From the IMG/VR virus record IMGVR_UViG_3300017987_000047: a DNA stretch of 64,000 nucleotides. One strand, 5' to 3'. The translations under genes and the position numbers were made by a program. The notes under the pieces were generated by a model, which saw nothing but the letters and a program-made list of their open reading frames with translations, was not told the DNA's origin and searched no databases. Below, one piece after another: positions 1 to 64,000 of this stretch (position 1 is its first letter; each line of letters opens with the position of its first letter). The DNA is from a virus (taxonomy: Duplodnaviria; Heunggongvirae; Uroviricota; Caudoviricetes).

Positions 1-533
1 TTGCGAATAATAAGGAATTGCCCTCTCTGCTTGCTCTCCGGTTTACCTGGAAAACAATCCATACCCTATCCCAGCTATGTGAAAAGGATTGGGAAGATTT
101 AACGGAAAGTGAGCGAAGTTTAGTTCTTGATGGTTTTTATGAAGCTAAGTATGCGAAAATGGAAGATTAGTTGTGATGACAATACTATATCATAATAACG
201 GAGAAGTCTATGGGGAAGTAGAGGAAGTTGATGGGAAAACTCTTGTTACTGTCTATACAAATAAACGTCTATTGCGTGGGGATGTCGCATTTCGTTGGGT
301 AAACGAGAAAGGACTTCCCTTAGAGATAATACGAGAAACCCTAAATAAATATGATGCTGATGTAGAACTGTTAACCTATACTCTCTCCGGAATACAACAT
401 ATCTTAAAATCAAAAGGTTTTAAGTTTGAGCAGTAAGTTTTGACTGTAAGTTTGAAGCAGTAAGTTTTGTGAGAGGTTTGACTGTAAGTTTGAAACAGTA
501 AGTTTTGAAGCAGTAAGTTTTGTGAGACAATAC

Positions 534-605
534 CGGGGTGTAGTCGCGGGGAGCGACGTCTGCTTCGGAAGCAGAAGGCGGCAGGTTCGACCCCTGCCAC
601 CCCGA
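534..605 (+). tRNA. tRNA-Pro(CGG)
   Basis: Acceptor CGGGGTG/CACCCCG, anticodon arm TCTGC-TTCGGAA-GCAGA, T-loop GGTTCGA, A73; no encoded CCA. Confidence 0.9.
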
Positions 606-643
606 CTTGAGATAGTAAGTTTGAAACAGTAAGTTTTGTGAGA

Positions 644-718
644 GGGCTCGCATGTTCCAAGGGTAGGCGATCTGGACTTGCAATCCGGATGAGGTGAGTT
701 CGATTCTCACCGGGTCCA
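644..718 (+). tRNA. tRNA-Ala(TGC)
   Basis: Acceptor GGGCTCG/CGGGTCC with the G3:U70 Ala identity pair; anticodon arm CTGGA-CTTGCAA-TCCGG. Confidence 0.88.
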
Positions 719-735
719 TTTGAGTAAGTTTGAAG

Positions 736-840
736 CAGAGCGTGGAGGAGTCTGGATGTCCTCGTCCGCCAAGGACCGTTATATAACGGACGCCACCCCT
801 TGGACGCGGAAGAACGTGGGTTCAAATCCCACCGCTCTGA
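736..840 (+). tRNA. tRNA-Pro-like with a 29-nt insertion/intron in the anticodon loop (TGG or AGG)
   Basis: Acceptor CAGAGCG/CGCTCTG plus A73; T arm GTGGG-TTCAAAT-CCCAC; stem TCCGC/GCGGA encloses a 36-nt loop (770-805). Confidence 0.75.
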
Positions 841-851
841 TGCAAATAAAT

Positions 852-1181
852 GCCAACGTAGCTCAATTAGGCAGAGCAGCTCACTTGTTTGAATACGAGC
901 GCCTATAATGAAAGTTGTAGGATGAACCGGGTGAATTCAGGGAAGGCTAAGTCTTTTAGGATATGTTAACCCTGAGCCAAGCCAGAAGTACACTTCTGGA
1001 AGGTGCAGAGACTACTGGAGAGGTTCAGCCCTCTTAATAACCAGCTAGAGCGCCCGGCACCCTAACGAGGAAGACGAGGGTGGTGAGATAGTCCAACACT
1101 TATTGGAAACAATAAGGAAAAAGAGAACAGTTCTCTTTTGTGGTAATGAGCAGGTTGTCAGTTCGATTCTGACCGTTGGCT
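852..1181 (+). tRNA. tRNA-Thr(TGT) interrupted by a group I intron
   Basis: 5' exon 852-886 (GCCAACG...GCTCACTT) and 3' exon 1143-1181 (GTAATGAGC...CGTTGGCT) join to give the loop CTTGTAA. Confidence 0.88.
887..1142 (+). ncRNA. Group I self-splicing intron (ORF-less, 256 nt)
   Basis: Core motifs AACCCTGAGCCAAG, GTGCAGAGACTA and GAGATAGTCC; 5' exon ends in U with a U.G pair in P1 (CTTG/CGAG); intron ends in G. Confidence 0.85.
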
Positions 1182-1225
1182 CTAACAAGTGCCTTTTAAG
1201 GGCCGATCCTTGGGGCCTAGCGAAG

Positions 1226-1300
1226 CGAAGCGTGGGCTAATTGGGAAGCCGCTTGCTTTGGGAGCAAGACATCATGGGAGTTCAAGTCTCTCCGCCTCGA
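1226..1300 (+). tRNA. tRNA-Pro(TGG)
   Basis: Anticodon arm CTTGC-TTTGGGA-GCAAG; T-loop GTTCAAG; acceptor CGAAGCG/CGCCTCG with one mismatch. Confidence 0.82.
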
Positions 1301-1327
1301 TACTAATAAGTGCCTTTTCGGAGCTCT

Positions 1328-2362
1328 TTAATTATTTTCACATTGTGGGAAATGGTGTTCTCTGTGGCAGGTCGAGCACAATAAAATACATTTTTCTGCT
1401 TCTTTTAAAATTTTCTTCCACGGCCGGCATAACCCTGTTCGGGACAATGAAAAATCTTTTCCTTTTTCATGATGAAATTCTAAGCCTGTAAGATTTTTTT
1501 TATACCCACAAATAGAACATTCCCCTCCCTTCAAACCGATTAACTTTTTCCTTTTAAGAAGGTCTCTTCGTTTTGTTCGGCAGTGGCTATTTTGCTTACT
1601 TGAAATTTTTAAGTTCCTTAGTAAGCTTTTTAATTTATCTTCATCAAAATCTTTATTATGAATTTCGTGATGGCAATTCGCACAAACTAAAATACATTTC
1701 TTTGCTTCCTCTAGAAGGGTATCCCAGTGCTTTTCAAAGGCAGCGGTATTTAAGTTAAAAGTTTTTTCTTTAACATGATGAAAATCTAGAGCTGCTAAAT
1801 TTTTAGCGTAACCACAAATAGAGCATTTTCCTCCATTAAGTTCTACTAATTTCTTTTTCCTTCTAAGAAGAGAAGCATTTCGTTTTTCTTTAGTCTTTGC
1901 ATCCCGGGGAATATTTCTACTTTTCTTTTTACATCTATAGCATGTCCTTGCGTGAAGCTTTTTTCTATCTTCCGGTAGGGGATCGCCACAAACAACACAA
2001 GTTTCCCAACTACAGTTGCCACAGACTTTAATCGCTGCTTTTTTATGCCCCTTAATTATAAACTCTTCCCCACACCGGGAACAAAGCTTTTTATATTCTT
2101 TAGGCTTCTTTCTTACGTTATTATAAGAAGCTGAACACGACTGGGAGCAAAACTTATCACTTGTTTTAGAGGTTATAATCTCTCCACAATTCAAACAATG
2201 TTTTATATTTTTAGGATTAAGTTTACATGCTGGTTCGTGTTTAACTAGATTCGGTTTTGTAAACTCCTTACTACAAAACTTACATTTATACCTTTTGGAA
2301 TTTATTTTCTTTGCATTTTCTCTACAAATTTCAATTCTTTTTTCTATTCCTGTCTTCTCCAC
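1328..2362 (-). CDS. HNH homing endonuclease with zinc fingers and two HNH domains
   Basis: Two GGxCSICGY..NL..L[DE]FHH...CIL[VL]C..CH.E.H units and N-terminal CxxC repeats; likely GTG start at 2362 after a GGAGGT SD. Confidence 0.85.
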   Translation of the reverse strand: MEKTGIEKRIEICRENAKKINSKRYKCKFCSKEFTKPNLVKHEPACKLNPKNIKHCLNCGEIITSKTSDKFCSQSCSASYNNVRKKPKEYKKLCSRCGEEFIIKGHKKAAIKVCGNCSWETCVVCGDPLPEDRKKLHARTCYRCKKKSRNIPRDAKTKEKRNASLLRRKKKLVELNGGKCSICGYAKNLAALDFHHVKEKTFNLNTAAFEKHWDTLLEEAKKCILVCANCHHEIHNKDFDEDKLKSLLRNLKISSKQNSHCRTKRRDLLKRKKLIGLKGGECSICGYKKNLTGLEFHHEKGKDFSLSRTGLCRPWKKILKEAEKCILLCSTCHREHHFPQCENN

Positions 2363-2464
2363 AGACTTACCTCCAATACTTTTTAGTATAATATACAGGT
2401 TATTTTGCGAAAAAATTGTCACATGGGGACTCATTACCCGCATTTAGAGATGGAGAGTTAAGAG

Positions 2465-3184
2465 ATGACGTTAAAGGGCCGGGTTATTCAAGATTTTCAA
2501 AAGTATATATCAAAAGACTTTTTAGGTAGCCTAGTCCAGCCTTATTTTGATTATGTTTTGGATCTGGACCCTTTTCCGGGATGGAAAGAAACTTGGAAAA
2601 AACTTAATAACTTAGATAATGTTACTATTTCGATGGAGATGGGCTACGCGGATTTCGAAAACCCCACCAGAAGATGCAGTCTTCTTTGTTTCGCTGTTAA
2701 CCCTATTTATATTCCCATTCATAAAAAGGATATCCCTAAGAATTGGATTTTCTTTGAAGATGCTATAACACACTACGATAAAAAGATTAATAGACTGTTA
2801 TGTAATATAATGGATGGGGTAAGGAGCAGGTGTAAAAAGTTTTTTACTAAACATTTTAATATTCTCTATAAAGCAGACCCGTTTCACTGGTCCTATATGA
2901 CTTACGTAAAAGAGAAAACTAAAGTGGAAGTAGAAGTAGAGGTCCCGTTGAAAAATTCTTGGCAAGACGGGACTTACGTAAGGGAAGAAATGGAAGTGGA
3001 AATGGAAGTAGAGGTCCCGTTGAAAAATTCTTGGCTATACCGAATAGCCTCCCTCTCGGATGATCTTGGATTTGATCTTTCACTATTTGAAGAAATTGAA
3101 GCAGACCTCCCCCGAGAAGCTTATCTAACATCTCAATACCCCTATTTAAGAAATCTTGCAAGAAAAGAGTTAGGATTAAAATAG
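2465..3184 (+). CDS. Hypothetical protein with C-terminal LT-x6-R tag; contains a 72-bp internal duplication
   Basis: C-terminus EAYLTSQYPYLRNLARKELGLK; EVEVPLKNSW occurs twice. Confidence 0.75.
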   Translation: MTLKGRVIQDFQKYISKDFLGSLVQPYFDYVLDLDPFPGWKETWKKLNNLDNVTISMEMGYADFENPTRRCSLLCFAVNPIYIPIHKKDIPKNWIFFEDAITHYDKKINRLLCNIMDGVRSRCKKFFTKHFNILYKADPFHWSYMTYVKEKTKVEVEVEVPLKNSWQDGTYVREEMEVEMEVEVPLKNSWLYRIASLSDDLGFDLSLFEEIEADLPREAYLTSQYPYLRNLARKELGLK

Positions 3185-3230
3185 CACATTAAAATCCCAG
3201 TTAATTACGATTCGCTATTTCTAATCCAAT

Positions 3231-3262
3231 TCTTTCGTTATTCAAAATAAAATCGTTATATA
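3231..3262 (+). promoter_or_regulatory. Phage promoter motif TCTTTCGTT-N17-TATATA
   Basis: One of 8 intergenic copies with identical 17-nt spacing. Confidence 0.7.
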
Positions 3263-3312
3263 TTTAGGGTTGAAGTTGCGCCAAAAGGAAATTACTTTTA
3301 GGAGAATTTGAG

Positions 3313-4257
3313 ATGATTAGGGTCTCAACAAAAACTCATTTTGTTTTATATGCCTATACTTATCCGGATAAAATCAAATTAGCAAAAGCAAATTTGAAAC
3401 TAAAGAAAAAAGAAAAAACAAAACTATCAATTAAAATTGGGGATACAATTCAAGGGGTCGATAAAAAGAAATCTGTAGAAGAATGTGCTTGGCTACGGAT
3501 GAATCAGCAGGGGGATGCTAACGAAAGCCAGAAAAAAATCTTATTTAAGGCATGGTTTATTGAAAAAACTTCGTACTTTCGTAGGGATAAAGATCTTCAT
3601 CGGGTACTTAAACAAAGAGGAATGCAACCAAAAGATGAATATGATGGCAAAGGGTGTGAATGGTTTAATATTTCTTACGACGGAACAAAAGAAAGCAGTA
3701 TTAAAGAAATTGAAGAGTTTATAACAAGGGTGCAAAAGAAAAACCCAAGGGAAATTCTCAGACTCGAACCACTTCAAGAGAAAAAGTTAAACCAATGTCT
3801 GCTTCTCATAGACCAATTTATACAAGAAGGCAGAAGTTCCGAAATTTGTAATATCATTGCTAATCTCTGCCCAAGATTTGGAAAAACTCTTTGGGCTTTA
3901 CGCCTATTCCAAGAACTTAATAAAAAATACGGGAATAATTTACTCCTTTTACCTGCCTATGCTCTTTCTTCCCATTCTTCTTTCGAGAAAGAAATTGATA
4001 AATACGAAGATTTCCGTAACATAAGATTTATTGATATTTATGAGGAAAATTATGATTTGAAAATGGAAGATACCCTAAACTCTGGGGACCTAGCAGTTGT
4101 TTCAATTTCTTCTCATATTGATGAAGCTAAAATTGAAAGGTATTTAAAACCCATTAAAGATTACGATGATGATAAAAAGTTTGTTTTTATAGATGAGGGG
4201 GATCTGGGTATTTGGAAAGAACACGGACGCAAAGTCTTCAAGTATCTGTTTAAATAG
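3313..4257 (+). CDS. GIY-YIG/T5orf172-like nuclease plus SF2 helicase N-terminal half
   Basis: KIGDT...DKDLHRVL...EWF; Walker A CPRFGKT; Walker B IDEGD; ends at a TAG in frame with the next ORF. Confidence 0.7.
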   Translation: MIRVSTKTHFVLYAYTYPDKIKLAKANLKLKKKEKTKLSIKIGDTIQGVDKKKSVEECAWLRMNQQGDANESQKKILFKAWFIEKTSYFRRDKDLHRVLKQRGMQPKDEYDGKGCEWFNISYDGTKESSIKEIEEFITRVQKKNPREILRLEPLQEKKLNQCLLLIDQFIQEGRSSEICNIIANLCPRFGKTLWALRLFQELNKKYGNNLLLLPAYALSSHSSFEKEIDKYEDFRNIRFIDIYEENYDLKMEDTLNSGDLAVVSISSHIDEAKIERYLKPIKDYDDDKKFVFIDEGDLGIWKEHGRKVFKYLFK

Positions 4258-4269
4258 AAAGCGAATTAC

Positions 4270-6873
4270 ATGCCAGCTATCCTTATTAACGCATCTGGAA
4301 CAGGTCTTTCGAAATTAGCTCTGGGCCAAGAAGGAAAAACTTATGGGTTAATTGAAACTGCTTATTGCCAGATAGAAAAACTTCATAAAAATAGCGTCAA
4401 ACGAGATTTTTACCAATTAAAATTAAACTCCGAAATTCCTGATTTAAAAAAATATATAGAAGACTCTGGAAATTTTAAATGGAAAAGAATGATTGAGGAC
4501 GTCAACAAGAATTCAAGAATTTGGAAAAAACTGTTTAGCGGATTTTTTGATTTAGATGATGAAGATTTTAAGGAGCTATCATTAAATAGAATCCTAGGAA
4601 AAACTCCGCATGTTATAAAAATCGATGTTGGTTTTATTAAAAACGAGGAGCTAGAAAAATTATACAATTTAACAAAGGACTGGTTAAAAAAATATATCGT
4701 TATCCAGCTCCAAGGGGAAGCTAATAACGATTTAAATACAAATAACAGAAACGCTGAAGATATTGTTAAAAATGCGGTTGAGGATGCTAGGGAGAAAGAA
4801 AAGCAGGGGGTGATAATCTTAGCCAGTAGTAGAATGGGTGTGAGAAGCTTCTCTGTTTCCGAAGTTGAAGCTGTTATCGAAATGTATGATAAAGGATCCC
4901 AAGAAGTTGCTTCGCAATTAATGCTTAGAGTTTGTACTCCAGGTACCTGTTATAATGGGGAAACCAAGAAGAGGGGCGCCATTATTACATTATCAATAGA
5001 CCCTAATCGGGATGAAACTTTCTTATTAACATTATTGAATGAAGCTAAAATCGTTGCAAATGAAGAAAAAATTTCAATAGCGGACGCTTTAAAAGATTGG
5101 GTTTTAGATTCGATGAATATTTTTAGGGTAAATGAGGTGGGTTCCTATATAAAAATGGCCCCAGAAAAAGTTATCGAGACCCTATTAGAAAAAGAAAATC
5201 TTTTAAGAATTGCAGAAGTAGCATCAATTTTAAAATTGGAAGATCCGAATCTTGATAAAACTATACTTTCTATTTTAGATAAAGTAAAGGATGAAAAAAC
5301 CAGGAGGAAGAAAAAAGAAAAAGTTTTGAAACCATGTAAAACCCATGGAAAGCCCGGAAATAAAGCTGGAAAAAAATCAGAAGCAGACGAAGACTTATTA
5401 AAAGAGAGACGGAAAAAACTAGTATTTCTTAATAGACAAACAGGAATAACTGTTGCTGAGCTAGCAAATTGTGGAGCTGGTTATCGCAAATGTATTGAAA
5501 TAATCCAAGCTGCCACCCCAATAAAAAAGTATTTCGAAAAATTAACGGGAATTTTAGTTGAAGAGATTATTCAATTAATAGACGCAGAATTTCTAAATAC
5601 CCACTGGTTAGACCTTATTGTTGCAAAATCCTTTCAAGATTTTGAGCTAGAAAAACAAAGTGGAACAATTCCTTCTTGCGAACGAACAAAAAATAGAATT
5701 TCTAATAAAAGTAACGCCGTTTTAGGGACTAGGGACGCGGAAAAATTATGGAAAAAAGCTTTAAAAGAAATTTCTTTAAAAAAGAAACAAATAAAGATTT
5801 TAAATGTTGCTGCGGGGTATGGAACAGAAGCAAATTTACTCAAAAAGGAAATGGAAAAATCCGGATGGAATAATACAGAAATTCAAAACTCTCTATATCT
5901 ACTAGATAATGACCCTGGAATGGTAAAAAGACTTAAGGATCTTGAGTATAATAATATAATAGAAAAGGATTTTGAAAAATGGAAAACTTTAATGAAATTC
6001 GATTATATTATTGGGAATCCCCCATATAAAAGGGGGCTTCATCTAAAATTTTTGAAGAAGGCAAGAAAACTTTTAAATGATGGGGGAAAAGCAATTTTTG
6101 TTCACCCCGCAACCTGGGTTTTGAACGAGATTCCGGGAAGCGATATTAAAAAATCTAGGGAAGAGATTGAGCCATATACTATAGGGTTTTACTTTTTCGA
6201 TGGAAAAAAATATTTTCCTAAAGACGATGCAGATTTAGGAATGACTTTATCTATAACAACTATTCAATCTCGGCAGAGAGATTCAAAAATTAAGGTAGAA
6301 TTTGAAGACTTAAAGAAGTATAGTAAATACGAAGTAAATTCTTTCGATGAAATTAATAAATATGGTAATAACCCTTTCTATAAATCCTTAAAAAAGAAAA
6401 TTCTAAAAGAAGTAACTAACAAAGGATCCCTAGCTGAAAATTTGAATCGGGGAGGAAAGTATTACGTTTATATTTGCAATATAATTGGAACACAAGAAAA
6501 CAACCAGTGGGGAGGAAATTCTAGATTTTTTACTTTCTTCGCAGAGGAGCTCTCAAAAAAAGCAGGAATAAAAGCGAAGGTGTATTTGAAGAAACCAGAT
6601 AAAGCATCAACAAGATATATCGGATTTGAAACTTTGGAAGAAGCTAAAAATTGTATTTCTTATCTTAAGACTTTCTTCGCAAGATTTTGCCTAAGCATCG
6701 CTAAATTTGATAGAACAATTAATAAAATAACGTTAACTTTAATTCCCTGGCAAAATTTCAAACAGCCCTGGTCCGATGAAAAACTTTTTAATCAGTCTAA
6801 TTTATCAAAAAAAGAAATTATTTTTATTAAGAATACAATTCCAAAAGCTTATAATGACGTAGAGCTAAAATGA
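4270..6873 (+). CDS. Helicase C-terminal half fused to an N6-adenine DNA methyltransferase (Eco57I/type IIG-like)
   Basis: Motif III-like ASGT at the N-terminus; SAM-binding NVAAGYG; catalytic IIGNPPY; C-terminal YLKT.FARF...PWSDEKL. Confidence 0.75.
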   Translation: MPAILINASGTGLSKLALGQEGKTYGLIETAYCQIEKLHKNSVKRDFYQLKLNSEIPDLKKYIEDSGNFKWKRMIEDVNKNSRIWKKLFSGFFDLDDEDFKELSLNRILGKTPHVIKIDVGFIKNEELEKLYNLTKDWLKKYIVIQLQGEANNDLNTNNRNAEDIVKNAVEDAREKEKQGVIILASSRMGVRSFSVSEVEAVIEMYDKGSQEVASQLMLRVCTPGTCYNGETKKRGAIITLSIDPNRDETFLLTLLNEAKIVANEEKISIADALKDWVLDSMNIFRVNEVGSYIKMAPEKVIETLLEKENLLRIAEVASILKLEDPNLDKTILSILDKVKDEKTRRKKKEKVLKPCKTHGKPGNKAGKKSEADEDLLKERRKKLVFLNRQTGITVAELANCGAGYRKCIEIIQAATPIKKYFEKLTGILVEEIIQLIDAEFLNTHWLDLIVAKSFQDFELEKQSGTIPSCERTKNRISNKSNAVLGTRDAEKLWKKALKEISLKKKQIKILNVAAGYGTEANLLKKEMEKSGWNNTEIQNSLYLLDNDPGMVKRLKDLEYNNIIEKDFEKWKTLMKFDYIIGNPPYKRGLHLKFLKKARKLLNDGGKAIFVHPATWVLNEIPGSDIKKSREEIEPYTIGFYFFDGKKYFPKDDADLGMTLSITTIQSRQRDSKIKVEFEDLKKYSKYEVNSFDEINKYGNNPFYKSLKKKILKEVTNKGSLAENLNRGGKYYVYICNIIGTQENNQWGGNSRFFTFFAEELSKKAGIKAKVYLKKPDKASTRYIGFETLEEAKNCISYLKTFFARFCLSIAKFDRTINKITLTLIPWQNFKQPWSDEKLFNQSNLSKKEIIFIKNTIPKAYNDVELK

Positions 6874-7424
6874 AAACCCCAAAGAGAACACAAGAAACCG
6901 GAGAAGTTTTTACTCCAAATACCTTAGTCCTGCAAATGTTAAAACAGGATAGTTCAAAAACTTTTCTCGACAACTCCTGTGGCAACGGTCAATTCCTTAT
7001 TCAAATTCTTAAACAAAAACTTAAATACCATAGCATTGAAGATTCTCTTTCAACAATCTATGGCGTCGACTTAATGGCAGATAATATCTGTGATACAATT
7101 GCACGCTTAATTTTCTATAAAAACCTCCAAGAAGATATTTTTGATGAAAAAGGGCAACCTAATCCAGATTTAGATTTTGATGGGTATGATGATCACAATT
7201 CATTTGAGATTTTGAGAGATAATAAGTTCAAGCGAAAATACGACTTCAAGAATAATACAATACTTGTCCGGAACAAAAAAAACAAGTGGTGGCTTTTAGA
7301 ATATCGCTTTAATAAAGAAAGATGGCAGAATTTACCAAATATTATATGCGCAGACGCCCTAAAATACCATTATCGGTTTGACAACTCCTATCCCTACGAC
7401 GGGGAAGAAGAAGACTTGATTTAA
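6870..7424 (+). CDS. N6 DNA methyltransferase, SAM-binding half
   Basis: GEVFTP, FLDNSCGNGQF and IYGVDL motifs; no NPPY. Confidence 0.75.
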   Translation: MKTPKRTQETGEVFTPNTLVLQMLKQDSSKTFLDNSCGNGQFLIQILKQKLKYHSIEDSLSTIYGVDLMADNICDTIARLIFYKNLQEDIFDEKGQPNPDLDFDGYDDHNSFEILRDNKFKRKYDFKNNTILVRNKKNKWWLLEYRFNKERWQNLPNIICADALKYHYRFDNSYPYDGEEEDLI

Positions 7425-7537
7425 ACTCTTCTCCACAACTTACCTCCTATGGCTTTTGTATAATATACATGCTGCTTTGCGCAAACTGCCACGCAGAGAC
7501 ACATCACCCCAACTTAATAATGGAGGATTAGGAGACG

Positions 7538-9172
7538 ATGAAATTATTAAGTATCCTAAAAAATTGGCTTATTCAAAGAAAAATGAATAACCTAAAAACT
7601 TGGATTCTAGCTATAAATTCAGCTATAGCTCAACTTGATTGTGTGCGGAGGTCAATTACAATTCAAAACTTATTCCCGGGAGAAACGAAAGAATTTTATG
7701 AAAAATATTTTCGAGCTGAACTCTCCAATCTTTTTGGAGCTGTGCTTGAAAGCTCTACCTTAAAAAGGATAAAGCACTTAGAATTTATTGATGCTACCGC
7801 CGCTATCAACAATATTAACTTTTGGTTAAGGCATCCCAAATTAAAAGAAATTCTAGAAGAACTTTCGGAATCAGTTATTGATATTTATTTACAAGCAAAA
7901 TGTAATGATTTTCTCTATCATTTAACTGGAGACCCTCAAAAGCTTTCAAAAGCAATAAATCAGTATTTAGGTTTGGCAGAAAAAGAGGAAGAAATAGAAA
8001 CAAAATATGCTTCTATCTTTAGAGCTCTTAGCCTCGTTTATATTTCTCGGCTAAATCTTTTTGATCTAGATATAAGTATGCTTGAAAAGCTAAAAACCGC
8101 CCTTGAAAAAATTGACCCCGGTCGAATTAAGTCTAATTATTTTGAAGCTCTTTTTGAAGTTGAGATCAAAGACGAATGGGACGGTACTCAGAAAAAACTC
8201 ACACAAATTCAAAGAGCTAAAGACCCCAAAGAAAGGAATACAGCAGAAACTAAAGTTTTGGAAGAATGGAGCGAATGGAAAGCTAAGAAAGCAAAAGAAA
8301 CTATTGATAGAGATATCGCTTTTATTGGTGATCTGATAATGCTGTTACAGCAAAAACAGAATATTTTAAAAATGTTAAAAGATAAAACATTTTTTGGGTT
8401 TCTTAAATCGGAAGAATTCCATTTATTAGAAAAGACCTTTACTGGGCCAACCGAGAAGCTCATAATATATGCTTTTATTCTTAAGATTAAAAACCAAAAG
8501 GTTCCGGAGATTTCACAGAGTCGGCTAAGTCACTTATTTCCACTAACGCAATATAAATTGGAAAATTTCTATAACTCTAAAAGACCGAATTCCCATTTAA
8601 TTGAAATTTTCCTAAGAGATAGATTTTTAAATTTATCTACGTTTTCAAAAAGAACGGGAATAGCTTTTTTGCAAGGGATAGAGATAGATAGGGAAAATCA
8701 AACCAATCCTTTGCTTGGTGCCCTAGTCGAAAAAGTTATTGAGCTGGACGCAGGCCACCCAGCATTGGAAAAGTTTTTGCGCTATACCCTATGTAAATCG
8801 ACACAGGATAGTTCCGAGAGCCCTCATATGAATAATTCTTTTACAATGTTGAAAAATATTAGAAATGTTGAAAGCCATGGTTTTGCAATTAATTTGTTTA
8901 CAACAAAGCAAATTGTAGAATGGGAAGAGCATGAAATTTTTTCTGCCATAAAACTTATTTTATTTGAACTTAATAAGTTTTTTGCAGAGCAAGAAGAAGC
9001 AAAATTGGGAGAAGCAAAACGTAAAGAAATAGAAGAAATAGAAGAAACAGGAACTTTTTCAAACAGCTCAATCCTTAGTTCAGAAGAAATAGAAAGAGCT
9101 TTAGAGAAATTCTCAACAACTCTCAACAACTCTCTAACAATCTCAAAGACAAACAATCATCAAAATGAATAA
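7538..9172 (+). CDS. Large helical protein with a putative C-terminal HEPN domain
   Basis: KNIRNVESHGF matches the RxxxxH HEPN motif. Confidence 0.45.
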   Translation: MKLLSILKNWLIQRKMNNLKTWILAINSAIAQLDCVRRSITIQNLFPGETKEFYEKYFRAELSNLFGAVLESSTLKRIKHLEFIDATAAINNINFWLRHPKLKEILEELSESVIDIYLQAKCNDFLYHLTGDPQKLSKAINQYLGLAEKEEEIETKYASIFRALSLVYISRLNLFDLDISMLEKLKTALEKIDPGRIKSNYFEALFEVEIKDEWDGTQKKLTQIQRAKDPKERNTAETKVLEEWSEWKAKKAKETIDRDIAFIGDLIMLLQQKQNILKMLKDKTFFGFLKSEEFHLLEKTFTGPTEKLIIYAFILKIKNQKVPEISQSRLSHLFPLTQYKLENFYNSKRPNSHLIEIFLRDRFLNLSTFSKRTGIAFLQGIEIDRENQTNPLLGALVEKVIELDAGHPALEKFLRYTLCKSTQDSSESPHMNNSFTMLKNIRNVESHGFAINLFTTKQIVEWEEHEIFSAIKLILFELNKFFAEQEEAKLGEAKRKEIEEIEETGTFSNSSILSSEEIERALEKFSTTLNNSLTISKTNNHQNE

Positions 9173-9428
9173 TACAGAATTGAAAAAATACATTGAAAAA
9201 ACGAACATCAGGCTTGCCTTAGGTTACGAAGAAACTATTTTCTTTAATTATGGTTTGTTATTGGGCCTTTTCCATGCTGGGAATATTAACAAATCACAAT
9301 ATAAGATGTTCAAAAAAGTCTATGCCAACGAAGAGAACGGAGATCTTAGCTATACAATTGACACTAAAGGAAAACTAATTAAGAATTAACGTATAAAGGG
9401 TCGTGGAAACCCTCTCAAATCCCAAACC

Positions 9429-9902
9429 ATGGAAAATAGCAAAATGAAAAAGCTTAGTTTGATTCTGTTTCTGCTTCTAATTTCTTGCGGGTTTCACTAC
9501 GACTACCACCAGGAAATCCAGATCGACCAACTGTTCTTGGAGGGGGCTAACTTACGTATTGTTCATATGGAAGGGGATCTTCTCCAGACCACGCTTATTA
9601 GTGGGTGGGGGAATGAACACCACCCCAGGATAAAGTCTGAATTTGATGCTTGCCTAGAAACTATTCCTGCTTCCGTTTTGGAGAAGTTCTCTCAACCTCC
9701 GGCATATTTCGGGTTTATTATCTTAAAGGACCTTGCTGAGGATCAAAAACCTTATGCTCTCATATTACATTTTAGTGGGGAAGGAAAACGCAACTATGCG
9801 GAGATACATCTTCGGGAGGAAGATGCTTTAGAGGGAGGGGTTGCTGGTTATGGTAAATTCGGCTGTGCTCATCTCTCTGAAATTGACCTAGGGGAACAGT
9901 AG
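9429..9902 (+). CDS. Putative lipoprotein
   Basis: MKKLSLILFLLLISC lipobox-like signal. Confidence 0.55.
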   Translation: MENSKMKKLSLILFLLLISCGFHYDYHQEIQIDQLFLEGANLRIVHMEGDLLQTTLISGWGNEHHPRIKSEFDACLETIPASVLEKFSQPPAYFGFIILKDLAEDQKPYALILHFSGEGKRNYAEIHLREEDALEGGVAGYGKFGCAHLSEIDLGEQ

Positions 9903-10407
9903 TCTCCAATAAACACGGAAGGTAAGAAAATGTCTTTGAACAGGGAGAAGCGCCTACCAAAAGAGGTAGGGATAGAGGTTGTGAAAGCCTTTGTGGGTAC
10001 TGGCACAAGGTTTGAGTTTAGTGCCACTGATAGCCAAGCCATCCTTAAGTATAATTCTGGGGATGAATTGTTGTTACGCCATGCTATTGGTAAGACTGGT
10101 TATCGTGATCCTGATGATCCTTCGGATAGATAGGGGGTAACATGCTCTCAAAAACTATCAAGCTTGACCTAGGAAACTTCTCAAAAACTTCTTTAGACTC
10201 TCAATTCCCTAAAAGAAGAAAAATTCGCTACCTTAGGATTAATCATAATACTTATAGAAGTTTCTTGCTTTTCTTAGGGCCTGAGCTTGACCTTATATGT
10301 TTACCTCAAAAATATAGGAGAGGGCGTGTTGCACATTATAGGGGAGCGAAGCTTCAGATCGAGAATAATCTTTCTGATGGTGAAATCAATTTCATAGTAT
10401 AAAATTC

Positions 10408-10665
10408 ATGACAAAACTAACAAAGTGTGAAGATTCGCTAATGTTCTTTTGCCCTGGTTGTGGTTCCTACCACTCCTTTCGGGTACCACAATGGAAATGG
10501 GATGGGGATATGGAGAAACCTACTTTCTCGCCCTCTCTGCTAATCAATAAAAACATTCCGGCGCAAAGATGCCATTTATTTATTGAGAATGGGAAGCTTC
10601 GATTTTTAGAAGATTGTTTCCATCATTTAGCGGGTCAAACTATCGATATGGAAGAAGAGGATTAA
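10408..10665 (+). CDS. DUF6527-like small Zn-binding protein
   Basis: FCPGCGSYH...W.WDGD..KPTFSPS...RCHLFI..GKL.FL.DC.H. Confidence 0.7.
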   Translation: MTKLTKCEDSLMFFCPGCGSYHSFRVPQWKWDGDMEKPTFSPSLLINKNIPAQRCHLFIENGKLRFLEDCFHHLAGQTIDMEEED

Positions 10666-10891
10666 ATATGTTAAACGAACTGATCGCTGGATTAATTCTT
10701 GGAGTTCTTTGCGTAGGGGTTATCCTACATTTTCTTTGGATGTTATTTTGGTCTAAGGATGCTCGAGCTCTTCGTCGTAAGGCTCAAAGAACTCGTCGGG
10801 CTGAACAACTCTTGGATGAAAAACGGTATCGCGACGCTTTGGTTGAGCTTGGGGTCCTAAACCCCCAAGATTAACTTTTAGGGAGTTAGCA

Positions 10892-11512
10892 ATGTTCGAC
10901 AAATCAAAAGCACATTTACATCTCGACCCTTTTCTTATTCCTACTGAAATCTGTGATTCAGATAACGAATTGATTTTCTGCAAGGCTAAGGATATCATAG
11001 GGAGGACAAAGGATATCAAAGTTGCGGCAAACCATATTTGTGAGTGGATGCGCGAAGAGATCACATATACTTTCGATTTTTGCTCTGTTAAAGCTAGTCA
11101 AACGCTTTTGAAACGGGAAGGTATGTGTACGAATAAGGCTAACTTGCAGATAGCTTTATTAAGAAGTTTGGGTATACCTGCTGGTTATGGTATTGTTCAT
11201 ATCACTAAACAAGTCTTCGAGCGGGACGTAGTGCCTGAGATATATGAAAAGATTTCAGAGCCTACTACGCATGTCTTTGCTTGTGTTTGGGATCCTGAGT
11301 TTGATCGTTTTTGCTATCATGATTCTACGGAGAGGGGAAAGGATTTTCTAGATTTCATGGTAGTTTTGCCTACGGGGGAAATTAGGTACCAGGATCGTTG
11401 GTTAAGGGGAGGTATCCACATTCACTCTAACTTAGATCATTTATTCAAAATGCCCTCGAGATGGTCTCGGGAAGAGTTTGAGAAGCAAAACATTGAATAT
11501 CGGAAGGGGTAG
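10892..11512 (+). CDS. Transglutaminase-like cysteine protease domain protein
   Basis: GMCTNKANLQIALLRSLGIPA...HVF...D catalytic triad pattern. Confidence 0.85.
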   Translation: MFDKSKAHLHLDPFLIPTEICDSDNELIFCKAKDIIGRTKDIKVAANHICEWMREEITYTFDFCSVKASQTLLKREGMCTNKANLQIALLRSLGIPAGYGIVHITKQVFERDVVPEIYEKISEPTTHVFACVWDPEFDRFCYHDSTERGKDFLDFMVVLPTGEIRYQDRWLRGGIHIHSNLDHLFKMPSRWSREEFEKQNIEYRKG

Positions 11513-11752
11513 TGAAAAAGATAAGTTTTTGAAAACAGAGTTGCTTTAAGGAAGGTAGAATGAAGTATTATTATTTTGTAAAAGCTTACGAAACTCATAC
11601 AGAGTGGGTTGTATCTACTCGAAGTCCTTTTTTGCTTATGGCCCAGGATAGAAACAGCAGTAAAACTCCTTATCATATTATTTTTTCTGTAGAGATATCT
11701 AAAAAAGAATATGAAGCTCTTCGTTCTATAAGGTAGGCTTCAAGGAAAATGA

Positions 11753-12337
11753 ATGGCATTTACCTGCATTAAAATAATTGATAGCCAGGTTAGAATCCAA
11801 CATGGCTTTCGGATTCTTCTTTTTTACCAGAACTCCCAAGGCTGGAAGAAACTTTTCGTTAAACTTGACGAGAAAGTGCAATCTTGGGTATATTTAGAGT
11901 TTCAAGCTGGAATCTGCCAACTATTAACTCACTCCTTACCTGAAGTGCGGCAACTAGCAAAGAAGATAAACCAAAGGGGCTTTGAATATTTTGATGCCTT
12001 GTGGGATTTACGCTTTGAATTAGGCCCTCAATGCTATACTCAATTCAAAGCAAGGGGGGATACTCTTCTTTATTACGTGAGGCATAAACAGGAGAAGATC
12101 TTTTTTGACCCATATTTAGGCCCAGCTTTGACAGGACCGACAGGACTGACAGGTTTGACAGGACCGACAGGACCGACAGGTTTGACACCAACAGGCCGTC
12201 TCAGCTCAAAAACACCTAATCTTTCTCCTCAAATTTTAAAACCCCAGAAAAAACAAAGCCCCTGTCTTCAAAACATTGGCCCTGCAGCCCCTTCACGAAG
12301 TCGGGGAATATGGCAAAAGATATTCCGGAGAAGATAG
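11753..12337 (+). CDS. Tagged protein (internal tag) with a collagen-like G-x-T repeat; paralog of 18103..18459
   Basis: QLLTHSLPEVRQLAKK; TGPTGLTGLTGPTGPTGLT. Confidence 0.7.
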   Translation: MAFTCIKIIDSQVRIQHGFRILLFYQNSQGWKKLFVKLDEKVQSWVYLEFQAGICQLLTHSLPEVRQLAKKINQRGFEYFDALWDLRFELGPQCYTQFKARGDTLLYYVRHKQEKIFFDPYLGPALTGPTGLTGLTGPTGPTGLTPTGRLSSKTPNLSPQILKPQKKQSPCLQNIGPAAPSRSRGIWQKIFRRR

Positions 12338-12379
12338 TTTCTTGTACTTTGTATATAAAACCAAGGTGAAGCTGAAGCA

Positions 12380-12781
12380 GTGGAAAAACTGATCACGCCA
12401 ACAACGATGTACTTACTAACTTTTAAACAAAGCCCCTGTCTTTCCTTGACGGGTTGGGATGAAATCCTTCACTTCTTTAAGGATTATCCGACAAAGGACG
12501 AAATACGGATTTGTTTTCTCAAGGCATTGAAAGACTACATTCTCTATTATGATATGGATCCAAACAAGGTTGGGATTCGGGAAGATGCTTTTCGTAATTC
12601 TTTCACTTTAATTAATAAAGACAAAACTGAGAGAGTTTCAGAAGAAGGGGAGATTGTTCTTTTCGGGGATGTTCGCTTCTCAGTTGAAAAGGTTAAAACG
12701 GAAACATCGAGAAAGTTGGAATCATTTCTCACAGATGATTTTGCTTGTATTCGTAAATTCGTTAAGGGGCTAAAAGATTAG
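12380..12781 (+). CDS. Tagged hypothetical protein
   Basis: C-terminus ESFLTDDFACIRKFVK. Confidence 0.7.
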   Translation: MEKLITPTTMYLLTFKQSPCLSLTGWDEILHFFKDYPTKDEIRICFLKALKDYILYYDMDPNKVGIREDAFRNSFTLINKDKTERVSEEGEIVLFGDVRFSVEKVKTETSRKLESFLTDDFACIRKFVKGLKD

Positions 12782-12872
12782 TGAAGATCGAAGCAAATGT
12801 AAAGTGTAATATAAATTAGGTTAAATGGGTTGCCTTCAAAAACCTAACACACACATACAAAAGGAAAAAATC

Positions 12873-13274
12873 ATGTCAAACTCAGGTAAAACTCCCTACG
12901 AAATCCGCTTAGAACTACTAAAAATGTCCAAAGATCTCCTCATGGAGGAATTCTATGCTCATCGGGATATCGAAGAGAGAAATTGGACTGCCAGAATGGA
13001 CGACTATCATTATTATAGGGAACATGGAGCTGAAGTAGAACGAGCAAAATACCCATTCCCGAAAGACCTTGTTATCCCGAAAGCCCCAACAGAAGCTGAG
13101 ATTATCGCTAGGGCTAGGACCTTAAATGAATTTATTGGTGGGGATGGAAAAAACGTACCAAAGGATGAGAACGTAACAAGGGACGAGAATAGGGATGCTG
13201 GAAGAGGAAGAGGCGGCCAAGGGAGAGGTGGACAGGGAAGCTGTGGTCAAGGAAGATGGAGAAATCCTAGATAA
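12873..13274 (+). CDS. Conserved phage hypothetical protein (KTPYEIRLELLKM family) with an RGG-rich tail
   Basis: N-terminal KTPYEIRLELLKM.KD.L and P...EII..A..LN.F; start after AAGGA. Confidence 0.6.
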   Translation: MSNSGKTPYEIRLELLKMSKDLLMEEFYAHRDIEERNWTARMDDYHYYREHGAEVERAKYPFPKDLVIPKAPTEAEIIARARTLNEFIGGDGKNVPKDENVTRDENRDAGRGRGGQGRGGQGSCGQGRWRNPR

Positions 13275-13294
13275 GCTTCAAGGAAGAGTTTTAA

Positions 13295-13329
13295 AATAAC
13301 TACCTAATCATTTGGGTAGTTATTTTTTT
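13295..13329 (+). terminator. Intrinsic terminator
   Basis: AATAACTACC..GGTAGTTATT hairpin followed by a T run. Confidence 0.75.
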
Positions 13330-13353
13330 GCTTTCTTCTCGTAAAACTAAAAA

Positions 13354-13385
13354 TCTTTCGTTGGTCAACTTGGGTCGCTTATATA
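13354..13385 (+). promoter_or_regulatory. Phage promoter motif copy
   Basis: TCTTTCGTT-N17-TATATA, just after a terminator. Confidence 0.7.
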
Positions 13386-13443
13386 TTAGGTAGGAAAAAT
13401 GCTTTTTAGGAGTCAAGGCTGAAAGGAAACACAAATAGTTCAC

Positions 13444-13992
13444 ATGAAATATAAAACAAACTATCTCATAAGATTTGAATTCCTACTATTTAACCAAAAC
13501 TTTTATTTTTCTAGGTTTCCGAAACAAAGGGATAAACTAGAAGCCGTTTTAACCTTCTGTAATTATCTATCCGGGGTATGGGATAAAAAAATACTTTCTT
13601 TTAATCTTAAGGACTCCAACTTAGAATCTTTTCTTAGCACCCCCACGGTTGGAGCTGGGAAAGTTTACCTAAGACGGCTAGTGCCACCTTTTTATAATTA
13701 TTCTACCAAGATTTCTTGGTCGTTAGAGCTTCGACAAGTTAGCACCGACTCTAGGAACCTTAATCGCCCAGCTTCCTTAAAAACTTTTTTAACCGTTGGG
13801 TCCGCTGAGCTGCGAAAACTTGTTAAATCTTGTATAAGGGGGACGACGATGAAATGTAAAGAGAACCCAAACCAAAGTTATTGGAATCTTCGGTTTACCC
13901 AAACGAAGCCAAGAGAACAAGGTTGGGGTAAGGATAAGAAAAGTTGGGCGGCAGCCCCTATCCGTAAAAAGGTAAAAAACTTATGTACTTAA
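13444..13992 (+). CDS. Tagged hypothetical protein, probably fused to a downstream small ORF
   Basis: KTFLTVGSAELRKLVK; second ATG with an AGGGGG SD at 13849. Confidence 0.6.
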   Translation: MKYKTNYLIRFEFLLFNQNFYFSRFPKQRDKLEAVLTFCNYLSGVWDKKILSFNLKDSNLESFLSTPTVGAGKVYLRRLVPPFYNYSTKISWSLELRQVSTDSRNLNRPASLKTFLTVGSAELRKLVKSCIRGTTMKCKENPNQSYWNLRFTQTKPREQGWGKDKKSWAAAPIRKKVKNLCT

Positions 13993-14295
13993 ACACCTGT
14001 TAGAAAGGGGATAGAAAATGGATCTTATTGAAGCGGTACGTTGGGCATGGGAGCATGATATTTTTCCTTTAGTGAATCGGGATCAAATGTTTGGCGAAGT
14101 TGAAGGTACTGGCAACTGCAGTATCGCTGTTAAAGTGGTGGGGTGCTCTACTGAAAACGCACATGATAAATTCGTTGAGTTTGTGCAGGAAGCCAAACGG
14201 AGATGGGAAGAACACGAACTTCGTTACGGCAATAAACCCACACGACATCTTGTTATTGGCGACGATTTCAAGATCGGGGATTAAACCAGCTTGCA

Positions 14296-14853
14296 ATGAA
14301 TAAGCATCTCTCAAAATACTTAACAGCGGATAATCCTCTTTTAAGAAACTGGGTTAGGGAGAGAATTCATAGGACTGACCAGAGATACGAAGTTATCGAA
14401 GATGTTATTCATTATATTCCTAAAGAGAATCAGTATGTTTGGGGATGGGTGGATATTCAATTTTTTCGGGTTAGAGAAGAAAAAAAGCAAAAAGTTATCT
14501 ATTGTGATTTCTTGAAATGTAATAATTGTCTTTTAGCTTCTCTTCCGGCTCTTCCGGTTTGTAGGAAATTGCACTGTGATAGTAACCGGCTAACTTCCCT
14601 CCCGGAGCTTCCTGTTTGTGAGATTTTAATCTGCGACTACAACCAATTAACTCTCCTTCCGGCTCTTCCGGCTTGTAGTATTTTGCAATGTGATAGTAAC
14701 CGGCTAACTTCCCTCCCGGAGCTTCCTGTTTGTGTAGAGTTGCATTGCACGGGCAATAAATTAATGAAACTTCCAAAACTTCCCTCGATTAACGAAGATC
14801 TCTTGTTCTATGGGAATAACCCTGGTTATGGTACTCCGGGGTTTTACAAATGA
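14296..14853 (+). CDS. Leucine-rich repeat protein with an N-terminal tag
   Basis: 20-aa LRRs (LxCxxNxLTSLPELP); N-terminal KYLTADNPLLRNWVR. Confidence 0.85.
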   Translation: MNKHLSKYLTADNPLLRNWVRERIHRTDQRYEVIEDVIHYIPKENQYVWGWVDIQFFRVREEKKQKVIYCDFLKCNNCLLASLPALPVCRKLHCDSNRLTSLPELPVCEILICDYNQLTLLPALPACSILQCDSNRLTSLPELPVCVELHCTGNKLMKLPKLPSINEDLLFYGNNPGYGTPGFYK

Positions 14854-15278
14854 GCCGACATCTTTCTCTAGAAGCATTTTCTTCCTTCAACTATGGGGAT
14901 TTACTTGTTCTTAAGGGGGAATTGTCCTGGTATCCCCCGAGCATGGATTTTAAGAACATTGAAACGGAGTTGGTTTTCTTTTATTCTTCAAGTACTAATA
15001 TTAAGATAGGTAGTTACCCCACAATTTTCGTTCGTCCTTTCTATCCGCAGCAGAAACATCCGAAACATCCGGATTTAAGGTTATCTGGTTTTGCTAGTAG
15101 GCATTATTCCATAGATATGCTTTCAGAGGTGGAGCTATATGATTTTGATAGGCATCTAGAGGCTAACCAAAGCCTTAAAACCCTTCTCACACAAAATTTT
15201 AAGGAATACCTAACTCACAAACACTTTGATATCCGGAAGTTAGCAAAAAGATACGCAAAGCACGTCTCAACCACTTAA
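14850..15278 (+). CDS. Tagged hypothetical protein
   Basis: EYLTHKHFDIRKLAK. Confidence 0.75.
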   Translation: MSRHLSLEAFSSFNYGDLLVLKGELSWYPPSMDFKNIETELVFFYSSSTNIKIGSYPTIFVRPFYPQQKHPKHPDLRLSGFASRHYSIDMLSEVELYDFDRHLEANQSLKTLLTQNFKEYLTHKHFDIRKLAKRYAKHVSTT

Positions 15279-15289
15279 AGGAATTTAAC

Positions 15290-15940
15290 ATGAAACCGGA
15301 ATACATCAAGCAAGCAAGGGAAAAGTTTGAGTTGGACCTCGAAAGCATTGAAGATTGGGAAGAGCGGCATAACGACTCTCCAGAAATCTTGAAATTTTAC
15401 AATGAAATTTTGAAATATTACTTTTGGGAGATAGATCATCCGGATGACCATGAAAGTATTGGTGCTCACATGAACACCAGTATTTATAGTCTACTTAAGA
15501 AAGCCGTTGGCCCTCGCTCTTACGAGGACCCGGCAGACTTTATTCTAGGGCTACAATCTTTTTTATCGAATTGCGTCCTGGACGACTCGTATTATAAAAT
15601 CTCTTACGAGCGTTACTATGATACTTCTAGCGAAGAATTTCGTATGCAATATCGGAAGCAATGGCTTCGCATGTTCTTTTTCAGACTTTTCGTCGCCCGT
15701 AAGCGTAAACGGCTTTGGCGTAAACATGGACCATTTATTCCATGTAAGAAAAAGGATTCTGGCGCACATCCTATCCTTGTATGGTCGCATGACATGGACC
15801 CTGACGCTCGCAATGATATAGAAGGGTTATGGGAAGCATTTAACTTCTATATCGAAAAAGAAGCAAAGGGGGTAGAAATACATAAAACTATCAGAGAAGA
15901 AGTAACGAAAATACGGGAGGCTAAGGATGAGAATAGATAG
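15290..15940 (+). CDS. Hypothetical protein
   Basis: 216-aa ORF with an AAGGA SD. Confidence 0.6.
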   Translation: MKPEYIKQAREKFELDLESIEDWEERHNDSPEILKFYNEILKYYFWEIDHPDDHESIGAHMNTSIYSLLKKAVGPRSYEDPADFILGLQSFLSNCVLDDSYYKISYERYYDTSSEEFRMQYRKQWLRMFFFRLFVARKRKRLWRKHGPFIPCKKKDSGAHPILVWSHDMDPDARNDIEGLWEAFNFYIEKEAKGVEIHKTIREEVTKIREAKDENR

Positions 15941-16301
15941 AGAAAAGCTGAGGGAAAGGCTTCGTAAACACGATCGAACGATCTTTTTCGTTAAATACGA
16001 CTATCTCCTCGAACATCATTACTACCTCATAAGGAAGGAAAGCATCTATATACTTTGGGCTGGTTGCGATATCTTCGATGACCTTAATAGGAATCACCTT
16101 GGCTCTATTTTCCAGGAAGAACTAATAACTGGACTTGAAAAAGCAAGGTCTTCGGGTTCTTGGGAAGCCCCTAAGGACCCTAGCTATTCACACAGTATTG
16201 AAAAACTAGAAATTCTAGATCCCAGGGCATGTCTCACAAATAAAAGCAAGGCTGTGCGTAAGGCTGCAAAATATTGCTTAGGAGAAAAAAATTATGATTG
16301 A
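15927..16301 (+). CDS. Tagged hypothetical protein
   Basis: ACLTNKSKAVRKAAK. Confidence 0.75.
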   Translation: MRIDREKLRERLRKHDRTIFFVKYDYLLEHHYYLIRKESIYILWAGCDIFDDLNRNHLGSIFQEELITGLEKARSSGSWEAPKDPSYSHSIEKLEILDPRACLTNKSKAVRKAAKYCLGEKNYD

Positions 16302-16970
16302 GTTAGATGCATTGAAATGCCCAGTTTGTGGATCAAAATTTATTACCACCGCTTTGGGGGAGCCCGCAACCCCAAGTTTCGAACAAACTACATGGTCTCC
16401 TTTTCCCAAAGAGCCGGAGGCGTGCATTAAAGTTGAAAGGTTAAAAAAGCCGGCCGAGCTTCGTCCAAGTTTTGCTTGTACTTGTCAAAATTGCGCCTAT
16501 TCAGCAAGAGTCAAAGATTTTTCATAGGGGACTTTGTTATGCCATCTGTAAAGACACATTCTTTTATCCAATTTACCCCGATCCAGGTGGAGGGGTTTAA
16601 TTGCGCTTGCGGTCCTGTTCCCCAACCTAAAGACTTGCCCAAAGAAGTTTCAGATAATGTTTTAAGGGTTATAAATGAAGAAGTGGCTGCCTTTATGGAG
16701 TGGTCGGGAGTTGAGCGGGAGGAAATCGCGATGGATATGTTCGCGGGGCTTCCTACAGTTTTTCTTTTTTTAGCTACTCGCCAAGACATTATTTCTTCTG
16801 AGAAAGATCAAGAAACTATCGGAAACATGATAAACGAGCTTTCCTATTGTGCTAAAATGGGGGATACCGGAACTCGCCTAGCCTTTAAGGGAGATATTGA
16901 AAAACAATCCTTTAAGTCTCGGTGTCGCTGGGAGGTCCCCCTTAACGAAAGCATCTCAAAAGACTAAATT

Positions 16971-17002
16971 TCTTTCGTTAATCAAAGGTATTTCAAAATA
17001 TA
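16971..17002 (+). promoter_or_regulatory. Phage promoter motif copy
   Basis: TCTTTCGTT-N17-AATATA. Confidence 0.65.
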
Positions 17003-17319
17003 AAGGGGGTAGGCAAACGCCTGCTGTGCTTATTTGCTAATCCTAGAGGAAAGAGGCATGACAAAAAAAGAACAGGCAAGATTAACAAAACTTTTTAAGG
17101 TTGAAGTAGTTGATCTCGGGGGTGAAGTCGACCCTGACGATGAAGAGGATTGGAAGTCCCTTACGTTAGGGTGGGTACTAGCCAAGGGAGTATCTCCAGC
17201 TGAAGCTCGAGACTTTGCTTCATATATCCGGTACGAAACTGATTTAGGCTAAGATAAAAAGGGAAAAACGGACGGATATCTTGAAGACTTCGACGAAAAT
17301 ATGACTTAAGGAGAAAAAG

Positions 17320-17640
17320 ATGGACGGTTATCTTGGATCAACAGTTGTCACAGATCTCACTGGCACCCCATACGAGGGGTATACAACAAAGGATTGGGCC
17401 GTAGAATATATTCAATATTACGGACAATATGATGGAGGACATCACCGCTTGTGGGTGCTCGACCAAGTCATGCGTATTTTGAAGGGCACTCCCGTTATAG
17501 TAGAACTAAAAAAATGGGAAAATGGCCATGAGGAATATTGGTTTAATACTGCCGAGGAACCTAGCCAAGAGTACCTTGATTTCGTGAAAGAATTCGAAGG
17601 GAATGATGAATTTTTCTGGGGTACCGGTATTGCTCCGTAA
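17320..17640 (+). CDS. Conserved phage hypothetical protein
   Basis: YGQYDGGHH..WVLDQV.RIL...GIAP pattern; AAGGAG SD. Confidence 0.6.
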   Translation: MDGYLGSTVVTDLTGTPYEGYTTKDWAVEYIQYYGQYDGGHHRLWVLDQVMRILKGTPVIVELKKWENGHEEYWFNTAEEPSQEYLDFVKEFEGNDEFFWGTGIAP

Positions 17641-18102
17641 AGCGGGGCTTTGAAGGAAATAAAAGTTTGGGAAAAGGAACAGGACCCGCCAGGGTGGAAA
17701 AATGAAAATGCTTAACCAAGAAATACAAAATAAGTTTGACATGTTAAGCTTTTGGGGGGAAGAAGTTGTAAATCCTCTTATTTCTGCTCGGAGGTTGCCG
17801 CCACAACTTCTAACCCCAGATGCGAGGACAAAACATAAATTTGATTACAATAAGAAGGACAAGAAACTTATCTGTCATACTTATCGAACTCATATGTATG
17901 ATGACGGATCAGATACAATGCCAAACTCTTATGAAGAGTGGGTCTATATAACAACTAATGAAGTTGTTTTAACTGATAGCTTCGTTGTTATACATAAGAA
18001 AATCCTAAAGCAAATACATTCTGAATACGTAAATGACGATCGTGTAGTTAACTTGGGGTGTTTCTTTTTGCTTCTTCTTGCCATTTTCGTAGTTATGCTC
18101 TA

Positions 18103-18459
18103 ATGGCGTTTACAAACATTACCGTTATTGAGAATAAAATTCGTATCCAATCGGGATTTCGTATTCTCTTCCTTTATAAAGTATCCCAAACGAAAATAAG
18201 GTCGTTTTTCATTAAGAGCGAAGTTCCGATACAGGGTTGGGGTTTTTTAGAGGTTCATTCTGGAATCTCCCGGCTCCTAACTTGCCCTTCATTTAAGGTC
18301 CGGCAGCTTGCAAAAAAGATAAATGAAAGGGGCTTTGGGTATTTTGACGCCTGGTGGGATCTAAGATTTGAGTTAGGCCCGCAACACTATACTCGATTTG
18401 GGGCGGGTGGGACTGATCTTTGGTACTCAAAGGCCCAACCGGAGAAAGGTTATGCTTAG
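18103..18459 (+). CDS. Tagged protein, paralog of 11753..12337
   Basis: MAFTNI..IRIQSGFRIL...RLLTCPSFKVRQLAKKINERGF.YFDAWWDLRFELGPQ. Confidence 0.75.
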   Translation: MAFTNITVIENKIRIQSGFRILFLYKVSQTKIRSFFIKSEVPIQGWGFLEVHSGISRLLTCPSFKVRQLAKKINERGFGYFDAWWDLRFELGPQHYTRFGAGGTDLWYSKAQPEKGYA

Positions 18460-19039
18460 ATTACGCGACGCCAGAAGAGTGGCAGAACAGGTAGCGAAAA
18501 GAATCTCTGATAGGTACTTTAGGAATTTTCTTCTAAGGAGATACCCTTTATTCTTTAGCAGACAGGATCCCGATGAGATCATCCAATCTATGTTTTTTCA
18601 TCTCATGAAACCCAAAGTCAACCCCAAGACCGGAAAAGTTTTGCCTTTATTCGGTTTTCGGCGGTATAAGAAAATCTCTAAAGTTGAATCTTGGTTTATT
18701 GGTTGCCTAAAATGGGAAGTTCGGCATACGATTGAAAAATCAAAGCGTCAAAAAGCTAGGCAGGTGGTAAGCAATGTGCTTTTGGACCAAAATATCTCTT
18801 TCGATATCTTAACAGAACAACAACTTAAAATTCTGATTGCTGATTTTAGGAAACAGGTTAAGCTTGGAAAAGAAGAGAAAAGAGCTTTAGATTTCTATCT
18901 CAAAGACCCAAACAAATCACCTGACTTCCCCAGAATAAATTTATGGCGGGGAAGGAAAGGGCTTAAAGAAAAGTTACTACGGTTTGTTCGCCAAAATTAC
19001 CTTTTTGATAATTACGGTTATACCTTAGCAGAAGGATAG
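18452..19039 (+). CDS. Basic hypothetical protein, possibly sigma-factor-like
   Basis: DPDEIIQSMF..L and SWF...LKWEV resemble sigma region 2; weak. Confidence 0.3.
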   Translation: MLRLRDARRVAEQVAKRISDRYFRNFLLRRYPLFFSRQDPDEIIQSMFFHLMKPKVNPKTGKVLPLFGFRRYKKISKVESWFIGCLKWEVRHTIEKSKRQKARQVVSNVLLDQNISFDILTEQQLKILIADFRKQVKLGKEEKRALDFYLKDPNKSPDFPRINLWRGRKGLKEKLLRFVRQNYLFDNYGYTLAEG

Positions 19040-19854
19040 AAAGAAACATGAAATTTAGATGGTGGCCATTACGGAAGAAAAAGCAAGACCTTAAAGAAAT
19101 TGTTGAAAAACAAGATCTGCCAAACTGCTCAAGGTGCAATGATAAGAAATACGTGCCGCTAAAAGAAGGGTGGTATTGGGCTCGTCTATTCCTTTCCCCC
19201 ATAGAGGGGTGTGAGAGACAAATAATGGGAGGGTTTCCAAAGGGGCCATGCCCTGCCTGTAAGCCGGACGAGGCGAAGCTTTATGGGACTGAGAAATTCG
19301 TAAAAGATTAAAGGATTAACTATGCCTAGAGAATACTCATTACAAGACCTTGCTTGGCTCAGTCGCTGTCTCTTCTGTGACGACTTTGAGGCGGAGTTAC
19401 TCGCTATGGGAGTTTCTCCCGAAGATGCTCGGATGTTGTGGATGCACTTAGCTGCGAACAAGAGGGACAACATCCTCAACATTTATCAAGCCTTTCTTGG
19501 GGCTCCTAGTATCGTTAAGATCCTTGATCAATACTGTTACCAATGGATACAGAAACAGAAGAAGAAGGGTAAGGTAGACTAATGTTTGGGTCCCGCAAAA
19601 GAAGCGCAATTCGGTATGCAAAGCAAACCTTTTTTCGGTTAGCAGAGCTACAAATCTTAAGCGTCGGCCGCTTAGATACCGCTCAATTAATGTCGTTAAT
19701 AGATGCTGTAGCTGCAGCAAGAATGACCTTGGAGACATTAACTAAAAAGGAATTCGATATAAATGAACTACTAAAGGAACTAGGCCCTCTAGTTCGAGCG
19801 AAAGACGAGATGGGGATAAAACGATTTCATGAGAAATTCGTTGGAAAGTTTTAA

Positions 19855-20301
19855 ATGCTACCTTCTAAAGGGCTAGAGGAATCCCATAATATTTTTGAAT
19901 GCCTCTTATCCCCGGCAGAGCAAAAACAAGTAATGTCCCAAAAAGGAAAGCTGACGGGGCTTCATCCAACATATATGGAGAAAGGTTGGGTTTCCCACGG
20001 TTTTCTTTTCGGAATGTCCTGGAGAAAGAGTTTGGCCTCCGCCTTGGCCTTTGACGAAAAACATTTTCTTTTCCTAGCCTGGGGCCCCTTAGCACTAGAC
20101 CCAACAAGGTTTAAACTAACGATCGAGACCCGGAGTTCTTTGATCCACGAAGAATATGTTGTTGATAAAAAGGACATATTAGACCACGCTAAAAAAATCG
20201 GTCTGAATAAAGCAACGTTTGCTTCTTTTCTCACCGGCAAAGATCCCCTAGCGCGGCATCTCGTTAAAAAATATTGCATTCCTCTTTTTGATTTAATATG
20301 A
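19855..20301 (+). CDS. Tagged hypothetical protein
   Basis: SFLTGKDPLARHLVK. Confidence 0.72.
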   Translation: MLPSKGLEESHNIFECLLSPAEQKQVMSQKGKLTGLHPTYMEKGWVSHGFLFGMSWRKSLASALAFDEKHFLFLAWGPLALDPTRFKLTIETRSSLIHEEYVVDKKDILDHAKKIGLNKATFASFLTGKDPLARHLVKKYCIPLFDLI

Positions 20302-20618
20302 AATATACTTTCTTCAAAATAGTGAAGGAAATCCCTCGGGCATTAGCATCACAACCTTTTTCTGGTTCCCCTCTTATGGCTGTTCGGGTTACCGAAGACA
20401 GCGTTCTAATTTTAGATAGAGTATTAGTTTGGAATAAGACGCCGTATGGCCCAGGCTATACGTGGAATACCTTAGATAATAAGTTGATTATCAAACCCCA
20501 TTGGGAGGAAGTTCCCTTAGAGGCTTTTCTAACTTCTCGGCATTCTAGAGTAAGGGCCGTAGCGAAAAAAGCGTTTGAAGTTGGATTCGACTCTGTTTTT
20601 CTCCCCCTGGAGTTCTAA
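20298..20618 (+). CDS. Tagged hypothetical protein
   Basis: AFLTSRHSRVRAVAK. Confidence 0.72.
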   Translation: MKYTFFKIVKEIPRALASQPFSGSPLMAVRVTEDSVLILDRVLVWNKTPYGPGYTWNTLDNKLIIKPHWEEVPLEAFLTSRHSRVRAVAKKAFEVGFDSVFLPLEF

Positions 20619-21154
20619 CACCTTTCTTCCCAAGAAGAAAAAAATCGTAAAAAAGAATTGGAGAGGTGTGGGCCTAATTATGGCAAGTAGAAATAGTCGG
20701 CTGAAAGTTCTAAACCCTGTGAATTGGAGACTTGAGATGAATACCAATAAACCACGCCTCGTTAAATTAGCCACTGGATCAACTGAATCGAGAGTTGATC
20801 CAGCGTACGAAGTTGTAATTGAAGTTTTGACAAAGCGAGGTGGGCCAAGAGGTGGCTTTGGCGGGGACGAGCTAGCGGAAATTCGCAAATTCCTTGACAG
20901 GTCGGGTATCCGGTATGGGTCAAAGCGCATGCCTAGCCATAATGGTCATATTCTCCTTGTCTGGGCGGGCAACGAGGAGGATATTCGCCGTCTGGTAAAT
21001 TTGGTGGATACTAATCCGAAGGCGAGGGAAAAATGGAGCGTGTCGACCGAGATAGGGAAAACGTCCCCTGAAAATGTTAAAGGGTATCAGGACAGAGACG
21101 ACGAATGGGAAGATGCGTCGAAGTATAACAAATTTTAAGGAATTAAGGAACAGA

Positions 21155-22018
21155 ATGAAACTTAAAAGAATCGTAAAGTCTAAAGAAGATAGCACAAAGA
21201 AGTATATCTTTTATACTGATGATAATTTAATCATTGAATTTTCTTACATTAATAAAGATGATGGGAAGGATATTATTTGTGTTCCTTCCCAAACTATGTG
21301 TAATATTGGCTGTAAGTTTTGCCATACTACCGATTATATCGGAAAAATAAAGACGCGAAATCTTACCGAAAAAGAAATCGCTGATGGGGTCGCTTATGTT
21401 TATTCTGATTTAGAATTAGCTAAGACCCCAAGAACTTTATTGATCTCTTATATGGGGTGTGGCGAGCCAATCTTAAATAACGATGGTGTAGTTGGCTCTA
21501 TGCAATTAATCAAAAATAGCTATGAGGTCTACACTCGATTCGCCGTAGCGACTTCACTACCTAAAAACCATTACCCCGAATTCTTTGAATTTACTAAAAG
21601 AATTGGGAAGCTTCCTGTAAAACTACACCTCTCTTTGCATTATACTAACGACTTCCAACGTAAGGAGTGGATGCCCAGAGCTTTAGAGATTAAACCCTCA
21701 ATATTAGCCGCTTATTTTTTCCGGATGCAATCAGGAAATCCTGTAGAGATTCATTATGCTCTCTTAGAAGGGGTTAACGACTCTGAAGAAGATGCCCAAG
21801 CTCTAGCTATTCTGCTGAAAGATAAGGATTTTAATGTGAAGTTCCTCTTCTATAATGAAAAGGATTCCCTTGTTAATAAACCATCCCCGAGGGTGAGGCT
21901 TAAGTCCTTTAGGAAAGCTTTAGATGAAATTGAAGTCGAGCATGAATATTACATCCCCCCAGGACTTTCGATTGGGGCTTCCTGTGGTCAATTCTTGATG
22001 GAAGAATACCTTACGTAA
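21155..22018 (+). CDS. RlmN/Cfr-family radical SAM RNA methyltransferase-like protein
   Basis: CNIGCKFC (CxxxCxxC), YMGCGEP, GVND and GASCGQ motifs. Confidence 0.85.
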   Translation: MKLKRIVKSKEDSTKKYIFYTDDNLIIEFSYINKDDGKDIICVPSQTMCNIGCKFCHTTDYIGKIKTRNLTEKEIADGVAYVYSDLELAKTPRTLLISYMGCGEPILNNDGVVGSMQLIKNSYEVYTRFAVATSLPKNHYPEFFEFTKRIGKLPVKLHLSLHYTNDFQRKEWMPRALEIKPSILAAYFFRMQSGNPVEIHYALLEGVNDSEEDAQALAILLKDKDFNVKFLFYNEKDSLVNKPSPRVRLKSFRKALDEIEVEHEYYIPPGLSIGASCGQFLMEEYLT

Positions 22019-22274
22019 GGAAACAAAATGAATACAGCAACAGCTATCTTTGCCGTTCTAGTCGTCTTAGTCTCCTTTGTTTTTCTTCTCAAAGTTTTAG
22101 AACATTATAAAAGGAAACAAGAAGAGAAGAAAATGGTAGTAATGATTAAAAAACGATTTAGGAACGAACCCTCACGTCAAGTTCTACAAGAATATCTTGT
22201 CTGGATATGCTCTTGGGAACGTTTGACCGAAGATTTCGTAGATTTCTACTTTAAGCGTAAAGCGGTAAAAGAAA

Positions 22275-22622
22275 ATGGAATTTCAAAATAATATCCGAAG
22301 CCTTTTAACTAAGCTTGAAGAGTGGTTAGGGGATGAAGGGAAAGCTCATTTCCAGGAATACTACGATAAATACCAAACAGTCTCCCCTGTAATAAGCGGC
22401 AAAATCCCTCATCCTGTTCATTTTCGGGAAGGGATGCAAATCCGAAATTACTTGAGAAAACAAAAAGAGTGTGAAGAATGGGATGACCCCACTTTAGATG
22501 ATAGCTGGGTGATTCTCATTGAAGCAGTTGTTCTGGGGCATCATAAAGACCCAGAGGCCTTAACGCACGAAATTCCTTTAATTCGGGCAATTTCCAAAGC
22601 ATGGAACCCATGTATAAAATAA
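22275..22622 (+). CDS. Tagged hypothetical protein
   Basis: PHPVHFREGMQIRN.LR core; EALTHEIPLIRAISK. Confidence 0.72.
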   Translation: MEFQNNIRSLLTKLEEWLGDEGKAHFQEYYDKYQTVSPVISGKIPHPVHFREGMQIRNYLRKQKECEEWDDPTLDDSWVILIEAVVLGHHKDPEALTHEIPLIRAISKAWNPCIK

Positions 22623-22960
22623 CCTTTTCGAGAAGAGGAATTGGGGAAGAGCAAGTTTATCTTCTTGAAAATTTTCCATCTCGAAAACAAATTGCGGCCC
22701 TGTTTTTACGGTACTTAAAATTTGCTAGGACAGGATGGCAGACGCTTATCAGCTCCGAATATTCTGCAGACTCTGAACTTTCTGGTGGGTTCTTTTGTCG
22801 TTTTGCTTCTGACGGCGGCATTGCGGCCTGTGAAATTATGTATTGGATTGAATTGGCAAAAGGCGAGAGCCCTAACCTTGAACTGTACCTCACTCACGAA
22901 CGGGAAGCTACCCGAAAAGCTGCTAAAATCATTTTAAAAGGATTAACGCCCAAATGTTAA
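22601..22960 (+). CDS. Tagged hypothetical protein
   Basis: LYLTHEREATRKAAK. Confidence 0.75.
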   Translation: MEPMYKITFSRRGIGEEQVYLLENFPSRKQIAALFLRYLKFARTGWQTLISSEYSADSELSGGFFCRFASDGGIAACEIMYWIELAKGESPNLELYLTHEREATRKAAKIILKGLTPKC

Positions 22961-23859
22961 GTTTATTTAAGAGACATCATAAAGAGCTTGATCGAGTTAG
23001 TATTACATACGAACCCCGTATTCGCTTCGATCAAAAGTATGAGCTTGCTTTAGCAAAATTTGATATCCCGAAAGACCTATTACTTAATTTCCCCGGCTTC
23101 CCCTTTGGGGGTTTTGTTCGAGATACTTTTCATTCAGACACTCCAAAGGACTTAGATCTCTTTTTCATTAGCGCAGTAAATATTAGGGCAGTTGCAAAGT
23201 TTCTGAAACAGAAGGGTTGGGTGTCTCAAGAATCGCGGCGGATAGATTCATGGAAATGGGGAAGCTATAGTGAAATAATTAGGAGGAAGTCGGGGTATGT
23301 AAAATGTTTTACTAAGCATGGGCAAAAAATCGACTTATTCTTTAAGTACGATATGATTTCTGCCAAGGAAGAGCTAGTCTTACTAGCACAGGCATATGCC
23401 TGGGACTTAAGCCTTGACCGCTTCTTCCTATGGGCAGACCCAGTATCCGAAGGTCGCCCGAGCTGGAAAGAAGACCATTTACAAGATACGGAAGACTCTG
23501 TTTTGAAGCAGCTCTCTTCTAAAAAACTTTAACTTAACCGGGAATACGCGAGTTGGTTAACAATAAAGGATACTGAGGCTATAAGGATTCAGTCTGAATA
23601 TCTTAAGGAAAAGATTCAATCTCTTCTTCAAAAAGGTTGGGACCTTGAACTTGGGAAAAGTAATATTTTTGGAAATCGCTTGCTACTCCCAAAGGCAAAG
23701 GTTGAAATCATTAAGATGCTCCCAGAAAAAACAGTTCGGGCGCATCTTTCAACCTATTTGACCCACGCGTCGCCTAAGACGCGACTAAAAATAAAAGACA
23801 TTCTGCGAGACTACCATCCGGAAATCGTTGCGAACTTCCTACATAAGAGGAATGCTTAA
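22954..23859 (+). pseudogene. Pol-beta/poly(A) polymerase-type nucleotidyltransferase with an in-frame TAA at 23530; C-terminal tag
   Basis: FGGFVRD...DLDL; the frame continues for 108 codons after the TAA with KIQSLLQKGW and TYLTHASPKTRLKIK. Confidence 0.7.
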
Positions 23860-24349
23860 AGGCATGAAAATTCTTTTCAAGGATGACCTTACTCCTTATT
23901 CGGTAATTGATTTTTTGCGGGGCCCTCGCTTGTGGGTAGCTCCCAGCTCCTATCCCGATTTTAATGATTGGCTTGAGAGAATAGAGCCAGAGCTAGCTGG
24001 GGGTACGAAGCGTCACCTTGCTTGTTATTGGAACAATGAGTTTGCAGGGATTGTTATTTGGCAACGTCATAAGACCCACCAGTCCTATGTTGAAATTAAA
24101 AATCTAACAGTCCATCCACGGGTACGAGGGCGGTTAGTTGGTTCTTTTTTGCTTCGACAGGCAGAGCTTGAAGGGCGGAATGAGCTTACAGCAAACCAAG
24201 CTGTTTGTGACGCCAAGCGTGCTCATGCTGGGATACTTTCATTCTTACTAGCTCGGGGCTACAAGTGCCTTGGGGCACAAGACCTTTATGGGTTAGGTGG
24301 TGGAGAAGATATTGTTCTAGGCCGCCCCATTAAACAAATGCCACCCTAA
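23828..24349 (+). CDS. GNAT-family acetyltransferase
   Basis: VEIKNLTVHPRVRGRLVGSFLL acetyl-CoA-binding motif A. Confidence 0.8.
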   Translation: MRTSYIRGMLKGMKILFKDDLTPYSVIDFLRGPRLWVAPSSYPDFNDWLERIEPELAGGTKRHLACYWNNEFAGIVIWQRHKTHQSYVEIKNLTVHPRVRGRLVGSFLLRQAELEGRNELTANQAVCDAKRAHAGILSFLLARGYKCLGAQDLYGLGGGEDIVLGRPIKQMPP

Positions 24350-24369
24350 TAAAGAAAGGGGAAGGGATT

Positions 24370-25002
24370 ATGCTAAAAATAAGATATTTCTTAATTAGTC
24401 TCATTCTTATTTTAATGTTAAGCTGTGATTATAACCCTATAGTTATAACATCCCCATATATAGAACTTCAATTAGAAGAAATAGAGTATATCCCTGCAGC
24501 AGTCCTTGGGAAATTTTATAGTGTTCAGTTACAGGCTATTGGCGGGTTCCAGCCCTATGAATTTGATGTCATTGGGGGTGAATTTCCCCCAGGGTTACAA
24601 TGCAATTCCTCCGGCCTGATTTATGGAGTCCCAACAAAAGAGGGAAGATTTGAATTTTATGGTTTTGTGTCTGATAGCGGCGAAAACTATAATCAAGAAC
24701 ATTACGACGCAGGAAAATGTGTTATTGTTGTTTCTGGGACGATTCCCTTAACGATCACAACCACCTCGCTTCCTAATGCCCAAACAGGGATTCAATATAA
24801 TACAAGGGTTAACGTTATTGGGGGTACCCCACCTTACTCCTATTCCTGTCAAGGACTTCCCTTGGGTTTATATCTTACTTCTCCTGGAAATACTATTATT
24901 GGATACGCACAACAAGTCGGCACTTTCCAAATAACATTTTGTGTTGAAGACCATAAAACTGCAACGGATATAGCACCTTTCACCCTAACAGTTTTACCCT
25001 AA
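24370..25002 (+). CDS. Lipoprotein with putative Ig (He_PIG) repeats
   Basis: LMLSC lipobox; two repeats, GG..PY.F...G.FPPGL....G.I.G.PT..G.F. Confidence 0.75.
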   Translation: MLKIRYFLISLILILMLSCDYNPIVITSPYIELQLEEIEYIPAAVLGKFYSVQLQAIGGFQPYEFDVIGGEFPPGLQCNSSGLIYGVPTKEGRFEFYGFVSDSGENYNQEHYDAGKCVIVVSGTIPLTITTTSLPNAQTGIQYNTRVNVIGGTPPYSYSCQGLPLGLYLTSPGNTIIGYAQQVGTFQITFCVEDHKTATDIAPFTLTVLP

Positions 25003-25019
25003 ACAGGTACCTAAAGACG

Positions 25020-25199
25020 ATGAAAATTAAACTTAAAGAAGAACATAGTATTGACCTTGACCGACTCTTCCTTGTGATCCCGGCAGGGGAGGAACTTGAG
25101 GTAGTTGAAACAACAAATAAGCAATACTATGTTAGCTGGACTCTCCCGGGGACCCAAGTAAGGTTCGAATTCCTGCTCAAGAAGGAGAAAGTGGTCTAA
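25020..25199 (+). CDS. Small hypothetical protein (59 aa; not in the ORF track)
   Basis: ATG at 25020 to TAA at 25197-25199, overlapping the next ATG. Confidence 0.55.
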   Translation: MKIKLKEEHSIDLDRLFLVIPAGEELEVVETTNKQYYVSWTLPGTQVRFEFLLKKEKVV

Positions 25200-25597
25200 T
25201 GAAGGTCTTTGAAGCAAAGACAATTAAAACCCACCCCCACCGGGATAGCCCTTTCTGCTGGGAAACACCCTTAGCATATAAAGCATTAAGTGACGAAGAG
25301 TTTATCTTCTTGGGCTTACTAAAGTCCATAGAAAAACTTGGGGAAGAAGACAGTATAATATCCTATAAAATCTGTACTGCACATAATAATCAAGGGAGTT
25401 TAACTATCGTAGAGACTATTATTGAGGGCCGCTACAAATTCGGATATTCGTTTTGGATTCAATCCTGGATAACCTATAGACCTAAGTCTATTTTTACCCC
25501 AACGCCCGTTGAGGATGCCCCTAACCTTCAGCAAGGTTTAACATCCAAATACCCCTTAATTCGGCAATACGTAAAAATGAGATTAAAGAATGATTAA
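25199..25597 (+). CDS. Tagged hypothetical protein
   Basis: QGLTSKYPLIRQYVK. Confidence 0.72.
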   Translation: MKVFEAKTIKTHPHRDSPFCWETPLAYKALSDEEFIFLGLLKSIEKLGEEDSIISYKICTAHNNQGSLTIVETIIEGRYKFGYSFWIQSWITYRPKSIFTPTPVEDAPNLQQGLTSKYPLIRQYVKMRLKND

Positions 25598-26411
25598 GCT
25601 CATAAAAGCAAAGATCGTGACAAAAGTTGACCATAACCAAGAATTAATCCGCCTTTGGGTTAAACCCGAAGCTCCTGTTGAATTTAAACCTGGGCAATAT
25701 ATAACACTTTCATGGGGGAAAACAAAGCGGGCTTATTCCGTTGCTTCTGCCCCACACGAAGAATTAATTGAGCTATTTATCGCACGAGTCCCGGACAAAC
25801 TTAAAACAGAAGAATCCTTAACCCCTCCATTATGGGAGATGAAGGTTGGGGAGGAATTAGAGATGAAACCCACCGCAAAGGGAAAGTTTCTTTTAGACCC
25901 AGAATTTAAAACTCATGTCTTTGTAGCAACAACTACCGGCATTGCTCCTTTTGTTTCGATGATAAAAGCCTATGCCCATCGAACATTTGAGAAACCAGAA
26001 GGGTATTATAAAAAGAAATTCGAAAATATCTATATCTTCCAAGGGGCTAGCTACGAAGACGAATTTGGATACGACCAAGAATTGCTTGCGCTAGATGAGA
26101 CATACCCTGAAATTACTTACCGTAACACGGTAAGCCAAATTCCGGGGCTTGAAAAACACCCAGGCCGCAACAAAAATTGGTTGGCAGATGACCAGCAACA
26201 CGATATTATGCGGGTTAATCGTAATCTCCTCTGGTATTTTGGCCAGTATGGAATTAGACCAGAGGATACAGTAGTTTATGTTTGTGGCAATGAAAAAATG
26301 ATTGATGATTTATCTTATGGGTCTACTGCAATAGAGCAACGTCGAAAAAAGCGGCCTTTCGGGCAACTAGTTAACCTAGGGTACGAGGTAAGAAAAGAAG
26401 TTTATTTTTAA
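25590..26411 (+). CDS. Ferredoxin-NADP+ reductase family flavoprotein
   Basis: FKPGQY, RAYSVAS, TTGIAPF and YVCG motifs; ends in EVYF. Confidence 0.88.
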   Translation: MIKLIKAKIVTKVDHNQELIRLWVKPEAPVEFKPGQYITLSWGKTKRAYSVASAPHEELIELFIARVPDKLKTEESLTPPLWEMKVGEELEMKPTAKGKFLLDPEFKTHVFVATTTGIAPFVSMIKAYAHRTFEKPEGYYKKKFENIYIFQGASYEDEFGYDQELLALDETYPEITYRNTVSQIPGLEKHPGRNKNWLADDQQHDIMRVNRNLLWYFGQYGIRPEDTVVYVCGNEKMIDDLSYGSTAIEQRRKKRPFGQLVNLGYEVRKEVYF

Positions 26412-27023
26412 GATGCAAAATTTGACCCCTAAACTAAAAGGTATAGAATGTTAGAACAACAAAAGAAAAATATCAAAAATTTAATTGAATACACGAACGA
26501 CCAAGTAGAGCTTCAACTTTGTGAAGCTGCTGCCACTATTCGCAAAGCAGCAGTGAAGCCATTTTGCGATGAGCATGGTTTAATTTTTAAGCAAGGGATG
26601 GGAGCTTTCATCTTTATGTTTAAGGATGAAGCAAAGAAACATATTAAGCTATGCTGCTCATCGACTGCTTTTGGGGGGACTTCGACTATTTCGGACAAAG
26701 ACGCCGAACTTTTAGGAGAAGGCTTCATTGAAGAGCTAGAAGAAGTCTCAGACACTATTTACGAGGACCTAGGGGGACGGCCCAATTTCCAATATATGGA
26801 GGATTACCCAAATGGCGACTGAAGAAATCGTTGTAACTTTAGCAGAGCAGAAAAATAGATGGGTTGGGGGTATTGTTCTTATTGGAACCCCGGACTCGGA
26901 GAATGAGTATCTTCTATTTTTACATGAGGATGGCGAGTTTTACCCCGATAGGCCTAACGCGAAAGTTTTTAGGTCTGCTAAAAAAGCCTGGTATGCTGTT
27001 GCCAAGGAACTTGAGAATAGATA

Positions 27024-27443
27024 ATGTTTGCATCGTCCCAAAAAACTCTTAGGCTAACACAAAGTTTCCCCTTTAAAACGAAAATTATTGCCCAACTTTG
27101 GGGCCATTCTTATAATAATTTAGTTTATGAGCAACCCCTGAATAAGATTCCTTATCGAAAGGACTTAGCCCCTCTTATTCTTGCTATTTTGGAAGTTTAT
27201 AAATCCTCCAAGGACTTGGAAAAGCTAGTTAACATAGAATTAAAAACTTCCGTTCTCCTACAAGCCGAAATTATACTTGACTATGGGGTTGATTCAGAGT
27301 ACTATACCTTAAATATAGTAAAAATAAAAGAAGAAGAGGTTCTCCCGCTTCCCCGGATAGAAAATTACTTAACAAATAAACTTCCCATTTTTCGTCGGGT
27401 AGCAAAACAAGTTATTAAAAAGAGGGATAGCGAGTATAGTTAG
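27024..27443 (+). CDS. Tagged hypothetical protein
   Basis: NYLTNKLPIFRRVAK. Confidence 0.75.
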   Translation: MFASSQKTLRLTQSFPFKTKIIAQLWGHSYNNLVYEQPLNKIPYRKDLAPLILAILEVYKSSKDLEKLVNIELKTSVLLQAEIILDYGVDSEYYTLNIVKIKEEEVLPLPRIENYLTNKLPIFRRVAKQVIKKRDSEYS

Positions 27444-27508
27444 ACGTTACCTAAAGAAAAAGAATATTCTTTTTCGAAATTTCGTAAAAGGATTATAGTG
27501 AAGCTCTA

Positions 27509-27874
27509 ATGTTTGAACAGTATATCACACACAAAGATCCTAAAATTAGGGGGCTGGTAAAAAAGGTTAACCGTCTTTTAGAAAAAGGGGAATTCAAGCA
27601 TGCGGCTGGTTTCGTCCAAAAAGAGCGAGAGGAGCTTTCAAGAATGATTAAGGCCCCCGTGAGGCCCATAACAACTAACGCCCAGTATAGGGCTGAAATT
27701 GAATTAGATAAAAGGATCGAAGAGTATCAAAGTATTATCTACCCACTTGAATTAGCAGTTACAAAAAAATATTATCGAAGTTTAAGAGAAAGACGAGAAA
27801 AAACACATCGAAAGTTATTGTGGTTATACGTTGCAGTTATTGTAGCCTACATGCTATTACAAATTTTTGGATAA
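27509..27874 (+). CDS. Protein with an N-terminal tag and a C-terminal transmembrane anchor
   Basis: MFEQYITHKDPKIRGLVK; hydrophobic tail LLWLYVAVIVAYMLLQIFG. Confidence 0.72.
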   Translation: MFEQYITHKDPKIRGLVKKVNRLLEKGEFKHAAGFVQKEREELSRMIKAPVRPITTNAQYRAEIELDKRIEEYQSIIYPLELAVTKKYYRSLRERREKTHRKLLWLYVAVIVAYMLLQIFG

Positions 27875-28814
27875 GGAGAAACTAATGCTAGTAACAAAAT
27901 GGACAGAAACTAAGGAAGAATGGCTTGTGTTATCTGGGTCTCTAGAAGAAACGGGGGAACTCGCTTCTCAATATTTCGACGCCGGCGCTAAAATTCAGGG
28001 GGAAGAAACGGAAATGCCCGAAAACGAGTTTAGGGCTCTTTCAGAATTTGGAGGATAAAAAATGCCAGACAGCGGAAAAACCCTAGCCGAAGCAACCCGA
28101 GAGGAGTTAATGGAAGAACTTGTTCAAAGATGCCAGTCGATTGTTATGGCGGCGGTGTGGAGAGACCCAGACGAGCTTTCAAAAGAGGAGATTACGAGAA
28201 AGCGAATTTGTATGGGGAATGGGCTAGAATGTCTCGGGTTGGTCCGTCTCCTAGATGACTATGCCTTAAAACTCTATTATGGAACAAGTAAACGCTATGA
28301 CAACTGAAATTATTGAAATCGTAACAGAGTTGAGTTTTGGTTCTCTTACTATTGGCGTGTCCTCTTTTGACATTCCAACTCTTTGTCGTAGAATAATAGA
28401 GGAGGATAAACTAACTTTAGAGTTTACTTACTTTACCACAACTAAAGAGTCCTTAAAGAAGAAAAAATACGGATCGGGGATTCGAGTATACAGAGGAAAG
28501 AACTCAGGACGAATCCATAAAATTCAAATTCTAAACCTGAGTCTTCTAAAGGATGAAACGTGGCACGAGTTTATTGTAGATAGTATTTTATCAAGCATCT
28601 CGAGCTATGTCTATGGAAAATCCTGGCACGAACATATTATAAAGCAAGCGGTTCGGGAAGTTCTTAAACCCTTTCGGAATAAGGCAGGGTTGCCTACTGT
28701 TGGGACAAGTCAGTTAAGGGTTGTAGGCCCCGCACCAAAAAACCTTGAAGAACCTGTCCAAAATTATTTTCCAGAAACTAAAGTTCTCGGCTAGTTCCTC
28801 TACATAATAATTTG

Positions 28815-28842
28815 ACCCTGGCACTTGCCAGGGTTTTCTTTT
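28815..28842 (+). terminator. Intrinsic terminator
   Basis: ACCCTGGCA/TGCCAGGGT hairpin followed by a T-rich tail. Confidence 0.8.
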
Positions 28843-28847
28843 GGTGT

Positions 28848-28879
28848 TCTTTCGTTAGTCAAAAGGGAAACATTATATA
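28848..28879 (+). promoter_or_regulatory. Phage promoter motif copy
   Basis: TCTTTCGTT-N17-TATATA, just after a terminator. Confidence 0.7.
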
Positions 28880-29795
28880 AAGGAGGACCCAAAAAGGGAT
28901 ATCTGGCATTAAAATAGCCAATCATTAAGTTATCATAGAAGATTATTTATCTTCGGCTTATTGATTGTTCAATCGAGCCTTAAAAACTTCCATAATTGAA
29001 AGAAAACCTTATTTCAGATCGATTTTTTTATGATTTTACTTTTTCATTATTGGTTTACAATCAAAGACCCTTAAAGCCTCTATTAAGGTGTAATTCCCGA
29101 TTTAACTCTTCCTTCCATTGGTTTGTTATAATCTTCACCGGCTTATTGGGATGCAAGGTTGAAAATCTAAAACCTGATTCAATATTACAAAGGAATTTAC
29201 AAAGTTTAATATGTAAAATACCTTTTTAAAGAATTTGTTTTTAATAAATAGGATTCAAATGAAATATCGAACCGAGTTTGAAGGGCAGCTTCAAGAGGAA
29301 TTCGATCGGAGAGTTCAAAGAATCAGCAGATGGGAAGAGACTGCATCCGTTCTGGTTGGGAAATTCCGGGAATTCTACCGAGAACAGATTCTACTAAGCT
29401 TTTTTGCCCAGAACCCCAACGAGGAGCGGACAGATTATAATCAAACCTTATGCCAGGGTTGGAGAGCTTTTTGGAGTGAGATTGTTTCTATCGATCCTTT
29501 CTCCCTTACCTTTATCGAAACCTTCCAAAAGTTTATTTCAAATGTAATCCTGACCAATTCTTATTTCAAAATCGTTAAGGTACAATTCTCCCTCGAAGAT
29601 TATAAATATGTCATTGTTGATAATCCCCCTTGGGGTAGTAGAGTTCACATTCAAGTCCGCTACGCAGAACCTGAGGAGGAAAAGGCTACTCAAAGTTCCG
29701 ACACGCTGATCGAAGGCTGGAAACAACAACTCCGCTGCGTCCGACAAAATTGCATAATTGGTTGGAAACTAGAAGAAGATGGAGACTATTAATCC

Positions 29796-30284
29796 ATGAA
29801 AAACACCACAACGCTAGTCATCGTTGATGTTCAACCTGGATTTGAGACAGCAAAACATGCCGTTGCTGGAGTTTTACATCAAATTAAATTAGCAAAAAGA
29901 CGCAAAGCAGGTATTATCGTAGTTGAATATGATATCGGGGAATATGGGGCCTCGCTACCGGAAGTAAGAAAAGAAATAGGGTCTTATAGAAATGTTGTTT
30001 ATACTGAAAAATGTAATGATGATGGATCGATGGAGATTATAGATGCCGGAGAAACAGCACGGTTTAATTTAAGAAAAATTCGTTTTTGTGGGGTTAACGC
30101 TCTTTATTGTGTACATGACTCAATTTTTGGTTTTCTTAGAATGCAAAAAGAATCCAAGGTTGAAGTTGCTTTCGACGCATGTTTTTGTGATTCCGCCATA
30201 GGCAAAAAGAACTTTAGAAAAGTAAAAGAAATGTGGAAACGGATCTATGAACAAAACGAAGGAAACTTAAAAATCATAGACTAA
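29796..30284 (+). CDS. Isochorismatase/nicotinamidase-family cysteine hydrolase
   Basis: LVIVDVQ...K..DDG...CGVNALYCV. Confidence 0.8.
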   Translation: MKNTTTLVIVDVQPGFETAKHAVAGVLHQIKLAKRRKAGIIVVEYDIGEYGASLPEVRKEIGSYRNVVYTEKCNDDGSMEIIDAGETARFNLRKIRFCGVNALYCVHDSIFGFLRMQKESKVEVAFDACFCDSAIGKKNFRKVKEMWKRIYEQNEGNLKIID

Positions 30285-30338
30285 AACGGGCAAAATTAGA
30301 TGTGTTAAAAGGTGCCGAGAAGCATGAAAAGGAAACAA

Positions 30339-30938
30339 ATGAAACCCATTGTAATTGGCCTCTATGGTGGGGTAGGTGCCGGAAAAGACCTTGTCGCCAA
30401 TGAATTTCGTTACTTGGGGGCGGAAATTTTAGACGCGGATGCCGAAGTTACAAAATTATATACAAAAGCTTCTATCCGCAATGCCGTGGCGAAAAAATTC
30501 GGCGCTGATATTGTGGTAGGGAATAGGGTTGACCGAAAAGCTTTAGCAAAAATGATCTTCACAAATCCCACTGCGCGTCATGACCTTGAGGCCATTCTTC
30601 ATCCCCCAATTCATGAACGATTTCAGCAATATATTGCATCCGCTGATGCCCCAGAGGTAATCATATTAAATGTCCCTCTGTTGTTTGGTTCCCAGATGGA
30701 ATCGCTGGTAACTGTCGGGGTGTTTATTGACGCGAGCGAAGAAATTCGGGAAGAGCGAGTGATTAAATATCGTGGGTGGCAACCAGGGGAATTAGCTCGC
30801 CGGGACGCAGCACAACCAACACTTCCTGAAAAACGGAAACGATGCACACATATTGTTGATAATAATAAAACACAAGCAGAGGTTAAACACCAGGTACGAG
30901 GTATCTGGGAAAAATTATTCCAGAAGTCCGTAACTTAG
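30339..30938 (+). CDS. coaE: Dephospho-CoA kinase
   Basis: IGLYGGVGAGK, ILDAD, DRKALA..IF, ILHP and VPLL motifs. Confidence 0.9.
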   Translation: MKPIVIGLYGGVGAGKDLVANEFRYLGAEILDADAEVTKLYTKASIRNAVAKKFGADIVVGNRVDRKALAKMIFTNPTARHDLEAILHPPIHERFQQYIASADAPEVIILNVPLLFGSQMESLVTVGVFIDASEEIREERVIKYRGWQPGELARRDAAQPTLPEKRKRCTHIVDNNKTQAEVKHQVRGIWEKLFQKSVT

Positions 30939-30959
30939 CAAAAGACTGCTTAGCCTAAG

Positions 30960-31301
30960 ATGTTCAATAATAAGGATCCACGATGGAGTTCAATGATACC
31001 GGAACCTGGTATCTATGATATAACAGAGGGGCACCACGTTTTTATTAGGTATAGCGGGCAATCCCCGATATTTGTTTTTATAAAAACAAAAGCCTTAGAA
31101 CAATTCAAACAAGGGGAACCCGCTGTTAGTCTATTATTTGTAACACCAAGCAGATATTCAGAAATGTTTTGTAACTTAGGGGCAGCAGGAACGATTTTCC
31201 ATGTTATTATAGAGGAGAAGTTTAATTCTAAGTCAGTAAGCCCCACTCAATTTCTCACGCATCCTTCCCCACAGATTCGGCAAGCTGCGAAAGACTTCTA
31301 A
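30960..31301 (+). CDS. Tagged hypothetical protein
   Basis: QFLTHPSPQIRQAAK. Confidence 0.78.
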   Translation: MFNNKDPRWSSMIPEPGIYDITEGHHVFIRYSGQSPIFVFIKTKALEQFKQGEPAVSLLFVTPSRYSEMFCNLGAAGTIFHVIIEEKFNSKSVSPTQFLTHPSPQIRQAAKDF

Positions 31302-31302
31302 A

Positions 31303-31650
31303 ATGTTTGAAAAACCTCCATACTGTGTTATTTTTAACTCTATTGAAATATATAAGCAGGAAATTTATTGGCTCCCAGATAAGCCAGACGACTTAACTAT
31401 TAAATCGCTTGTTATTTCTTATCTCCATAAATATGAAAAATCTTTAGTGAATCAGGTGTTGAAGATTCAGATTAAAGAACCCTCGTCGACGAATTGGAGA
31501 AAAGAAATTCTTGTCTTTCTCCGGCATGCTACGATGCATATTCAATTCATTGAAGGTTTCCCTCAACTTGATTTTCCTTGTATGGAAGAAATGCTAACAC
31601 ACGAAAATGCTTATATTCGTAAAATAGCAAAAATGAAACTTGAGGAATAG
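31303..31650 (+). CDS. Tagged hypothetical protein
   Basis: EMLTHENAYIRKIAK. Confidence 0.78.
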   Translation: MFEKPPYCVIFNSIEIYKQEIYWLPDKPDDLTIKSLVISYLHKYEKSLVNQVLKIQIKEPSSTNWRKEILVFLRHATMHIQFIEGFPQLDFPCMEEMLTHENAYIRKIAKMKLEE

Positions 31651-31652
31651 TT

Positions 31653-31946
31653 ATGTTTGAGAAGAAACTTTTCGAAGTCCAGTTAACAAAGCAGGTTTAT
31701 CTTTATTTCGAAGATAATGTTTTGCATATTATCACCCCTAATGGGTATCGAAAAGTTCCCAGGATAAGTAGGGTTTATGTTTACTGGGAAGGTGCATTAC
31801 AAAAGCATTTCACCCTAAATTATTCTGTTGCATCAATGGTAGAACAGCCTCTCTCAATTCTTCTCACACACCCAGATCCTGGAGCGCGAGATTGGGCAAA
31901 AGAAAAGCTTAGAGTTGCGCTAATTTCACAAAATAATAATTTTTAG
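31653..31946 (+). CDS. Tagged hypothetical protein
   Basis: ILLTHPDPGARDWAK. Confidence 0.78.
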   Translation: MFEKKLFEVQLTKQVYLYFEDNVLHIITPNGYRKVPRISRVYVYWEGALQKHFTLNYSVASMVEQPLSILLTHPDPGARDWAKEKLRVALISQNNNF

Positions 31947-32315
31947 GGTTACCAGAATCTTAAGATCCCGTTTATACTATTAAAGGGGAAATGAAACTTT
32001 AGAAGAAAATGTGTTTAACTGTACAAGGAGTAAAAAATGGGTGCCGACTCTACCTTGACCGTTAGCCGTGCTGCTGCCCTTCAAAAGCTTTTTGAGCAAC
32101 TCGGCGCAGCAACAAACAAACAGCTAGAGGATATGCTTTACCATTTATGGGGAGCGGAAAACCTCCACAACTTTATTGTTCTCGATACCCCGACAGAGCC
32201 AGATGATGAGAAAATAAGACACTGCTAAGTAGCTAGGTTAACCAGATAAGATTTAACCAACCTTATTCAGTATAAGGATTAAGAGGTTTTTGGTTGTCAC
32301 CTCCGGAGGTTATCC

Positions 32316-33311
32316 ATGTTCCCAATCACTGCGAACCTTGCACCCACAAAAATTCAAGTAGACGCAAAAGTAAAGGATATCCTCCTAAATGAGGCAGCAA
32401 GAAAAGCTTGCATCTATAAGGCAGCCACAGTCTCTGAGGTACTTGACTTAGAGATATTCCCACACCAACTTGGTACTTGTGCCCTTGATTGGTTAAAAGA
32501 CCACGAAGACATTTATTGGTTTCAGGACGAAGTAATCAACGCAGTAAAAGAGCACATTAACTTCGATTTATTTGAAAGCCACCTATCACAATTAGTACAA
32601 GTTTCTGAAATAAAACACGCCCGTCAGGATGATCTTGATATTGGCCTTTATCATAGAAGCTTTATGAGTGCCCCTATATTTGATAATTTCGAAGCTATGA
32701 GTTTCTACAAGTTTAATCTTCTTTTAGCCTTAACTCCTGTTGCGGGGGTGCCTAAACCGTCTACCGAAAGGTATCAGTTTTTTAATGGGGGCACTACGGA
32801 TTTACAAGTTTCTTTTTTATTACGCGAGGAAAACCACCATTTAGGCCATCTGGTTAGAATGTCTCCTTCTTATGCTAGTCTTTATAAATACTTTTTTAGA
32901 CTTCTCCGGGAGCGGAGGTTTGTGGGGGGTTGTATATCACCACCCTTTGGTTGCATAGATATGCAGCCAGCTGAAATCTTAAATGAGCTTAAAGGCTTCG
33001 ACCTACGACCGGCGTTAAGAAAAGTAAAAAAGTTCACGCAAGGATGGAAAAAAGTAGCAATTCGAGAAGAAATCACCCACGAGAATTTAACAAGCAAAGG
33101 CGCGGAAATAAGAAAAAAGGAGAAAAGGGAGCTTATTAAAATAAACCTCCATTTTAATAAGTTTCTGCCAAAATTCGCAGAAAAGTTAATTAAGGAAATA
33201 GATAAAACTAATAACGATTTGTCCCAGGTCAACTTTCAGAAACTTTCAGAAACTTTCCGGAAGAGAGTGGTTATCCCAGCCCTAAAGAAAGAAGGAATCA
33301 ATGAACATTGA
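32316..33311 (+). CDS. Hypothetical protein, paralog of 38966..39820
   Basis: Shared FD[LF]RP.L...WKK....ENLT...VVIPALK. Confidence 0.65.
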   Translation: MFPITANLAPTKIQVDAKVKDILLNEAARKACIYKAATVSEVLDLEIFPHQLGTCALDWLKDHEDIYWFQDEVINAVKEHINFDLFESHLSQLVQVSEIKHARQDDLDIGLYHRSFMSAPIFDNFEAMSFYKFNLLLALTPVAGVPKPSTERYQFFNGGTTDLQVSFLLREENHHLGHLVRMSPSYASLYKYFFRLLRERRFVGGCISPPFGCIDMQPAEILNELKGFDLRPALRKVKKFTQGWKKVAIREEITHENLTSKGAEIRKKEKRELIKINLHFNKFLPKFAEKLIKEIDKTNNDLSQVNFQKLSETFRKRVVIPALKKEGINEH

Positions 33312-33939
33312 ATTTATCCCATCCGCTTATAATATTCATATTCCAGACTCCATCAAAGATTTTATCAAGCTTGAAGACGGAACACACGAAATGCTTGATA
33401 AAAGAAGGCCTCTTCGGATTGAGCGAAGAGACTACCATAAGGATGTGTGGTGTATTCACGATGGTTTTGGATGTATGAACCGTCAATTCAAATTCGACTA
33501 TGAATCGCTTCCCTCGAACCGAGAGGATGAGTGGTTAGCAGATCACAGATTCTCGTTGGAAGAAGCAAAAAAACTAGTTACGCAGCTTTTCTCCCTATGG
33601 GAAAAAAATGGCGTGGAGGACCCCCGAAAATGATAGATTCCTACGACATCCGAGACTGGTTTGAAGAACACACAAAGGGCCTGCTAATCCTTATTCCAAT
33701 TATTATCCTTCTCATCTATGGAATCATCGCCCTATTTGAATACGAGGCTGTTCAAAAAAAAGAAATTGAAATTACAAAATCGGGAAGTGGCCAAATAGTT
33801 ATGCTAGAGGGTCGGGACAAAGAATTAATGCTAGCAAAGTTTGAAAGCGATTATGCAGAGGGATACGAATTTATTTCAATTGGCAAAGATGCAGATGGAG
33901 AGTATATTTTTGTAATCTCCCAACGGGAGGAGAATTAAA

Positions 33940-34434
33940 ATGTTGGAACGCAAAATACCAGCAATTAAATATCTGGGGCTTTTTCTTTCCTATGGTTTGG
34001 TTGCTTGGGTTATTATCTTTTGCTCGATACAGCTCGCACAAATAAGTGCCTGGTTTCTTTTCTTCTGGTTAGCTCTGTTTTTGCTCGGGTTTTTCGTTGC
34101 AAGATTAGCAGAATCTATCAAAAATTTTGGGGAGCTGGAACATCGACGGATTTATATTGTAGAACGAGAAGACGCTTTGGGAAAAGTTAACGTCCTTATT
34201 TGTTTTTGCACCCTTTTCAAAATAAAGATTTACGCGAGCGAGTATTTTTGTAAGAAAAATAGCAATATCAAAGCCGGAGAAATTATAACGGTATCCAGAC
34301 TTAATCCTAAAACCTATCAGGCAATTGATTTTATACACCTTTATTACTACAAAGTAGGGGTAACCGAGCTACTAACGTATCCTTACCCAAGCGCAAGGAA
34401 ATTTGCGAAACTAGTTCTAAACAAGAAAATATGA
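33940..34434 (+). CDS. Tagged membrane protein
   Basis: Two N-terminal hydrophobic helices; ELLTYPYPSARKFAK. Confidence 0.7.
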   Translation: MLERKIPAIKYLGLFLSYGLVAWVIIFCSIQLAQISAWFLFFWLALFLLGFFVARLAESIKNFGELEHRRIYIVEREDALGKVNVLICFCTLFKIKIYASEYFCKKNSNIKAGEIITVSRLNPKTYQAIDFIHLYYYKVGVTELLTYPYPSARKFAKLVLNKKI

Positions 34435-34442
34435 AATATAGA

Positions 34443-35777
34443 GTGAACTACTCCCACGTAAACGTAGGAGCTTCTTTCCTAATTAATAACCGTTGGACTT
34501 ACCACCTTAGGTGGGTCCTTTGGTAATAGAAAAGCATGATTTTGGGCAGTCCCTGCCCTACGTAATAATTGTCCTTTTTTCTTAATAACTAAAGCTGCGT
34601 TAATGTCTCTATCATGATGAGTTTTGCAACTTAAACAAGTCCATTCCCTATCTTTGAGCTTCAAATCCTTATTCACCCAATCACAGGCATGACATGTTTT
34701 TGAAGTGTTTCTTGGGGGGACGAGAACTAGTTCTCGTCCATACCAGGAGGCTTTATATTCAATCATAGATTTCAGCATAGAAATAGCAGTGTTAGATGCA
34801 GCAAATGCTAGGTTTCTATTCTTAATCATAAATTGGACTGTTAAATCTTCTAGATAAATTGCTTGGTTTTCGTCAATTATCTTTTTTGAGATTTTATCTA
34901 ATTTATCTTTTCTAACATTTTTAACTTTTTCATGACATCTCGCAACTTTTAGTTTTTGTTTTTTATAGTTGTTTGATCCTCTCTTCTTCTTTGAAAGTTT
35001 TCTTTGATTTTTTCTCAATTTCTTATGATATTTATCTAAATTCTGATGCTTATCATGCTTCTCACCATTATCTTCAATCAAAGCATTTTTGATTCCAAAA
35101 TCTAGTCCGACTTCATTCTTAGTTCTTTTTAACTTCTTCTGCTTTTGATCATGAAAACAAAGAGAAGCAAAATATTTATTAGTTGAAGTCTTTTTGATAG
35201 TGCAAAAAGAAATCTTTCCATTAATTTCTCTATGCCTTTTGATTCTAATTCCTTCAAGGAATGCAGGCATTTTAAGGAGATTTTCTTCAATTTTGATTCC
35301 TTGAGGGATTCTAAAAGACTTTTCAGAGAAATTTCTCTTTTTGAATTTAGGAGGTCCTGCTTTTAATTTTGGACTGAAGAAGTTTTTATATGCTTGGTGA
35401 AGGTCTCTAAGAGCAGCTTGACAGGCTTGAGAATGAATGGTTTTCATCCATTCTAAGGACTTCCTTAATTGGGTTAAAGTTGCTTGGTCTTCCTTATAAA
35501 AAGAAAATTTCAATCCATTTTTATGATGCTCCTTTTTGAGGGCTAAAAAATGATTATAGATAAATCTACGAGCACCAAAAAACTGATCAAATTTCTTGAT
35601 TTGATCTTTTGATGGATAGATTCTAAACTTGTATAATTTAGTGATGGTTGATCTTTTAGACTTTCTAACCATGGTATAAAATTATACATGTTAGAGGATT
35701 ATAACGTAAGGCAAAATTGCTTTTTTGACACAATTCATCCTCGCGCGTGAACGCGGAGGACTTTTTGCGTAGGCACA
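34443..35777 (-). mobile_element. IS200/IS605-family (IS1341-type, tnpB only) element
   Basis: Right end GAAGCTCCTACGTTTACGTGGGAGTAGTTCAC; left-end hairpin TCCTCCGCGTTCACGCGCGAGGA; TTAA target next to the left end. Confidence 0.85.
34479..35672 (-). CDS. tnpB: RNA-guided endonuclease TnpB
   Basis: YKFRIYP HTH start; RuvC GLDFG, LEDL and DRDINAA; TSKTCHAC/WTCLSC zinc ribbon. Confidence 0.95.
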   Translation of the reverse strand: MVRKSKRSTITKLYKFRIYPSKDQIKKFDQFFGARRFIYNHFLALKKEHHKNGLKFSFYKEDQATLTQLRKSLEWMKTIHSQACQAALRDLHQAYKNFFSPKLKAGPPKFKKRNFSEKSFRIPQGIKIEENLLKMPAFLEGIRIKRHREINGKISFCTIKKTSTNKYFASLCFHDQKQKKLKRTKNEVGLDFGIKNALIEDNGEKHDKHQNLDKYHKKLRKNQRKLSKKKRGSNNYKKQKLKVARCHEKVKNVRKDKLDKISKKIIDENQAIYLEDLTVQFMIKNRNLAFAASNTAISMLKSMIEYKASWYGRELVLVPPRNTSKTCHACDWVNKDLKLKDREWTCLSCKTHHDRDINAALVIKKKGQLLRRAGTAQNHAFLLPKDPPKVVSPTVIN

Positions 35778-36189
35778 TTAAAACTTAACGGATGCAAACA
35801 AAGGGCTGCGAAAACTCGCAAAAGAAATTTATGAAGGAAATCCAGATGAATCTCAGGAAAATAGCAAGTAGTCTTATTGAAACAGTATTACAGAATGTTT
35901 ATAAAAGCTCTGGGGAAACAGAAAAAAAGGTAGAGGAAATCCTTGCCGCCTTGCTAAAAGAAGGAATGCCCCAATTGGTTGAAAAAATAACTGAGCAGGA
36001 AAAAGAAATCAAAAACCTGCGAGCAGCTTTAGGCTATACGTATAACCCGGATTCTGAAGAATACTTATCTTTTGACGAACATTCTCGGACTCTTTGGAAT
36101 GCAGGTAGCCGACCCCCAGACGAAGACGAGTATTGGGCAGACGTCGCTTTAATGCACTATGAGGCGTCAAAAAGAAGAGGAAGTTAGGA

Positions 36190-36714
36190 ATGAAGGCAAT
36201 ATCACTTTTCAAGACGATTGGCGCGGCAAGTCAGCAGGGCGAATTACACTGGGCTTGGAATGTTTTCACAAAGGACAAAATAACAGAAGATTTTGTTCGG
36301 AAGATATTACTCGACTATCTTATTTATATTGAAGAAGGCAACCTTAGAACAGACATTGATACCGACAATCCTATCTATTTGACAAAGGTATCTGCTTTTA
36401 GAAATTATAACCTTTTTAAGGTTCTCGGGATTAAGAAACAGAAGCTTTGTTATTCGAAAAACTTTTTTTATGAAAAACTTATTCCAGAGGTTAAACGCCA
36501 ATGGAAATTGTTAGGCTTTCTCCCGACCGGATTTTATCCGATTATTTATCACAGAAGACCGAGTATAAAGGATAGCGTTCGACTCGGGGCTAAACTTTTT
36601 GTTACATCAGAGTTAAAAGAAACCCACACAAAAAAACCAAGCATGCAATTTCTCACCCATAAACATAAGGTAATAAGGGACATCACAAAATGCTTAGAAA
36701 ACTCGTCTTTATAA
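36190..36714 (+). CDS. Tagged hypothetical protein
   Basis: QFLTHKHKVIRDITK. Confidence 0.72.
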   Translation: MKAISLFKTIGAASQQGELHWAWNVFTKDKITEDFVRKILLDYLIYIEEGNLRTDIDTDNPIYLTKVSAFRNYNLFKVLGIKKQKLCYSKNFFYEKLIPEVKRQWKLLGFLPTGFYPIIYHRRPSIKDSVRLGAKLFVTSELKETHTKKPSMQFLTHKHKVIRDITKCLENSSL

Positions 36715-37055
36715 TCGGCTTACTGTTAATCCCGTTAACTGATGTTGGTGAAACCCGAGATGTCTTTCACGGAGATTTACGGCAATACCAAAATGGAGCC
36801 GTTGTTGATATACATGCTGCCTTTGCGGCAATAACAGAATACCAAGAAATAGAAAACCGGGGGCTAACTCCGGAAGATGCCGATTATTATGTTTTACTCG
36901 CACGAGCAAATGAAAGATTTTATGCCGCAATCCGTGTCGTCGCAAGACAGGGAAATTATGATATGATTGCCAGAAAAAATTCGGTAGGGGTACAGAACTT
37001 AGACCTTCCCGATATAACGGAAGCGGTCGTGTCCGAACTAACCGCTGATAAATAA
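36690..37055 (+). CDS. Secreted OmpH/Skp-like protein
   Basis: Signal peptide; AVVDI..AF....EY and AIR.VA.Q.NYD.I...DIT.AV pattern. Confidence 0.5.
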   Translation: MLRKLVFIIGLLLIPLTDVGETRDVFHGDLRQYQNGAVVDIHAAFAAITEYQEIENRGLTPEDADYYVLLARANERFYAAIRVVARQGNYDMIARKNSVGVQNLDLPDITEAVVSELTADK

Positions 37056-37056
37056 A

Positions 37057-37431
37057 ATGGATTATCCAATTCGACATGTCGAATTCCTGAGAAGCAAGAC
37101 TAGGCTTGTTGTGCGGGTCACAGCCGATTTTTATCTTGATTTAGACCAACCGGATGAGTTTGTAAGACAGACGATTTACTTTTCAGAAAAATTTGTACCA
37201 GGGACGCCATATAAATACCCGATTGAAAATAAGTATGTTATTTTTGGAAAATCTGTTCTCTGTCCCTCTTCCCGGGGCCTTGAAGAGGTTGAAGCCGCAG
37301 AACTACTAACTCACGATTCTCCAGAAGTGAGAAAAGCTATAAAACTATACCTTAGCTCTTCCCTAAGAGAATTTGAAGAATTTTGCATGCGGCTGAATTG
37401 TGAAAATATAACATCGGAGGCGTGCCCTTGA
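37057..37431 (+). CDS. Tagged hypothetical protein
   Basis: ELLTHDSPEVRKAIK. Confidence 0.75.
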   Translation: MDYPIRHVEFLRSKTRLVVRVTADFYLDLDQPDEFVRQTIYFSEKFVPGTPYKYPIENKYVIFGKSVLCPSSRGLEEVEAAELLTHDSPEVRKAIKLYLSSSLREFEEFCMRLNCENITSEACP

Positions 37432-38911
37432 ATTTGGTGAACATTTAAAAGGAAGGATTATGGCCTCTAAAACAAAACAAATCCGCTGGCAACTTTTAGG
37501 TCTTGTTCTGACCCTAAGTTTATTCCCATGTGCTCTTCTGTTGATGCTTTTCATGCTTCTCGGGGCGCTCTCTTTTGCCTATGGTATAGCATGCCTCATT
37601 AGGGTTCCCGGAAATTGGGAATCTGATATACTTTTAATGGCGTTTGGGGTTTTCCTCGTTTTCACGGGCTTCTATTCCCGTAATATACTTAGGTTTTTAT
37701 TGGATAGGATACGCGACACATTTTTTCCGGAGAAGGATTATGACTTTTTACGTAGATGAAAAAACGGTTGAGTGTCTTTCTGAAGTCCAAGAAAAAATGA
37801 GGAAGTTTGGGGTTTCAGACAAGAAGGTTAGTTGCTTAAGCAACGCAAATACTGCGGAAGAGCGGTTAAAAGCACTTGCGGATGCCGCTAACTCAGTTGA
37901 ACTTAGTATCAACGGGTATATTGCAAAAATTGACGCTGATTCCGAGGATAAAGACCAACGACATTTCATTCGAGTTCAGATGGGGTACCAGAGAGCTTTC
38001 AATTGCACCTGGAGACCCAACTATTTTTGGTATCATAATGAGAGTCTCCTGTGTCCCGACCCACTGGTTAGTTCTGTATTAGAGGCCCTTAGGTATATAG
38101 AAACAGAGGTTGAACCATTCCACTACCTTATTATTCACACGGATTATGGGGATGGGAAACCCCCACGGGTTTCGGTAGAGAAACTAGGAGTTGGTTTCGA
38201 TTCTACCCTTGCGGACTCAAAGAAGCATGCTAATCGATACGCAGGGTACCTAGCTCCTCCCACTACCTGGACAATACCCAAGGTTGAAATCGCAAGCATA
38301 TCCGGAGTTTCAGATGTAACTGAAGCCTTTAACGAAATTGTAGAAAGAACTTTGAGAAGACGGTACTGGTTTAAGACTTTTATAAATAAGATTGCTTCGC
38401 TCTTTAGAAAGAAACAAAATGGATAATCTTCCTAGTTACGAAGAATTAAAGGCCCACTCTGAAAGCCTTTTTGAAAAATTCGCAGAGGTTTTTGGCAAAT
38501 CGAAGGCTTTCGAAGTCACCGAAAAACAACAGGTTCGCAAAGACCCTATTATTGACCTCCAAAACAGAAGGCTATATGAAAAATTTACCGAGCTAGGTTT
38601 TCCAATTCGCTCTTTCGGCGATCTTTCTCATATTATCAAATTAATTCAAACCAAAGAAGAATATCAAAAATTGCTGGAGGAAGAAAGCGAGCTTGTCCGG
38701 GAGGAAGTTGAAAAAGAATTTGCGGATTTAGTTAAGTCTTTCCCAGATCAGGACCCGATGTTAGTCGAAGTCATAAACCAGCAAATTTGCGAGTCTTTTG
38801 CTAGCGTCTCAGCAATAGCAAAGTTTCTCAAAATCAAGGTAACCCCACAAAATATCAAACACGCCGTAGCCCGGGTGTTGAAAGTAACAAAGGAACTGGA
38901 AGATTAAAAAA

Positions 38912-38943
38912 TCTTGCGTTACTCCTTAGGAAGTCGTTATATT
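38912..38943 (+). promoter_or_regulatory. Phage promoter motif copy
   Basis: TCTTGCGTT-N17-TATATT. Confidence 0.6.
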
Positions 38944-38965
38944 TTTAAATATAGCTGGTTTAACC

Positions 38966-39820
38966 TTGGAGGAAAAAATGTTTCAGATTTGCGACGCCCA
39001 AACCCTTTCGGACCTTTTAGTCCGCCTTAACGATACAACGAAAGATCGTTTACGAAGTGAAGTCGCTGCACAAACTTATTGTGAATTTTTTCTCTCCAGT
39101 AATGCTAAATTTAGAAAAAGGATTCTAAAAGAGGCGGGGGAGGAAGAAAAAGAAATGGCCGACCCGCATAAGGTTATTTCTGTCTTAAAAAATTACGTAT
39201 CTCTAGATTATTACGACTCCACCCTCTATAATGACTCCCCAAGTCTGTGCCTTTTAATTAGAGCTTTTGTAAGCCTAAAAGAGCTTAACTTTGAAGGGTG
39301 TGGAGAAGTTAGGCTTCCTTTAGATTTTATGCTTTCCCCGCAGGGATTGGAGCTTAGTTTTAGGGAAACAACCTTTTGTAGAAAAATTAAGTATGACCTT
39401 ATTTCCTACGAAGATATGGCATCTCGGATAACGCAGATGTTTCGCCGAGAAGAGTTTTTGGCAGAGGCCGAAGCAACTTCAATGTATCCGGCTTTCTTTG
39501 CCGAGTGGGAAGTAATTTGTCGTGTTAAAGAGTATGATTTCCGCCCGCTTCTCAAAGGTATTCTGGAAAAATTGCCCGAATGGAAAAAAGAATTGCCCTA
39601 TGAAAATCTCACTCAAGAGAGCTCTAGGGAACGAAAATATCAAAAGCGAAAATTGCGTATCCAAATGCTTCATTACGACAAACTAATCCCGGATTTTATT
39701 AAGAAGTGGCTTGCCGTCTTAGATTCGGTTGACGGCGATGTCCTGGACTCCCATTTCTTTGAGTTAGTCCTCAAATACCAACGGGAAGTTGTTATTCCAG
39801 CATTAAAAGAAATTAACTAG
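38966..39820 (+). CDS. Hypothetical protein, paralog of 32316..33311
   Basis: YDFRPLLK...WKKE...ENLT...VVIPALKEIN. Confidence 0.65.
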   Translation: MEEKMFQICDAQTLSDLLVRLNDTTKDRLRSEVAAQTYCEFFLSSNAKFRKRILKEAGEEEKEMADPHKVISVLKNYVSLDYYDSTLYNDSPSLCLLIRAFVSLKELNFEGCGEVRLPLDFMLSPQGLELSFRETTFCRKIKYDLISYEDMASRITQMFRREEFLAEAEATSMYPAFFAEWEVICRVKEYDFRPLLKGILEKLPEWKKELPYENLTQESSRERKYQKRKLRIQMLHYDKLIPDFIKKWLAVLDSVDGDVLDSHFFELVLKYQREVVIPALKEIN

Positions 39821-40552
39821 GAGGTTGTTGTGGGTTTATTCAAATCTAAGGATGAGAAAATAAGGGAAGCCGCTATCCAACAGGAGAAACGAGAAATTGA
39901 GCAAGTTCTCCCAAATTCATATACAATAAATGAGGCCGCAAACTTTCTTGCTCGCCTTTTGGGGAAGTTTAATCCTCTTTTCAGCACTGATTTCCCTTCC
40001 CCTATGTTAATCCGCCCTTATAAAAAGGGAGTGTCATTAATTTGGAATAGCCCGAATAGCCCTAATGGGATTCTTAAAATAGATTTTGAGAATTATTTAC
40101 CCGGCCTTGTAATTAGGGAGCCAGATGACTCCCCGTTCACTTATACAACTCTAACAAAACCTATCCGGCGGCGGCACTGTCCGTATACTTGGGTCAAGGA
40201 AGAGTTGACTAAATTCACATTGGTCTTTAAAGGCAACTCTGGTGAATTTCAAGCAAACCTAATACATTCGGGGTTACGCAAAAAATTACATTCCGAGGGT
40301 GCTAATAAAGGGGTAGAGGCAAGCAGAAAAGAATTTAAGGAGGTTACTCTTTCAAAGATTAAGCAAGCCCTACAAAAACAAGCTATTGCATTGGAATGGT
40401 TCTCAGCTAACAAAGCGAAGTTGCCTTTCCCTGAAAAAGAACTACTTTCTTTTAAGATTGAGCGGGGGTATTTCCAAAGCAAAGACCCCAACCCAAAACT
40501 AAAATTCAACGAGCTTACTGGCGAATATATTTACGATTAAGGAGAAGGTTCC

Positions 40553-41071
40553 TTGGAAAAAGTCATCTTCCTAGATATGGATGGTGTTCTGGCCTTTGGT
40601 CGTTGGGTAAAAATTGACGACAAAACATACGAAGCAATCATCGAAGAAACCCAGCTTCAAAGATTTGCGGAGCTTATAGAGGCAACTAAAGCAACCGTTA
40701 TTCTAAGTTCTGCCTGGAGACGATGTAAGTCAGATAGAAAGCAAATCAGCGAAGCTTTAGAGTCTGTCGGGGTAGCTTGGGACCCTGAAAATCGGACTCC
40801 AGACACAAAAAACGGAAATAGGGCTGATGAAATCCAGGCTTGGCTAGATAAGCACCCAGAAGTTAAAAAATTCGCTGTTTTAGATGATGACGCAACTGCG
40901 GCAGTCTTTGGAGAGAACTATTTCCAAACGTACTGGCCCGAGGTTTCTAACGAAGAAGTTAAGGCAGACCCAAACTGGGAAACTACTTTTAAGGGTCGTT
41001 TCGAAGTTGCTGGTTTAACCACGGAAGTTGTCAGTAGTGTAGTTGAACATTTAGGAGGTACCAATGAGTAG
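40553..41071 (+). CDS. HAD domain protein (Swiss-army-knife RNA repair type)
   Basis: IFLDMDGVL, ILSSAWR, RADEIQAWL and FAVLDD motifs. Confidence 0.85.
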   Translation: MEKVIFLDMDGVLAFGRWVKIDDKTYEAIIEETQLQRFAELIEATKATVILSSAWRRCKSDRKQISEALESVGVAWDPENRTPDTKNGNRADEIQAWLDKHPEVKKFAVLDDDATAAVFGENYFQTYWPEVSNEEVKADPNWETTFKGRFEVAGLTTEVVSSVVEHLGGTNE

Positions 41072-41279
41072 TAGAATCACCATTCCAAAACATATTCTCG
41101 AAGATGGCAAAGAGGAAATCCTGAAATGGTTAAAGGATGCCCCCAATGGACCATATACGTTTAGCGTATGCTTGGGGTGTGGAGGCTATTACGTTCACCC
41201 GGAGACTCCGGAAGACGTAGAGATCGAGTTCACAAAAGAATGTAAAAATTGTTTTATTCCTGAAAAAGTGTAGGGTTCA

Positions 41280-41549
41280 ATGGAACATCAATTCCCTTTC
41301 ACCATAAAAACAATTACATAAACATGCTGTTTCTGTCCTTCGCAATGGGAGGGGTATACAACTTGTGGGAAAGGTTTCTATATTAGATACCGGGGTGGTT
41401 TCTTGTCGGCGTCCATTGGGGCTACGACCGACGGCGCGGTTATGGGAGAAGTAATTTTTGCTAAACAAATTGGGGATGCCTTCGACGGCTTTATGGAGGA
41501 AGAAGAGCTATTTAAGCATCTCCAAGACGTTCTTAAGCACCCCTCTTAA
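41280..41549 (+). pseudogene. Small phage protein (CxxCPSQWEG type) with an in-frame TAA at 41319
   Basis: MEHQFPFTIKTIT*TCCFCPSQWEGYTTCGKGFYIRYRGG..., otherwise open to 41549. Confidence 0.6.
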
Positions 41550-41609
41550 AAAATTTTTCAAAAAATGATAATTTTTCGAGAAAATCTTTAAATTCAGGTG
41601 TATAAATAA

Positions 41610-41734
41610 TTGCTTGACACGGATTCGTAATGATACCTTTTTTAGTCTTGAGGGGGACCGGGGAAGCGTGTGTCAACAAATTACGAATCGTTAAGTGTAA
41701 GAGGGCTTGGTATTCACCCAAGCCCTCTTTTTTT
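41610..41734 (+). ncRNA. Candidate pseudoknotted small RNA ending in an intrinsic terminator
   Basis: Crossing helices 41614-20/41670-76 and 41622-31/41680-89; terminator at 41699-41734. Confidence 0.45.
41699..41734 (+). terminator. Intrinsic terminator
   Basis: AAGAGGGCTTGG/CCAAGCCCTCTT hairpin followed by a T run. Confidence 0.85.
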
Positions 41735-41755
41735 GTTTAAGCCTCCCACCCCAAA

Positions 41756-41787
41756 TCTTACGTAGTACAAAAAAAATTCACCATATT
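41756..41787 (+). promoter_or_regulatory. Phage promoter motif copy (degenerate)
   Basis: TCTTACGTA-N17-CATATT, after a terminator. Confidence 0.5.
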
Positions 41788-41830
41788 TTTTAAATATAAC
41801 CTAATTGTACTGCCAGGATAAAGCACCCCA

Positions 41831-42082
41831 ATGAAAATTCCAATTGAGAAGCAGCATAGATTATTTAAAAATGTAGGCTCTATCCCATATCTCTATTTTT
41901 CAAAATCCAGAGTCTATTCAATTGGAAAATCAGAACATGCTACCATATATCCGGCAAGGACGGCAACGGAGTACAAGGTAATGAAGGCCGAAGAAGAAGT
42001 CCCCCTAACTACTCTATTAACTCATCCAAGCCCAAAAATAAGGAAGTGGGCGAAGAGGGTCACTAACCAAAAAACCTCTTAG
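41831..42082 (+). CDS. Tagged hypothetical protein
   Basis: TLLTHPSPKIRKWAK. Confidence 0.78.
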   Translation: MKIPIEKQHRLFKNVGSIPYLYFSKSRVYSIGKSEHATIYPARTATEYKVMKAEEEVPLTTLLTHPSPKIRKWAKRVTNQKTS

Positions 42083-42094
42083 GATTAAGTTGAA

Positions 42095-42679
42095 ATGCGT
42101 ATTACAGAAGCTTGTTTTAGTTTCTTTGGTGGCCTTCAAAAAGTAAGGATTCTGCCGAAGTCCCGAAGAACAATTATTATTGGCCATAACGGGTCAGGCA
42201 AAACAACTTTGCTAAAAACTTTATATACATATTTTAAAGGAGACCATATCTTACAGGAAGAAGAGGCGGTTAAAACTGACTTAGAGTTTTCTCGCCTTGC
42301 TTTTGTTTGGGCAGCAGTTGGAGAACAAATAGGGGACGATACAATAAAGGCTCCTATCCTTGGGAATCATAATGATCATTTTGATACCCATGATATTTTG
42401 AAAAAGGTAATTTCAGAATTTGACCTGGACCCAAACAAACTAAAGAAAAGTAAGGCAGGGGGCCATTTAAGACTTTACGCGATGCTTGAAGCTGCGGCGA
42501 AAATTTCGCCGGATGGGATTTTACTTGTTGATGAACTTGGGAGACATTTACAAATTGAGACCCAATATTTATTAGTCAAAGCATTAACAAGCATTCTACC
42601 TGAAGGGCATCTTATTGGGACAACCCATTCTCCATGTGTTCTTTCTAACCGCGATGATGATGAAATCATAACACTTTAA
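42095..42679 (+). CDS. ABC/AAA-type ATPase (short)
   Basis: GHNGSGKTT, LLVDE and TTHSP motifs. Confidence 0.85.
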   Translation: MRITEACFSFFGGLQKVRILPKSRRTIIIGHNGSGKTTLLKTLYTYFKGDHILQEEEAVKTDLEFSRLAFVWAAVGEQIGDDTIKAPILGNHNDHFDTHDILKKVISEFDLDPNKLKKSKAGGHLRLYAMLEAAAKISPDGILLVDELGRHLQIETQYLLVKALTSILPEGHLIGTTHSPCVLSNRDDDEIITL

Positions 42680-42681
42680 AA

Positions 42682-43056
42682 ATGTTTGAACCATATACAT
42701 TAGTGAAAATAAAGTTTATCCCTTCCTCCCCATACTCGGTTCAAAGAAAAGAAGAAGAGGAAATCGCCTTTGGAATTTTTAAAAGAATAGCGTACGGAAA
42801 ACACCGTAAAAGTAAAATGTCAAAAATGTATTTTGAAGTTGACACTATTATCCCTACCGAAAACTGTTGGAATTTTGGGGACTCCCCAGAATTTCTTGAC
42901 GATGCCCACCTTTCCCTTTCTAACTGTGACTTCGAGCAGCTTTCTTTTGACGCCGCTCCCGATTTTATTAAAGAACTTTTACTCTCCCCTACTGCACTAA
43001 CACATAAATGCTCGGGTATTAGAGTTTTGGCGAGAAGATTGCAAAATGCTATCTAG
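42682..43056 (+). CDS. Tagged hypothetical protein
   Basis: TALTHKCSGIRVLAR. Confidence 0.72.
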   Translation: MFEPYTLVKIKFIPSSPYSVQRKEEEEIAFGIFKRIAYGKHRKSKMSKMYFEVDTIIPTENCWNFGDSPEFLDDAHLSLSNCDFEQLSFDAAPDFIKELLLSPTALTHKCSGIRVLARRLQNAI

Positions 43057-43444
43057 ATTTCAAAGAAGAAAGGGAAATAGCGCCTGGTATAACTATATCC
43101 GGTTTAAGTCCTACCTTGCCATTCCTATCTTCCCAATACTATTAATATTAACTGGAATTTTTGTTCTTGTAACTTTTAGTTGTTTATACTTGGGTCGGCT
43201 ATACGAAAAAGTTAGGGGGTGTAATTGTTCTGGAAGTTGGTTTTTCTCATGGCCGTCACACAAGGATTATAACTACAACAACAAATGTCCTTACCATTAC
43301 GGGGTACTCCGAGCGAAAGAAGAGTTCGAGATATCTCTGGGGGAGGGGACAGACCCACGGGCCCTATTAACATCCCAAAATAAGTATATACGTAAATATG
43401 CTAAAAGGCACTTAAAGAAATGCGCACGTCAATCAGTGAAATAA
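43046..43444 (+). CDS. Tagged membrane protein with a GCxC...CPYH motif
   Basis: TM helix; GCNC..CPYH; ALLTSQNKYIRKYAK. Confidence 0.72.
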   Translation: MLSRFQRRKGNSAWYNYIRFKSYLAIPIFPILLILTGIFVLVTFSCLYLGRLYEKVRGCNCSGSWFFSWPSHKDYNYNNKCPYHYGVLRAKEEFEISLGEGTDPRALLTSQNKYIRKYAKRHLKKCARQSVK

Positions 43445-43770
43445 TTGGGTTTGCTATTTCGGTTATCCTTTCTGGCCTTTTTCCACAATATATTCTGGTC
43501 ATTATCCCCCTTGTGTTTGGTTCAATGATTCTTTATCAAAAATCCCACGGCTGTACTTGCTTTTCTTGGAATGCCTCCCTACCTGACCGGCGGGATATCC
43601 CATGTCCTTATCATAGCCAGCTCTACGCAAAGGAAGAGGTTAAGAATGCAGCAAAATCAGGGAGGGGTGCCATTACTTCTCTCCTAACATCCAAGAATAA
43701 GTATTTCAGGTCTGCCGCAAGAGAGTTTCTTAAGAAACACCCCTTAACCAAAGGAAAAGACAATGAGTGA
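43420..43770 (+). CDS. Tagged membrane protein with a GCxC...CPYH motif
   Basis: Two TM helices; GCTC..CPYH; SLLTSKNKYFRSAAR. Confidence 0.72.
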   Translation: MRTSISEIIGFAISVILSGLFPQYILVIIPLVFGSMILYQKSHGCTCFSWNASLPDRRDIPCPYHSQLYAKEEVKNAAKSGRGAITSLLTSKNKYFRSAAREFLKKHPLTKGKDNE

Positions 43771-44707
43771 AATTATCGTAATCGTTGGGTACCCCGCCGC
43801 CGGAAAATCCTCTCTCTGCAAGGAGTTTGAGGATCAGGGTTATATGCGGGTTAACCGTGATACCTTGGGCGGAACTCTAAAAGACCTTGCTGAATACGCA
43901 AAGAAGCTTATTAGCGAAGGGAAAAAGAAACTTGTTCTCGACAACACTTATGGCACGATTGAAAGCCGTAAGGTTGTAATTGAGCTTGGGAAAGAAACAA
44001 ACATCCCTGTTCGTTGTGTTTGGCTTGATACCAGTATTGAAGATTCCCAATTCAATGCCTGCATGAGGATGATGCAACGGTTTGGGAAGGTTCTAGCCCC
44101 AGACGAGATTAAGAAAAAGAAAGACCCTAACACTTTCCCGGCGGCAGTACAATTCAAGTATCGGAAGGCTTTTGAAAAACCAAAGAAAGAGGAAGGGTTT
44201 ACGTCTATAGAGAAAAGGAAGTTTGAGCGAGTCCTAGATCCGGAGTATTGTAACTCTGCTTTGATTCTTGACTACGATGGGTGTCTCAGAGAAACAAAAA
44301 GCGATAAAAAATACCCCACCAGCCCAGATGATATCCGAATTCTTCCGGGAAGGGGGGAGAAGCTTAAGAAGCTACTTAAAGATGATCCCTCGCTATTATT
44401 GTTGGGGGCTTCAAATCAAAGTGGAATCGCAAAGGGTGTTTTATCGGAAGAAGACGCCCGAGCTTGCTTCGATTTCACGAATAAGGAGCTCGGGGTTGAT
44501 ATCGAATATCGTTTCTGCCCCCATAAGGTCCCACCAATTTCTTGCTTCTGCCGGAAACCGATGCCTGGGATTGGCGTTTATTTTGTCGAAAAGTACAAAC
44601 TGAATCCTGAAAAGGTAACAATGGTTGGGGATATGAAATCAGATGAGACTTTCGCTAAACGGTGTGGGTTTAAGTTTATTCATTCTGACGATTTTTTCAA
44701 GGTATAA
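43763..44707 (+). CDS. Polynucleotide 5'-kinase/3'-phosphatase (PNKP)
   Basis: GYPAAGKS, NRD and LDNT kinase motifs; LDYDGC, SNQSG, CRKP and MVGD HAD motifs. Confidence 0.88.
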   Translation: MSEIIVIVGYPAAGKSSLCKEFEDQGYMRVNRDTLGGTLKDLAEYAKKLISEGKKKLVLDNTYGTIESRKVVIELGKETNIPVRCVWLDTSIEDSQFNACMRMMQRFGKVLAPDEIKKKKDPNTFPAAVQFKYRKAFEKPKKEEGFTSIEKRKFERVLDPEYCNSALILDYDGCLRETKSDKKYPTSPDDIRILPGRGEKLKKLLKDDPSLLLLGASNQSGIAKGVLSEEDARACFDFTNKELGVDIEYRFCPHKVPPISCFCRKPMPGIGVYFVEKYKLNPEKVTMVGDMKSDETFAKRCGFKFIHSDDFFKV

Positions 44708-44751
44708 AATTCTGTAGATTGCCGTAGGCCTAAGCAACAGAAAGGCAACTG

Positions 44752-45831
44752 ATGGACAGCAAGGAAATAAAACCAGGGTTCTACTGGTGTGAATGGAATC
44801 ATGGGCCTATCCAAAAAGTTGTAGGATACTACGTCGAAGATAGGTTATATTTCTCAGCGTGGGGAGGTCATCCGGGTGGCTGGTGGGCTGAGTATATCGC
44901 AAAACGAGCGAAACGGCTTATTCCAATCCCGGATAAACCGCCGAAGCAAGGGGTATCGGCGAAAGAGGACACAATGTCTCATACCCCTAAGTGGTTAGTT
45001 GTTTATTCGGGTAGTAAATTCGCACAGGATGCTGCTAATAAAATTTGTGGCTTGCTACAAAAACGCAGGATCGATTTTGAAAAATGTTCTGTTTTCGAAA
45101 TTTCAAAGAAAATACCGCTCGAAATTCAACAAACTTTCAACCTAGCTATTGTCTGTGGTGGAGACGGTACAATTCTTGGAACTCAACGGCAGCTTAAAGT
45201 CGAAAATCTCCCCCTAGTTGGAGTCAACCTGGGCCGATTGGGCTTTCTTGCTGAATTTGAATTTTCAAAATTCGAAGAAAAGATTGACCAGTTAGCCGAA
45301 AAATTCGAATTACGCAACCGGTTAAGGTTAAGAACAACTCTTTCTCGGAATAATAAAGTTATCTTCGAAGAAATTGCATTAAACGAAGCAGCGATAACCC
45401 AATCAGGGATTTCCCGTATGGTTGGGGTAAACGTTTTCATAAACAATCAATTTTGTGGAAATATTCAAGGAGATGGGTTATTGATCGCAACCCCATCTGG
45501 GTCTACTGCCTACTCCTTAGCAGCAGGAGGATCTCTAGCACACCCGGAATTAGAGACAATTCTATTAACGCCCATTTGTTCCCATTCCTTAACAGTACGT
45601 CCTATTATCTTGCCGCCGGATCGAAATATAAAAGTGAAACTGATGGATGACAGAAAAGCCGCAACCGTTGTTACGGTTGATGGGCAGGTTTCAGTCGAGA
45701 TGCAAGTGGGCGACGAGTTACTTGTTTCTAGAGCTCCAGATTTATTGACTGTTAAATCCACAACACATAACTTCTTCGATGCCTTGCAAACAAAACTAAA
45801 TTGGTCTGGGCATGCAAACCTCCCACAATAA
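44752..45831 (+). CDS. nadK: NAD kinase (in-frame N-terminal extension; second start at 44974)
   Basis: GGDGT, NLGRLGFL, ALNE and GDGLLIATPSGSTAYSLAAGG motifs. Confidence 0.92.
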   Translation: MDSKEIKPGFYWCEWNHGPIQKVVGYYVEDRLYFSAWGGHPGGWWAEYIAKRAKRLIPIPDKPPKQGVSAKEDTMSHTPKWLVVYSGSKFAQDAANKICGLLQKRRIDFEKCSVFEISKKIPLEIQQTFNLAIVCGGDGTILGTQRQLKVENLPLVGVNLGRLGFLAEFEFSKFEEKIDQLAEKFELRNRLRLRTTLSRNNKVIFEEIALNEAAITQSGISRMVGVNVFINNQFCGNIQGDGLLIATPSGSTAYSLAAGGSLAHPELETILLTPICSHSLTVRPIILPPDRNIKVKLMDDRKAATVVTVDGQVSVEMQVGDELLVSRAPDLLTVKSTTHNFFDALQTKLNWSGHANLPQ

Positions 45832-45893
45832 TCTTTTAATCTTTAGGCCAAAAATTAGTATAAAGGAGGAAGAACTCTATTAGAAAGGCCAGA

Positions 45894-46463
45894 ATGATTG
45901 AGAGACAAACAAAGGCAGGGATTATTCAAACTTCCTCCGGATTGAAATTTGATATTTGCAATCCAAATCCCGAGCTAATAAATATTGAAGATATTGCGGA
46001 TGCGCTTTCAAAACTTTGCCGGTTTGGAGGCCATACGACATCGTTCTATAGTGTAGCGCAACATTGTTGCCTTGTTGCCTTACAACTCCCCCTTGACCTA
46101 GCCATGTGGGGTTTATTGCACGACGCATCGGAGGCTTACTTAGTTGACATTCCATCCCCGATTAAAAAGTTACTTCCGACTTATATTGAGTTTGAAGAAG
46201 GGTTACACCAAGCAGTTGCGAAGAAGTTTGACCTTTCTTGGCCTATGCCAGAGGCTGTGAAATGGGCCGATGAAATTGCGCTGGCAACGGAAGCCCGAGA
46301 CCTTATGGGAAGCGTTGGGAAAAAACGATGGGGAAGCCTTAAAGGCATTCCAATGCTTCAAGATAAAGTTGTCCCCGTTACGTCAGATGTTGCGTATCGG
46401 GATTTTCTCAAACACTATGAGATTTTAAGTAATTTCATAGAACACCAAAAGGAAGCTTCTTAG
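45894..46463 (+). CDS. HD-domain nucleotide phosphohydrolase (YfbR/YfdR-like)
   Basis: IEDIA..LS..CRF.GH..FYSVAQH...LLHDASEAY..DIPSP. Confidence 0.85.
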   Translation: MIERQTKAGIIQTSSGLKFDICNPNPELINIEDIADALSKLCRFGGHTTSFYSVAQHCCLVALQLPLDLAMWGLLHDASEAYLVDIPSPIKKLLPTYIEFEEGLHQAVAKKFDLSWPMPEAVKWADEIALATEARDLMGSVGKKRWGSLKGIPMLQDKVVPVTSDVAYRDFLKHYEILSNFIEHQKEAS

Positions 46464-46832
46464 GTGGGCAGGTAACCGCGGCAGCAATGTCGAGGAAAGT
46501 CCGGACTCCCCAGAGCAAGAAAGTCGCTAACAGCGACCGGGCGCGAGCCTAGGGAAAGTGCCACAGAAAATAAACCGCCGATGGCCCTCTTTGGGCACAG
46601 GTGACGATGAAAAGGTGGGGTAAGAGCCCACCGCCGTTTCTGGCGACAGAGCGGGCATGGTAAACCCTTTCTGGAGCAAGCTCAAACAGACTGGAGGTGT
46701 TGCTCGCACCATTTGACAGTCGGGTAGAGTGCAGGAGGCAAAAGCCCCTACTCAGGTCGCGCCAGGACCCAAAAAATAGCCTGAGTAAGATGAATGGTTA
46801 CCCAACGACAGAATCCGGCTTATTCCTACCTA
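46461..46832 (+). ncRNA. rnpB: Ribonuclease P RNA, bacterial type A
   Basis: GAGGAAAGTCCGG, AGTGCCACAGAAA, GGTAAACCC and ACAGAATCCGGCTTA; terminal P1 TAGGTGGG/CCTACCTA. Confidence 0.93.
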
Positions 46833-47723
46833 AGCAAGTTTTCCCTTCCCTCAGCCAACGGAAAAAATTAATGGCTACTCCAAAAGCACACCTTGTCCCT
46901 GGAAACAAAGTTGTTGTTACTAATAAAGGAAAAGGCATTAACACTCCGGTAATATTAACGGCTAAACCCGGGTCCGCTTTAAGTGGGTTTTGCGAGCCCC
47001 CTATTGGGACAATTCTTAAGATTCTCGGCCCTCCTAGAAGGACTGAAGGAATTAACACCATTAAGGTAGAGTGTGGAGAACAGATTTTTGAAGCCTACTA
47101 CTGTACGATAAGGTATAGTACGGAACCTGTCTAACCATTTCTAACCTCGAGCAAGGAGAAAGCCGATGATCGTAAATGTTATCAACCCAGAGGCCTATAA
47201 TCCCTTCACCCGAACCCAAGAAGAACTTCAAATGGGGTTTAGAGAAGACCAAGAATCTGCAAGGGAGGTTTTTGAAGAATGGAATAAGGATATTGACTTT
47301 CCAGATTTTTCCCTACCCCCCAAACAATGGGTTGCACAAATCCCCGATAAATTTAAGTTCAAGGTTCCGAAAGGCACAAAAATTCTATTTGCCACCTACG
47401 GGGAAGAGGATGAAACTGAAGGGGATTTTAAAGGAACTGCGCTAGAAAAAGATAGCAGCGGCCTTGTTGGTTTAAATGGGGACTGGTCCACTCTTCCAGA
47501 GTTTGAGCTTATTGTAGATGACGACGAAACTTTTGTTATTAACGTTGATCTTGCTCGTTATGGTGACGATATTTTCACAAATGACCAGGTAGTTTGGATG
47601 GTTGATAAGGCAGGTAATCTTTATCAGCTAGGGGGTGAACCGGCAGGATGTACAAAAAAAGACCCCGATTCTATTAATCCTTCTCTTTTTAATCTTTATG
47701 ATTATGTTGTAAAACACCAATAA

Positions 47724-47755
47724 TCTATCGTTTAACTTAAGATCTTCCTTATATA
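47724..47755 (+). promoter_or_regulatory. Phage promoter motif copy
   Basis: TCTATCGTT-N17-TATATA, upstream of the Thg1-like gene. Confidence 0.6.
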
Positions 47756-47833
47756 ATTGCTATAGAGGATTATACAAAGCAGTTAACCCAATTCCGGGAT
47801 TTACGTTTTAGAAAAGGAAACCGGGGATTAAAG

Positions 47834-48544
47834 ATGGATAAAACATCACTAGGCGATCGAATGAAACGTTTCGAGGGGATTACTAATCCAGTTGTTGTCC
47901 CCCGAATGCCCATTATTTTGCGGGTTGATGGAAAAGCTTTCCACAACTGGGTAAAGAAAATTAATGCCGAAAAGCCCTTTGACCAGCGGCTACTTGACGC
48001 AATGGGCGATACAGCAATTGAGCTTTGCCAAGAGATTCAGGGGGCTGTTTTTGCTTATCAGCAATCCGACGAAATCTCAATCTTGATTCACCCTTACCAG
48101 AATCTTGAAAGCCAGCCGTGGTTTGGCGGTAAATTACAAAAGATGGTTTCAATCTCTGCCGCAACTGCGAGTTCCTTTATGTCCCTGCGGTTTGGCATTA
48201 AAACTATCTTCGATTCAAGGGTTTTTGTTCTCCCAGAAAATGAGGTTATTAACTATTTCATCTGGCGCCAACAGGATGCCTCCCGAAACTCTGTCCAGAT
48301 GGTGGCAAGAAGCAAGTTTTCACACAAGGCTTGCAACAATAAGTCCTGTAATGAGTTGCAAGAGATGCTTTGGCAAGAACATAACCTTAACTGGAACGAT
48401 CTGCCTCCCGTTCAGAAGCGTGGGCTTGGTATTCTCCGGAGAGACGGGAAATGGGATAAGGATTTTGATATCCCAATCTTTACTCAGGATAGGGATTACA
48501 TTAAAAACTTATTTTTCCAGAAAACTGAGGAAGTAAAAGAGTAA
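47834..48544 (+). CDS. tRNA(His) guanylyltransferase Thg1-like protein (3'-5' polymerase)
   Basis: RVDGKAFH, QSDEIS, FDSRVF, WRQQDA.RNS and KRG motifs. Confidence 0.93.
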   Translation: MDKTSLGDRMKRFEGITNPVVVPRMPIILRVDGKAFHNWVKKINAEKPFDQRLLDAMGDTAIELCQEIQGAVFAYQQSDEISILIHPYQNLESQPWFGGKLQKMVSISAATASSFMSLRFGIKTIFDSRVFVLPENEVINYFIWRQQDASRNSVQMVARSKFSHKACNNKSCNELQEMLWQEHNLNWNDLPPVQKRGLGILRRDGKWDKDFDIPIFTQDRDYIKNLFFQKTEEVKE

Positions 48545-48606
48545 TAATCTATTAATATAAGGATTGGCCTTCAAACGCTGATCTATTTCATAGGAGGTCA
48601 AAGGCA

Positions 48607-48705
48607 ATGGAACAAAACTATATCCACATCCGCCACTCACATCTGAGGCACTCCTATCTTCATCGCCCTGGTACGGGCCTACGACTTAAGCGAAAACATA
48701 GCTAA
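48607..48705 (+). CDS. His/Arg-rich 32-aa peptide
   Basis: AGGAGG SD; MEQNYIHIRHSHLRHSYLHRPGTGLRLKRKHS. Confidence 0.4.
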   Translation: MEQNYIHIRHSHLRHSYLHRPGTGLRLKRKHS

Positions 48706-48798
48706 GACTTCACATTAAAAATTCGTCTGGGATGGCAGCTACCACAATAGGATATCTTTCTAGTGGTAGGGGAAAATTGGGGTTTAATCGTGTATTTT

Positions 48799-48871
48799 GG
48801 GTCCATAGCTCAGCAGGCAGAGCAGCGGCCTTTTAAGCCGATGGTCGGGGGTTCGATTCCCTCTGGACCCA
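48799..48871 (+). tRNA. tRNA-Lys(TTT)
   Basis: Acceptor GGGTCCA/TGGACCC; loop CTTTTAA. Confidence 0.92.
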
Positions 48872-48877
48872 TAGAAA

Positions 48878-48948
48878 GCGATGCTAGCATAATGGGAATG
48901 CACCGGATTGCCGGTCCGGGTATACGAGTTCGATTCTCGTGCGTCGCT
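48878..48948 (+). tRNA. tRNA-Gly(GCC)
   Basis: Acceptor GCGATGC/GCGTCGC plus U73; anticodon arm CCGGA-TTGCCGG-TCCGG. Confidence 0.88.
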
Positions 48949-48952
48949 TAAA

Positions 48953-49028
48953 AGTCCTGTGGGCAAGTTGGCAAAGCCGCCTGAATGAGGTTCAGGAGAT
49001 TTTGAGGGTTCGACCCCCTCCAGGACTA
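48953..49028 (+). tRNA. tRNA-Leu(GAG) lacking the long variable arm
   Basis: Acceptor AGTCCTG/CAGGACT plus A73; anticodon arm CCTGA-ATGAGGT-TCAGG; 7-nt variable region. Confidence 0.75.
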
Positions 49029-49328
49029 TGTGACGTTGTTCGGTTTCTCTACTTTTATGGAGAAGATTGAAATGCGGAATATCAAGGTATTCAAGTTTAG
49101 CGAGTTGCCAAAGGCCTATGCGGCAACGGTTCTAGAAGATGCCCCATCAATGAATGCCGATGGAAGGTATTGGTTCAAGTTTGTAGGTAATGTGGTTGAG
49201 GATGCGGCAGTTGACCCAAAAGGATTTGACCCTGAATATGTTGAGATTTATCGGGAAGCAGATGTATTCTTCTATGAAAGTGGGTGCGAAAACGGGGAAT
49301 CAATCCTAATTGAACAAGATTAACTGCT

Positions 49329-49401
49329 GGGAGTGTAGCTCAATTGGAAGAGCTCCAACCTCTTAAGTTGGATGTTTGGGGTTCAAGTCCCCACACTCCC
49401 A
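49329..49401 (+). tRNA. tRNA-Lys(CTT)
   Basis: Acceptor GGGAGTG/CACTCCC; anticodon arm CCAAC-CTCTTAA-GTTGG. Confidence 0.92.
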
Positions 49402-49406
49402 TATAT

Positions 49407-49491
49407 GGTGGGTATGGCGGAATTGGTATACGCGCAAGACTGTGGATCTTGTGGGCAATAGCCCTTGTGGGTTCGAACCCCACTATCCACC
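49407..49491 (+). tRNA. tRNA-His(GTG) with a long variable arm
   Basis: G-1, acceptor GTGGGTA/TATCCAC, C73; anticodon arm CAAGA-CTGTGGA-TCTTG; variable hairpin GGGC-AATA-GCCC. Confidence 0.85.
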
Positions 49492-49750
49492 CTTTCAGTT
49501 TTCTTAAAAAGGAAACCCTAATGAATCAGAGAGAAATGTTTGAAAAATCATTCTTACGGCCTAAAGATTTCTTTTCCTTATCCCCCGAGAAACAATGGGA
49601 AATTGATAAATCTTTAGGTATCCTTGATTGGGATGGTTCGGGGCTATCTAACGCGGATAAGCAAAGGTTTCGGGAGCATTACTCAAAACCCTGAAAAGGC
49701 TGTAAAAAGATTCTGGCCAGGTATGGGTTAATCTAAGGGACCAAAGAAAA

Positions 49751-50131
49751 ATGGTTGAAGTGGGTACAAAAGAATCAGAAATATATCTACTCATAATTGA
49801 ATCTCGCGAGTTCCCTCTACAGTATACGATTCCTTTAGGGCACTATCCGTCTGAGGAAGACATTAAAATATTAATTATGTCCTCTTCGGAAATGTTCACC
49901 GATGACCTTATCCTAGATATGGAATTTAGTTTTCAACCTACTAGATCGGGGATCTTGGTTTTAACATATAATAGTTCCCCCACTCTTGGGGAACTTCAGA
50001 ATCTTTATGATTTTTATCTCAAGAAAGAAGTAATTAGAAATTCTCCTTCCTTGGAGGCACTTCTCACACATAAACAGGCATTTATAAGAGAATACGCAAA
50101 GAAAAAGTGCCAAAAGGAATTAAATGTTTAG
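49751..50131 (+). CDS. Tagged hypothetical protein
   Basis: ALLTHKQAFIREYAK. Confidence 0.78.
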   Translation: MVEVGTKESEIYLLIIESREFPLQYTIPLGHYPSEEDIKILIMSSSEMFTDDLILDMEFSFQPTRSGILVLTYNSSPTLGELQNLYDFYLKKEVIRNSPSLEALLTHKQAFIREYAKKKCQKELNV

Positions 50132-50522
50132 ATTAATTATAGAGGGAGTCCCCTCCCAAATAACTTTTGAAGAATTCCCAGAACATGCGGAGTTGCTCCC
50201 ATACCTGATCTCTTATTTAGAAGAGCAATATTCTGTTAAAAATTGTGATGCAATTAATTTTTGCAAAATAATTTTAACGCGAGATTGTTATTCTGGATGC
50301 TTAGTATTAGTTTGGAAAGATGAAGTTTGCTGGGTTGCAGGAGCATTTGACAAGGAAGAGGACGTACCTTACGAATTGGTAGATACATCAGAGGAGAAGA
50401 ACGAGCCTAAGTATATAGTTGGGGTAGAATTTCAGCCCTTAACTATGTATCTAACACATGAAGCCGAAGCAATAAGAAAACTAGCGAAAAAAGTTTTGGA
50501 AAGACCGGAGATTGCCCAATGA
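50124..50522 (+). CDS. Tagged hypothetical protein
   Basis: MYLTHEAEAIRKLAK. Confidence 0.78.
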   Translation: MFRLIIEGVPSQITFEEFPEHAELLPYLISYLEEQYSVKNCDAINFCKIILTRDCYSGCLVLVWKDEVCWVAGAFDKEEDVPYELVDTSEEKNEPKYIVGVEFQPLTMYLTHEAEAIRKLAKKVLERPEIAQ

Positions 50523-51509
50523 CGTGGTATGCTAGAATTACAAAGAACACCTTTTCAACGACCTATAAATTAGGAGAGGCAGGGTCCGAAAAGGAAGCTA
50601 AAAAACTTTTGTGTGAAAATCTTTCTGTTAAAAAATTACCTGGGAAGGTAGACATCCGAGAAATCGAGGAAGTTAAATCCTTTTCAGATTTCTTAATAAT
50701 TGTTGAATCCTTAAAAATCACCACCTCCCACTATGTACCGGGATGGCGTAGTTGTGTTCTCAATGATTATATTTTAATAAGTTGGGAACTCGGTGGTTAT
50801 GAAAAATCTGTTGAAGACGTCAGCGAATTTAAAAATATTGAGATTTATAGGCCCTGCGGGGGAGAGCCAGAAAAAGAATTTCTAGACCTACTTAAAATAA
50901 TAGAAAAATTTGTCCCAGAAATTACTTTTATCCAATATAAACTACTCTGTGCCGAACTAACTGAAACTTCTACTCAAACAGACGACTGGGGAACTATAAC
51001 AGCATGTAAACAAGTTTCGTTGAGAGCCCTGTATAACTATTTAGTCTCCAGGGACTGGGTGAAAGGTCGAAAGGTTAAAATCACATGATTAAGCTCTTCC
51101 GCAACTTTGCCGATTGGGTTCGTCTCTATTTCTGGGATCGCTTTGATGTTGTGAAAGCGAAAAACCTTAAACGGGGCCGTTATTATGATAAAGATTGGCA
51201 AATGATGAGTGTTTGCTTCCAGCTTCTTGTTGATTATGTTGAAGTTGAAGCCGACCAAATCAACTGGAAAGAAGAGCCTTATGCAGGCATCTGGAAAGAG
51301 ATGCAAGAGCTTTATTCCTGGTGGACTAAAGACCGCAAAATTCGGGAAGAAAAAGGAGACAGTATGTTGTTAAGTACTTCCTGGGATAAGGAATTTAGCA
51401 AGGAGGAACGTGAGAACTGGTTTAAGTTCGATATTGCTTGTGGTGAAGAAGATACCGAGATGCTTATTCGCTTGATGAAAATTCGTCCGCATCTTTGGTC
51501 TTAAAATTT

Positions 51510-51597
51510 GGGAGTGTGGCGAAATTGGCTTACGCGCGAGGCTTAGGCCCTCGTGAGGGATAAAACCCTCTTGTGGGTTCGAATCCCACCACTCCTA
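51510..51597 (+). tRNA. tRNA-Leu(TAG)
   Basis: Acceptor GGGAGTG/CACTCCT; anticodon arm CGAGG-CTTAGGC-CCTCG; long variable arm. Confidence 0.92.
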
Positions 51598-51625
51598 CTA
51601 ACTAAGTTCCTTTTTAGGAGGCCTA

Positions 51626-52012
51626 ATGGATCTCTCGGGCATAAAAAGGTTAGAGCCCCTGCTAACTTCCCCTTGCTCATTTTTACGGGAGTTAGCAAAG
51701 GCTCTCAAGGCCCTAAAAGAAAAATTTGAAATTGCTCTTGATTTCCTTGAGCGGGGTTTGATTTCACCGGACTATGCATATCTTCGGTTAAAAATTATCC
51801 TTAAGCACAAAGAAAAAAAATATGAAACGCTTGTATATTTAGATACTATGACCCATTACTTAGGGAAGTCTAGCTGCTTTGCTATAGCCGATCCCCTATT
51901 AAAACATACATATGATTTTGTTTCTATTTCTTATATGAGGGCAACACTCAATTTTAGGCTTCGTAAATATGAAAAGTCCTTGGACCATAAAAAGCACAAA
52001 GTTAGTTTATAA
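51626..52012 (+). CDS. Protein with an N-terminal tag
   Basis: PLLTSPCSFLRELAK. Confidence 0.7.
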   Translation: MDLSGIKRLEPLLTSPCSFLRELAKALKALKEKFEIALDFLERGLISPDYAYLRLKIILKHKEKKYETLVYLDTMTHYLGKSSCFAIADPLLKHTYDFVSISYMRATLNFRLRKYEKSLDHKKHKVSL

Positions 52013-52508
52013 CAACCCTTGGATCTCCGTGCGGGAGGACCAGGTTATAACCCCCTCGGGAACGGATGGGATTTATGGGGTTGTGCATCTTAAAGGCTAT
52101 GCTCTAGGAATCGTTGCTTTAGATGCGGAACAGAATATTTATTTAGTTGGCCAATACAGGTACCCCTTAGAAAAATATTCTTGGGAACTCCCCGAAGGAG
52201 GAGGCGACCTAAAGGCTCCTCCCCTCGAGTCAGCAAAACGCGAATTAAGAGAAGAGACGGGACTAATAGCAAAGGAATGGGAATACCTTTGCAAGTATCA
52301 CCCCTCTAACTCAATCACGGATGAGGTAGGTTTCCTCTATTTAGCTACCGACTTAGTTCAAGGTGAAATGGATTTAGATGAAACCGAGGATATTAAGGTA
52401 AAGAAATTACCTTTTGTGGAGGCTTTAAGAATGGTAGAGAGAGAAGAAATTACGGATCTCATTAGTATTACAGGCATCTACGCCGTTGCTCGCAAATTGG
52501 GAGTTTAG
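51969..52508 (+). CDS. NUDIX hydrolase (ADP-ribose pyrophosphatase-like)
   Basis: QYRYP and the Nudix box ELPEGG...AKRELREETG. Confidence 0.92.
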   Translation: MKSPWTIKSTKLVYNNPWISVREDQVITPSGTDGIYGVVHLKGYALGIVALDAEQNIYLVGQYRYPLEKYSWELPEGGGDLKAPPLESAKRELREETGLIAKEWEYLCKYHPSNSITDEVGFLYLATDLVQGEMDLDETEDIKVKKLPFVEALRMVEREEITDLISITGIYAVARKLGV

Positions 52509-52510
52509 TA

Positions 52511-52927
52511 ATGTTAACTGAATATTTAACCCATTCCGACCCAGAGATAAGGATTAGCGTAAAAGCAGTAATAAGTCTTAACGAACTTAAGGAATTTAAT
52601 GAAGCTGATAAACTTTTAGAAATGCTAATTACCCATTCCATTAATTCTTATAAGACTATTTTAGATCCGAATTTAGGAATATATACTGATGAAATCCCCC
52701 CAGAACAATATTATGAACGTTACCAAGTCCTTGTTCAGATTCGAATAAAAACGGCTTTAGAAAAAATAAAGTACCTCAAAAATCAAGAAAAGGCTAAAGA
52801 AGAAAAGGCTAAAGAAGAAATTGTAGAGTATGAAGAAAAAAGAAGAAAGGCCCAAGAGCTTTTTGAGCAGAATATTAAGTGGCTAATTCTTGGGGCTTCT
52901 ATAATAATTGCTGCTCTTTTAATTTAG
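52511..52927 (+). CDS. Protein with an N-terminal tag and a C-terminal transmembrane anchor
   Basis: MLTEYLTHSDPEIRISVK; tail WLILGASIIIAALLI. Confidence 0.72.
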   Translation: MLTEYLTHSDPEIRISVKAVISLNELKEFNEADKLLEMLITHSINSYKTILDPNLGIYTDEIPPEQYYERYQVLVQIRIKTALEKIKYLKNQEKAKEEKAKEEIVEYEEKRRKAQELFEQNIKWLILGASIIIAALLI

Positions 52928-52934
52928 CACTTTG

Positions 52935-53007
52935 GCACCTGTAGCTTAACTGGAAAAGCCCCCGGCTACGAACTGGGACGCTGGAGGTTCGAATCCTCCC
53001 AGGTGTA
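52935..53007 (+). tRNA. tRNA-Arg(ACG)
   Basis: Acceptor GCACCTG/CAGGTGT; anticodon arm CCCGG-CTACGAA-CTGGG. Confidence 0.9.
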
Positions 53008-53035
53008 TTGAGAAAAAATTAGTATAAGGTATAAT

Positions 53036-53108
53036 GCGCCCGTAGCTCAGATGGAAGAGCAGGAGATTTCTAATCTTCAGGTCGTGGGTTCAAATCCTAC
53101 CGGGTGTA
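53036..53108 (+). tRNA. tRNA-Arg(TCT)
   Basis: Acceptor GCGCCCG/CGGGTGT; anticodon arm GGAGA-TTTCTAA-TCTTC. Confidence 0.9.
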
Positions 53109-53125
53109 CTTCAAAAGGAGATTTT

Positions 53126-53323
53126 ATGTCTATATCCGACTTGTTCCCTAACGAGCTAGCAGAAATAACACACGCAAACAGTGCTTGGGCAGCAATGGGA
53201 ATTCTGCAAGGAGAAAAAGTTAAAGTCTTGCAGAAGTGTCCGCTGCTTGTCCAGATTGGAGGATCCAAGTGGGGTTTAGATCCCGAAATCGCGAAGGAAA
53301 TTAAGGTAAGGATTGAAAACTAA
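53126..53323 (+). CDS. FeoA-like SH3 domain protein
   Basis: AMGILQGEKVKVLQKCPLLVQIGGSKWGL...A..I.V; AAGGAG SD after the tRNA. Confidence 0.65.
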   Translation: MSISDLFPNELAEITHANSAWAAMGILQGEKVKVLQKCPLLVQIGGSKWGLDPEIAKEIKVRIEN

Positions 53324-53607
53324 TGTTATGTGAATTGTGTGGCTGTGAAGAGCATTACAACTTTCACCATTTTATCCCTGTTACAAATCATAGCAATAAA
53401 TGGTTTAAGAAAAACTTTACCCGAGAAGAGATGCGGCAAGGTCTAAACCTTTGTAAGCAATGCCACAAAACAATTCATAAAATTATCCCGAAAGAAAAAG
53501 AACTGGGTAAAAAATATAATAGTTTAGAGAAATTGCTCTCCCACCCAAAAATCGCAAAATATGTGGGATGGAAAAGACAAAGGAAAAGCCCCAATGAAAC
53601 AGTCTAA
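53323..53607 (+). CDS. Small HNH-type nuclease
   Basis: CELC...HHFIP...LCKQCHKTIH. Confidence 0.75.
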   Translation: MLCELCGCEEHYNFHHFIPVTNHSNKWFKKNFTREEMRQGLNLCKQCHKTIHKIIPKEKELGKKYNSLEKLLSHPKIAKYVGWKRQRKSPNETV

Positions 53608-53835
53608 ACAATCTAGAATGCGAATGATTAAAGTCGAGCGGCTGGATAGCAAGGGGAATAAGGTTTCTCTAACATCCCACGTTGAGGATTCTAAAAAACT
53701 TAAGCTTGGTAGGCATATCACGCTTAAGGAAGAGGGGGAGGATCTTTGGTGGGAAATCGTTTTCGTATCTGACCATACTATAGATAGAAAACAGATAGAG
53801 GGGATTCAACGCTTTAAGTTTCCTAGCACAAAATA

Positions 53836-54273
53836 ATGCACCCTTACCACCAACCTAAACTTCTTTCAACGGTTTTCTTTGAATTTCAAAAATGGGTTCC
53901 CCTTTATGGGTTGGATTTCTTTTTTCCTCCATGCCTCTCTTTTTTTAAAGGAAGCTCGGATAAAACAGTCATCTTTCGGGTTGCTTGGCCCTTCTGTTTA
54001 GAATTTGATGTTGAAAACGAAATCGTCGGCCTCTATGGAAGATTTCAAATAGACACCCCTGTCTTAACTTTTTCTTCTTTCCTTAGCCTTGGTTTCTTCT
54101 TAAATTCCCCCAAAGCTTTTGTACAATATATTGTAATTGAACTCTATAACTTTTTTTGTGATGCCGCGACTTTGACACATTCTGATAAGCATGTTCGCGA
54201 TTGTTGTAAAAAATTTCGGGAAAGAATAAAGGAAGAAGATGTATCCAACTTACAGTGGTTTGCCAATCTTTAA
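53836..54273 (+). CDS. Tagged hypothetical protein
   Basis: ATLTHSDKHVRDCCK. Confidence 0.7.
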   Translation: MHPYHQPKLLSTVFFEFQKWVPLYGLDFFFPPCLSFFKGSSDKTVIFRVAWPFCLEFDVENEIVGLYGRFQIDTPVLTFSSFLSLGFFLNSPKAFVQYIVIELYNFFCDAATLTHSDKHVRDCCKKFRERIKEEDVSNLQWFANL

Positions 54274-54410
54274 GGCAACACAATTTGCAAAAGTCTTTAA
54301 AATGAAATACGAGGGCCCTGGCAACCAAAAAGGGTTTGCGGGGTTTTGGTTCAGCAACAAAGGAAGAAAAGATTTTTATAGTTATGACAGAATGTCCAAA
54401 ATGTTAAAGG

Positions 54411-54851
54411 ATGAAAAGAAAAATGTTAGAGAATGAAGCTCACCTTAGACTTTGCTTAGTCCTTGGAAATCCCCTTTATTTCAGCTTTCTCTGTTTGAGT
54501 AATGTTTCTCTTTTCATAAAAATCCCTATCTTAATTATAGGTTCGATTATCCCCCTTATAACATTATTATGCCTAGTAATGTTTGTTGTTTCTTTTTTCA
54601 GTATGGTTTGGGCAACTAGAAAAGGGTGTACCTGCTCTTGGGAGCTTGTTACTATGGAATTTAGTTATTCGAATTCTAGAGTAAAAACTTCTATTTTAGG
54701 AGTAACAACTATCATAGATTGCCCATACCATAGGGAAACACATGAAAAGGCGATTGTTAAAGCGTACGTTAAAAGGGAAAAGAAGGACCTTAAGTCCCTT
54801 CTCACTCATAAAAATGTGAGGGTAAGGCTTGCTGCAAAGAAATTACAATAA
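54411..54851 (+). CDS. Tagged membrane protein with a GCxC...CPYH motif
   Basis: TM helices; GCTC..CPYH; SLLTHKNVRVRLAAK. Confidence 0.75.
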   Translation: MKRKMLENEAHLRLCLVLGNPLYFSFLCLSNVSLFIKIPILIIGSIIPLITLLCLVMFVVSFFSMVWATRKGCTCSWELVTMEFSYSNSRVKTSILGVTTIIDCPYHRETHEKAIVKAYVKREKKDLKSLLTHKNVRVRLAAKKLQ

Positions 54852-54854
54852 AGA

Positions 54855-55196
54855 ATGTTTGAACATAAAAAAACTATCTATAAGGCAACCCAAATTTTTG
54901 GGGATAAGAGCGAAGACGTATTAGGATACATTATCACCTATAAAAATGAAGATGAGTGGGAAATCGCTTATTTTGATACAGCTGTGGCAAAAGAAGAAAC
55001 ATCCTTGGAGGAGAAGCATAACATCCTATGGTTACAAGGTATAAAAGATTTTTACGAAAAAGGCGAAGATAAAGAACCCTTCTTTAAGGATTCAAAATAT
55101 AGATATGACGAGAGGTCCCTCACAGAATTCTTAACACACTCAAACACAAAATTAAGAGCCTTTGCAAAAAAATATAATGTTTATCCTGAAAATTAA
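54855..55196 (+). CDS. Tagged hypothetical protein
   Basis: EFLTHSNTKLRAFAK. Confidence 0.78.
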   Translation: MFEHKKTIYKATQIFGDKSEDVLGYIITYKNEDEWEIAYFDTAVAKEETSLEEKHNILWLQGIKDFYEKGEDKEPFFKDSKYRYDERSLTEFLTHSNTKLRAFAKKYNVYPEN

Positions 55197-55557
55197 TCAA
55201 ACCGGGCCTTTCGAGGCTACGGGGGAAGAGTATAGCTTCAACTTTCTTCCAACGAAGAAAGAAATTGTTGCCTGCTGCCTCTACCTCTTAATCGATGAGT
55301 GGCAAGGTGTTAGGTATGACCATAAGTTAGGGGTTTGCCCCGAAGAAATCAAGAATATAAAATTTCAAGTATACGACGAATGGTGTAGTATTATTCACCT
55401 ATCTTTTAAGAATCCACATAAAAGCCTTCCCAGAATAATGAAATGTGAAATAACTAGAGTTAGTCAAACCCCTGCTTGTTTAGAGCAATATCTAACCTCG
55501 CCCAGCTTGGGGCTGGCGATAAAACAATGGATGAAAGAGGAACTAGATGCTTCCTGA
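55162..55557 (+). CDS. Hypothetical protein with a degenerate tag
   Basis: EQYLTSPSLGLAIKQWMK. Confidence 0.62.
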   Translation: MQKNIMFILKINQTGPFEATGEEYSFNFLPTKKEIVACCLYLLIDEWQGVRYDHKLGVCPEEIKNIKFQVYDEWCSIIHLSFKNPHKSLPRIMKCEITRVSQTPACLEQYLTSPSLGLAIKQWMKEELDAS

Positions 55558-56404
55558 GATTGCAATTGGAGATGCGTATGGGGCAGCGTTTGAGTTTGCT
55601 CCAAAAAAGTTTCTCCGAGAAAATAACGATTTTCAGTACCACCCCCACCCAAAAAGGGCAGATTTTGGAAAAGGGAATTATACTGATGATACGCAGATGT
55701 CGATTGGCACTGCGCTTTTCATGTTAAGCGAGGAACATATATCACAGCTAAACATTGCTAAATTTTACGTTCAAGCTTATAAAGATAATCCAATTGATGG
55801 ATATGCTAGAGGCTTTCAATCTGTCCTTAATAAAGTAAGAGGGGGCAATCATTTAATCAAGGTACTAAGGCCCTATTCAAAACGGAATGGTTCTGTAATG
55901 CGGGCTGTGCCGCTGGGATTATTAAAGAGCCCAAAAGAAATTATTCATTTCTCAATTGTTCAATCTTCCATCACCCATGCAACTTTCGAGGGGGTGCATG
56001 CTGCAACAATTGTAAGTCTCGCAGCACACTATCTTTACTATAATTTAGGAAAAAAGAAAAAAATTATAGATTTTATGAAAGAAACTGCGCCCGATATTCC
56101 ATTAATAGATTATGATAAGGTAAAGAAGCCTGTTGCTTGCGACGCAAAGCAAACTATAAGCGCGGTTCTTGCGTTAATACGGCAACACACTAGGATGTCA
56201 GTTATTTTACGGAATGCCATTTGTCTTGGCGGAGATACTGATTCGGTTGCTTCTGTGGCACTTGGTTTAGCAAGTTTAACAGATCAAATCCGAAATGATC
56301 TACCAGAACATCTGTATAAAGAATTGAATCCTGGGACGAAAGGGCTTTCTTACCTTCAAACATTAGATTCACAACTATTTGCAAAATTCCCAAAAACGGA
56401 GTAA
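55547..56404 (+). CDS. ADP-ribosylglycohydrolase (DraG/ARH family)
   Basis: AIGDAYG, YTDDTQM, NGSVMR, S.ITH and GGDTDSVA motifs. Confidence 0.92.
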   Translation: MLPEIAIGDAYGAAFEFAPKKFLRENNDFQYHPHPKRADFGKGNYTDDTQMSIGTALFMLSEEHISQLNIAKFYVQAYKDNPIDGYARGFQSVLNKVRGGNHLIKVLRPYSKRNGSVMRAVPLGLLKSPKEIIHFSIVQSSITHATFEGVHAATIVSLAAHYLYYNLGKKKKIIDFMKETAPDIPLIDYDKVKKPVACDAKQTISAVLALIRQHTRMSVILRNAICLGGDTDSVASVALGLASLTDQIRNDLPEHLYKELNPGTKGLSYLQTLDSQLFAKFPKTE

Positions 56405-56410
56405 AGGAAG

Positions 56411-56767
56411 ATGAAACAATTAACAACCGAAACTTTTAAGGAAGAAATTTTTAACTTTGAAGTCAATGATTGGAAATATGAGGGACAAAAGCCTTGTATT
56501 ATTGATTTCTTTGCAGACTGGTGCGGCCCCTGTAAAGCATTAGGTCCCCTTCTGGAGGACCTGGAGAAAGAATATAAGGATAAAATCGATTTCTTTAAGG
56601 TTGATATCGATGAAGATCCTACCCTTGCGGCGAGATTTGAAATTGCGAGTATCCCCACGTTAATTTTTCTTCCAACTGATGGGTCTTCCCCTCAGGTTAT
56701 TAAAGGGCTTCTTCCAAAAGAGGGGCTTATTGAAGTTTTCAAAGACGTCTTTAAGCTCGAAGAATAA
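56411..56767 (+). CDS. trxA: Thioredoxin
   Basis: DFFADWCGPCK...SIPTL. Confidence 0.92.
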   Translation: MKQLTTETFKEEIFNFEVNDWKYEGQKPCIIDFFADWCGPCKALGPLLEDLEKEYKDKIDFFKVDIDEDPTLAARFEIASIPTLIFLPTDGSSPQVIKGLLPKEGLIEVFKDVFKLEE

Positions 56768-56798
56768 CAATCGTATAACTAAGTAAAATCATTATATT
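56767..56798 (+). promoter_or_regulatory. Phage promoter motif copy (degenerate)
   Basis: ACAATCGTA-N17-TATATT. Confidence 0.45.
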
Positions 56799-56860
56799 TT
56801 TAATAGGGATCGGGGTATTTCCTCCGGTCCTTGTTATTTTTAGGCACCTAGGGCCATGGA

Positions 56861-57478
56861 ATGAATGCTTCCCAGAATCTTGCGAGTTGTAGCCTTAACT
56901 TCCGCGAAAACCCGGATTCCTCTATTTTTGGGGGAGGCGGGAAAAAGCGGGATATCTCCACGGTACCTAACTTAGATACCCTAACCGAAATTCGACAAAT
57001 TGTTGCTGAAACTCTTATTAAACTCAACGCCGACCATTTATTGCTAAACGTTTCTTTTAATGGTAGATTTTCGGCAAGACTTGGAGATGCGAATTGGTCT
57101 TATAAGCGAATTCGGTTTAGTAAGCCACTTTGGCCCAGAGCCTCAAAACTACAACGGTATCAATGTGTAGTTCATGAGGTCGCCCATATTATCGCCCACG
57201 AGCGATATGGAAGAGGGGTTGGGAAACGAATTAAACCTCATGGCAATGAATGGAAAAGAGTCATGAGAGAAATGGGGTTAGACCCTGATCGCTGTCACGA
57301 GGTGCCAACGGCAGGGGTGGCTAACAAAAAAGCAAAGTTCAAAACCTTTTGTAACTGCCCGGGAGAGGGGAAACTGCACCTAGTCACCCAAAAGGTTTAC
57401 AACCGAATTGCTGACCCCCTGCGTCTTAACAAATATTTTTGTCGGCGCTGTAAAGCTACATTAACTATAAAACCCTAA
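56861..57478 (+). CDS. SprT-like zinc metalloprotease
   Basis: HEVAH...HG.EWK.VM...RCH and C-terminal CxC/CxxC. Confidence 0.85.
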   Translation: MNASQNLASCSLNFRENPDSSIFGGGGKKRDISTVPNLDTLTEIRQIVAETLIKLNADHLLLNVSFNGRFSARLGDANWSYKRIRFSKPLWPRASKLQRYQCVVHEVAHIIAHERYGRGVGKRIKPHGNEWKRVMREMGLDPDRCHEVPTAGVANKKAKFKTFCNCPGEGKLHLVTQKVYNRIADPLRLNKYFCRRCKATLTIKP

Positions 57479-57483
57479 GATTA

Positions 57484-57957
57484 ATGGAAAAACATTATAC
57501 TTTAATCGCAGACACGTCTCAGGCAGGCTTTTGGGGCACCTCTCCAACTTATAAATGCCAAATTAAAAGGAAACCTCGCTTTACCGATTTGAAATTGTTT
57601 GGCTATCTTATAGCCAAAGACCTGGTAGCTAGATTTATCCTGGGCTCAATATCATATCCGAGGGTTGCTAAAGTCCAAGGGGATGTAAATAGCGGCTGGT
57701 TTGACGAATGTTATTCGTTTTTTGATTTTGATCGTTTTTTCGAGGATTGCCTAGCATGTGGAAGTACGCTAGTAATTGAAATTTCTGGCTTCAGAATCCC
57801 TATAAAAACTGAAATTGAATTTATTCTAAAATCCTTTAACATTTCTCAAGACCTTACCCACAAGAACGCCAATATTCGCAAAACTGCAAAAGAAATCCAA
57901 AAGGATGTTACGGAAGCGTCGTTTTACTTTACCCCTTTCCCAGAGACAACGCCATGA
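57484..57957 (+). CDS. Tagged hypothetical protein
   Basis: QDLTHKNANIRKTAK. Confidence 0.72.
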   Translation: MEKHYTLIADTSQAGFWGTSPTYKCQIKRKPRFTDLKLFGYLIAKDLVARFILGSISYPRVAKVQGDVNSGWFDECYSFFDFDRFFEDCLACGSTLVIEISGFRIPIKTEIEFILKSFNISQDLTHKNANIRKTAKEIQKDVTEASFYFTPFPETTP

Positions 57958-58796
57958 AAATCGAAAAGCCAGAAAACCCACTTATCACTTCTGGGCCCCT
58001 TTCAATCTTCTTTGTTGGGGTTGGAAGTGCTTTCGCGATGGAACACTATCAAACAAGTATCCTCATCGCAAAAGGGGATACCCACATCCTTGTGGACTGT
58101 GGAGAAAACGGGCCTTTGGCTTTAAATAGTCATGGGATTGATGTTTCAGATATCCAAACTCTTTTTGTAACGCATTTGCATTCGGATCACGTTGCAGGGG
58201 TAGGACACCTTGCCTTGAAAAACTATTACGTAGCACGCCCTTTTATGAAGAAGCCCAAGTTACGCTGTATTGTTAATGAACATATGCAGCAGTTAATGTG
58301 GGATAAAGCATTATCTGCAGGGTTAATGTATAACGAAATCATCGGGGAAGAGCTCGCTCGGCCACTTTGTTTTGAGGATTACTTCACCGTAGTTCGGCCG
58401 ACTTGGAAACAAATTCAGCCCCGAGAGGTATGGGAAGTTAAAATCGGTGAGATTAAATTAGAAATCTTCCGAACTCTACATATTCCTCAGCAAGCCCCTA
58501 CTTGGGATGCTGCATTTCCATCTTATGGCTTAATGATTGATGACCGTGTTTTCTACTCTGGGGATTCCCAGTTTGACCCCAGCTTAATTGATCAGTATAA
58601 GCATGCTGAAGCTTTCTTCCACGACGTACAATTTTTCCCAGGCGCCGTGCATGCGCCTTTGGCAGACCTAAAGAAACTGCCAGAAGACATTAAAAAGAAA
58701 ATGTTTTTAATGCACTATGCAGATAATTTTGAGGAGCAAGAAATTGGTGGCTTTGCTGGTTGGGCAACCCAAGGCAATTCTTACGTGTTTGAGTAG
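57954..58796 (+). CDS. Metallo-beta-lactamase-fold hydrolase (RNase Z-like)
   Basis: GVGSAF, LVDCG, THLHSDHVAG, YSGD and MHY motifs. Confidence 0.85.
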   Translation: MKIEKPENPLITSGPLSIFFVGVGSAFAMEHYQTSILIAKGDTHILVDCGENGPLALNSHGIDVSDIQTLFVTHLHSDHVAGVGHLALKNYYVARPFMKKPKLRCIVNEHMQQLMWDKALSAGLMYNEIIGEELARPLCFEDYFTVVRPTWKQIQPREVWEVKIGEIKLEIFRTLHIPQQAPTWDAAFPSYGLMIDDRVFYSGDSQFDPSLIDQYKHAEAFFHDVQFFPGAVHAPLADLKKLPEDIKKKMFLMHYADNFEEQEIGGFAGWATQGNSYVFE

Positions 58797-60224
58797 GAGA
58801 AGCAAATGTCAAATATACGATTCATTTTCCCAAAAGAAATGCCTTCCATCGAAGAGGTCGACACTATTTTGCGCGATATTGTCGACAAACATTTCCAAGG
58901 ACTTACGTTAGGTATCTGGGATTCGAAAACACGGGATTATGCCAAGACAGAACGACCTACCGCTGCGGCTTTCAAAAAAGAACAGCAAAGCCTAGATAAA
59001 GACGGGTTCCCAACCTTTGCGTGGGAGCTTCTCTACAAACCTTACCCCAACGAGCTTGATTTCTTTTGTTCCGCCGATATCTACTATGGAAAGGCCTTGA
59101 GGGATCCGGAACAAGTAGTCGGGTGGCAAGCCTGTGATGCTTGGGACGAGGACGAATGGGAAGCCCACAACAAGCGGTTAATACACGTTCCAGCAATTCA
59201 AATTCCGCACCATGTAAATCGTTTTTCGGAATTCCTCTCCGAAAGACTTATGAGGCATCTTTCCTTGAAATTAGGGGATGTCATCCTTGGGGATGAGGGG
59301 GTTGGAGAGCTTTGGTACCCTAAAGAGGACCAGACATTTGAAACATTTGAAAGCTACCTATCTTATTTCGATGCAGGCTTGAAAAAAGACTACCCAGAGG
59401 TGTTTGAGCGGCTGGTACTGGGGTTTTCCCTCCCACAAGAATTGGAATATTTAAGAGGCGATCTTAAGAAGAAGGATTAAAATGTTTTTCCGCAAGAAAA
59501 AAAACCAGCAGAGAGCCATCCCTGCGCCTGCAACGCTTTCTCTAGAAGAGAAGCGACAGGTTTACGATTACGCAAAAAACAAACGGGCAGATATTAGTGG
59601 GCGGCAACGAATTGTTGATTTACACCGGGCGATGTTAAAGAAGGACCCCCGGAGTTGCCGCAACTCCAGTTATATGTCTTTCTTGGCAGAAGTGGATAAT
59701 CCCTGCCCTGATCTTATATTAAGAGATAGATATAGAAAAGAAGTTATTAAGGACTTTGAGGGAAAAAATGAACATTAAAGAATTTTCAGAGTATGCCAAA
59801 GCCGACACTGCGATTAGAAGGTATCTAAAAGAAACAGGCTGGAAATATACACATGACGGAATTTGGGAAAAGGAAGAAAAAAAAGTAATGTTGCCTGTCT
59901 ACCTTTTCAACAGTGCCCCCTCAATGCTAGATCGCCTTGCTAACGTAATTGACCAAATCGCAGAGGCAGAAGGGTTAACTTCTTCCCAAGCGGCTATTAA
60001 AATTCTTAACGCTTTAGAATTGAAAAAAGAGAAGAAATGAGATACCAGGTACAAAAGAATAAGCAAGATGGAGCTGCTTATGATGTTGTTGGCCCCAACA
60101 AGGAACTTTATGTTTTTGGGGAAACTTTCACCGTAGCATCCGGAATTTGTGATGGCCTAAACCACGGTTCGTTTATTTGTGGCGAGATCCAAGAAGTTGT
60201 TAATTCAATTAAAGGAGAAAAGTA

Positions 60225-61313
60225 ATGGAACTGAAACAAGACATCCCAACTATTTCCGAGTTCCTGGCAAAGAAGCTTTACGAGAGTAAGGACTCACAAA
60301 TTGTAATGGACGAAGGAGGCCGCTATTGGGTATTTGCCGATAAAAAGTTTTACGATACCGCGAACGATTATACGAGCCATGAAGCTGGAGAGGCGGCGGT
60401 ATTCGAAGAGTTTGATGACTATACCGATAATTGTTTCCCAGCCGCGATTTTAATAAAGAAAGGCAATAAACCGCTAATTATTTTGAACGGGGACGAGGAT
60501 TTAATCGGTTATGTCCAGTTGGATTTGTTCGAGATGAAAGCCCCCACAATTAGTTTTAGCTGTTTCTCAAGAATCTTTAATACGGAAGACCCGACCCCAG
60601 AAGATATTAAAGGGGCAGTTGGTGACCTTATCAATGGCAAATTTAAGATAGTTGACTTTACAGAAGACCGAGAAGTCGCACTTACGAAAGAAGAGAAGAG
60701 ACAAGTTTCTAATTTTAAGAGAACTTTAGAATGGAAAAATAGAGGCTGGGAGGTTGATGGGTGTGCCGTTATTCAAAGAAAACTCTCGCCTCCCGATAAA
60801 ACCTTTACATTAATTAAGGGTTCCCGCGATATTCTCACATGGCATGCTCCTGCCACAATTCTACTTAAGGAAGTAGCAACCGACAAGCATTATATCTTTG
60901 GACAAGACGAAGGAACTTATTTCGGGTGTGAACTGGCAACGAAACCAAGAAACGTGAAGCAAGCCTTCGACCAATTAATCCCAGCTGAAATCCGCAAGGT
61001 AGAGGGGGTTATTCGTCAAGGGGAATGGTTTGCTGTTCCTGTCCCCGTAGATAAACTTCCTGGGGAACACAAAGCAATTGTGACACTAGACCAAGACTGC
61101 GACGATCAAGTAACTCTTCCAAAGGATGACCCAGATTCAAACCCACATCTGCTCCTCTGCGACGAAGGGTATGTCGCTCCTGAAGGAATTTTTGTGAAAA
61201 ACTTTACCCTACAACACTCCGAACATGCTTCGCTGTGTGGGAAGGAAAATACCTGGTATACCTTTAAGAAGAATACGGCAGTAAGAAGCTTCAGTCAAGA
61301 TGGGGTTGACTAA
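60225..61313 (+). CDS. Hypothetical phage protein
   Basis: 362-aa ORF with AAGGAG SD; RQGEWF.VP motif. Confidence 0.6.
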   Translation: MELKQDIPTISEFLAKKLYESKDSQIVMDEGGRYWVFADKKFYDTANDYTSHEAGEAAVFEEFDDYTDNCFPAAILIKKGNKPLIILNGDEDLIGYVQLDLFEMKAPTISFSCFSRIFNTEDPTPEDIKGAVGDLINGKFKIVDFTEDREVALTKEEKRQVSNFKRTLEWKNRGWEVDGCAVIQRKLSPPDKTFTLIKGSRDILTWHAPATILLKEVATDKHYIFGQDEGTYFGCELATKPRNVKQAFDQLIPAEIRKVEGVIRQGEWFAVPVPVDKLPGEHKAIVTLDQDCDDQVTLPKDDPDSNPHLLLCDEGYVAPEGIFVKNFTLQHSEHASLCGKENTWYTFKKNTAVRSFSQDGVD

Positions 61314-61975
61314 TGTCGAACTATAATTACGTAGTACCCAAGTGCGGAGAACTCCCTCCCCAAGAAGAGCTTAATGCTTTAATTAGGAAGATAGTTATAA
61401 GTCGGTTGCCCTGCTGGGGTCTTTCTACCGTTAAGGACTTAAATCGTTTCTTCGCTTGCTACAGCATCCAACATAAAACTTGGGAAACCGATCCCGAAGG
61501 GATAATTCTTTTCTGGGAAGACTCCTACCGCACTCCCGAATTTGAGGGTAGCAAGTTTAACTATCTTAAACATATTGTGGGGAAAAGAGTCCCATGCCTT
61601 GTTTTTGATCGGGGACCTGTAAGCCCATTCACCCGATTCATTAATAATGAAATACGGAAAAGGGTATGCCTTGAAATTGAAGCGTTTGATGTAGCAGACA
61701 CAGTTGATCTCTATCCCATAGAAAAGGAATTTAAGTTCTACGAAACCTTCTGGGACCAAGAAAAAACATATATTAGTAGCGAAAACCCACTCGAGATCAG
61801 TGGTCCCCTAATGAATAAATTGACCTGGGTATTAGAATCAATCGGAGAAGCACCCCAGGACATTTATAATCTTTTAGGGTTGCCCGATGGTATTCTTTAT
61901 CCTTTTCTGACCTCGGCAAGCCAAGAAGCAAGGAAAGCAGCAAAGAAAGCCCTAGAAAAAAGTGAAAATCCGTAA
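61313..61975 (+). CDS. Tagged hypothetical protein
   Basis: PFLTSASQEARKAAK. Confidence 0.75.
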   Translation: MSNYNYVVPKCGELPPQEELNALIRKIVISRLPCWGLSTVKDLNRFFACYSIQHKTWETDPEGIILFWEDSYRTPEFEGSKFNYLKHIVGKRVPCLVFDRGPVSPFTRFINNEIRKRVCLEIEAFDVADTVDLYPIEKEFKFYETFWDQEKTYISSENPLEISGPLMNKLTWVLESIGEAPQDIYNLLGLPDGILYPFLTSASQEARKAAKKALEKSENP

Positions 61976-62037
61976 GTTTTGTAGAGTAATAATCCATTAA
62001 TCTAAGTATAAGGGACATATTGTTTGTTGAGTGGAAC

Positions 62038-62108
62038 GGCCCTATCGTCTAGTGGAAGGACACAAGATTTTCATTCTTGTAGCGGGAGTTCAATTCTCCC
62101 TAGGGTCA
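62038..62108 (+). tRNA. tRNA-Glu(TTC)
   Basis: Acceptor GGCCCTA/TAGGGTC; anticodon arm CAAGA-TTTTCAT-TCTTG. Confidence 0.92.
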
Positions 62109-62115
62109 TTTATGA

Positions 62116-62188
62116 GGTCCCATCGTCTAGTGGCCAAGGATACCAGACTGTCGATCTGGTGACACGGGTTCAAGTCCCGTTGGGACCG
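62116..62188 (+). tRNA. tRNA-Asp(GTC)
   Basis: Acceptor GGTCCCA/TGGGACC; anticodon arm CCAGA-CTGTCGA-TCTGG. Confidence 0.93.
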
Positions 62189-62193
62189 TCGTT

Positions 62194-62265
62194 AAGGGGA
62201 TAGTGTAATTGGTAACACAGGAGACTTTGACTCTCCTATTCTGGGTTCAAGTCCCAGTCCCCTTG
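62194..62265 (+). tRNA. tRNA-Gln(TTG)
   Basis: Acceptor AAGGGGA/TCCCCTT; anticodon arm GGAGA-CTTTGAC-TCTCC. Confidence 0.92.
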
Positions 62266-62326
62266 TCGCTTCTCAAGCCACCAAAATACTTTGGTGGTTG
62301 TTTCATGTTCCATCTGGAGAAAACCA

Positions 62327-63535
62327 ATGCGCGTACTTTTAGTTGGTGGTACGTTTGATAGTAATGGCGGGAGGGATTCTTCCATTATTGAGAAGCTTGC
62401 TAATGGGGTTATGCAGGAGCTAAGTCTCAAGCAAACGGGCTATTCCGAAGTTCCAGAAAACGGGGAAGAAACCGACAAGTTTTTACTTATCAATGGGGGG
62501 TTTCTCGACTATATTAGTAAGGTATTGGTTCAACCCCACCCTCTATCCCAGTTTGACGCCATTCTTTGGTTTGCGAATATTCTAGATAATAGCCTTCCTA
62601 AAATTGTTGAAGATATCAAAAAGATTAATCCAAAAATTCTCCTCGTGACTTCAAAAAGATGTGTTGAGAAGGATTATAACCGCGCCGATGTTATTTCTCA
62701 TGCCCTCAAAATTAAAAGCAACTTAATTCTTGAGATTCGGCGGGGAGGAACTCAATATAAAGGAGTTCTTCTAGACCCGCTTGGGAATACCTTTAAGCTA
62801 AAAGAATTAGCGGGAGAGGACTTTATTAACGACTCCTATGATTTTGAGCCTATCGGCAAAATAATTATCAGAAGACTTCGCGAGCTAGCAAAGTTCTCTC
62901 GTGTTGGGAGTAAACAGGTATCCCCAGAACCAATTGTTGCTGAAGGGGACCCGCTGTTCTTCGAAACTATAAAAAGTTCTGCCGATTTATTTGACTCTCT
63001 TCTTCCAACCCCAAAACATGTTGAGAGATTTTTAGGGAACGCTTCCTTCCGGTGTGGTAAGGGTTTTCCCTCTTTCCGAAAAGATAATCTAATCTTTGTT
63101 TCTCGAAGAAATATTGATAAGAAATACATCGGACCAGAAGGTTTTGTTGCTGTAGATCCTGATGCTTTTCCAGTACATTATTATGGTGAAAATAAACCGT
63201 CGGTGGATACTCCGATACAATTAATGCTTTATAACTACTATAAAAATGTAAACTACATGCTTCATGGGCATGTTCGGGTTGGGGCAGGAATCGGGTTAGG
63301 GTTAAAGGATAGAGAAAAAATCAAGGAGACTGGACACCCTATCCCGTGTGGAGCCATTGAGGAAGCAGCAGCGATTATTAGGACAGAACCAGATTTCACT
63401 AAAACTAATTTTATAGTTAATCTTAGTGGGCATGGTTTTATTGCACTTGCTAAGGAGCCTAACTTCCTCCATCGGATTTTAAGTGGGGGCCCTGGTATTT
63501 ATGGGGAGCGAGAAGATGAAACTTGGGAGGTTTAA
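62327..63535 (+). CDS. Protein with a C-terminal class II aldolase/adducin-like domain
   Basis: GNASFR, KPSVDT..Q..LY, LHGH and GHG metal-binding motifs. Confidence 0.7.
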   Translation: MRVLLVGGTFDSNGGRDSSIIEKLANGVMQELSLKQTGYSEVPENGEETDKFLLINGGFLDYISKVLVQPHPLSQFDAILWFANILDNSLPKIVEDIKKINPKILLVTSKRCVEKDYNRADVISHALKIKSNLILEIRRGGTQYKGVLLDPLGNTFKLKELAGEDFINDSYDFEPIGKIIIRRLRELAKFSRVGSKQVSPEPIVAEGDPLFFETIKSSADLFDSLLPTPKHVERFLGNASFRCGKGFPSFRKDNLIFVSRRNIDKKYIGPEGFVAVDPDAFPVHYYGENKPSVDTPIQLMLYNYYKNVNYMLHGHVRVGAGIGLGLKDREKIKETGHPIPCGAIEEAAAIIRTEPDFTKTNFIVNLSGHGFIALAKEPNFLHRILSGGPGIYGEREDETWEV

Positions 63536-63868
63536 ATGCCACTCGTTAGGATTGAAACTCTACTCACACACAAAAACCAAGCGGTGCGAAACTTGACCCA
63601 GAAGCTACTAAAGTTAACTCTAGATAATGAAGCATTGGTAGAAGAAACGTATTATAGTGACAAGTATCCTCTGGTCACTTTTTTCTGTATAAAAGATCCT
63701 CTCTTCAGCTATAGCATTCGCTTCATGCGCCATGCTCTGTATCTAGAGATCTTTGATCATAATAGGTACACACGCCCTAAAGGTTTCAAGGGGATCGGCG
63801 TAAAACTTAACGAAGGCGAAAAGATTATAGAAGCTCTTCTGGGCTTCACTCCGGTTGAAAGAAAATGA
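63536..63868 (+). CDS. Protein with an N-terminal tag
   Basis: TLLTHKNQAVRNLTQK. Confidence 0.7.
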   Translation: MPLVRIETLLTHKNQAVRNLTQKLLKLTLDNEALVEETYYSDKYPLVTFFCIKDPLFSYSIRFMRHALYLEIFDHNRYTRPKGFKGIGVKLNEGEKIIEALLGFTPVERK

Positions 63869-64000
63869 AGTATTCAGTAAACTATCTCAAGAATCGTTTT
63901 AGCCAAGGCGAATTTATAATAATTTATACGGATCACTTCTCTTCTCGGCTTTTTTATGGGATTCTTGAAGGGATAAATCGAAAAGGGAAACGGCTTGGTT

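Follow-up and report, generated by a model that had tools for sequence, protein, structure and literature searches.

About a quarter of the small proteins encoded in the 64,000-nucleotide window analysed here, a stretch of the genome of an uncultured 384-kb phage, carry one copy each of a tag of about 20 residues, and this tag is a bona fide single HEAT_2/ARM-type unit (short helix, turn, helix). It occurs far beyond chance, is under selection at the protein level, is portable across protein architectures and both termini, and is conserved across divergent phages, including at least two unrelated-looking huge phages. Our tentative reading, to which we give a little less than an even chance, is that the tag serves to dock its carriers onto a shared hub, the latter being a candidate partner only.

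The pattern [LIMV]-T-x6-R-x2-[AVICT]-[KRQ] is present in 35 of the approximately 130 ORFs that cover 95.5% of the window, and a strict regular expression has 22 matches in the three forward frames of the whole window versus one in the three reverse frames. A motif HMM trained on those 35 copies scores their ORFs at 20.4-37.5 bits; the next two, at 8.8 and 6.6 bits, are degenerate copies (55162 and 22275, respectively), which accounts for the 37 carriers counted in the earlier note, where the loss of Arg at 55162 had also been correctly recorded. In 20 shuffled proteomes the same HMM never exceeds 6.0 bits, and a six-frame scan of the window yields 35 matches on the plus strand and none on the minus strand. 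No protein of the window has a second copy. Leu is encoded in the tags by CTA, TTA, CTC, CTT, TTG and CTG, and Arg by AGA, AGG, CGG, CGT, CGA and CGC; the third codon positions hold nearly no information, and pairwise identity of the 60-nt tag regions is 43% on average and 68% at most. Since Leu and Arg each use six codons, the tag is conserved at the level of protein while its coding DNA has diverged, as had been noticed before.

The consensus is [ED]-x-[PS]-L-x-x-[LFY]-L-T-[HS]-x-x-P-x-[IV]-R-x-x-A-K-K-x-L. We pooled 69 copies from the window, adjacent DNA and other metagenomes: all 69 have both the Thr and the Arg, 66 have Leu at -1, and 68 have Lys or Arg at +11. The Thr is always at least 14 residues away from the C-terminus, so the unit spans positions -5 to +14. 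The pooled copies are located at the C-terminus in 47 cases, at the N-terminus in 14, and internally in 8. Within the window (Table 1), five tags are N-terminal, three (11753, 13444 and 18058) are internal, and the remaining copies lie 14-40 residues from the C-terminus, in agreement with the earlier placement, in which ORF 18058 had been listed as 18103.

Table 1. Copies of the tag in the window, with position of the conserved Thr in the protein and HMM score
Placement	ORF (length)	Tag	Strand	Thr	Bits	Remarks
C-terminal	2465-3184 (239 aa)	3113..3172	+	222	24.0	
Internal	11753-12337 (194 aa)	11912..11971	+	59	30.3	Paralog of 18058; Gly-Pro-Thr-rich tail
C-terminal	12380-12781 (133 aa)	12716..12775	+	118	21.1	Family 1
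Internal	13444-13992 (182 aa)	13777..13836	+	117	20.4	
N-terminal	14296-14853 (185 aa)	14308..14367	+	10	21.9	Then about five 20-residue leucine-rich repeats, seen in sequence; no Pfam match for them
C-terminal	14850-15278 (142 aa)	15198..15257	+	122	31.7	
C-terminal	15927-16301 (124 aa)	16221..16280	+	104	25.2	
Internal	18058-18459 (133 aa)	18265..18324	+	75	26.7	Paralog of 11753
C-terminal	19855-20301 (148 aa)	20218..20277	+	127	23.8	
C-terminal	20298-20618 (106 aa)	20517..20576	+	79	23.5	
C-terminal	22275-22622 (115 aa)	22548..22613	+		6.6	Degenerate; Thr, Arg, Lys kept, Ala to Ser
C-terminal	22601-22960 (119 aa)	22877..22936	+	98	25.0	Family 1; AF2 model
Mid-protein	23680-23859 (59 aa)	23746..23805	+	28	26.1	
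C-terminal	25199-25597 (132 aa)	25526..25585	+	115	27.4	
C-terminal	27024-27443 (139 aa)	27357..27416	+	117	22.9	Family 1
N-terminal	27509-27874 (121 aa)	27512..27571	+	7	32.8	Predicted membrane helix at protein end (hydropathy)
C-terminal (last residues)	30960-31301 (113 aa)	31242..31298	+	100	28.8	
C-terminal	31303-31650 (115 aa)	31582..31641	+	99	31.7	Family 1
C-terminal	31653-31946 (97 aa)	31851..31910	+	72	29.1	
C-terminal	33940-34434 (164 aa)	34360..34419	+	146	23.9	Two predicted N-terminal membrane helices
C-terminal	36190-36714 (174 aa)	36640..36699	+	156	25.6	
40 residues before C-terminus	37057-37431 (124 aa)	37294..37353	+	85	25.9	
C-terminal	41831-42082 (83 aa)	42005..42064	+	64	37.5	Top score
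C-terminal	42682-43056 (124 aa)	42985..43044	+	107	21.2	
C-terminal	43046-43444 (132 aa)	43355..43414	+	109	29.0	N-terminal membrane helix and Cys/His motifs; paralog of 43420, 54411
C-terminal	43420-43770 (116 aa)	43672..43731	+	90	25.6	Membrane family of 43046
C-terminal	49751-50131 (126 aa)	50051..50110	+	106	30.9	Family 1
C-terminal	50124-50522 (132 aa)	50439..50498	+	111	32.4	Family 1 by alignment only
N-terminal	51626-52012 (128 aa)	51650..51709	+	14	20.7	
N-terminal	52511-52927 (138 aa)	52514..52573	+	7	26.1	Predicted membrane helix at protein end
32 residues before C-terminus	53836-54273 (145 aa)	54160..54219	+	114	26.1	
C-terminal (last residues)	54411-54851 (146 aa)	54789..54848	+	132	24.2	Membrane family of 43046
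C-terminal	54855-55196 (113 aa)	55119..55178	+	94	28.8	
C-terminal	55162-55557 (131 aa)	55480..55545	+		8.8	Degenerate; Arg to Lys after 2-residue insertion; family 1
33 residues before C-terminus	57484-57957 (157 aa)	57841..57900	+	125	29.4	
C-terminal	61313-61975 (220 aa)	61895..61954	+	200	23.6	
N-terminal	63536-63868 (110 aa)	63551..63610	+	11	29.6	

As the HMM was trained on its own 35 copies, the independent check is provided by further matches elsewhere. The 20.8 kb located just upstream of the window (L004) contain 14 tags, and 20 kb of a second huge phage (L007; 35% GC, no DNA similarity to the first) contain eight. Nucleotidyltransferase orthologs of the two phages, 27% identical, keep the tag at the aligned position. 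Additional tagged small proteins are found on eight other short metagenome contigs, and several relatives have two tags (P0010, P0011, P0013, P0018 and P0015, the last in tandem with a 22-residue period). Outside this lineage the tag is rare, with 24 matches among 1.84 billion representatives at E 1e-3 and a match in 2 of 205 Planctomycetota genomes; a search of IMG/VR gave matches at chance level.

The tag profile retrieves multi-unit HEAT_2 proteins (P0012, P0020, P0023), as well as the final unit of a HEAT array from a planctomycete, all with the same Thr-to-Arg spacing; the best PDB matches are designed ARM and helical repeats, and Pfam HEAT matches are weak. The resemblance to a HEAT unit, pointed out earlier, is thus borne out, but the accompanying statement that HEAT repeats lack the fixed Thr was wrong, because true HEAT arrays contain an L-T-[DH]...[VI]-R..A unit and Thr at that position is common. 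AF2 predicts for 22601-22960 a β-β-α-β-β-β domain, then a linker at pLDDT 46 and, at the end, two helices (residues 93-98 and 102-112) at pLDDT 84-87; the tag is thus modelled as a helix-turn-helix behind a low-confidence linker.

Among the proteins that bear the tag are an LRR protein, one of the roughly 12 ankyrin paralogs of L002, a poly(A)-polymerase-type enzyme, membrane proteins with zinc motifs and numerous orphans. Six carriers of the window have membrane anchors predicted by hydropathy, always at the end opposite to the tag: a C-terminal helix goes with an N-terminal tag, and N-terminal helices with a C-terminal one. The tagged nucleotidyltransferase (PolyA_pol-head), previously assigned to the window, lies just upstream of it (L004:206-1126), and its paralog in the window, 22954-23532, has no tag. 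Also tagless are the enzyme-like ORFs for CoaE, NadK, Thg1, ADP-ribosylglycohydrolase and FNR-like proteins, as had been claimed for host-like enzymes, and those for radical SAM, Apyc1, SprT and HAD proteins.

The diversity of carriers described in the earlier note holds for architectures and for the use of either end, but not all carriers are unrelated. There are paralog sets (11753/18058 and 43046/43420/54411) and a family of remote paralogs, family 1, with at least nine members and a common N-terminal motif. Leave-one-out profiles connect its members 22601, 12380, 31303 and 49751, with 27024 and 55162 coming back repeatedly; the external seeds P0028 and P0030, for which leave-one-out failed, are placed by alignment only, as is 50124. 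A sizeable share of carriers being paralogs, part of the tag's spread is by descent and not by shuffling. All this lends some weight to an explanation that we nonetheless consider unlikely, namely that the carriers are one huge, fast-diverging, lineage-specific expansion of small proteins, of which the hairpin is just the part conserved best, and that in each of them it packs on the protein's own domain, a common partner being absent. The typical carrier is 100-150 aa long and has its tag 14-30 residues before the C-terminus, and conservation of the tag in paralog pairs only marginally exceeds that of the remaining sequence (35-65% versus 30-54%). In the family-1 model the elements are arranged in a longin-like order, which might let the two final helices fold back onto the sheet, although the Foldseek matches pointing there are weak. 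Jumbo phages are known to have large expansions of one small module, such as the approximately 35 zinc ribbons of Bacillus phage G (PMC7824862). Against this explanation, the tag may be N-terminal, C-terminal or internal, it is found on LRR, ankyrin, nucleotidyltransferase and membrane proteins that differ greatly as scaffolds, and untagged paralogs exist. A tag-masked search among carriers gave only small paralog groups, with general relatedness not above the decoy level, and the iterated family-1 profile brought in no further recruits. The low-confidence linker also speaks against a packed cap, and an invariant Thr and Arg on such different scaffolds would be hard to maintain by intramolecular packing alone.

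Two other explanations appear improbable, to about the same degree. HEAT and ARM repeat units are unstable alone, and their faces are normally buried against neighbours; lone tags might therefore stack on each other, Arg against the polar turn of the next unit, and so gather their proteins inside the infected cell into one mixed assembly or matrix. The two-tag relatives, the tandem in P0015 and the lack of a separate hub in the DNA examined would fit such stacking, but two-tag proteins are rare, direct evidence is nil, and it would be dangerous for a quarter of the accessory proteome to polymerise without limit. Alternatively, the tag may be a degron or unfoldase handle by which an AAA+ machine such as ClpC removes early accessory proteins, or the targets they hold, on schedule. 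The preference for chain termini suits unfoldase engagement, ClpC is known to act via adaptor proteins (MecA, McsB), and the second phage has a full-length ClpC ortholog (842 bits to B. subtilis ClpC) without a match to UVR, which is present in nearly all of the 120 homologs listed. A ClpC of the 384-kb phage is, however, absent among the best 120 relatives; ClpC is known in one of the two phages and from gene presence only. Known degrons also do not resemble a structured 20-residue hairpin that can occur internally.

Still less probable is that the turn and first helix turns of the tag, with Thr, His/Ser, Arg and Lys at the helix start, bind a phosphate-bearing ligand (nucleic acid, a lipid head group or a phospho-protein) or are modified by a kinase or ADP-ribosyltransferase of the phage, a modification by which all carriers would be switched on or off jointly. 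The invariant residues are indeed Thr, Arg and Lys/Arg, a vWA-PP2C-kinase cluster of the phage has a tagged gene inside (L004 4358-7100), an ADP-ribosylglycohydrolase is likewise a phage product, and a WGR-PARP protein is encoded just downstream, but the argument is purely one of residue chemistry and gene presence, and huge phages that lack the tag commonly have enzymes of these kinds. A signal for virion packaging, ejection or import into a phage compartment, considered in the earlier note, has a precedent in the short shared peptides that send proteins into T4 and phiKZ-type heads and would be compatible with a genome as large as 384 kb; it is very improbable because six window carriers have predicted anchors opposite the tag, and it also fits poorly with the mostly C-terminal and occasionally internal copies, the more than 100 carriers genome-wide and the tagless enzymes.

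We return to docking onto a shared hub. The earlier proposal of a portable recognition signal stands as far as the portable module, the protein-level selection and the second phage are concerned; we infer that it has a binding partner, that this partner is common to all copies and what kind of molecule it would be, since the analysis found no partner. A HEAT-array protein was found neither in about 105 kb of non-overlapping DNA of the 384-kb phage nor in 20 kb of the second phage, and we count this against docking, together with paralog descent, the barely better conservation of the tag, the longin-like order and the 8 internal copies of 69.

In a normal HEAT array, the surfaces of each unit are buried against the adjacent one, whose Asp forms a pair with the Arg. 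The tag lacks such a neighbour in cis, and most copies have another residue in place of the Asp; therefore, the hairpin is proposed to dock in trans. In one lineage of huge phages, a solitary HEAT_2/ARM-type hairpin would have turned into a portable module, held by a short linker, acidic or rich in Pro, at the free end of the protein, where it may display a hydrophobic stripe (Ile/Val, Ala, Leu) and an invariant polar patch (Thr, His/Ser, Arg, Lys). All copies would dock onto one common surface, most simply the open face of a phage or host helical-repeat protein, by a logic resembling that of F-box or PRANC adaptors. Such docking would tie more than 100 fast-evolving accessory proteins, among them LRR and ankyrin binders, membrane proteins and an RNA nucleotidyltransferase, to one hub.

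The window comes from an uncultured phage, the longest public contig of which measures 384,251 bp; the window starts at about position 121,417 of a 335-kb ENA contig, and ~130 ORFs, nearly all on the plus strand, cover 95.5% of its length. The full pattern of the tag, a motif of about 20 residues in which an invariant Thr is numbered 0, is present in 35 of these ORFs. A profile built on the tag is bimodal: it places those 35 ORFs at 20-37 bits, followed by degenerate copies with 8.8 and 6.6 bits in the ORFs that start at 55162 and 22275, so that the earlier note's count of 37 tagged ORFs resolves into 35 full and two degenerate copies. The motif also stands up to the comparison with shuffled proteomes that the same note had called for, as the maximum over 20 shuffles was 6.0 bits and the minus strand gave no matches. 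A strict regular expression matches 22 times in the plus frames and once in the minus frames. No window protein has more than one tag, the second-best stretches remaining below 1 bit.

Conservation of the tag is at the protein level, as had been suggested from the sequence. In a codon alignment, Leu is specified by six codons and Arg by six, the third positions are almost information-free, and the 60-nt tag regions share at most 68% pairwise nucleotide identity (mean 43%). The copies are therefore old and maintained by selection on the peptide, and recent gene conversion is not the source of their spread. The same variety of codons, third positions and nucleotide identities exclude a DNA element, such as a promoter-like site in which TTGAC happens to translate as Leu-Thr.

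Residue counts were made on 69 distinct copies, pooled from all sources. Thr at position 0 and Arg at +7 are found in 69/69, followed by Lys or Arg at +11 (68), Leu at -1 (66), His, Ser or Asn at +1 (61), Ala or Val at +10 (59) and Pro at +4 (29); positions -5, -2, +6 and +14 are also hydrophobic. The Thr is always at least 14 residues away from the C-terminus, so the unit extends from -5 to +14, and 47 of the 69 copies are C-terminal. An AF2 model of the carrier 22601-22960, based on a 9-sequence alignment, consists of a small β-β-α-β-β-β domain, a linker with pLDDT of 46, and the tag, predicted with pLDDT of 84-87 as a short helix (residues 93-98), a turn and a longer helix (102-112). A Foldseek search of the PDB with this model returned nothing at E 1e-3 or better, and P0015, an external protein with two tags, reached a pLDDT of 42, too low for use, when modelled without an alignment.

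In its spacing (Pro, Leu, Leu, turn, [VI]-Arg, Ala, Leu) the tag matches a HEAT_2/PBS-lyase or ARM unit; the families used for comparison were HEAT_2/HEAT_PBS and ARM (Pfam PF13646, PF03130 and PF02985). When the tag profile was compared with 1.84 billion representative sequences, it retrieved the phage's own proteins, similar small metagenome proteins and also large bacterial HEAT_2 arrays, with five to six matching stretches each. The units of these arrays read L-T-D...V-R..A-A, with the same distance from Thr to Arg, and the statement that HEAT repeats lack the fixed Thr was thus wrong. The last unit of a HEAT array in a planctomycete membrane protein reached 28 bits when the genomes were searched and 21.4 bits in a rescan with the tag profile, and the top PDB matches of the tag are designed ARM and helical repeats.

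The tag shares with HEAT_2, HEAT_PBS and ARM units their signature at fixed spacing and, in the AF2 model, the helix-turn-helix shape. In contrast to those repeats, it occurs as one unit per protein and not as an array, is located at the chain end behind a linker, has mostly His, Ser or Asn in place of the ladder Asp, has invariant Thr and Arg with a nearly invariant basic residue at +11, and is borne by phage orphan proteins. Tag segments do not reach the Pfam cut-offs for HEAT: PF02985 was matched in 2 of 35, with E of 0.06-0.14 and 12.9 bits against the cut-off of 23.5, and ten full-length carriers matched no Pfam family at E up to 1. The single copy per window protein does not make a tandem solenoid, and a HEAT-unit profile, which found five units in its positive control, detected no multi-unit protein in the ~105 kb read out of 384 kb of phage DNA. 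Judging from sequence and model, the tag is best described as HEAT/ARM-type, an orphan unit derived from that repeat class. We found no description in the literature of a solitary, proteome-wide HEAT-type unit in phages.

Of the proteins that carry the tag, 20 full-length window carriers gave no Pfam match below E 0.01, and ten compared with PHROGs gave no match of known function. Their relatedness to one another was judged by sequence searches (BLASTP, tag-masked phmmer and leave-one-out profiles). In all-against-all BLASTP most pairs align only over the 20-26 residues of the tag, the exceptions being 11753/18058 and 43046/43420/54411 (ORFs are named by their start coordinates), and tag-masked phmmer added only a few further small groups above the decoy floor (E 0.003). 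Family 1 is a paralogous family in which a common N-terminal motif and leave-one-out profiles join 22601, 12380, 31303 and 49751; 27024 and 55162 were also recovered, each more than once. Two external seeds, P0028 and P0030, failed the leave-one-out procedure and, with 50124, are assigned to the family by alignment only; an iterated family profile recruited no new members. At the sequence level the carriers are not full-length homologs of a single domain family, as the note had allowed they might turn out to be; the tag-masked search joined them only into small groups, and one family has nine or more members.

This family is what an alternative explanation would build on, namely that the tag is a structural cap conserved within one expanded family. 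We consider it unlikely, and sequence comparison shows clear cases of shuffling of the tag among scaffolds alongside paralogy. A protein with about five leucine-rich repeats has it at the N-terminus, as do five window copies in all, and the ankyrin protein P0027, one of the paralogs on the JGI contig L002, has it at the C-terminus. Membrane helices are predicted in six window carriers; in 27509 and 52511 the tag is N-terminal and the helix C-terminal, while in the other four the helices are N-terminal and the tag C-terminal. A nucleotidyltransferase with a PolyA_pol head, encoded just upstream of the window, is tagged, and its window paralog 22954 is not. The recognisable enzymes of the window lack the tag, as the note had stated for some of them: CoaE, NadK, Thg1, ADP-ribosylglycohydrolase and the FNR-like, radical SAM, Apyc1, SprT and HAD proteins.

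Upstream of the window, 20.8 kb of the same phage that end 1.7 kb before it contain 14 further tags, and the 8 kb downstream, where the DNA-metabolism genes start, contain one weak copy. A 20-kb fragment of a second huge phage (L007; 35% GC, no DNA similarity) has eight tags, two of them in tandem, and the nucleotidyltransferase orthologs of both phages, 27% identical, have a tag at the corresponding position of the alignment. Further small tagged proteins are encoded on eight short contigs (ENA, Logan and JGI). Megablast of 15 kb of the window against GenBank phages gave no match, tblastn with NadK found only distant ones, a 544-aa phage protein had no match in IMG/VR, and a degenerate nucleotide pattern encoding the tag hit three IMG/VR loci, which is the chance level; in these searches the tag-bearing lineage is absent from both collections. 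Identity with Jug phages, which have 27-30% GC, was excluded.

Protein searches by word index, with the tag or family 1 as query, returned only proteins of this phage and two from elsewhere. Among 205 Planctomycetota genomes there were only two tag matches, one within a true array and the other a single unit at the C-terminus of a membrane protein. The latter, of 304 aa (locus L099, genome G069), had 22.9 bits when the genomes were searched and 17.5 bits in the rescan, so that solitary tag-like units may also exist in this candidate host phylum. TnpB of the window had no close relative in the species genomes searched for host inference. The ClpC encoded by the second phage is most similar to that of Planctomycetota (52-56% identity), a weak hint at the host that concerns that phage only.

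What might such a unit do? A lone repeat unit would expose the faces that are normally buried in an array, and the fixed residues would form one hydrophobic stripe and, at the turn, a patch that is polar and basic. The unit sits on a linker at a free chain end of very different scaffolds and has long been conserved. It could dock in trans to a common partner, possibly to the exposed face of a protein made of helical repeats, giving an architecture similar to that of F-box or PRANC adaptors. That the tag is a docking module binding a common partner in trans is the simplest reading and the one we put first, with confidence a little short of even. Its extension, in which more than a hundred fast-evolving accessory proteins (LRR, ankyrin, membrane) would plug into one hub acting on host targets through a universal orphan HEAT handle, is possible but rather unlikely as a whole. 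No hub candidate in the form of a HEAT array was found in the ~105 kb of phage DNA read.

Assembly of tags with one another is improbable. Complex prediction for a full-length carrier (A3) and the tag segment (A1) gave no answer (score 0.00) in a run made without controls, which speaks neither for nor against such binding. We give an equally small chance to a role as degron or handle for an unfoldase; the ClpC ortholog, located in the other phage, is the sole candidate machine seen. An anion-binding or modification site is slightly less probable still, and a connection of the invariant Thr with the vWA/PP2C-like gene cluster upstream of the window is worth testing. An address for the virion or a compartment is very improbable, with the predicted membrane-anchored carriers arguing against it. 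The T4 capsid-targeting sequence and the inner-body propeptides of the phiKZ type are N-terminal, cleaved and found on soluble cargo. The tag resembles them as one short peptide common to otherwise different phage proteins, but it is structured, mostly C-terminal, far more numerous and present on predicted membrane proteins; with those locations, N-terminal targeting of soluble head cargo is not what is observed.

F-box, SOCS-box and poxvirus PRANC proteins combine a short terminal helical box with a variable part, sometimes made of LRR or ankyrin repeats. The docking module we propose is like them in being a terminal helical box joined, in two proteins, to such repeats, and like the PRANC-type families in its large lineage-specific expansion in a virus. 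It differs in having no sequence similarity or Pfam match to those models, and in that most carriers are orphan domains and not repeat proteins. To our knowledge, no hub of the Skp1-cullin type is known in bacteria. It is doubtful, though conceivable, that a proteome-scale tag and hub would be the bacterial-virus counterpart of F-box/cullin or PRANC logic with a different fold. Another point of comparison is Bacillus phage G, where ~35 zinc ribbons represent a lineage-specific expansion of a small module in a jumbo phage (PMC7824862). Both huge phage genomes have dozens of one small module, which in phage G is the protein's domain, whereas the tag is an appendage on different scaffolds.

Several other genes in and near the window deserve mention (see the table). 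The region of the interrupted methyltransferase ORFs may encode one large restriction-modification-type enzyme, interrupted by the amber codon or read through. Fourteen tRNA genes together with the Thg1 homolog and the HAD_SAK_2 domain give the phage substantial means of supplying and repairing tRNAs. The ADP-ribosylglycohydrolase, Apyc1-type and WGR-PARP genes look like a set for counter-defence and ADP-ribose signalling.

Features in the window and in neighbouring or other tag-bearing fragments (L004, same phage, upstream; L007, second phage; L002, JGI 3300027863 contig)
Location	Strand	Feature
534-1300; 48798-49492; 51510-53109; 62038-62267		tRNA genes, four clusters
3313-4257; 4270-6873	+	two long same-frame ORFs parted by a single TAG (4255-4257); the second with N6-methyltransferase/Eco57I-type matches
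6870-7424		further N6_Mtase fragment
11753-12337		Gly-Pro-Thr-rich, collagen-like low-complexity tail after internal tag; tail absent from paralog 18058
14296-14853		LRR carrier
22601-22960		modelled carrier, family 1
32316-33311; 38966-39820		untagged proteins with common C-terminal domain of ~110 residues (34% identity); tag-like N-L-T...R-K stretch in it, 3.5 bits, not counted as a tag
34479-35672	-	full TnpB gene (HTH_OrfB_IS605, OrfB_IS605 and Cas12f1-like TNB domains), opposite to flanking plus-strand genes
40553-41071		HAD_SAK_2 RNA-repair-type domain, near tRNA clusters
47834-48544		Thg1 homolog, near tRNA clusters
55547-56404		ADP-ribosylglycohydrolase
57954-58796		Apyc1-type anti-Pycsar metallo-beta-lactamase
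L093:13777-15096		WGR-PARP protein, 3 kb beyond window end, near the two preceding genes
L004:2719-7100		vWA / PP2C-like / tagged 107-aa gene / 554-aa protein cluster, ~15 kb upstream of window
L007:14535-17072		full-length ClpC ortholog, adjoining GlnRS and CbbQ-type ATPase; no UVR-domain match (UVR in nearly all of 120 homologs listed)
L002:8879-17747		about a dozen ankyrin-repeat genes, only one protein of them tagged; three WD40, Csx3-like, DUF2201

The genes of huge phages are for the most part small orphans that offer no handle for study. Here, one invariant structured module is common to a quarter of the small orphan proteins over more than 85 kb read, and it would be a shared docking or address module made from a known repeat type. 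If the tag is a docking handle, it would be a rare example of a portable interaction module that consists of one repeat unit by itself, and it could be used as it stands to recruit proteins in synthetic systems; a single bait, the tag itself, might reveal the hub and give more than a hundred proteins a common pathway. If it is only a cap conserved within an expanded family, that family would still rank with the largest lineage-specific expansions known from any phage.
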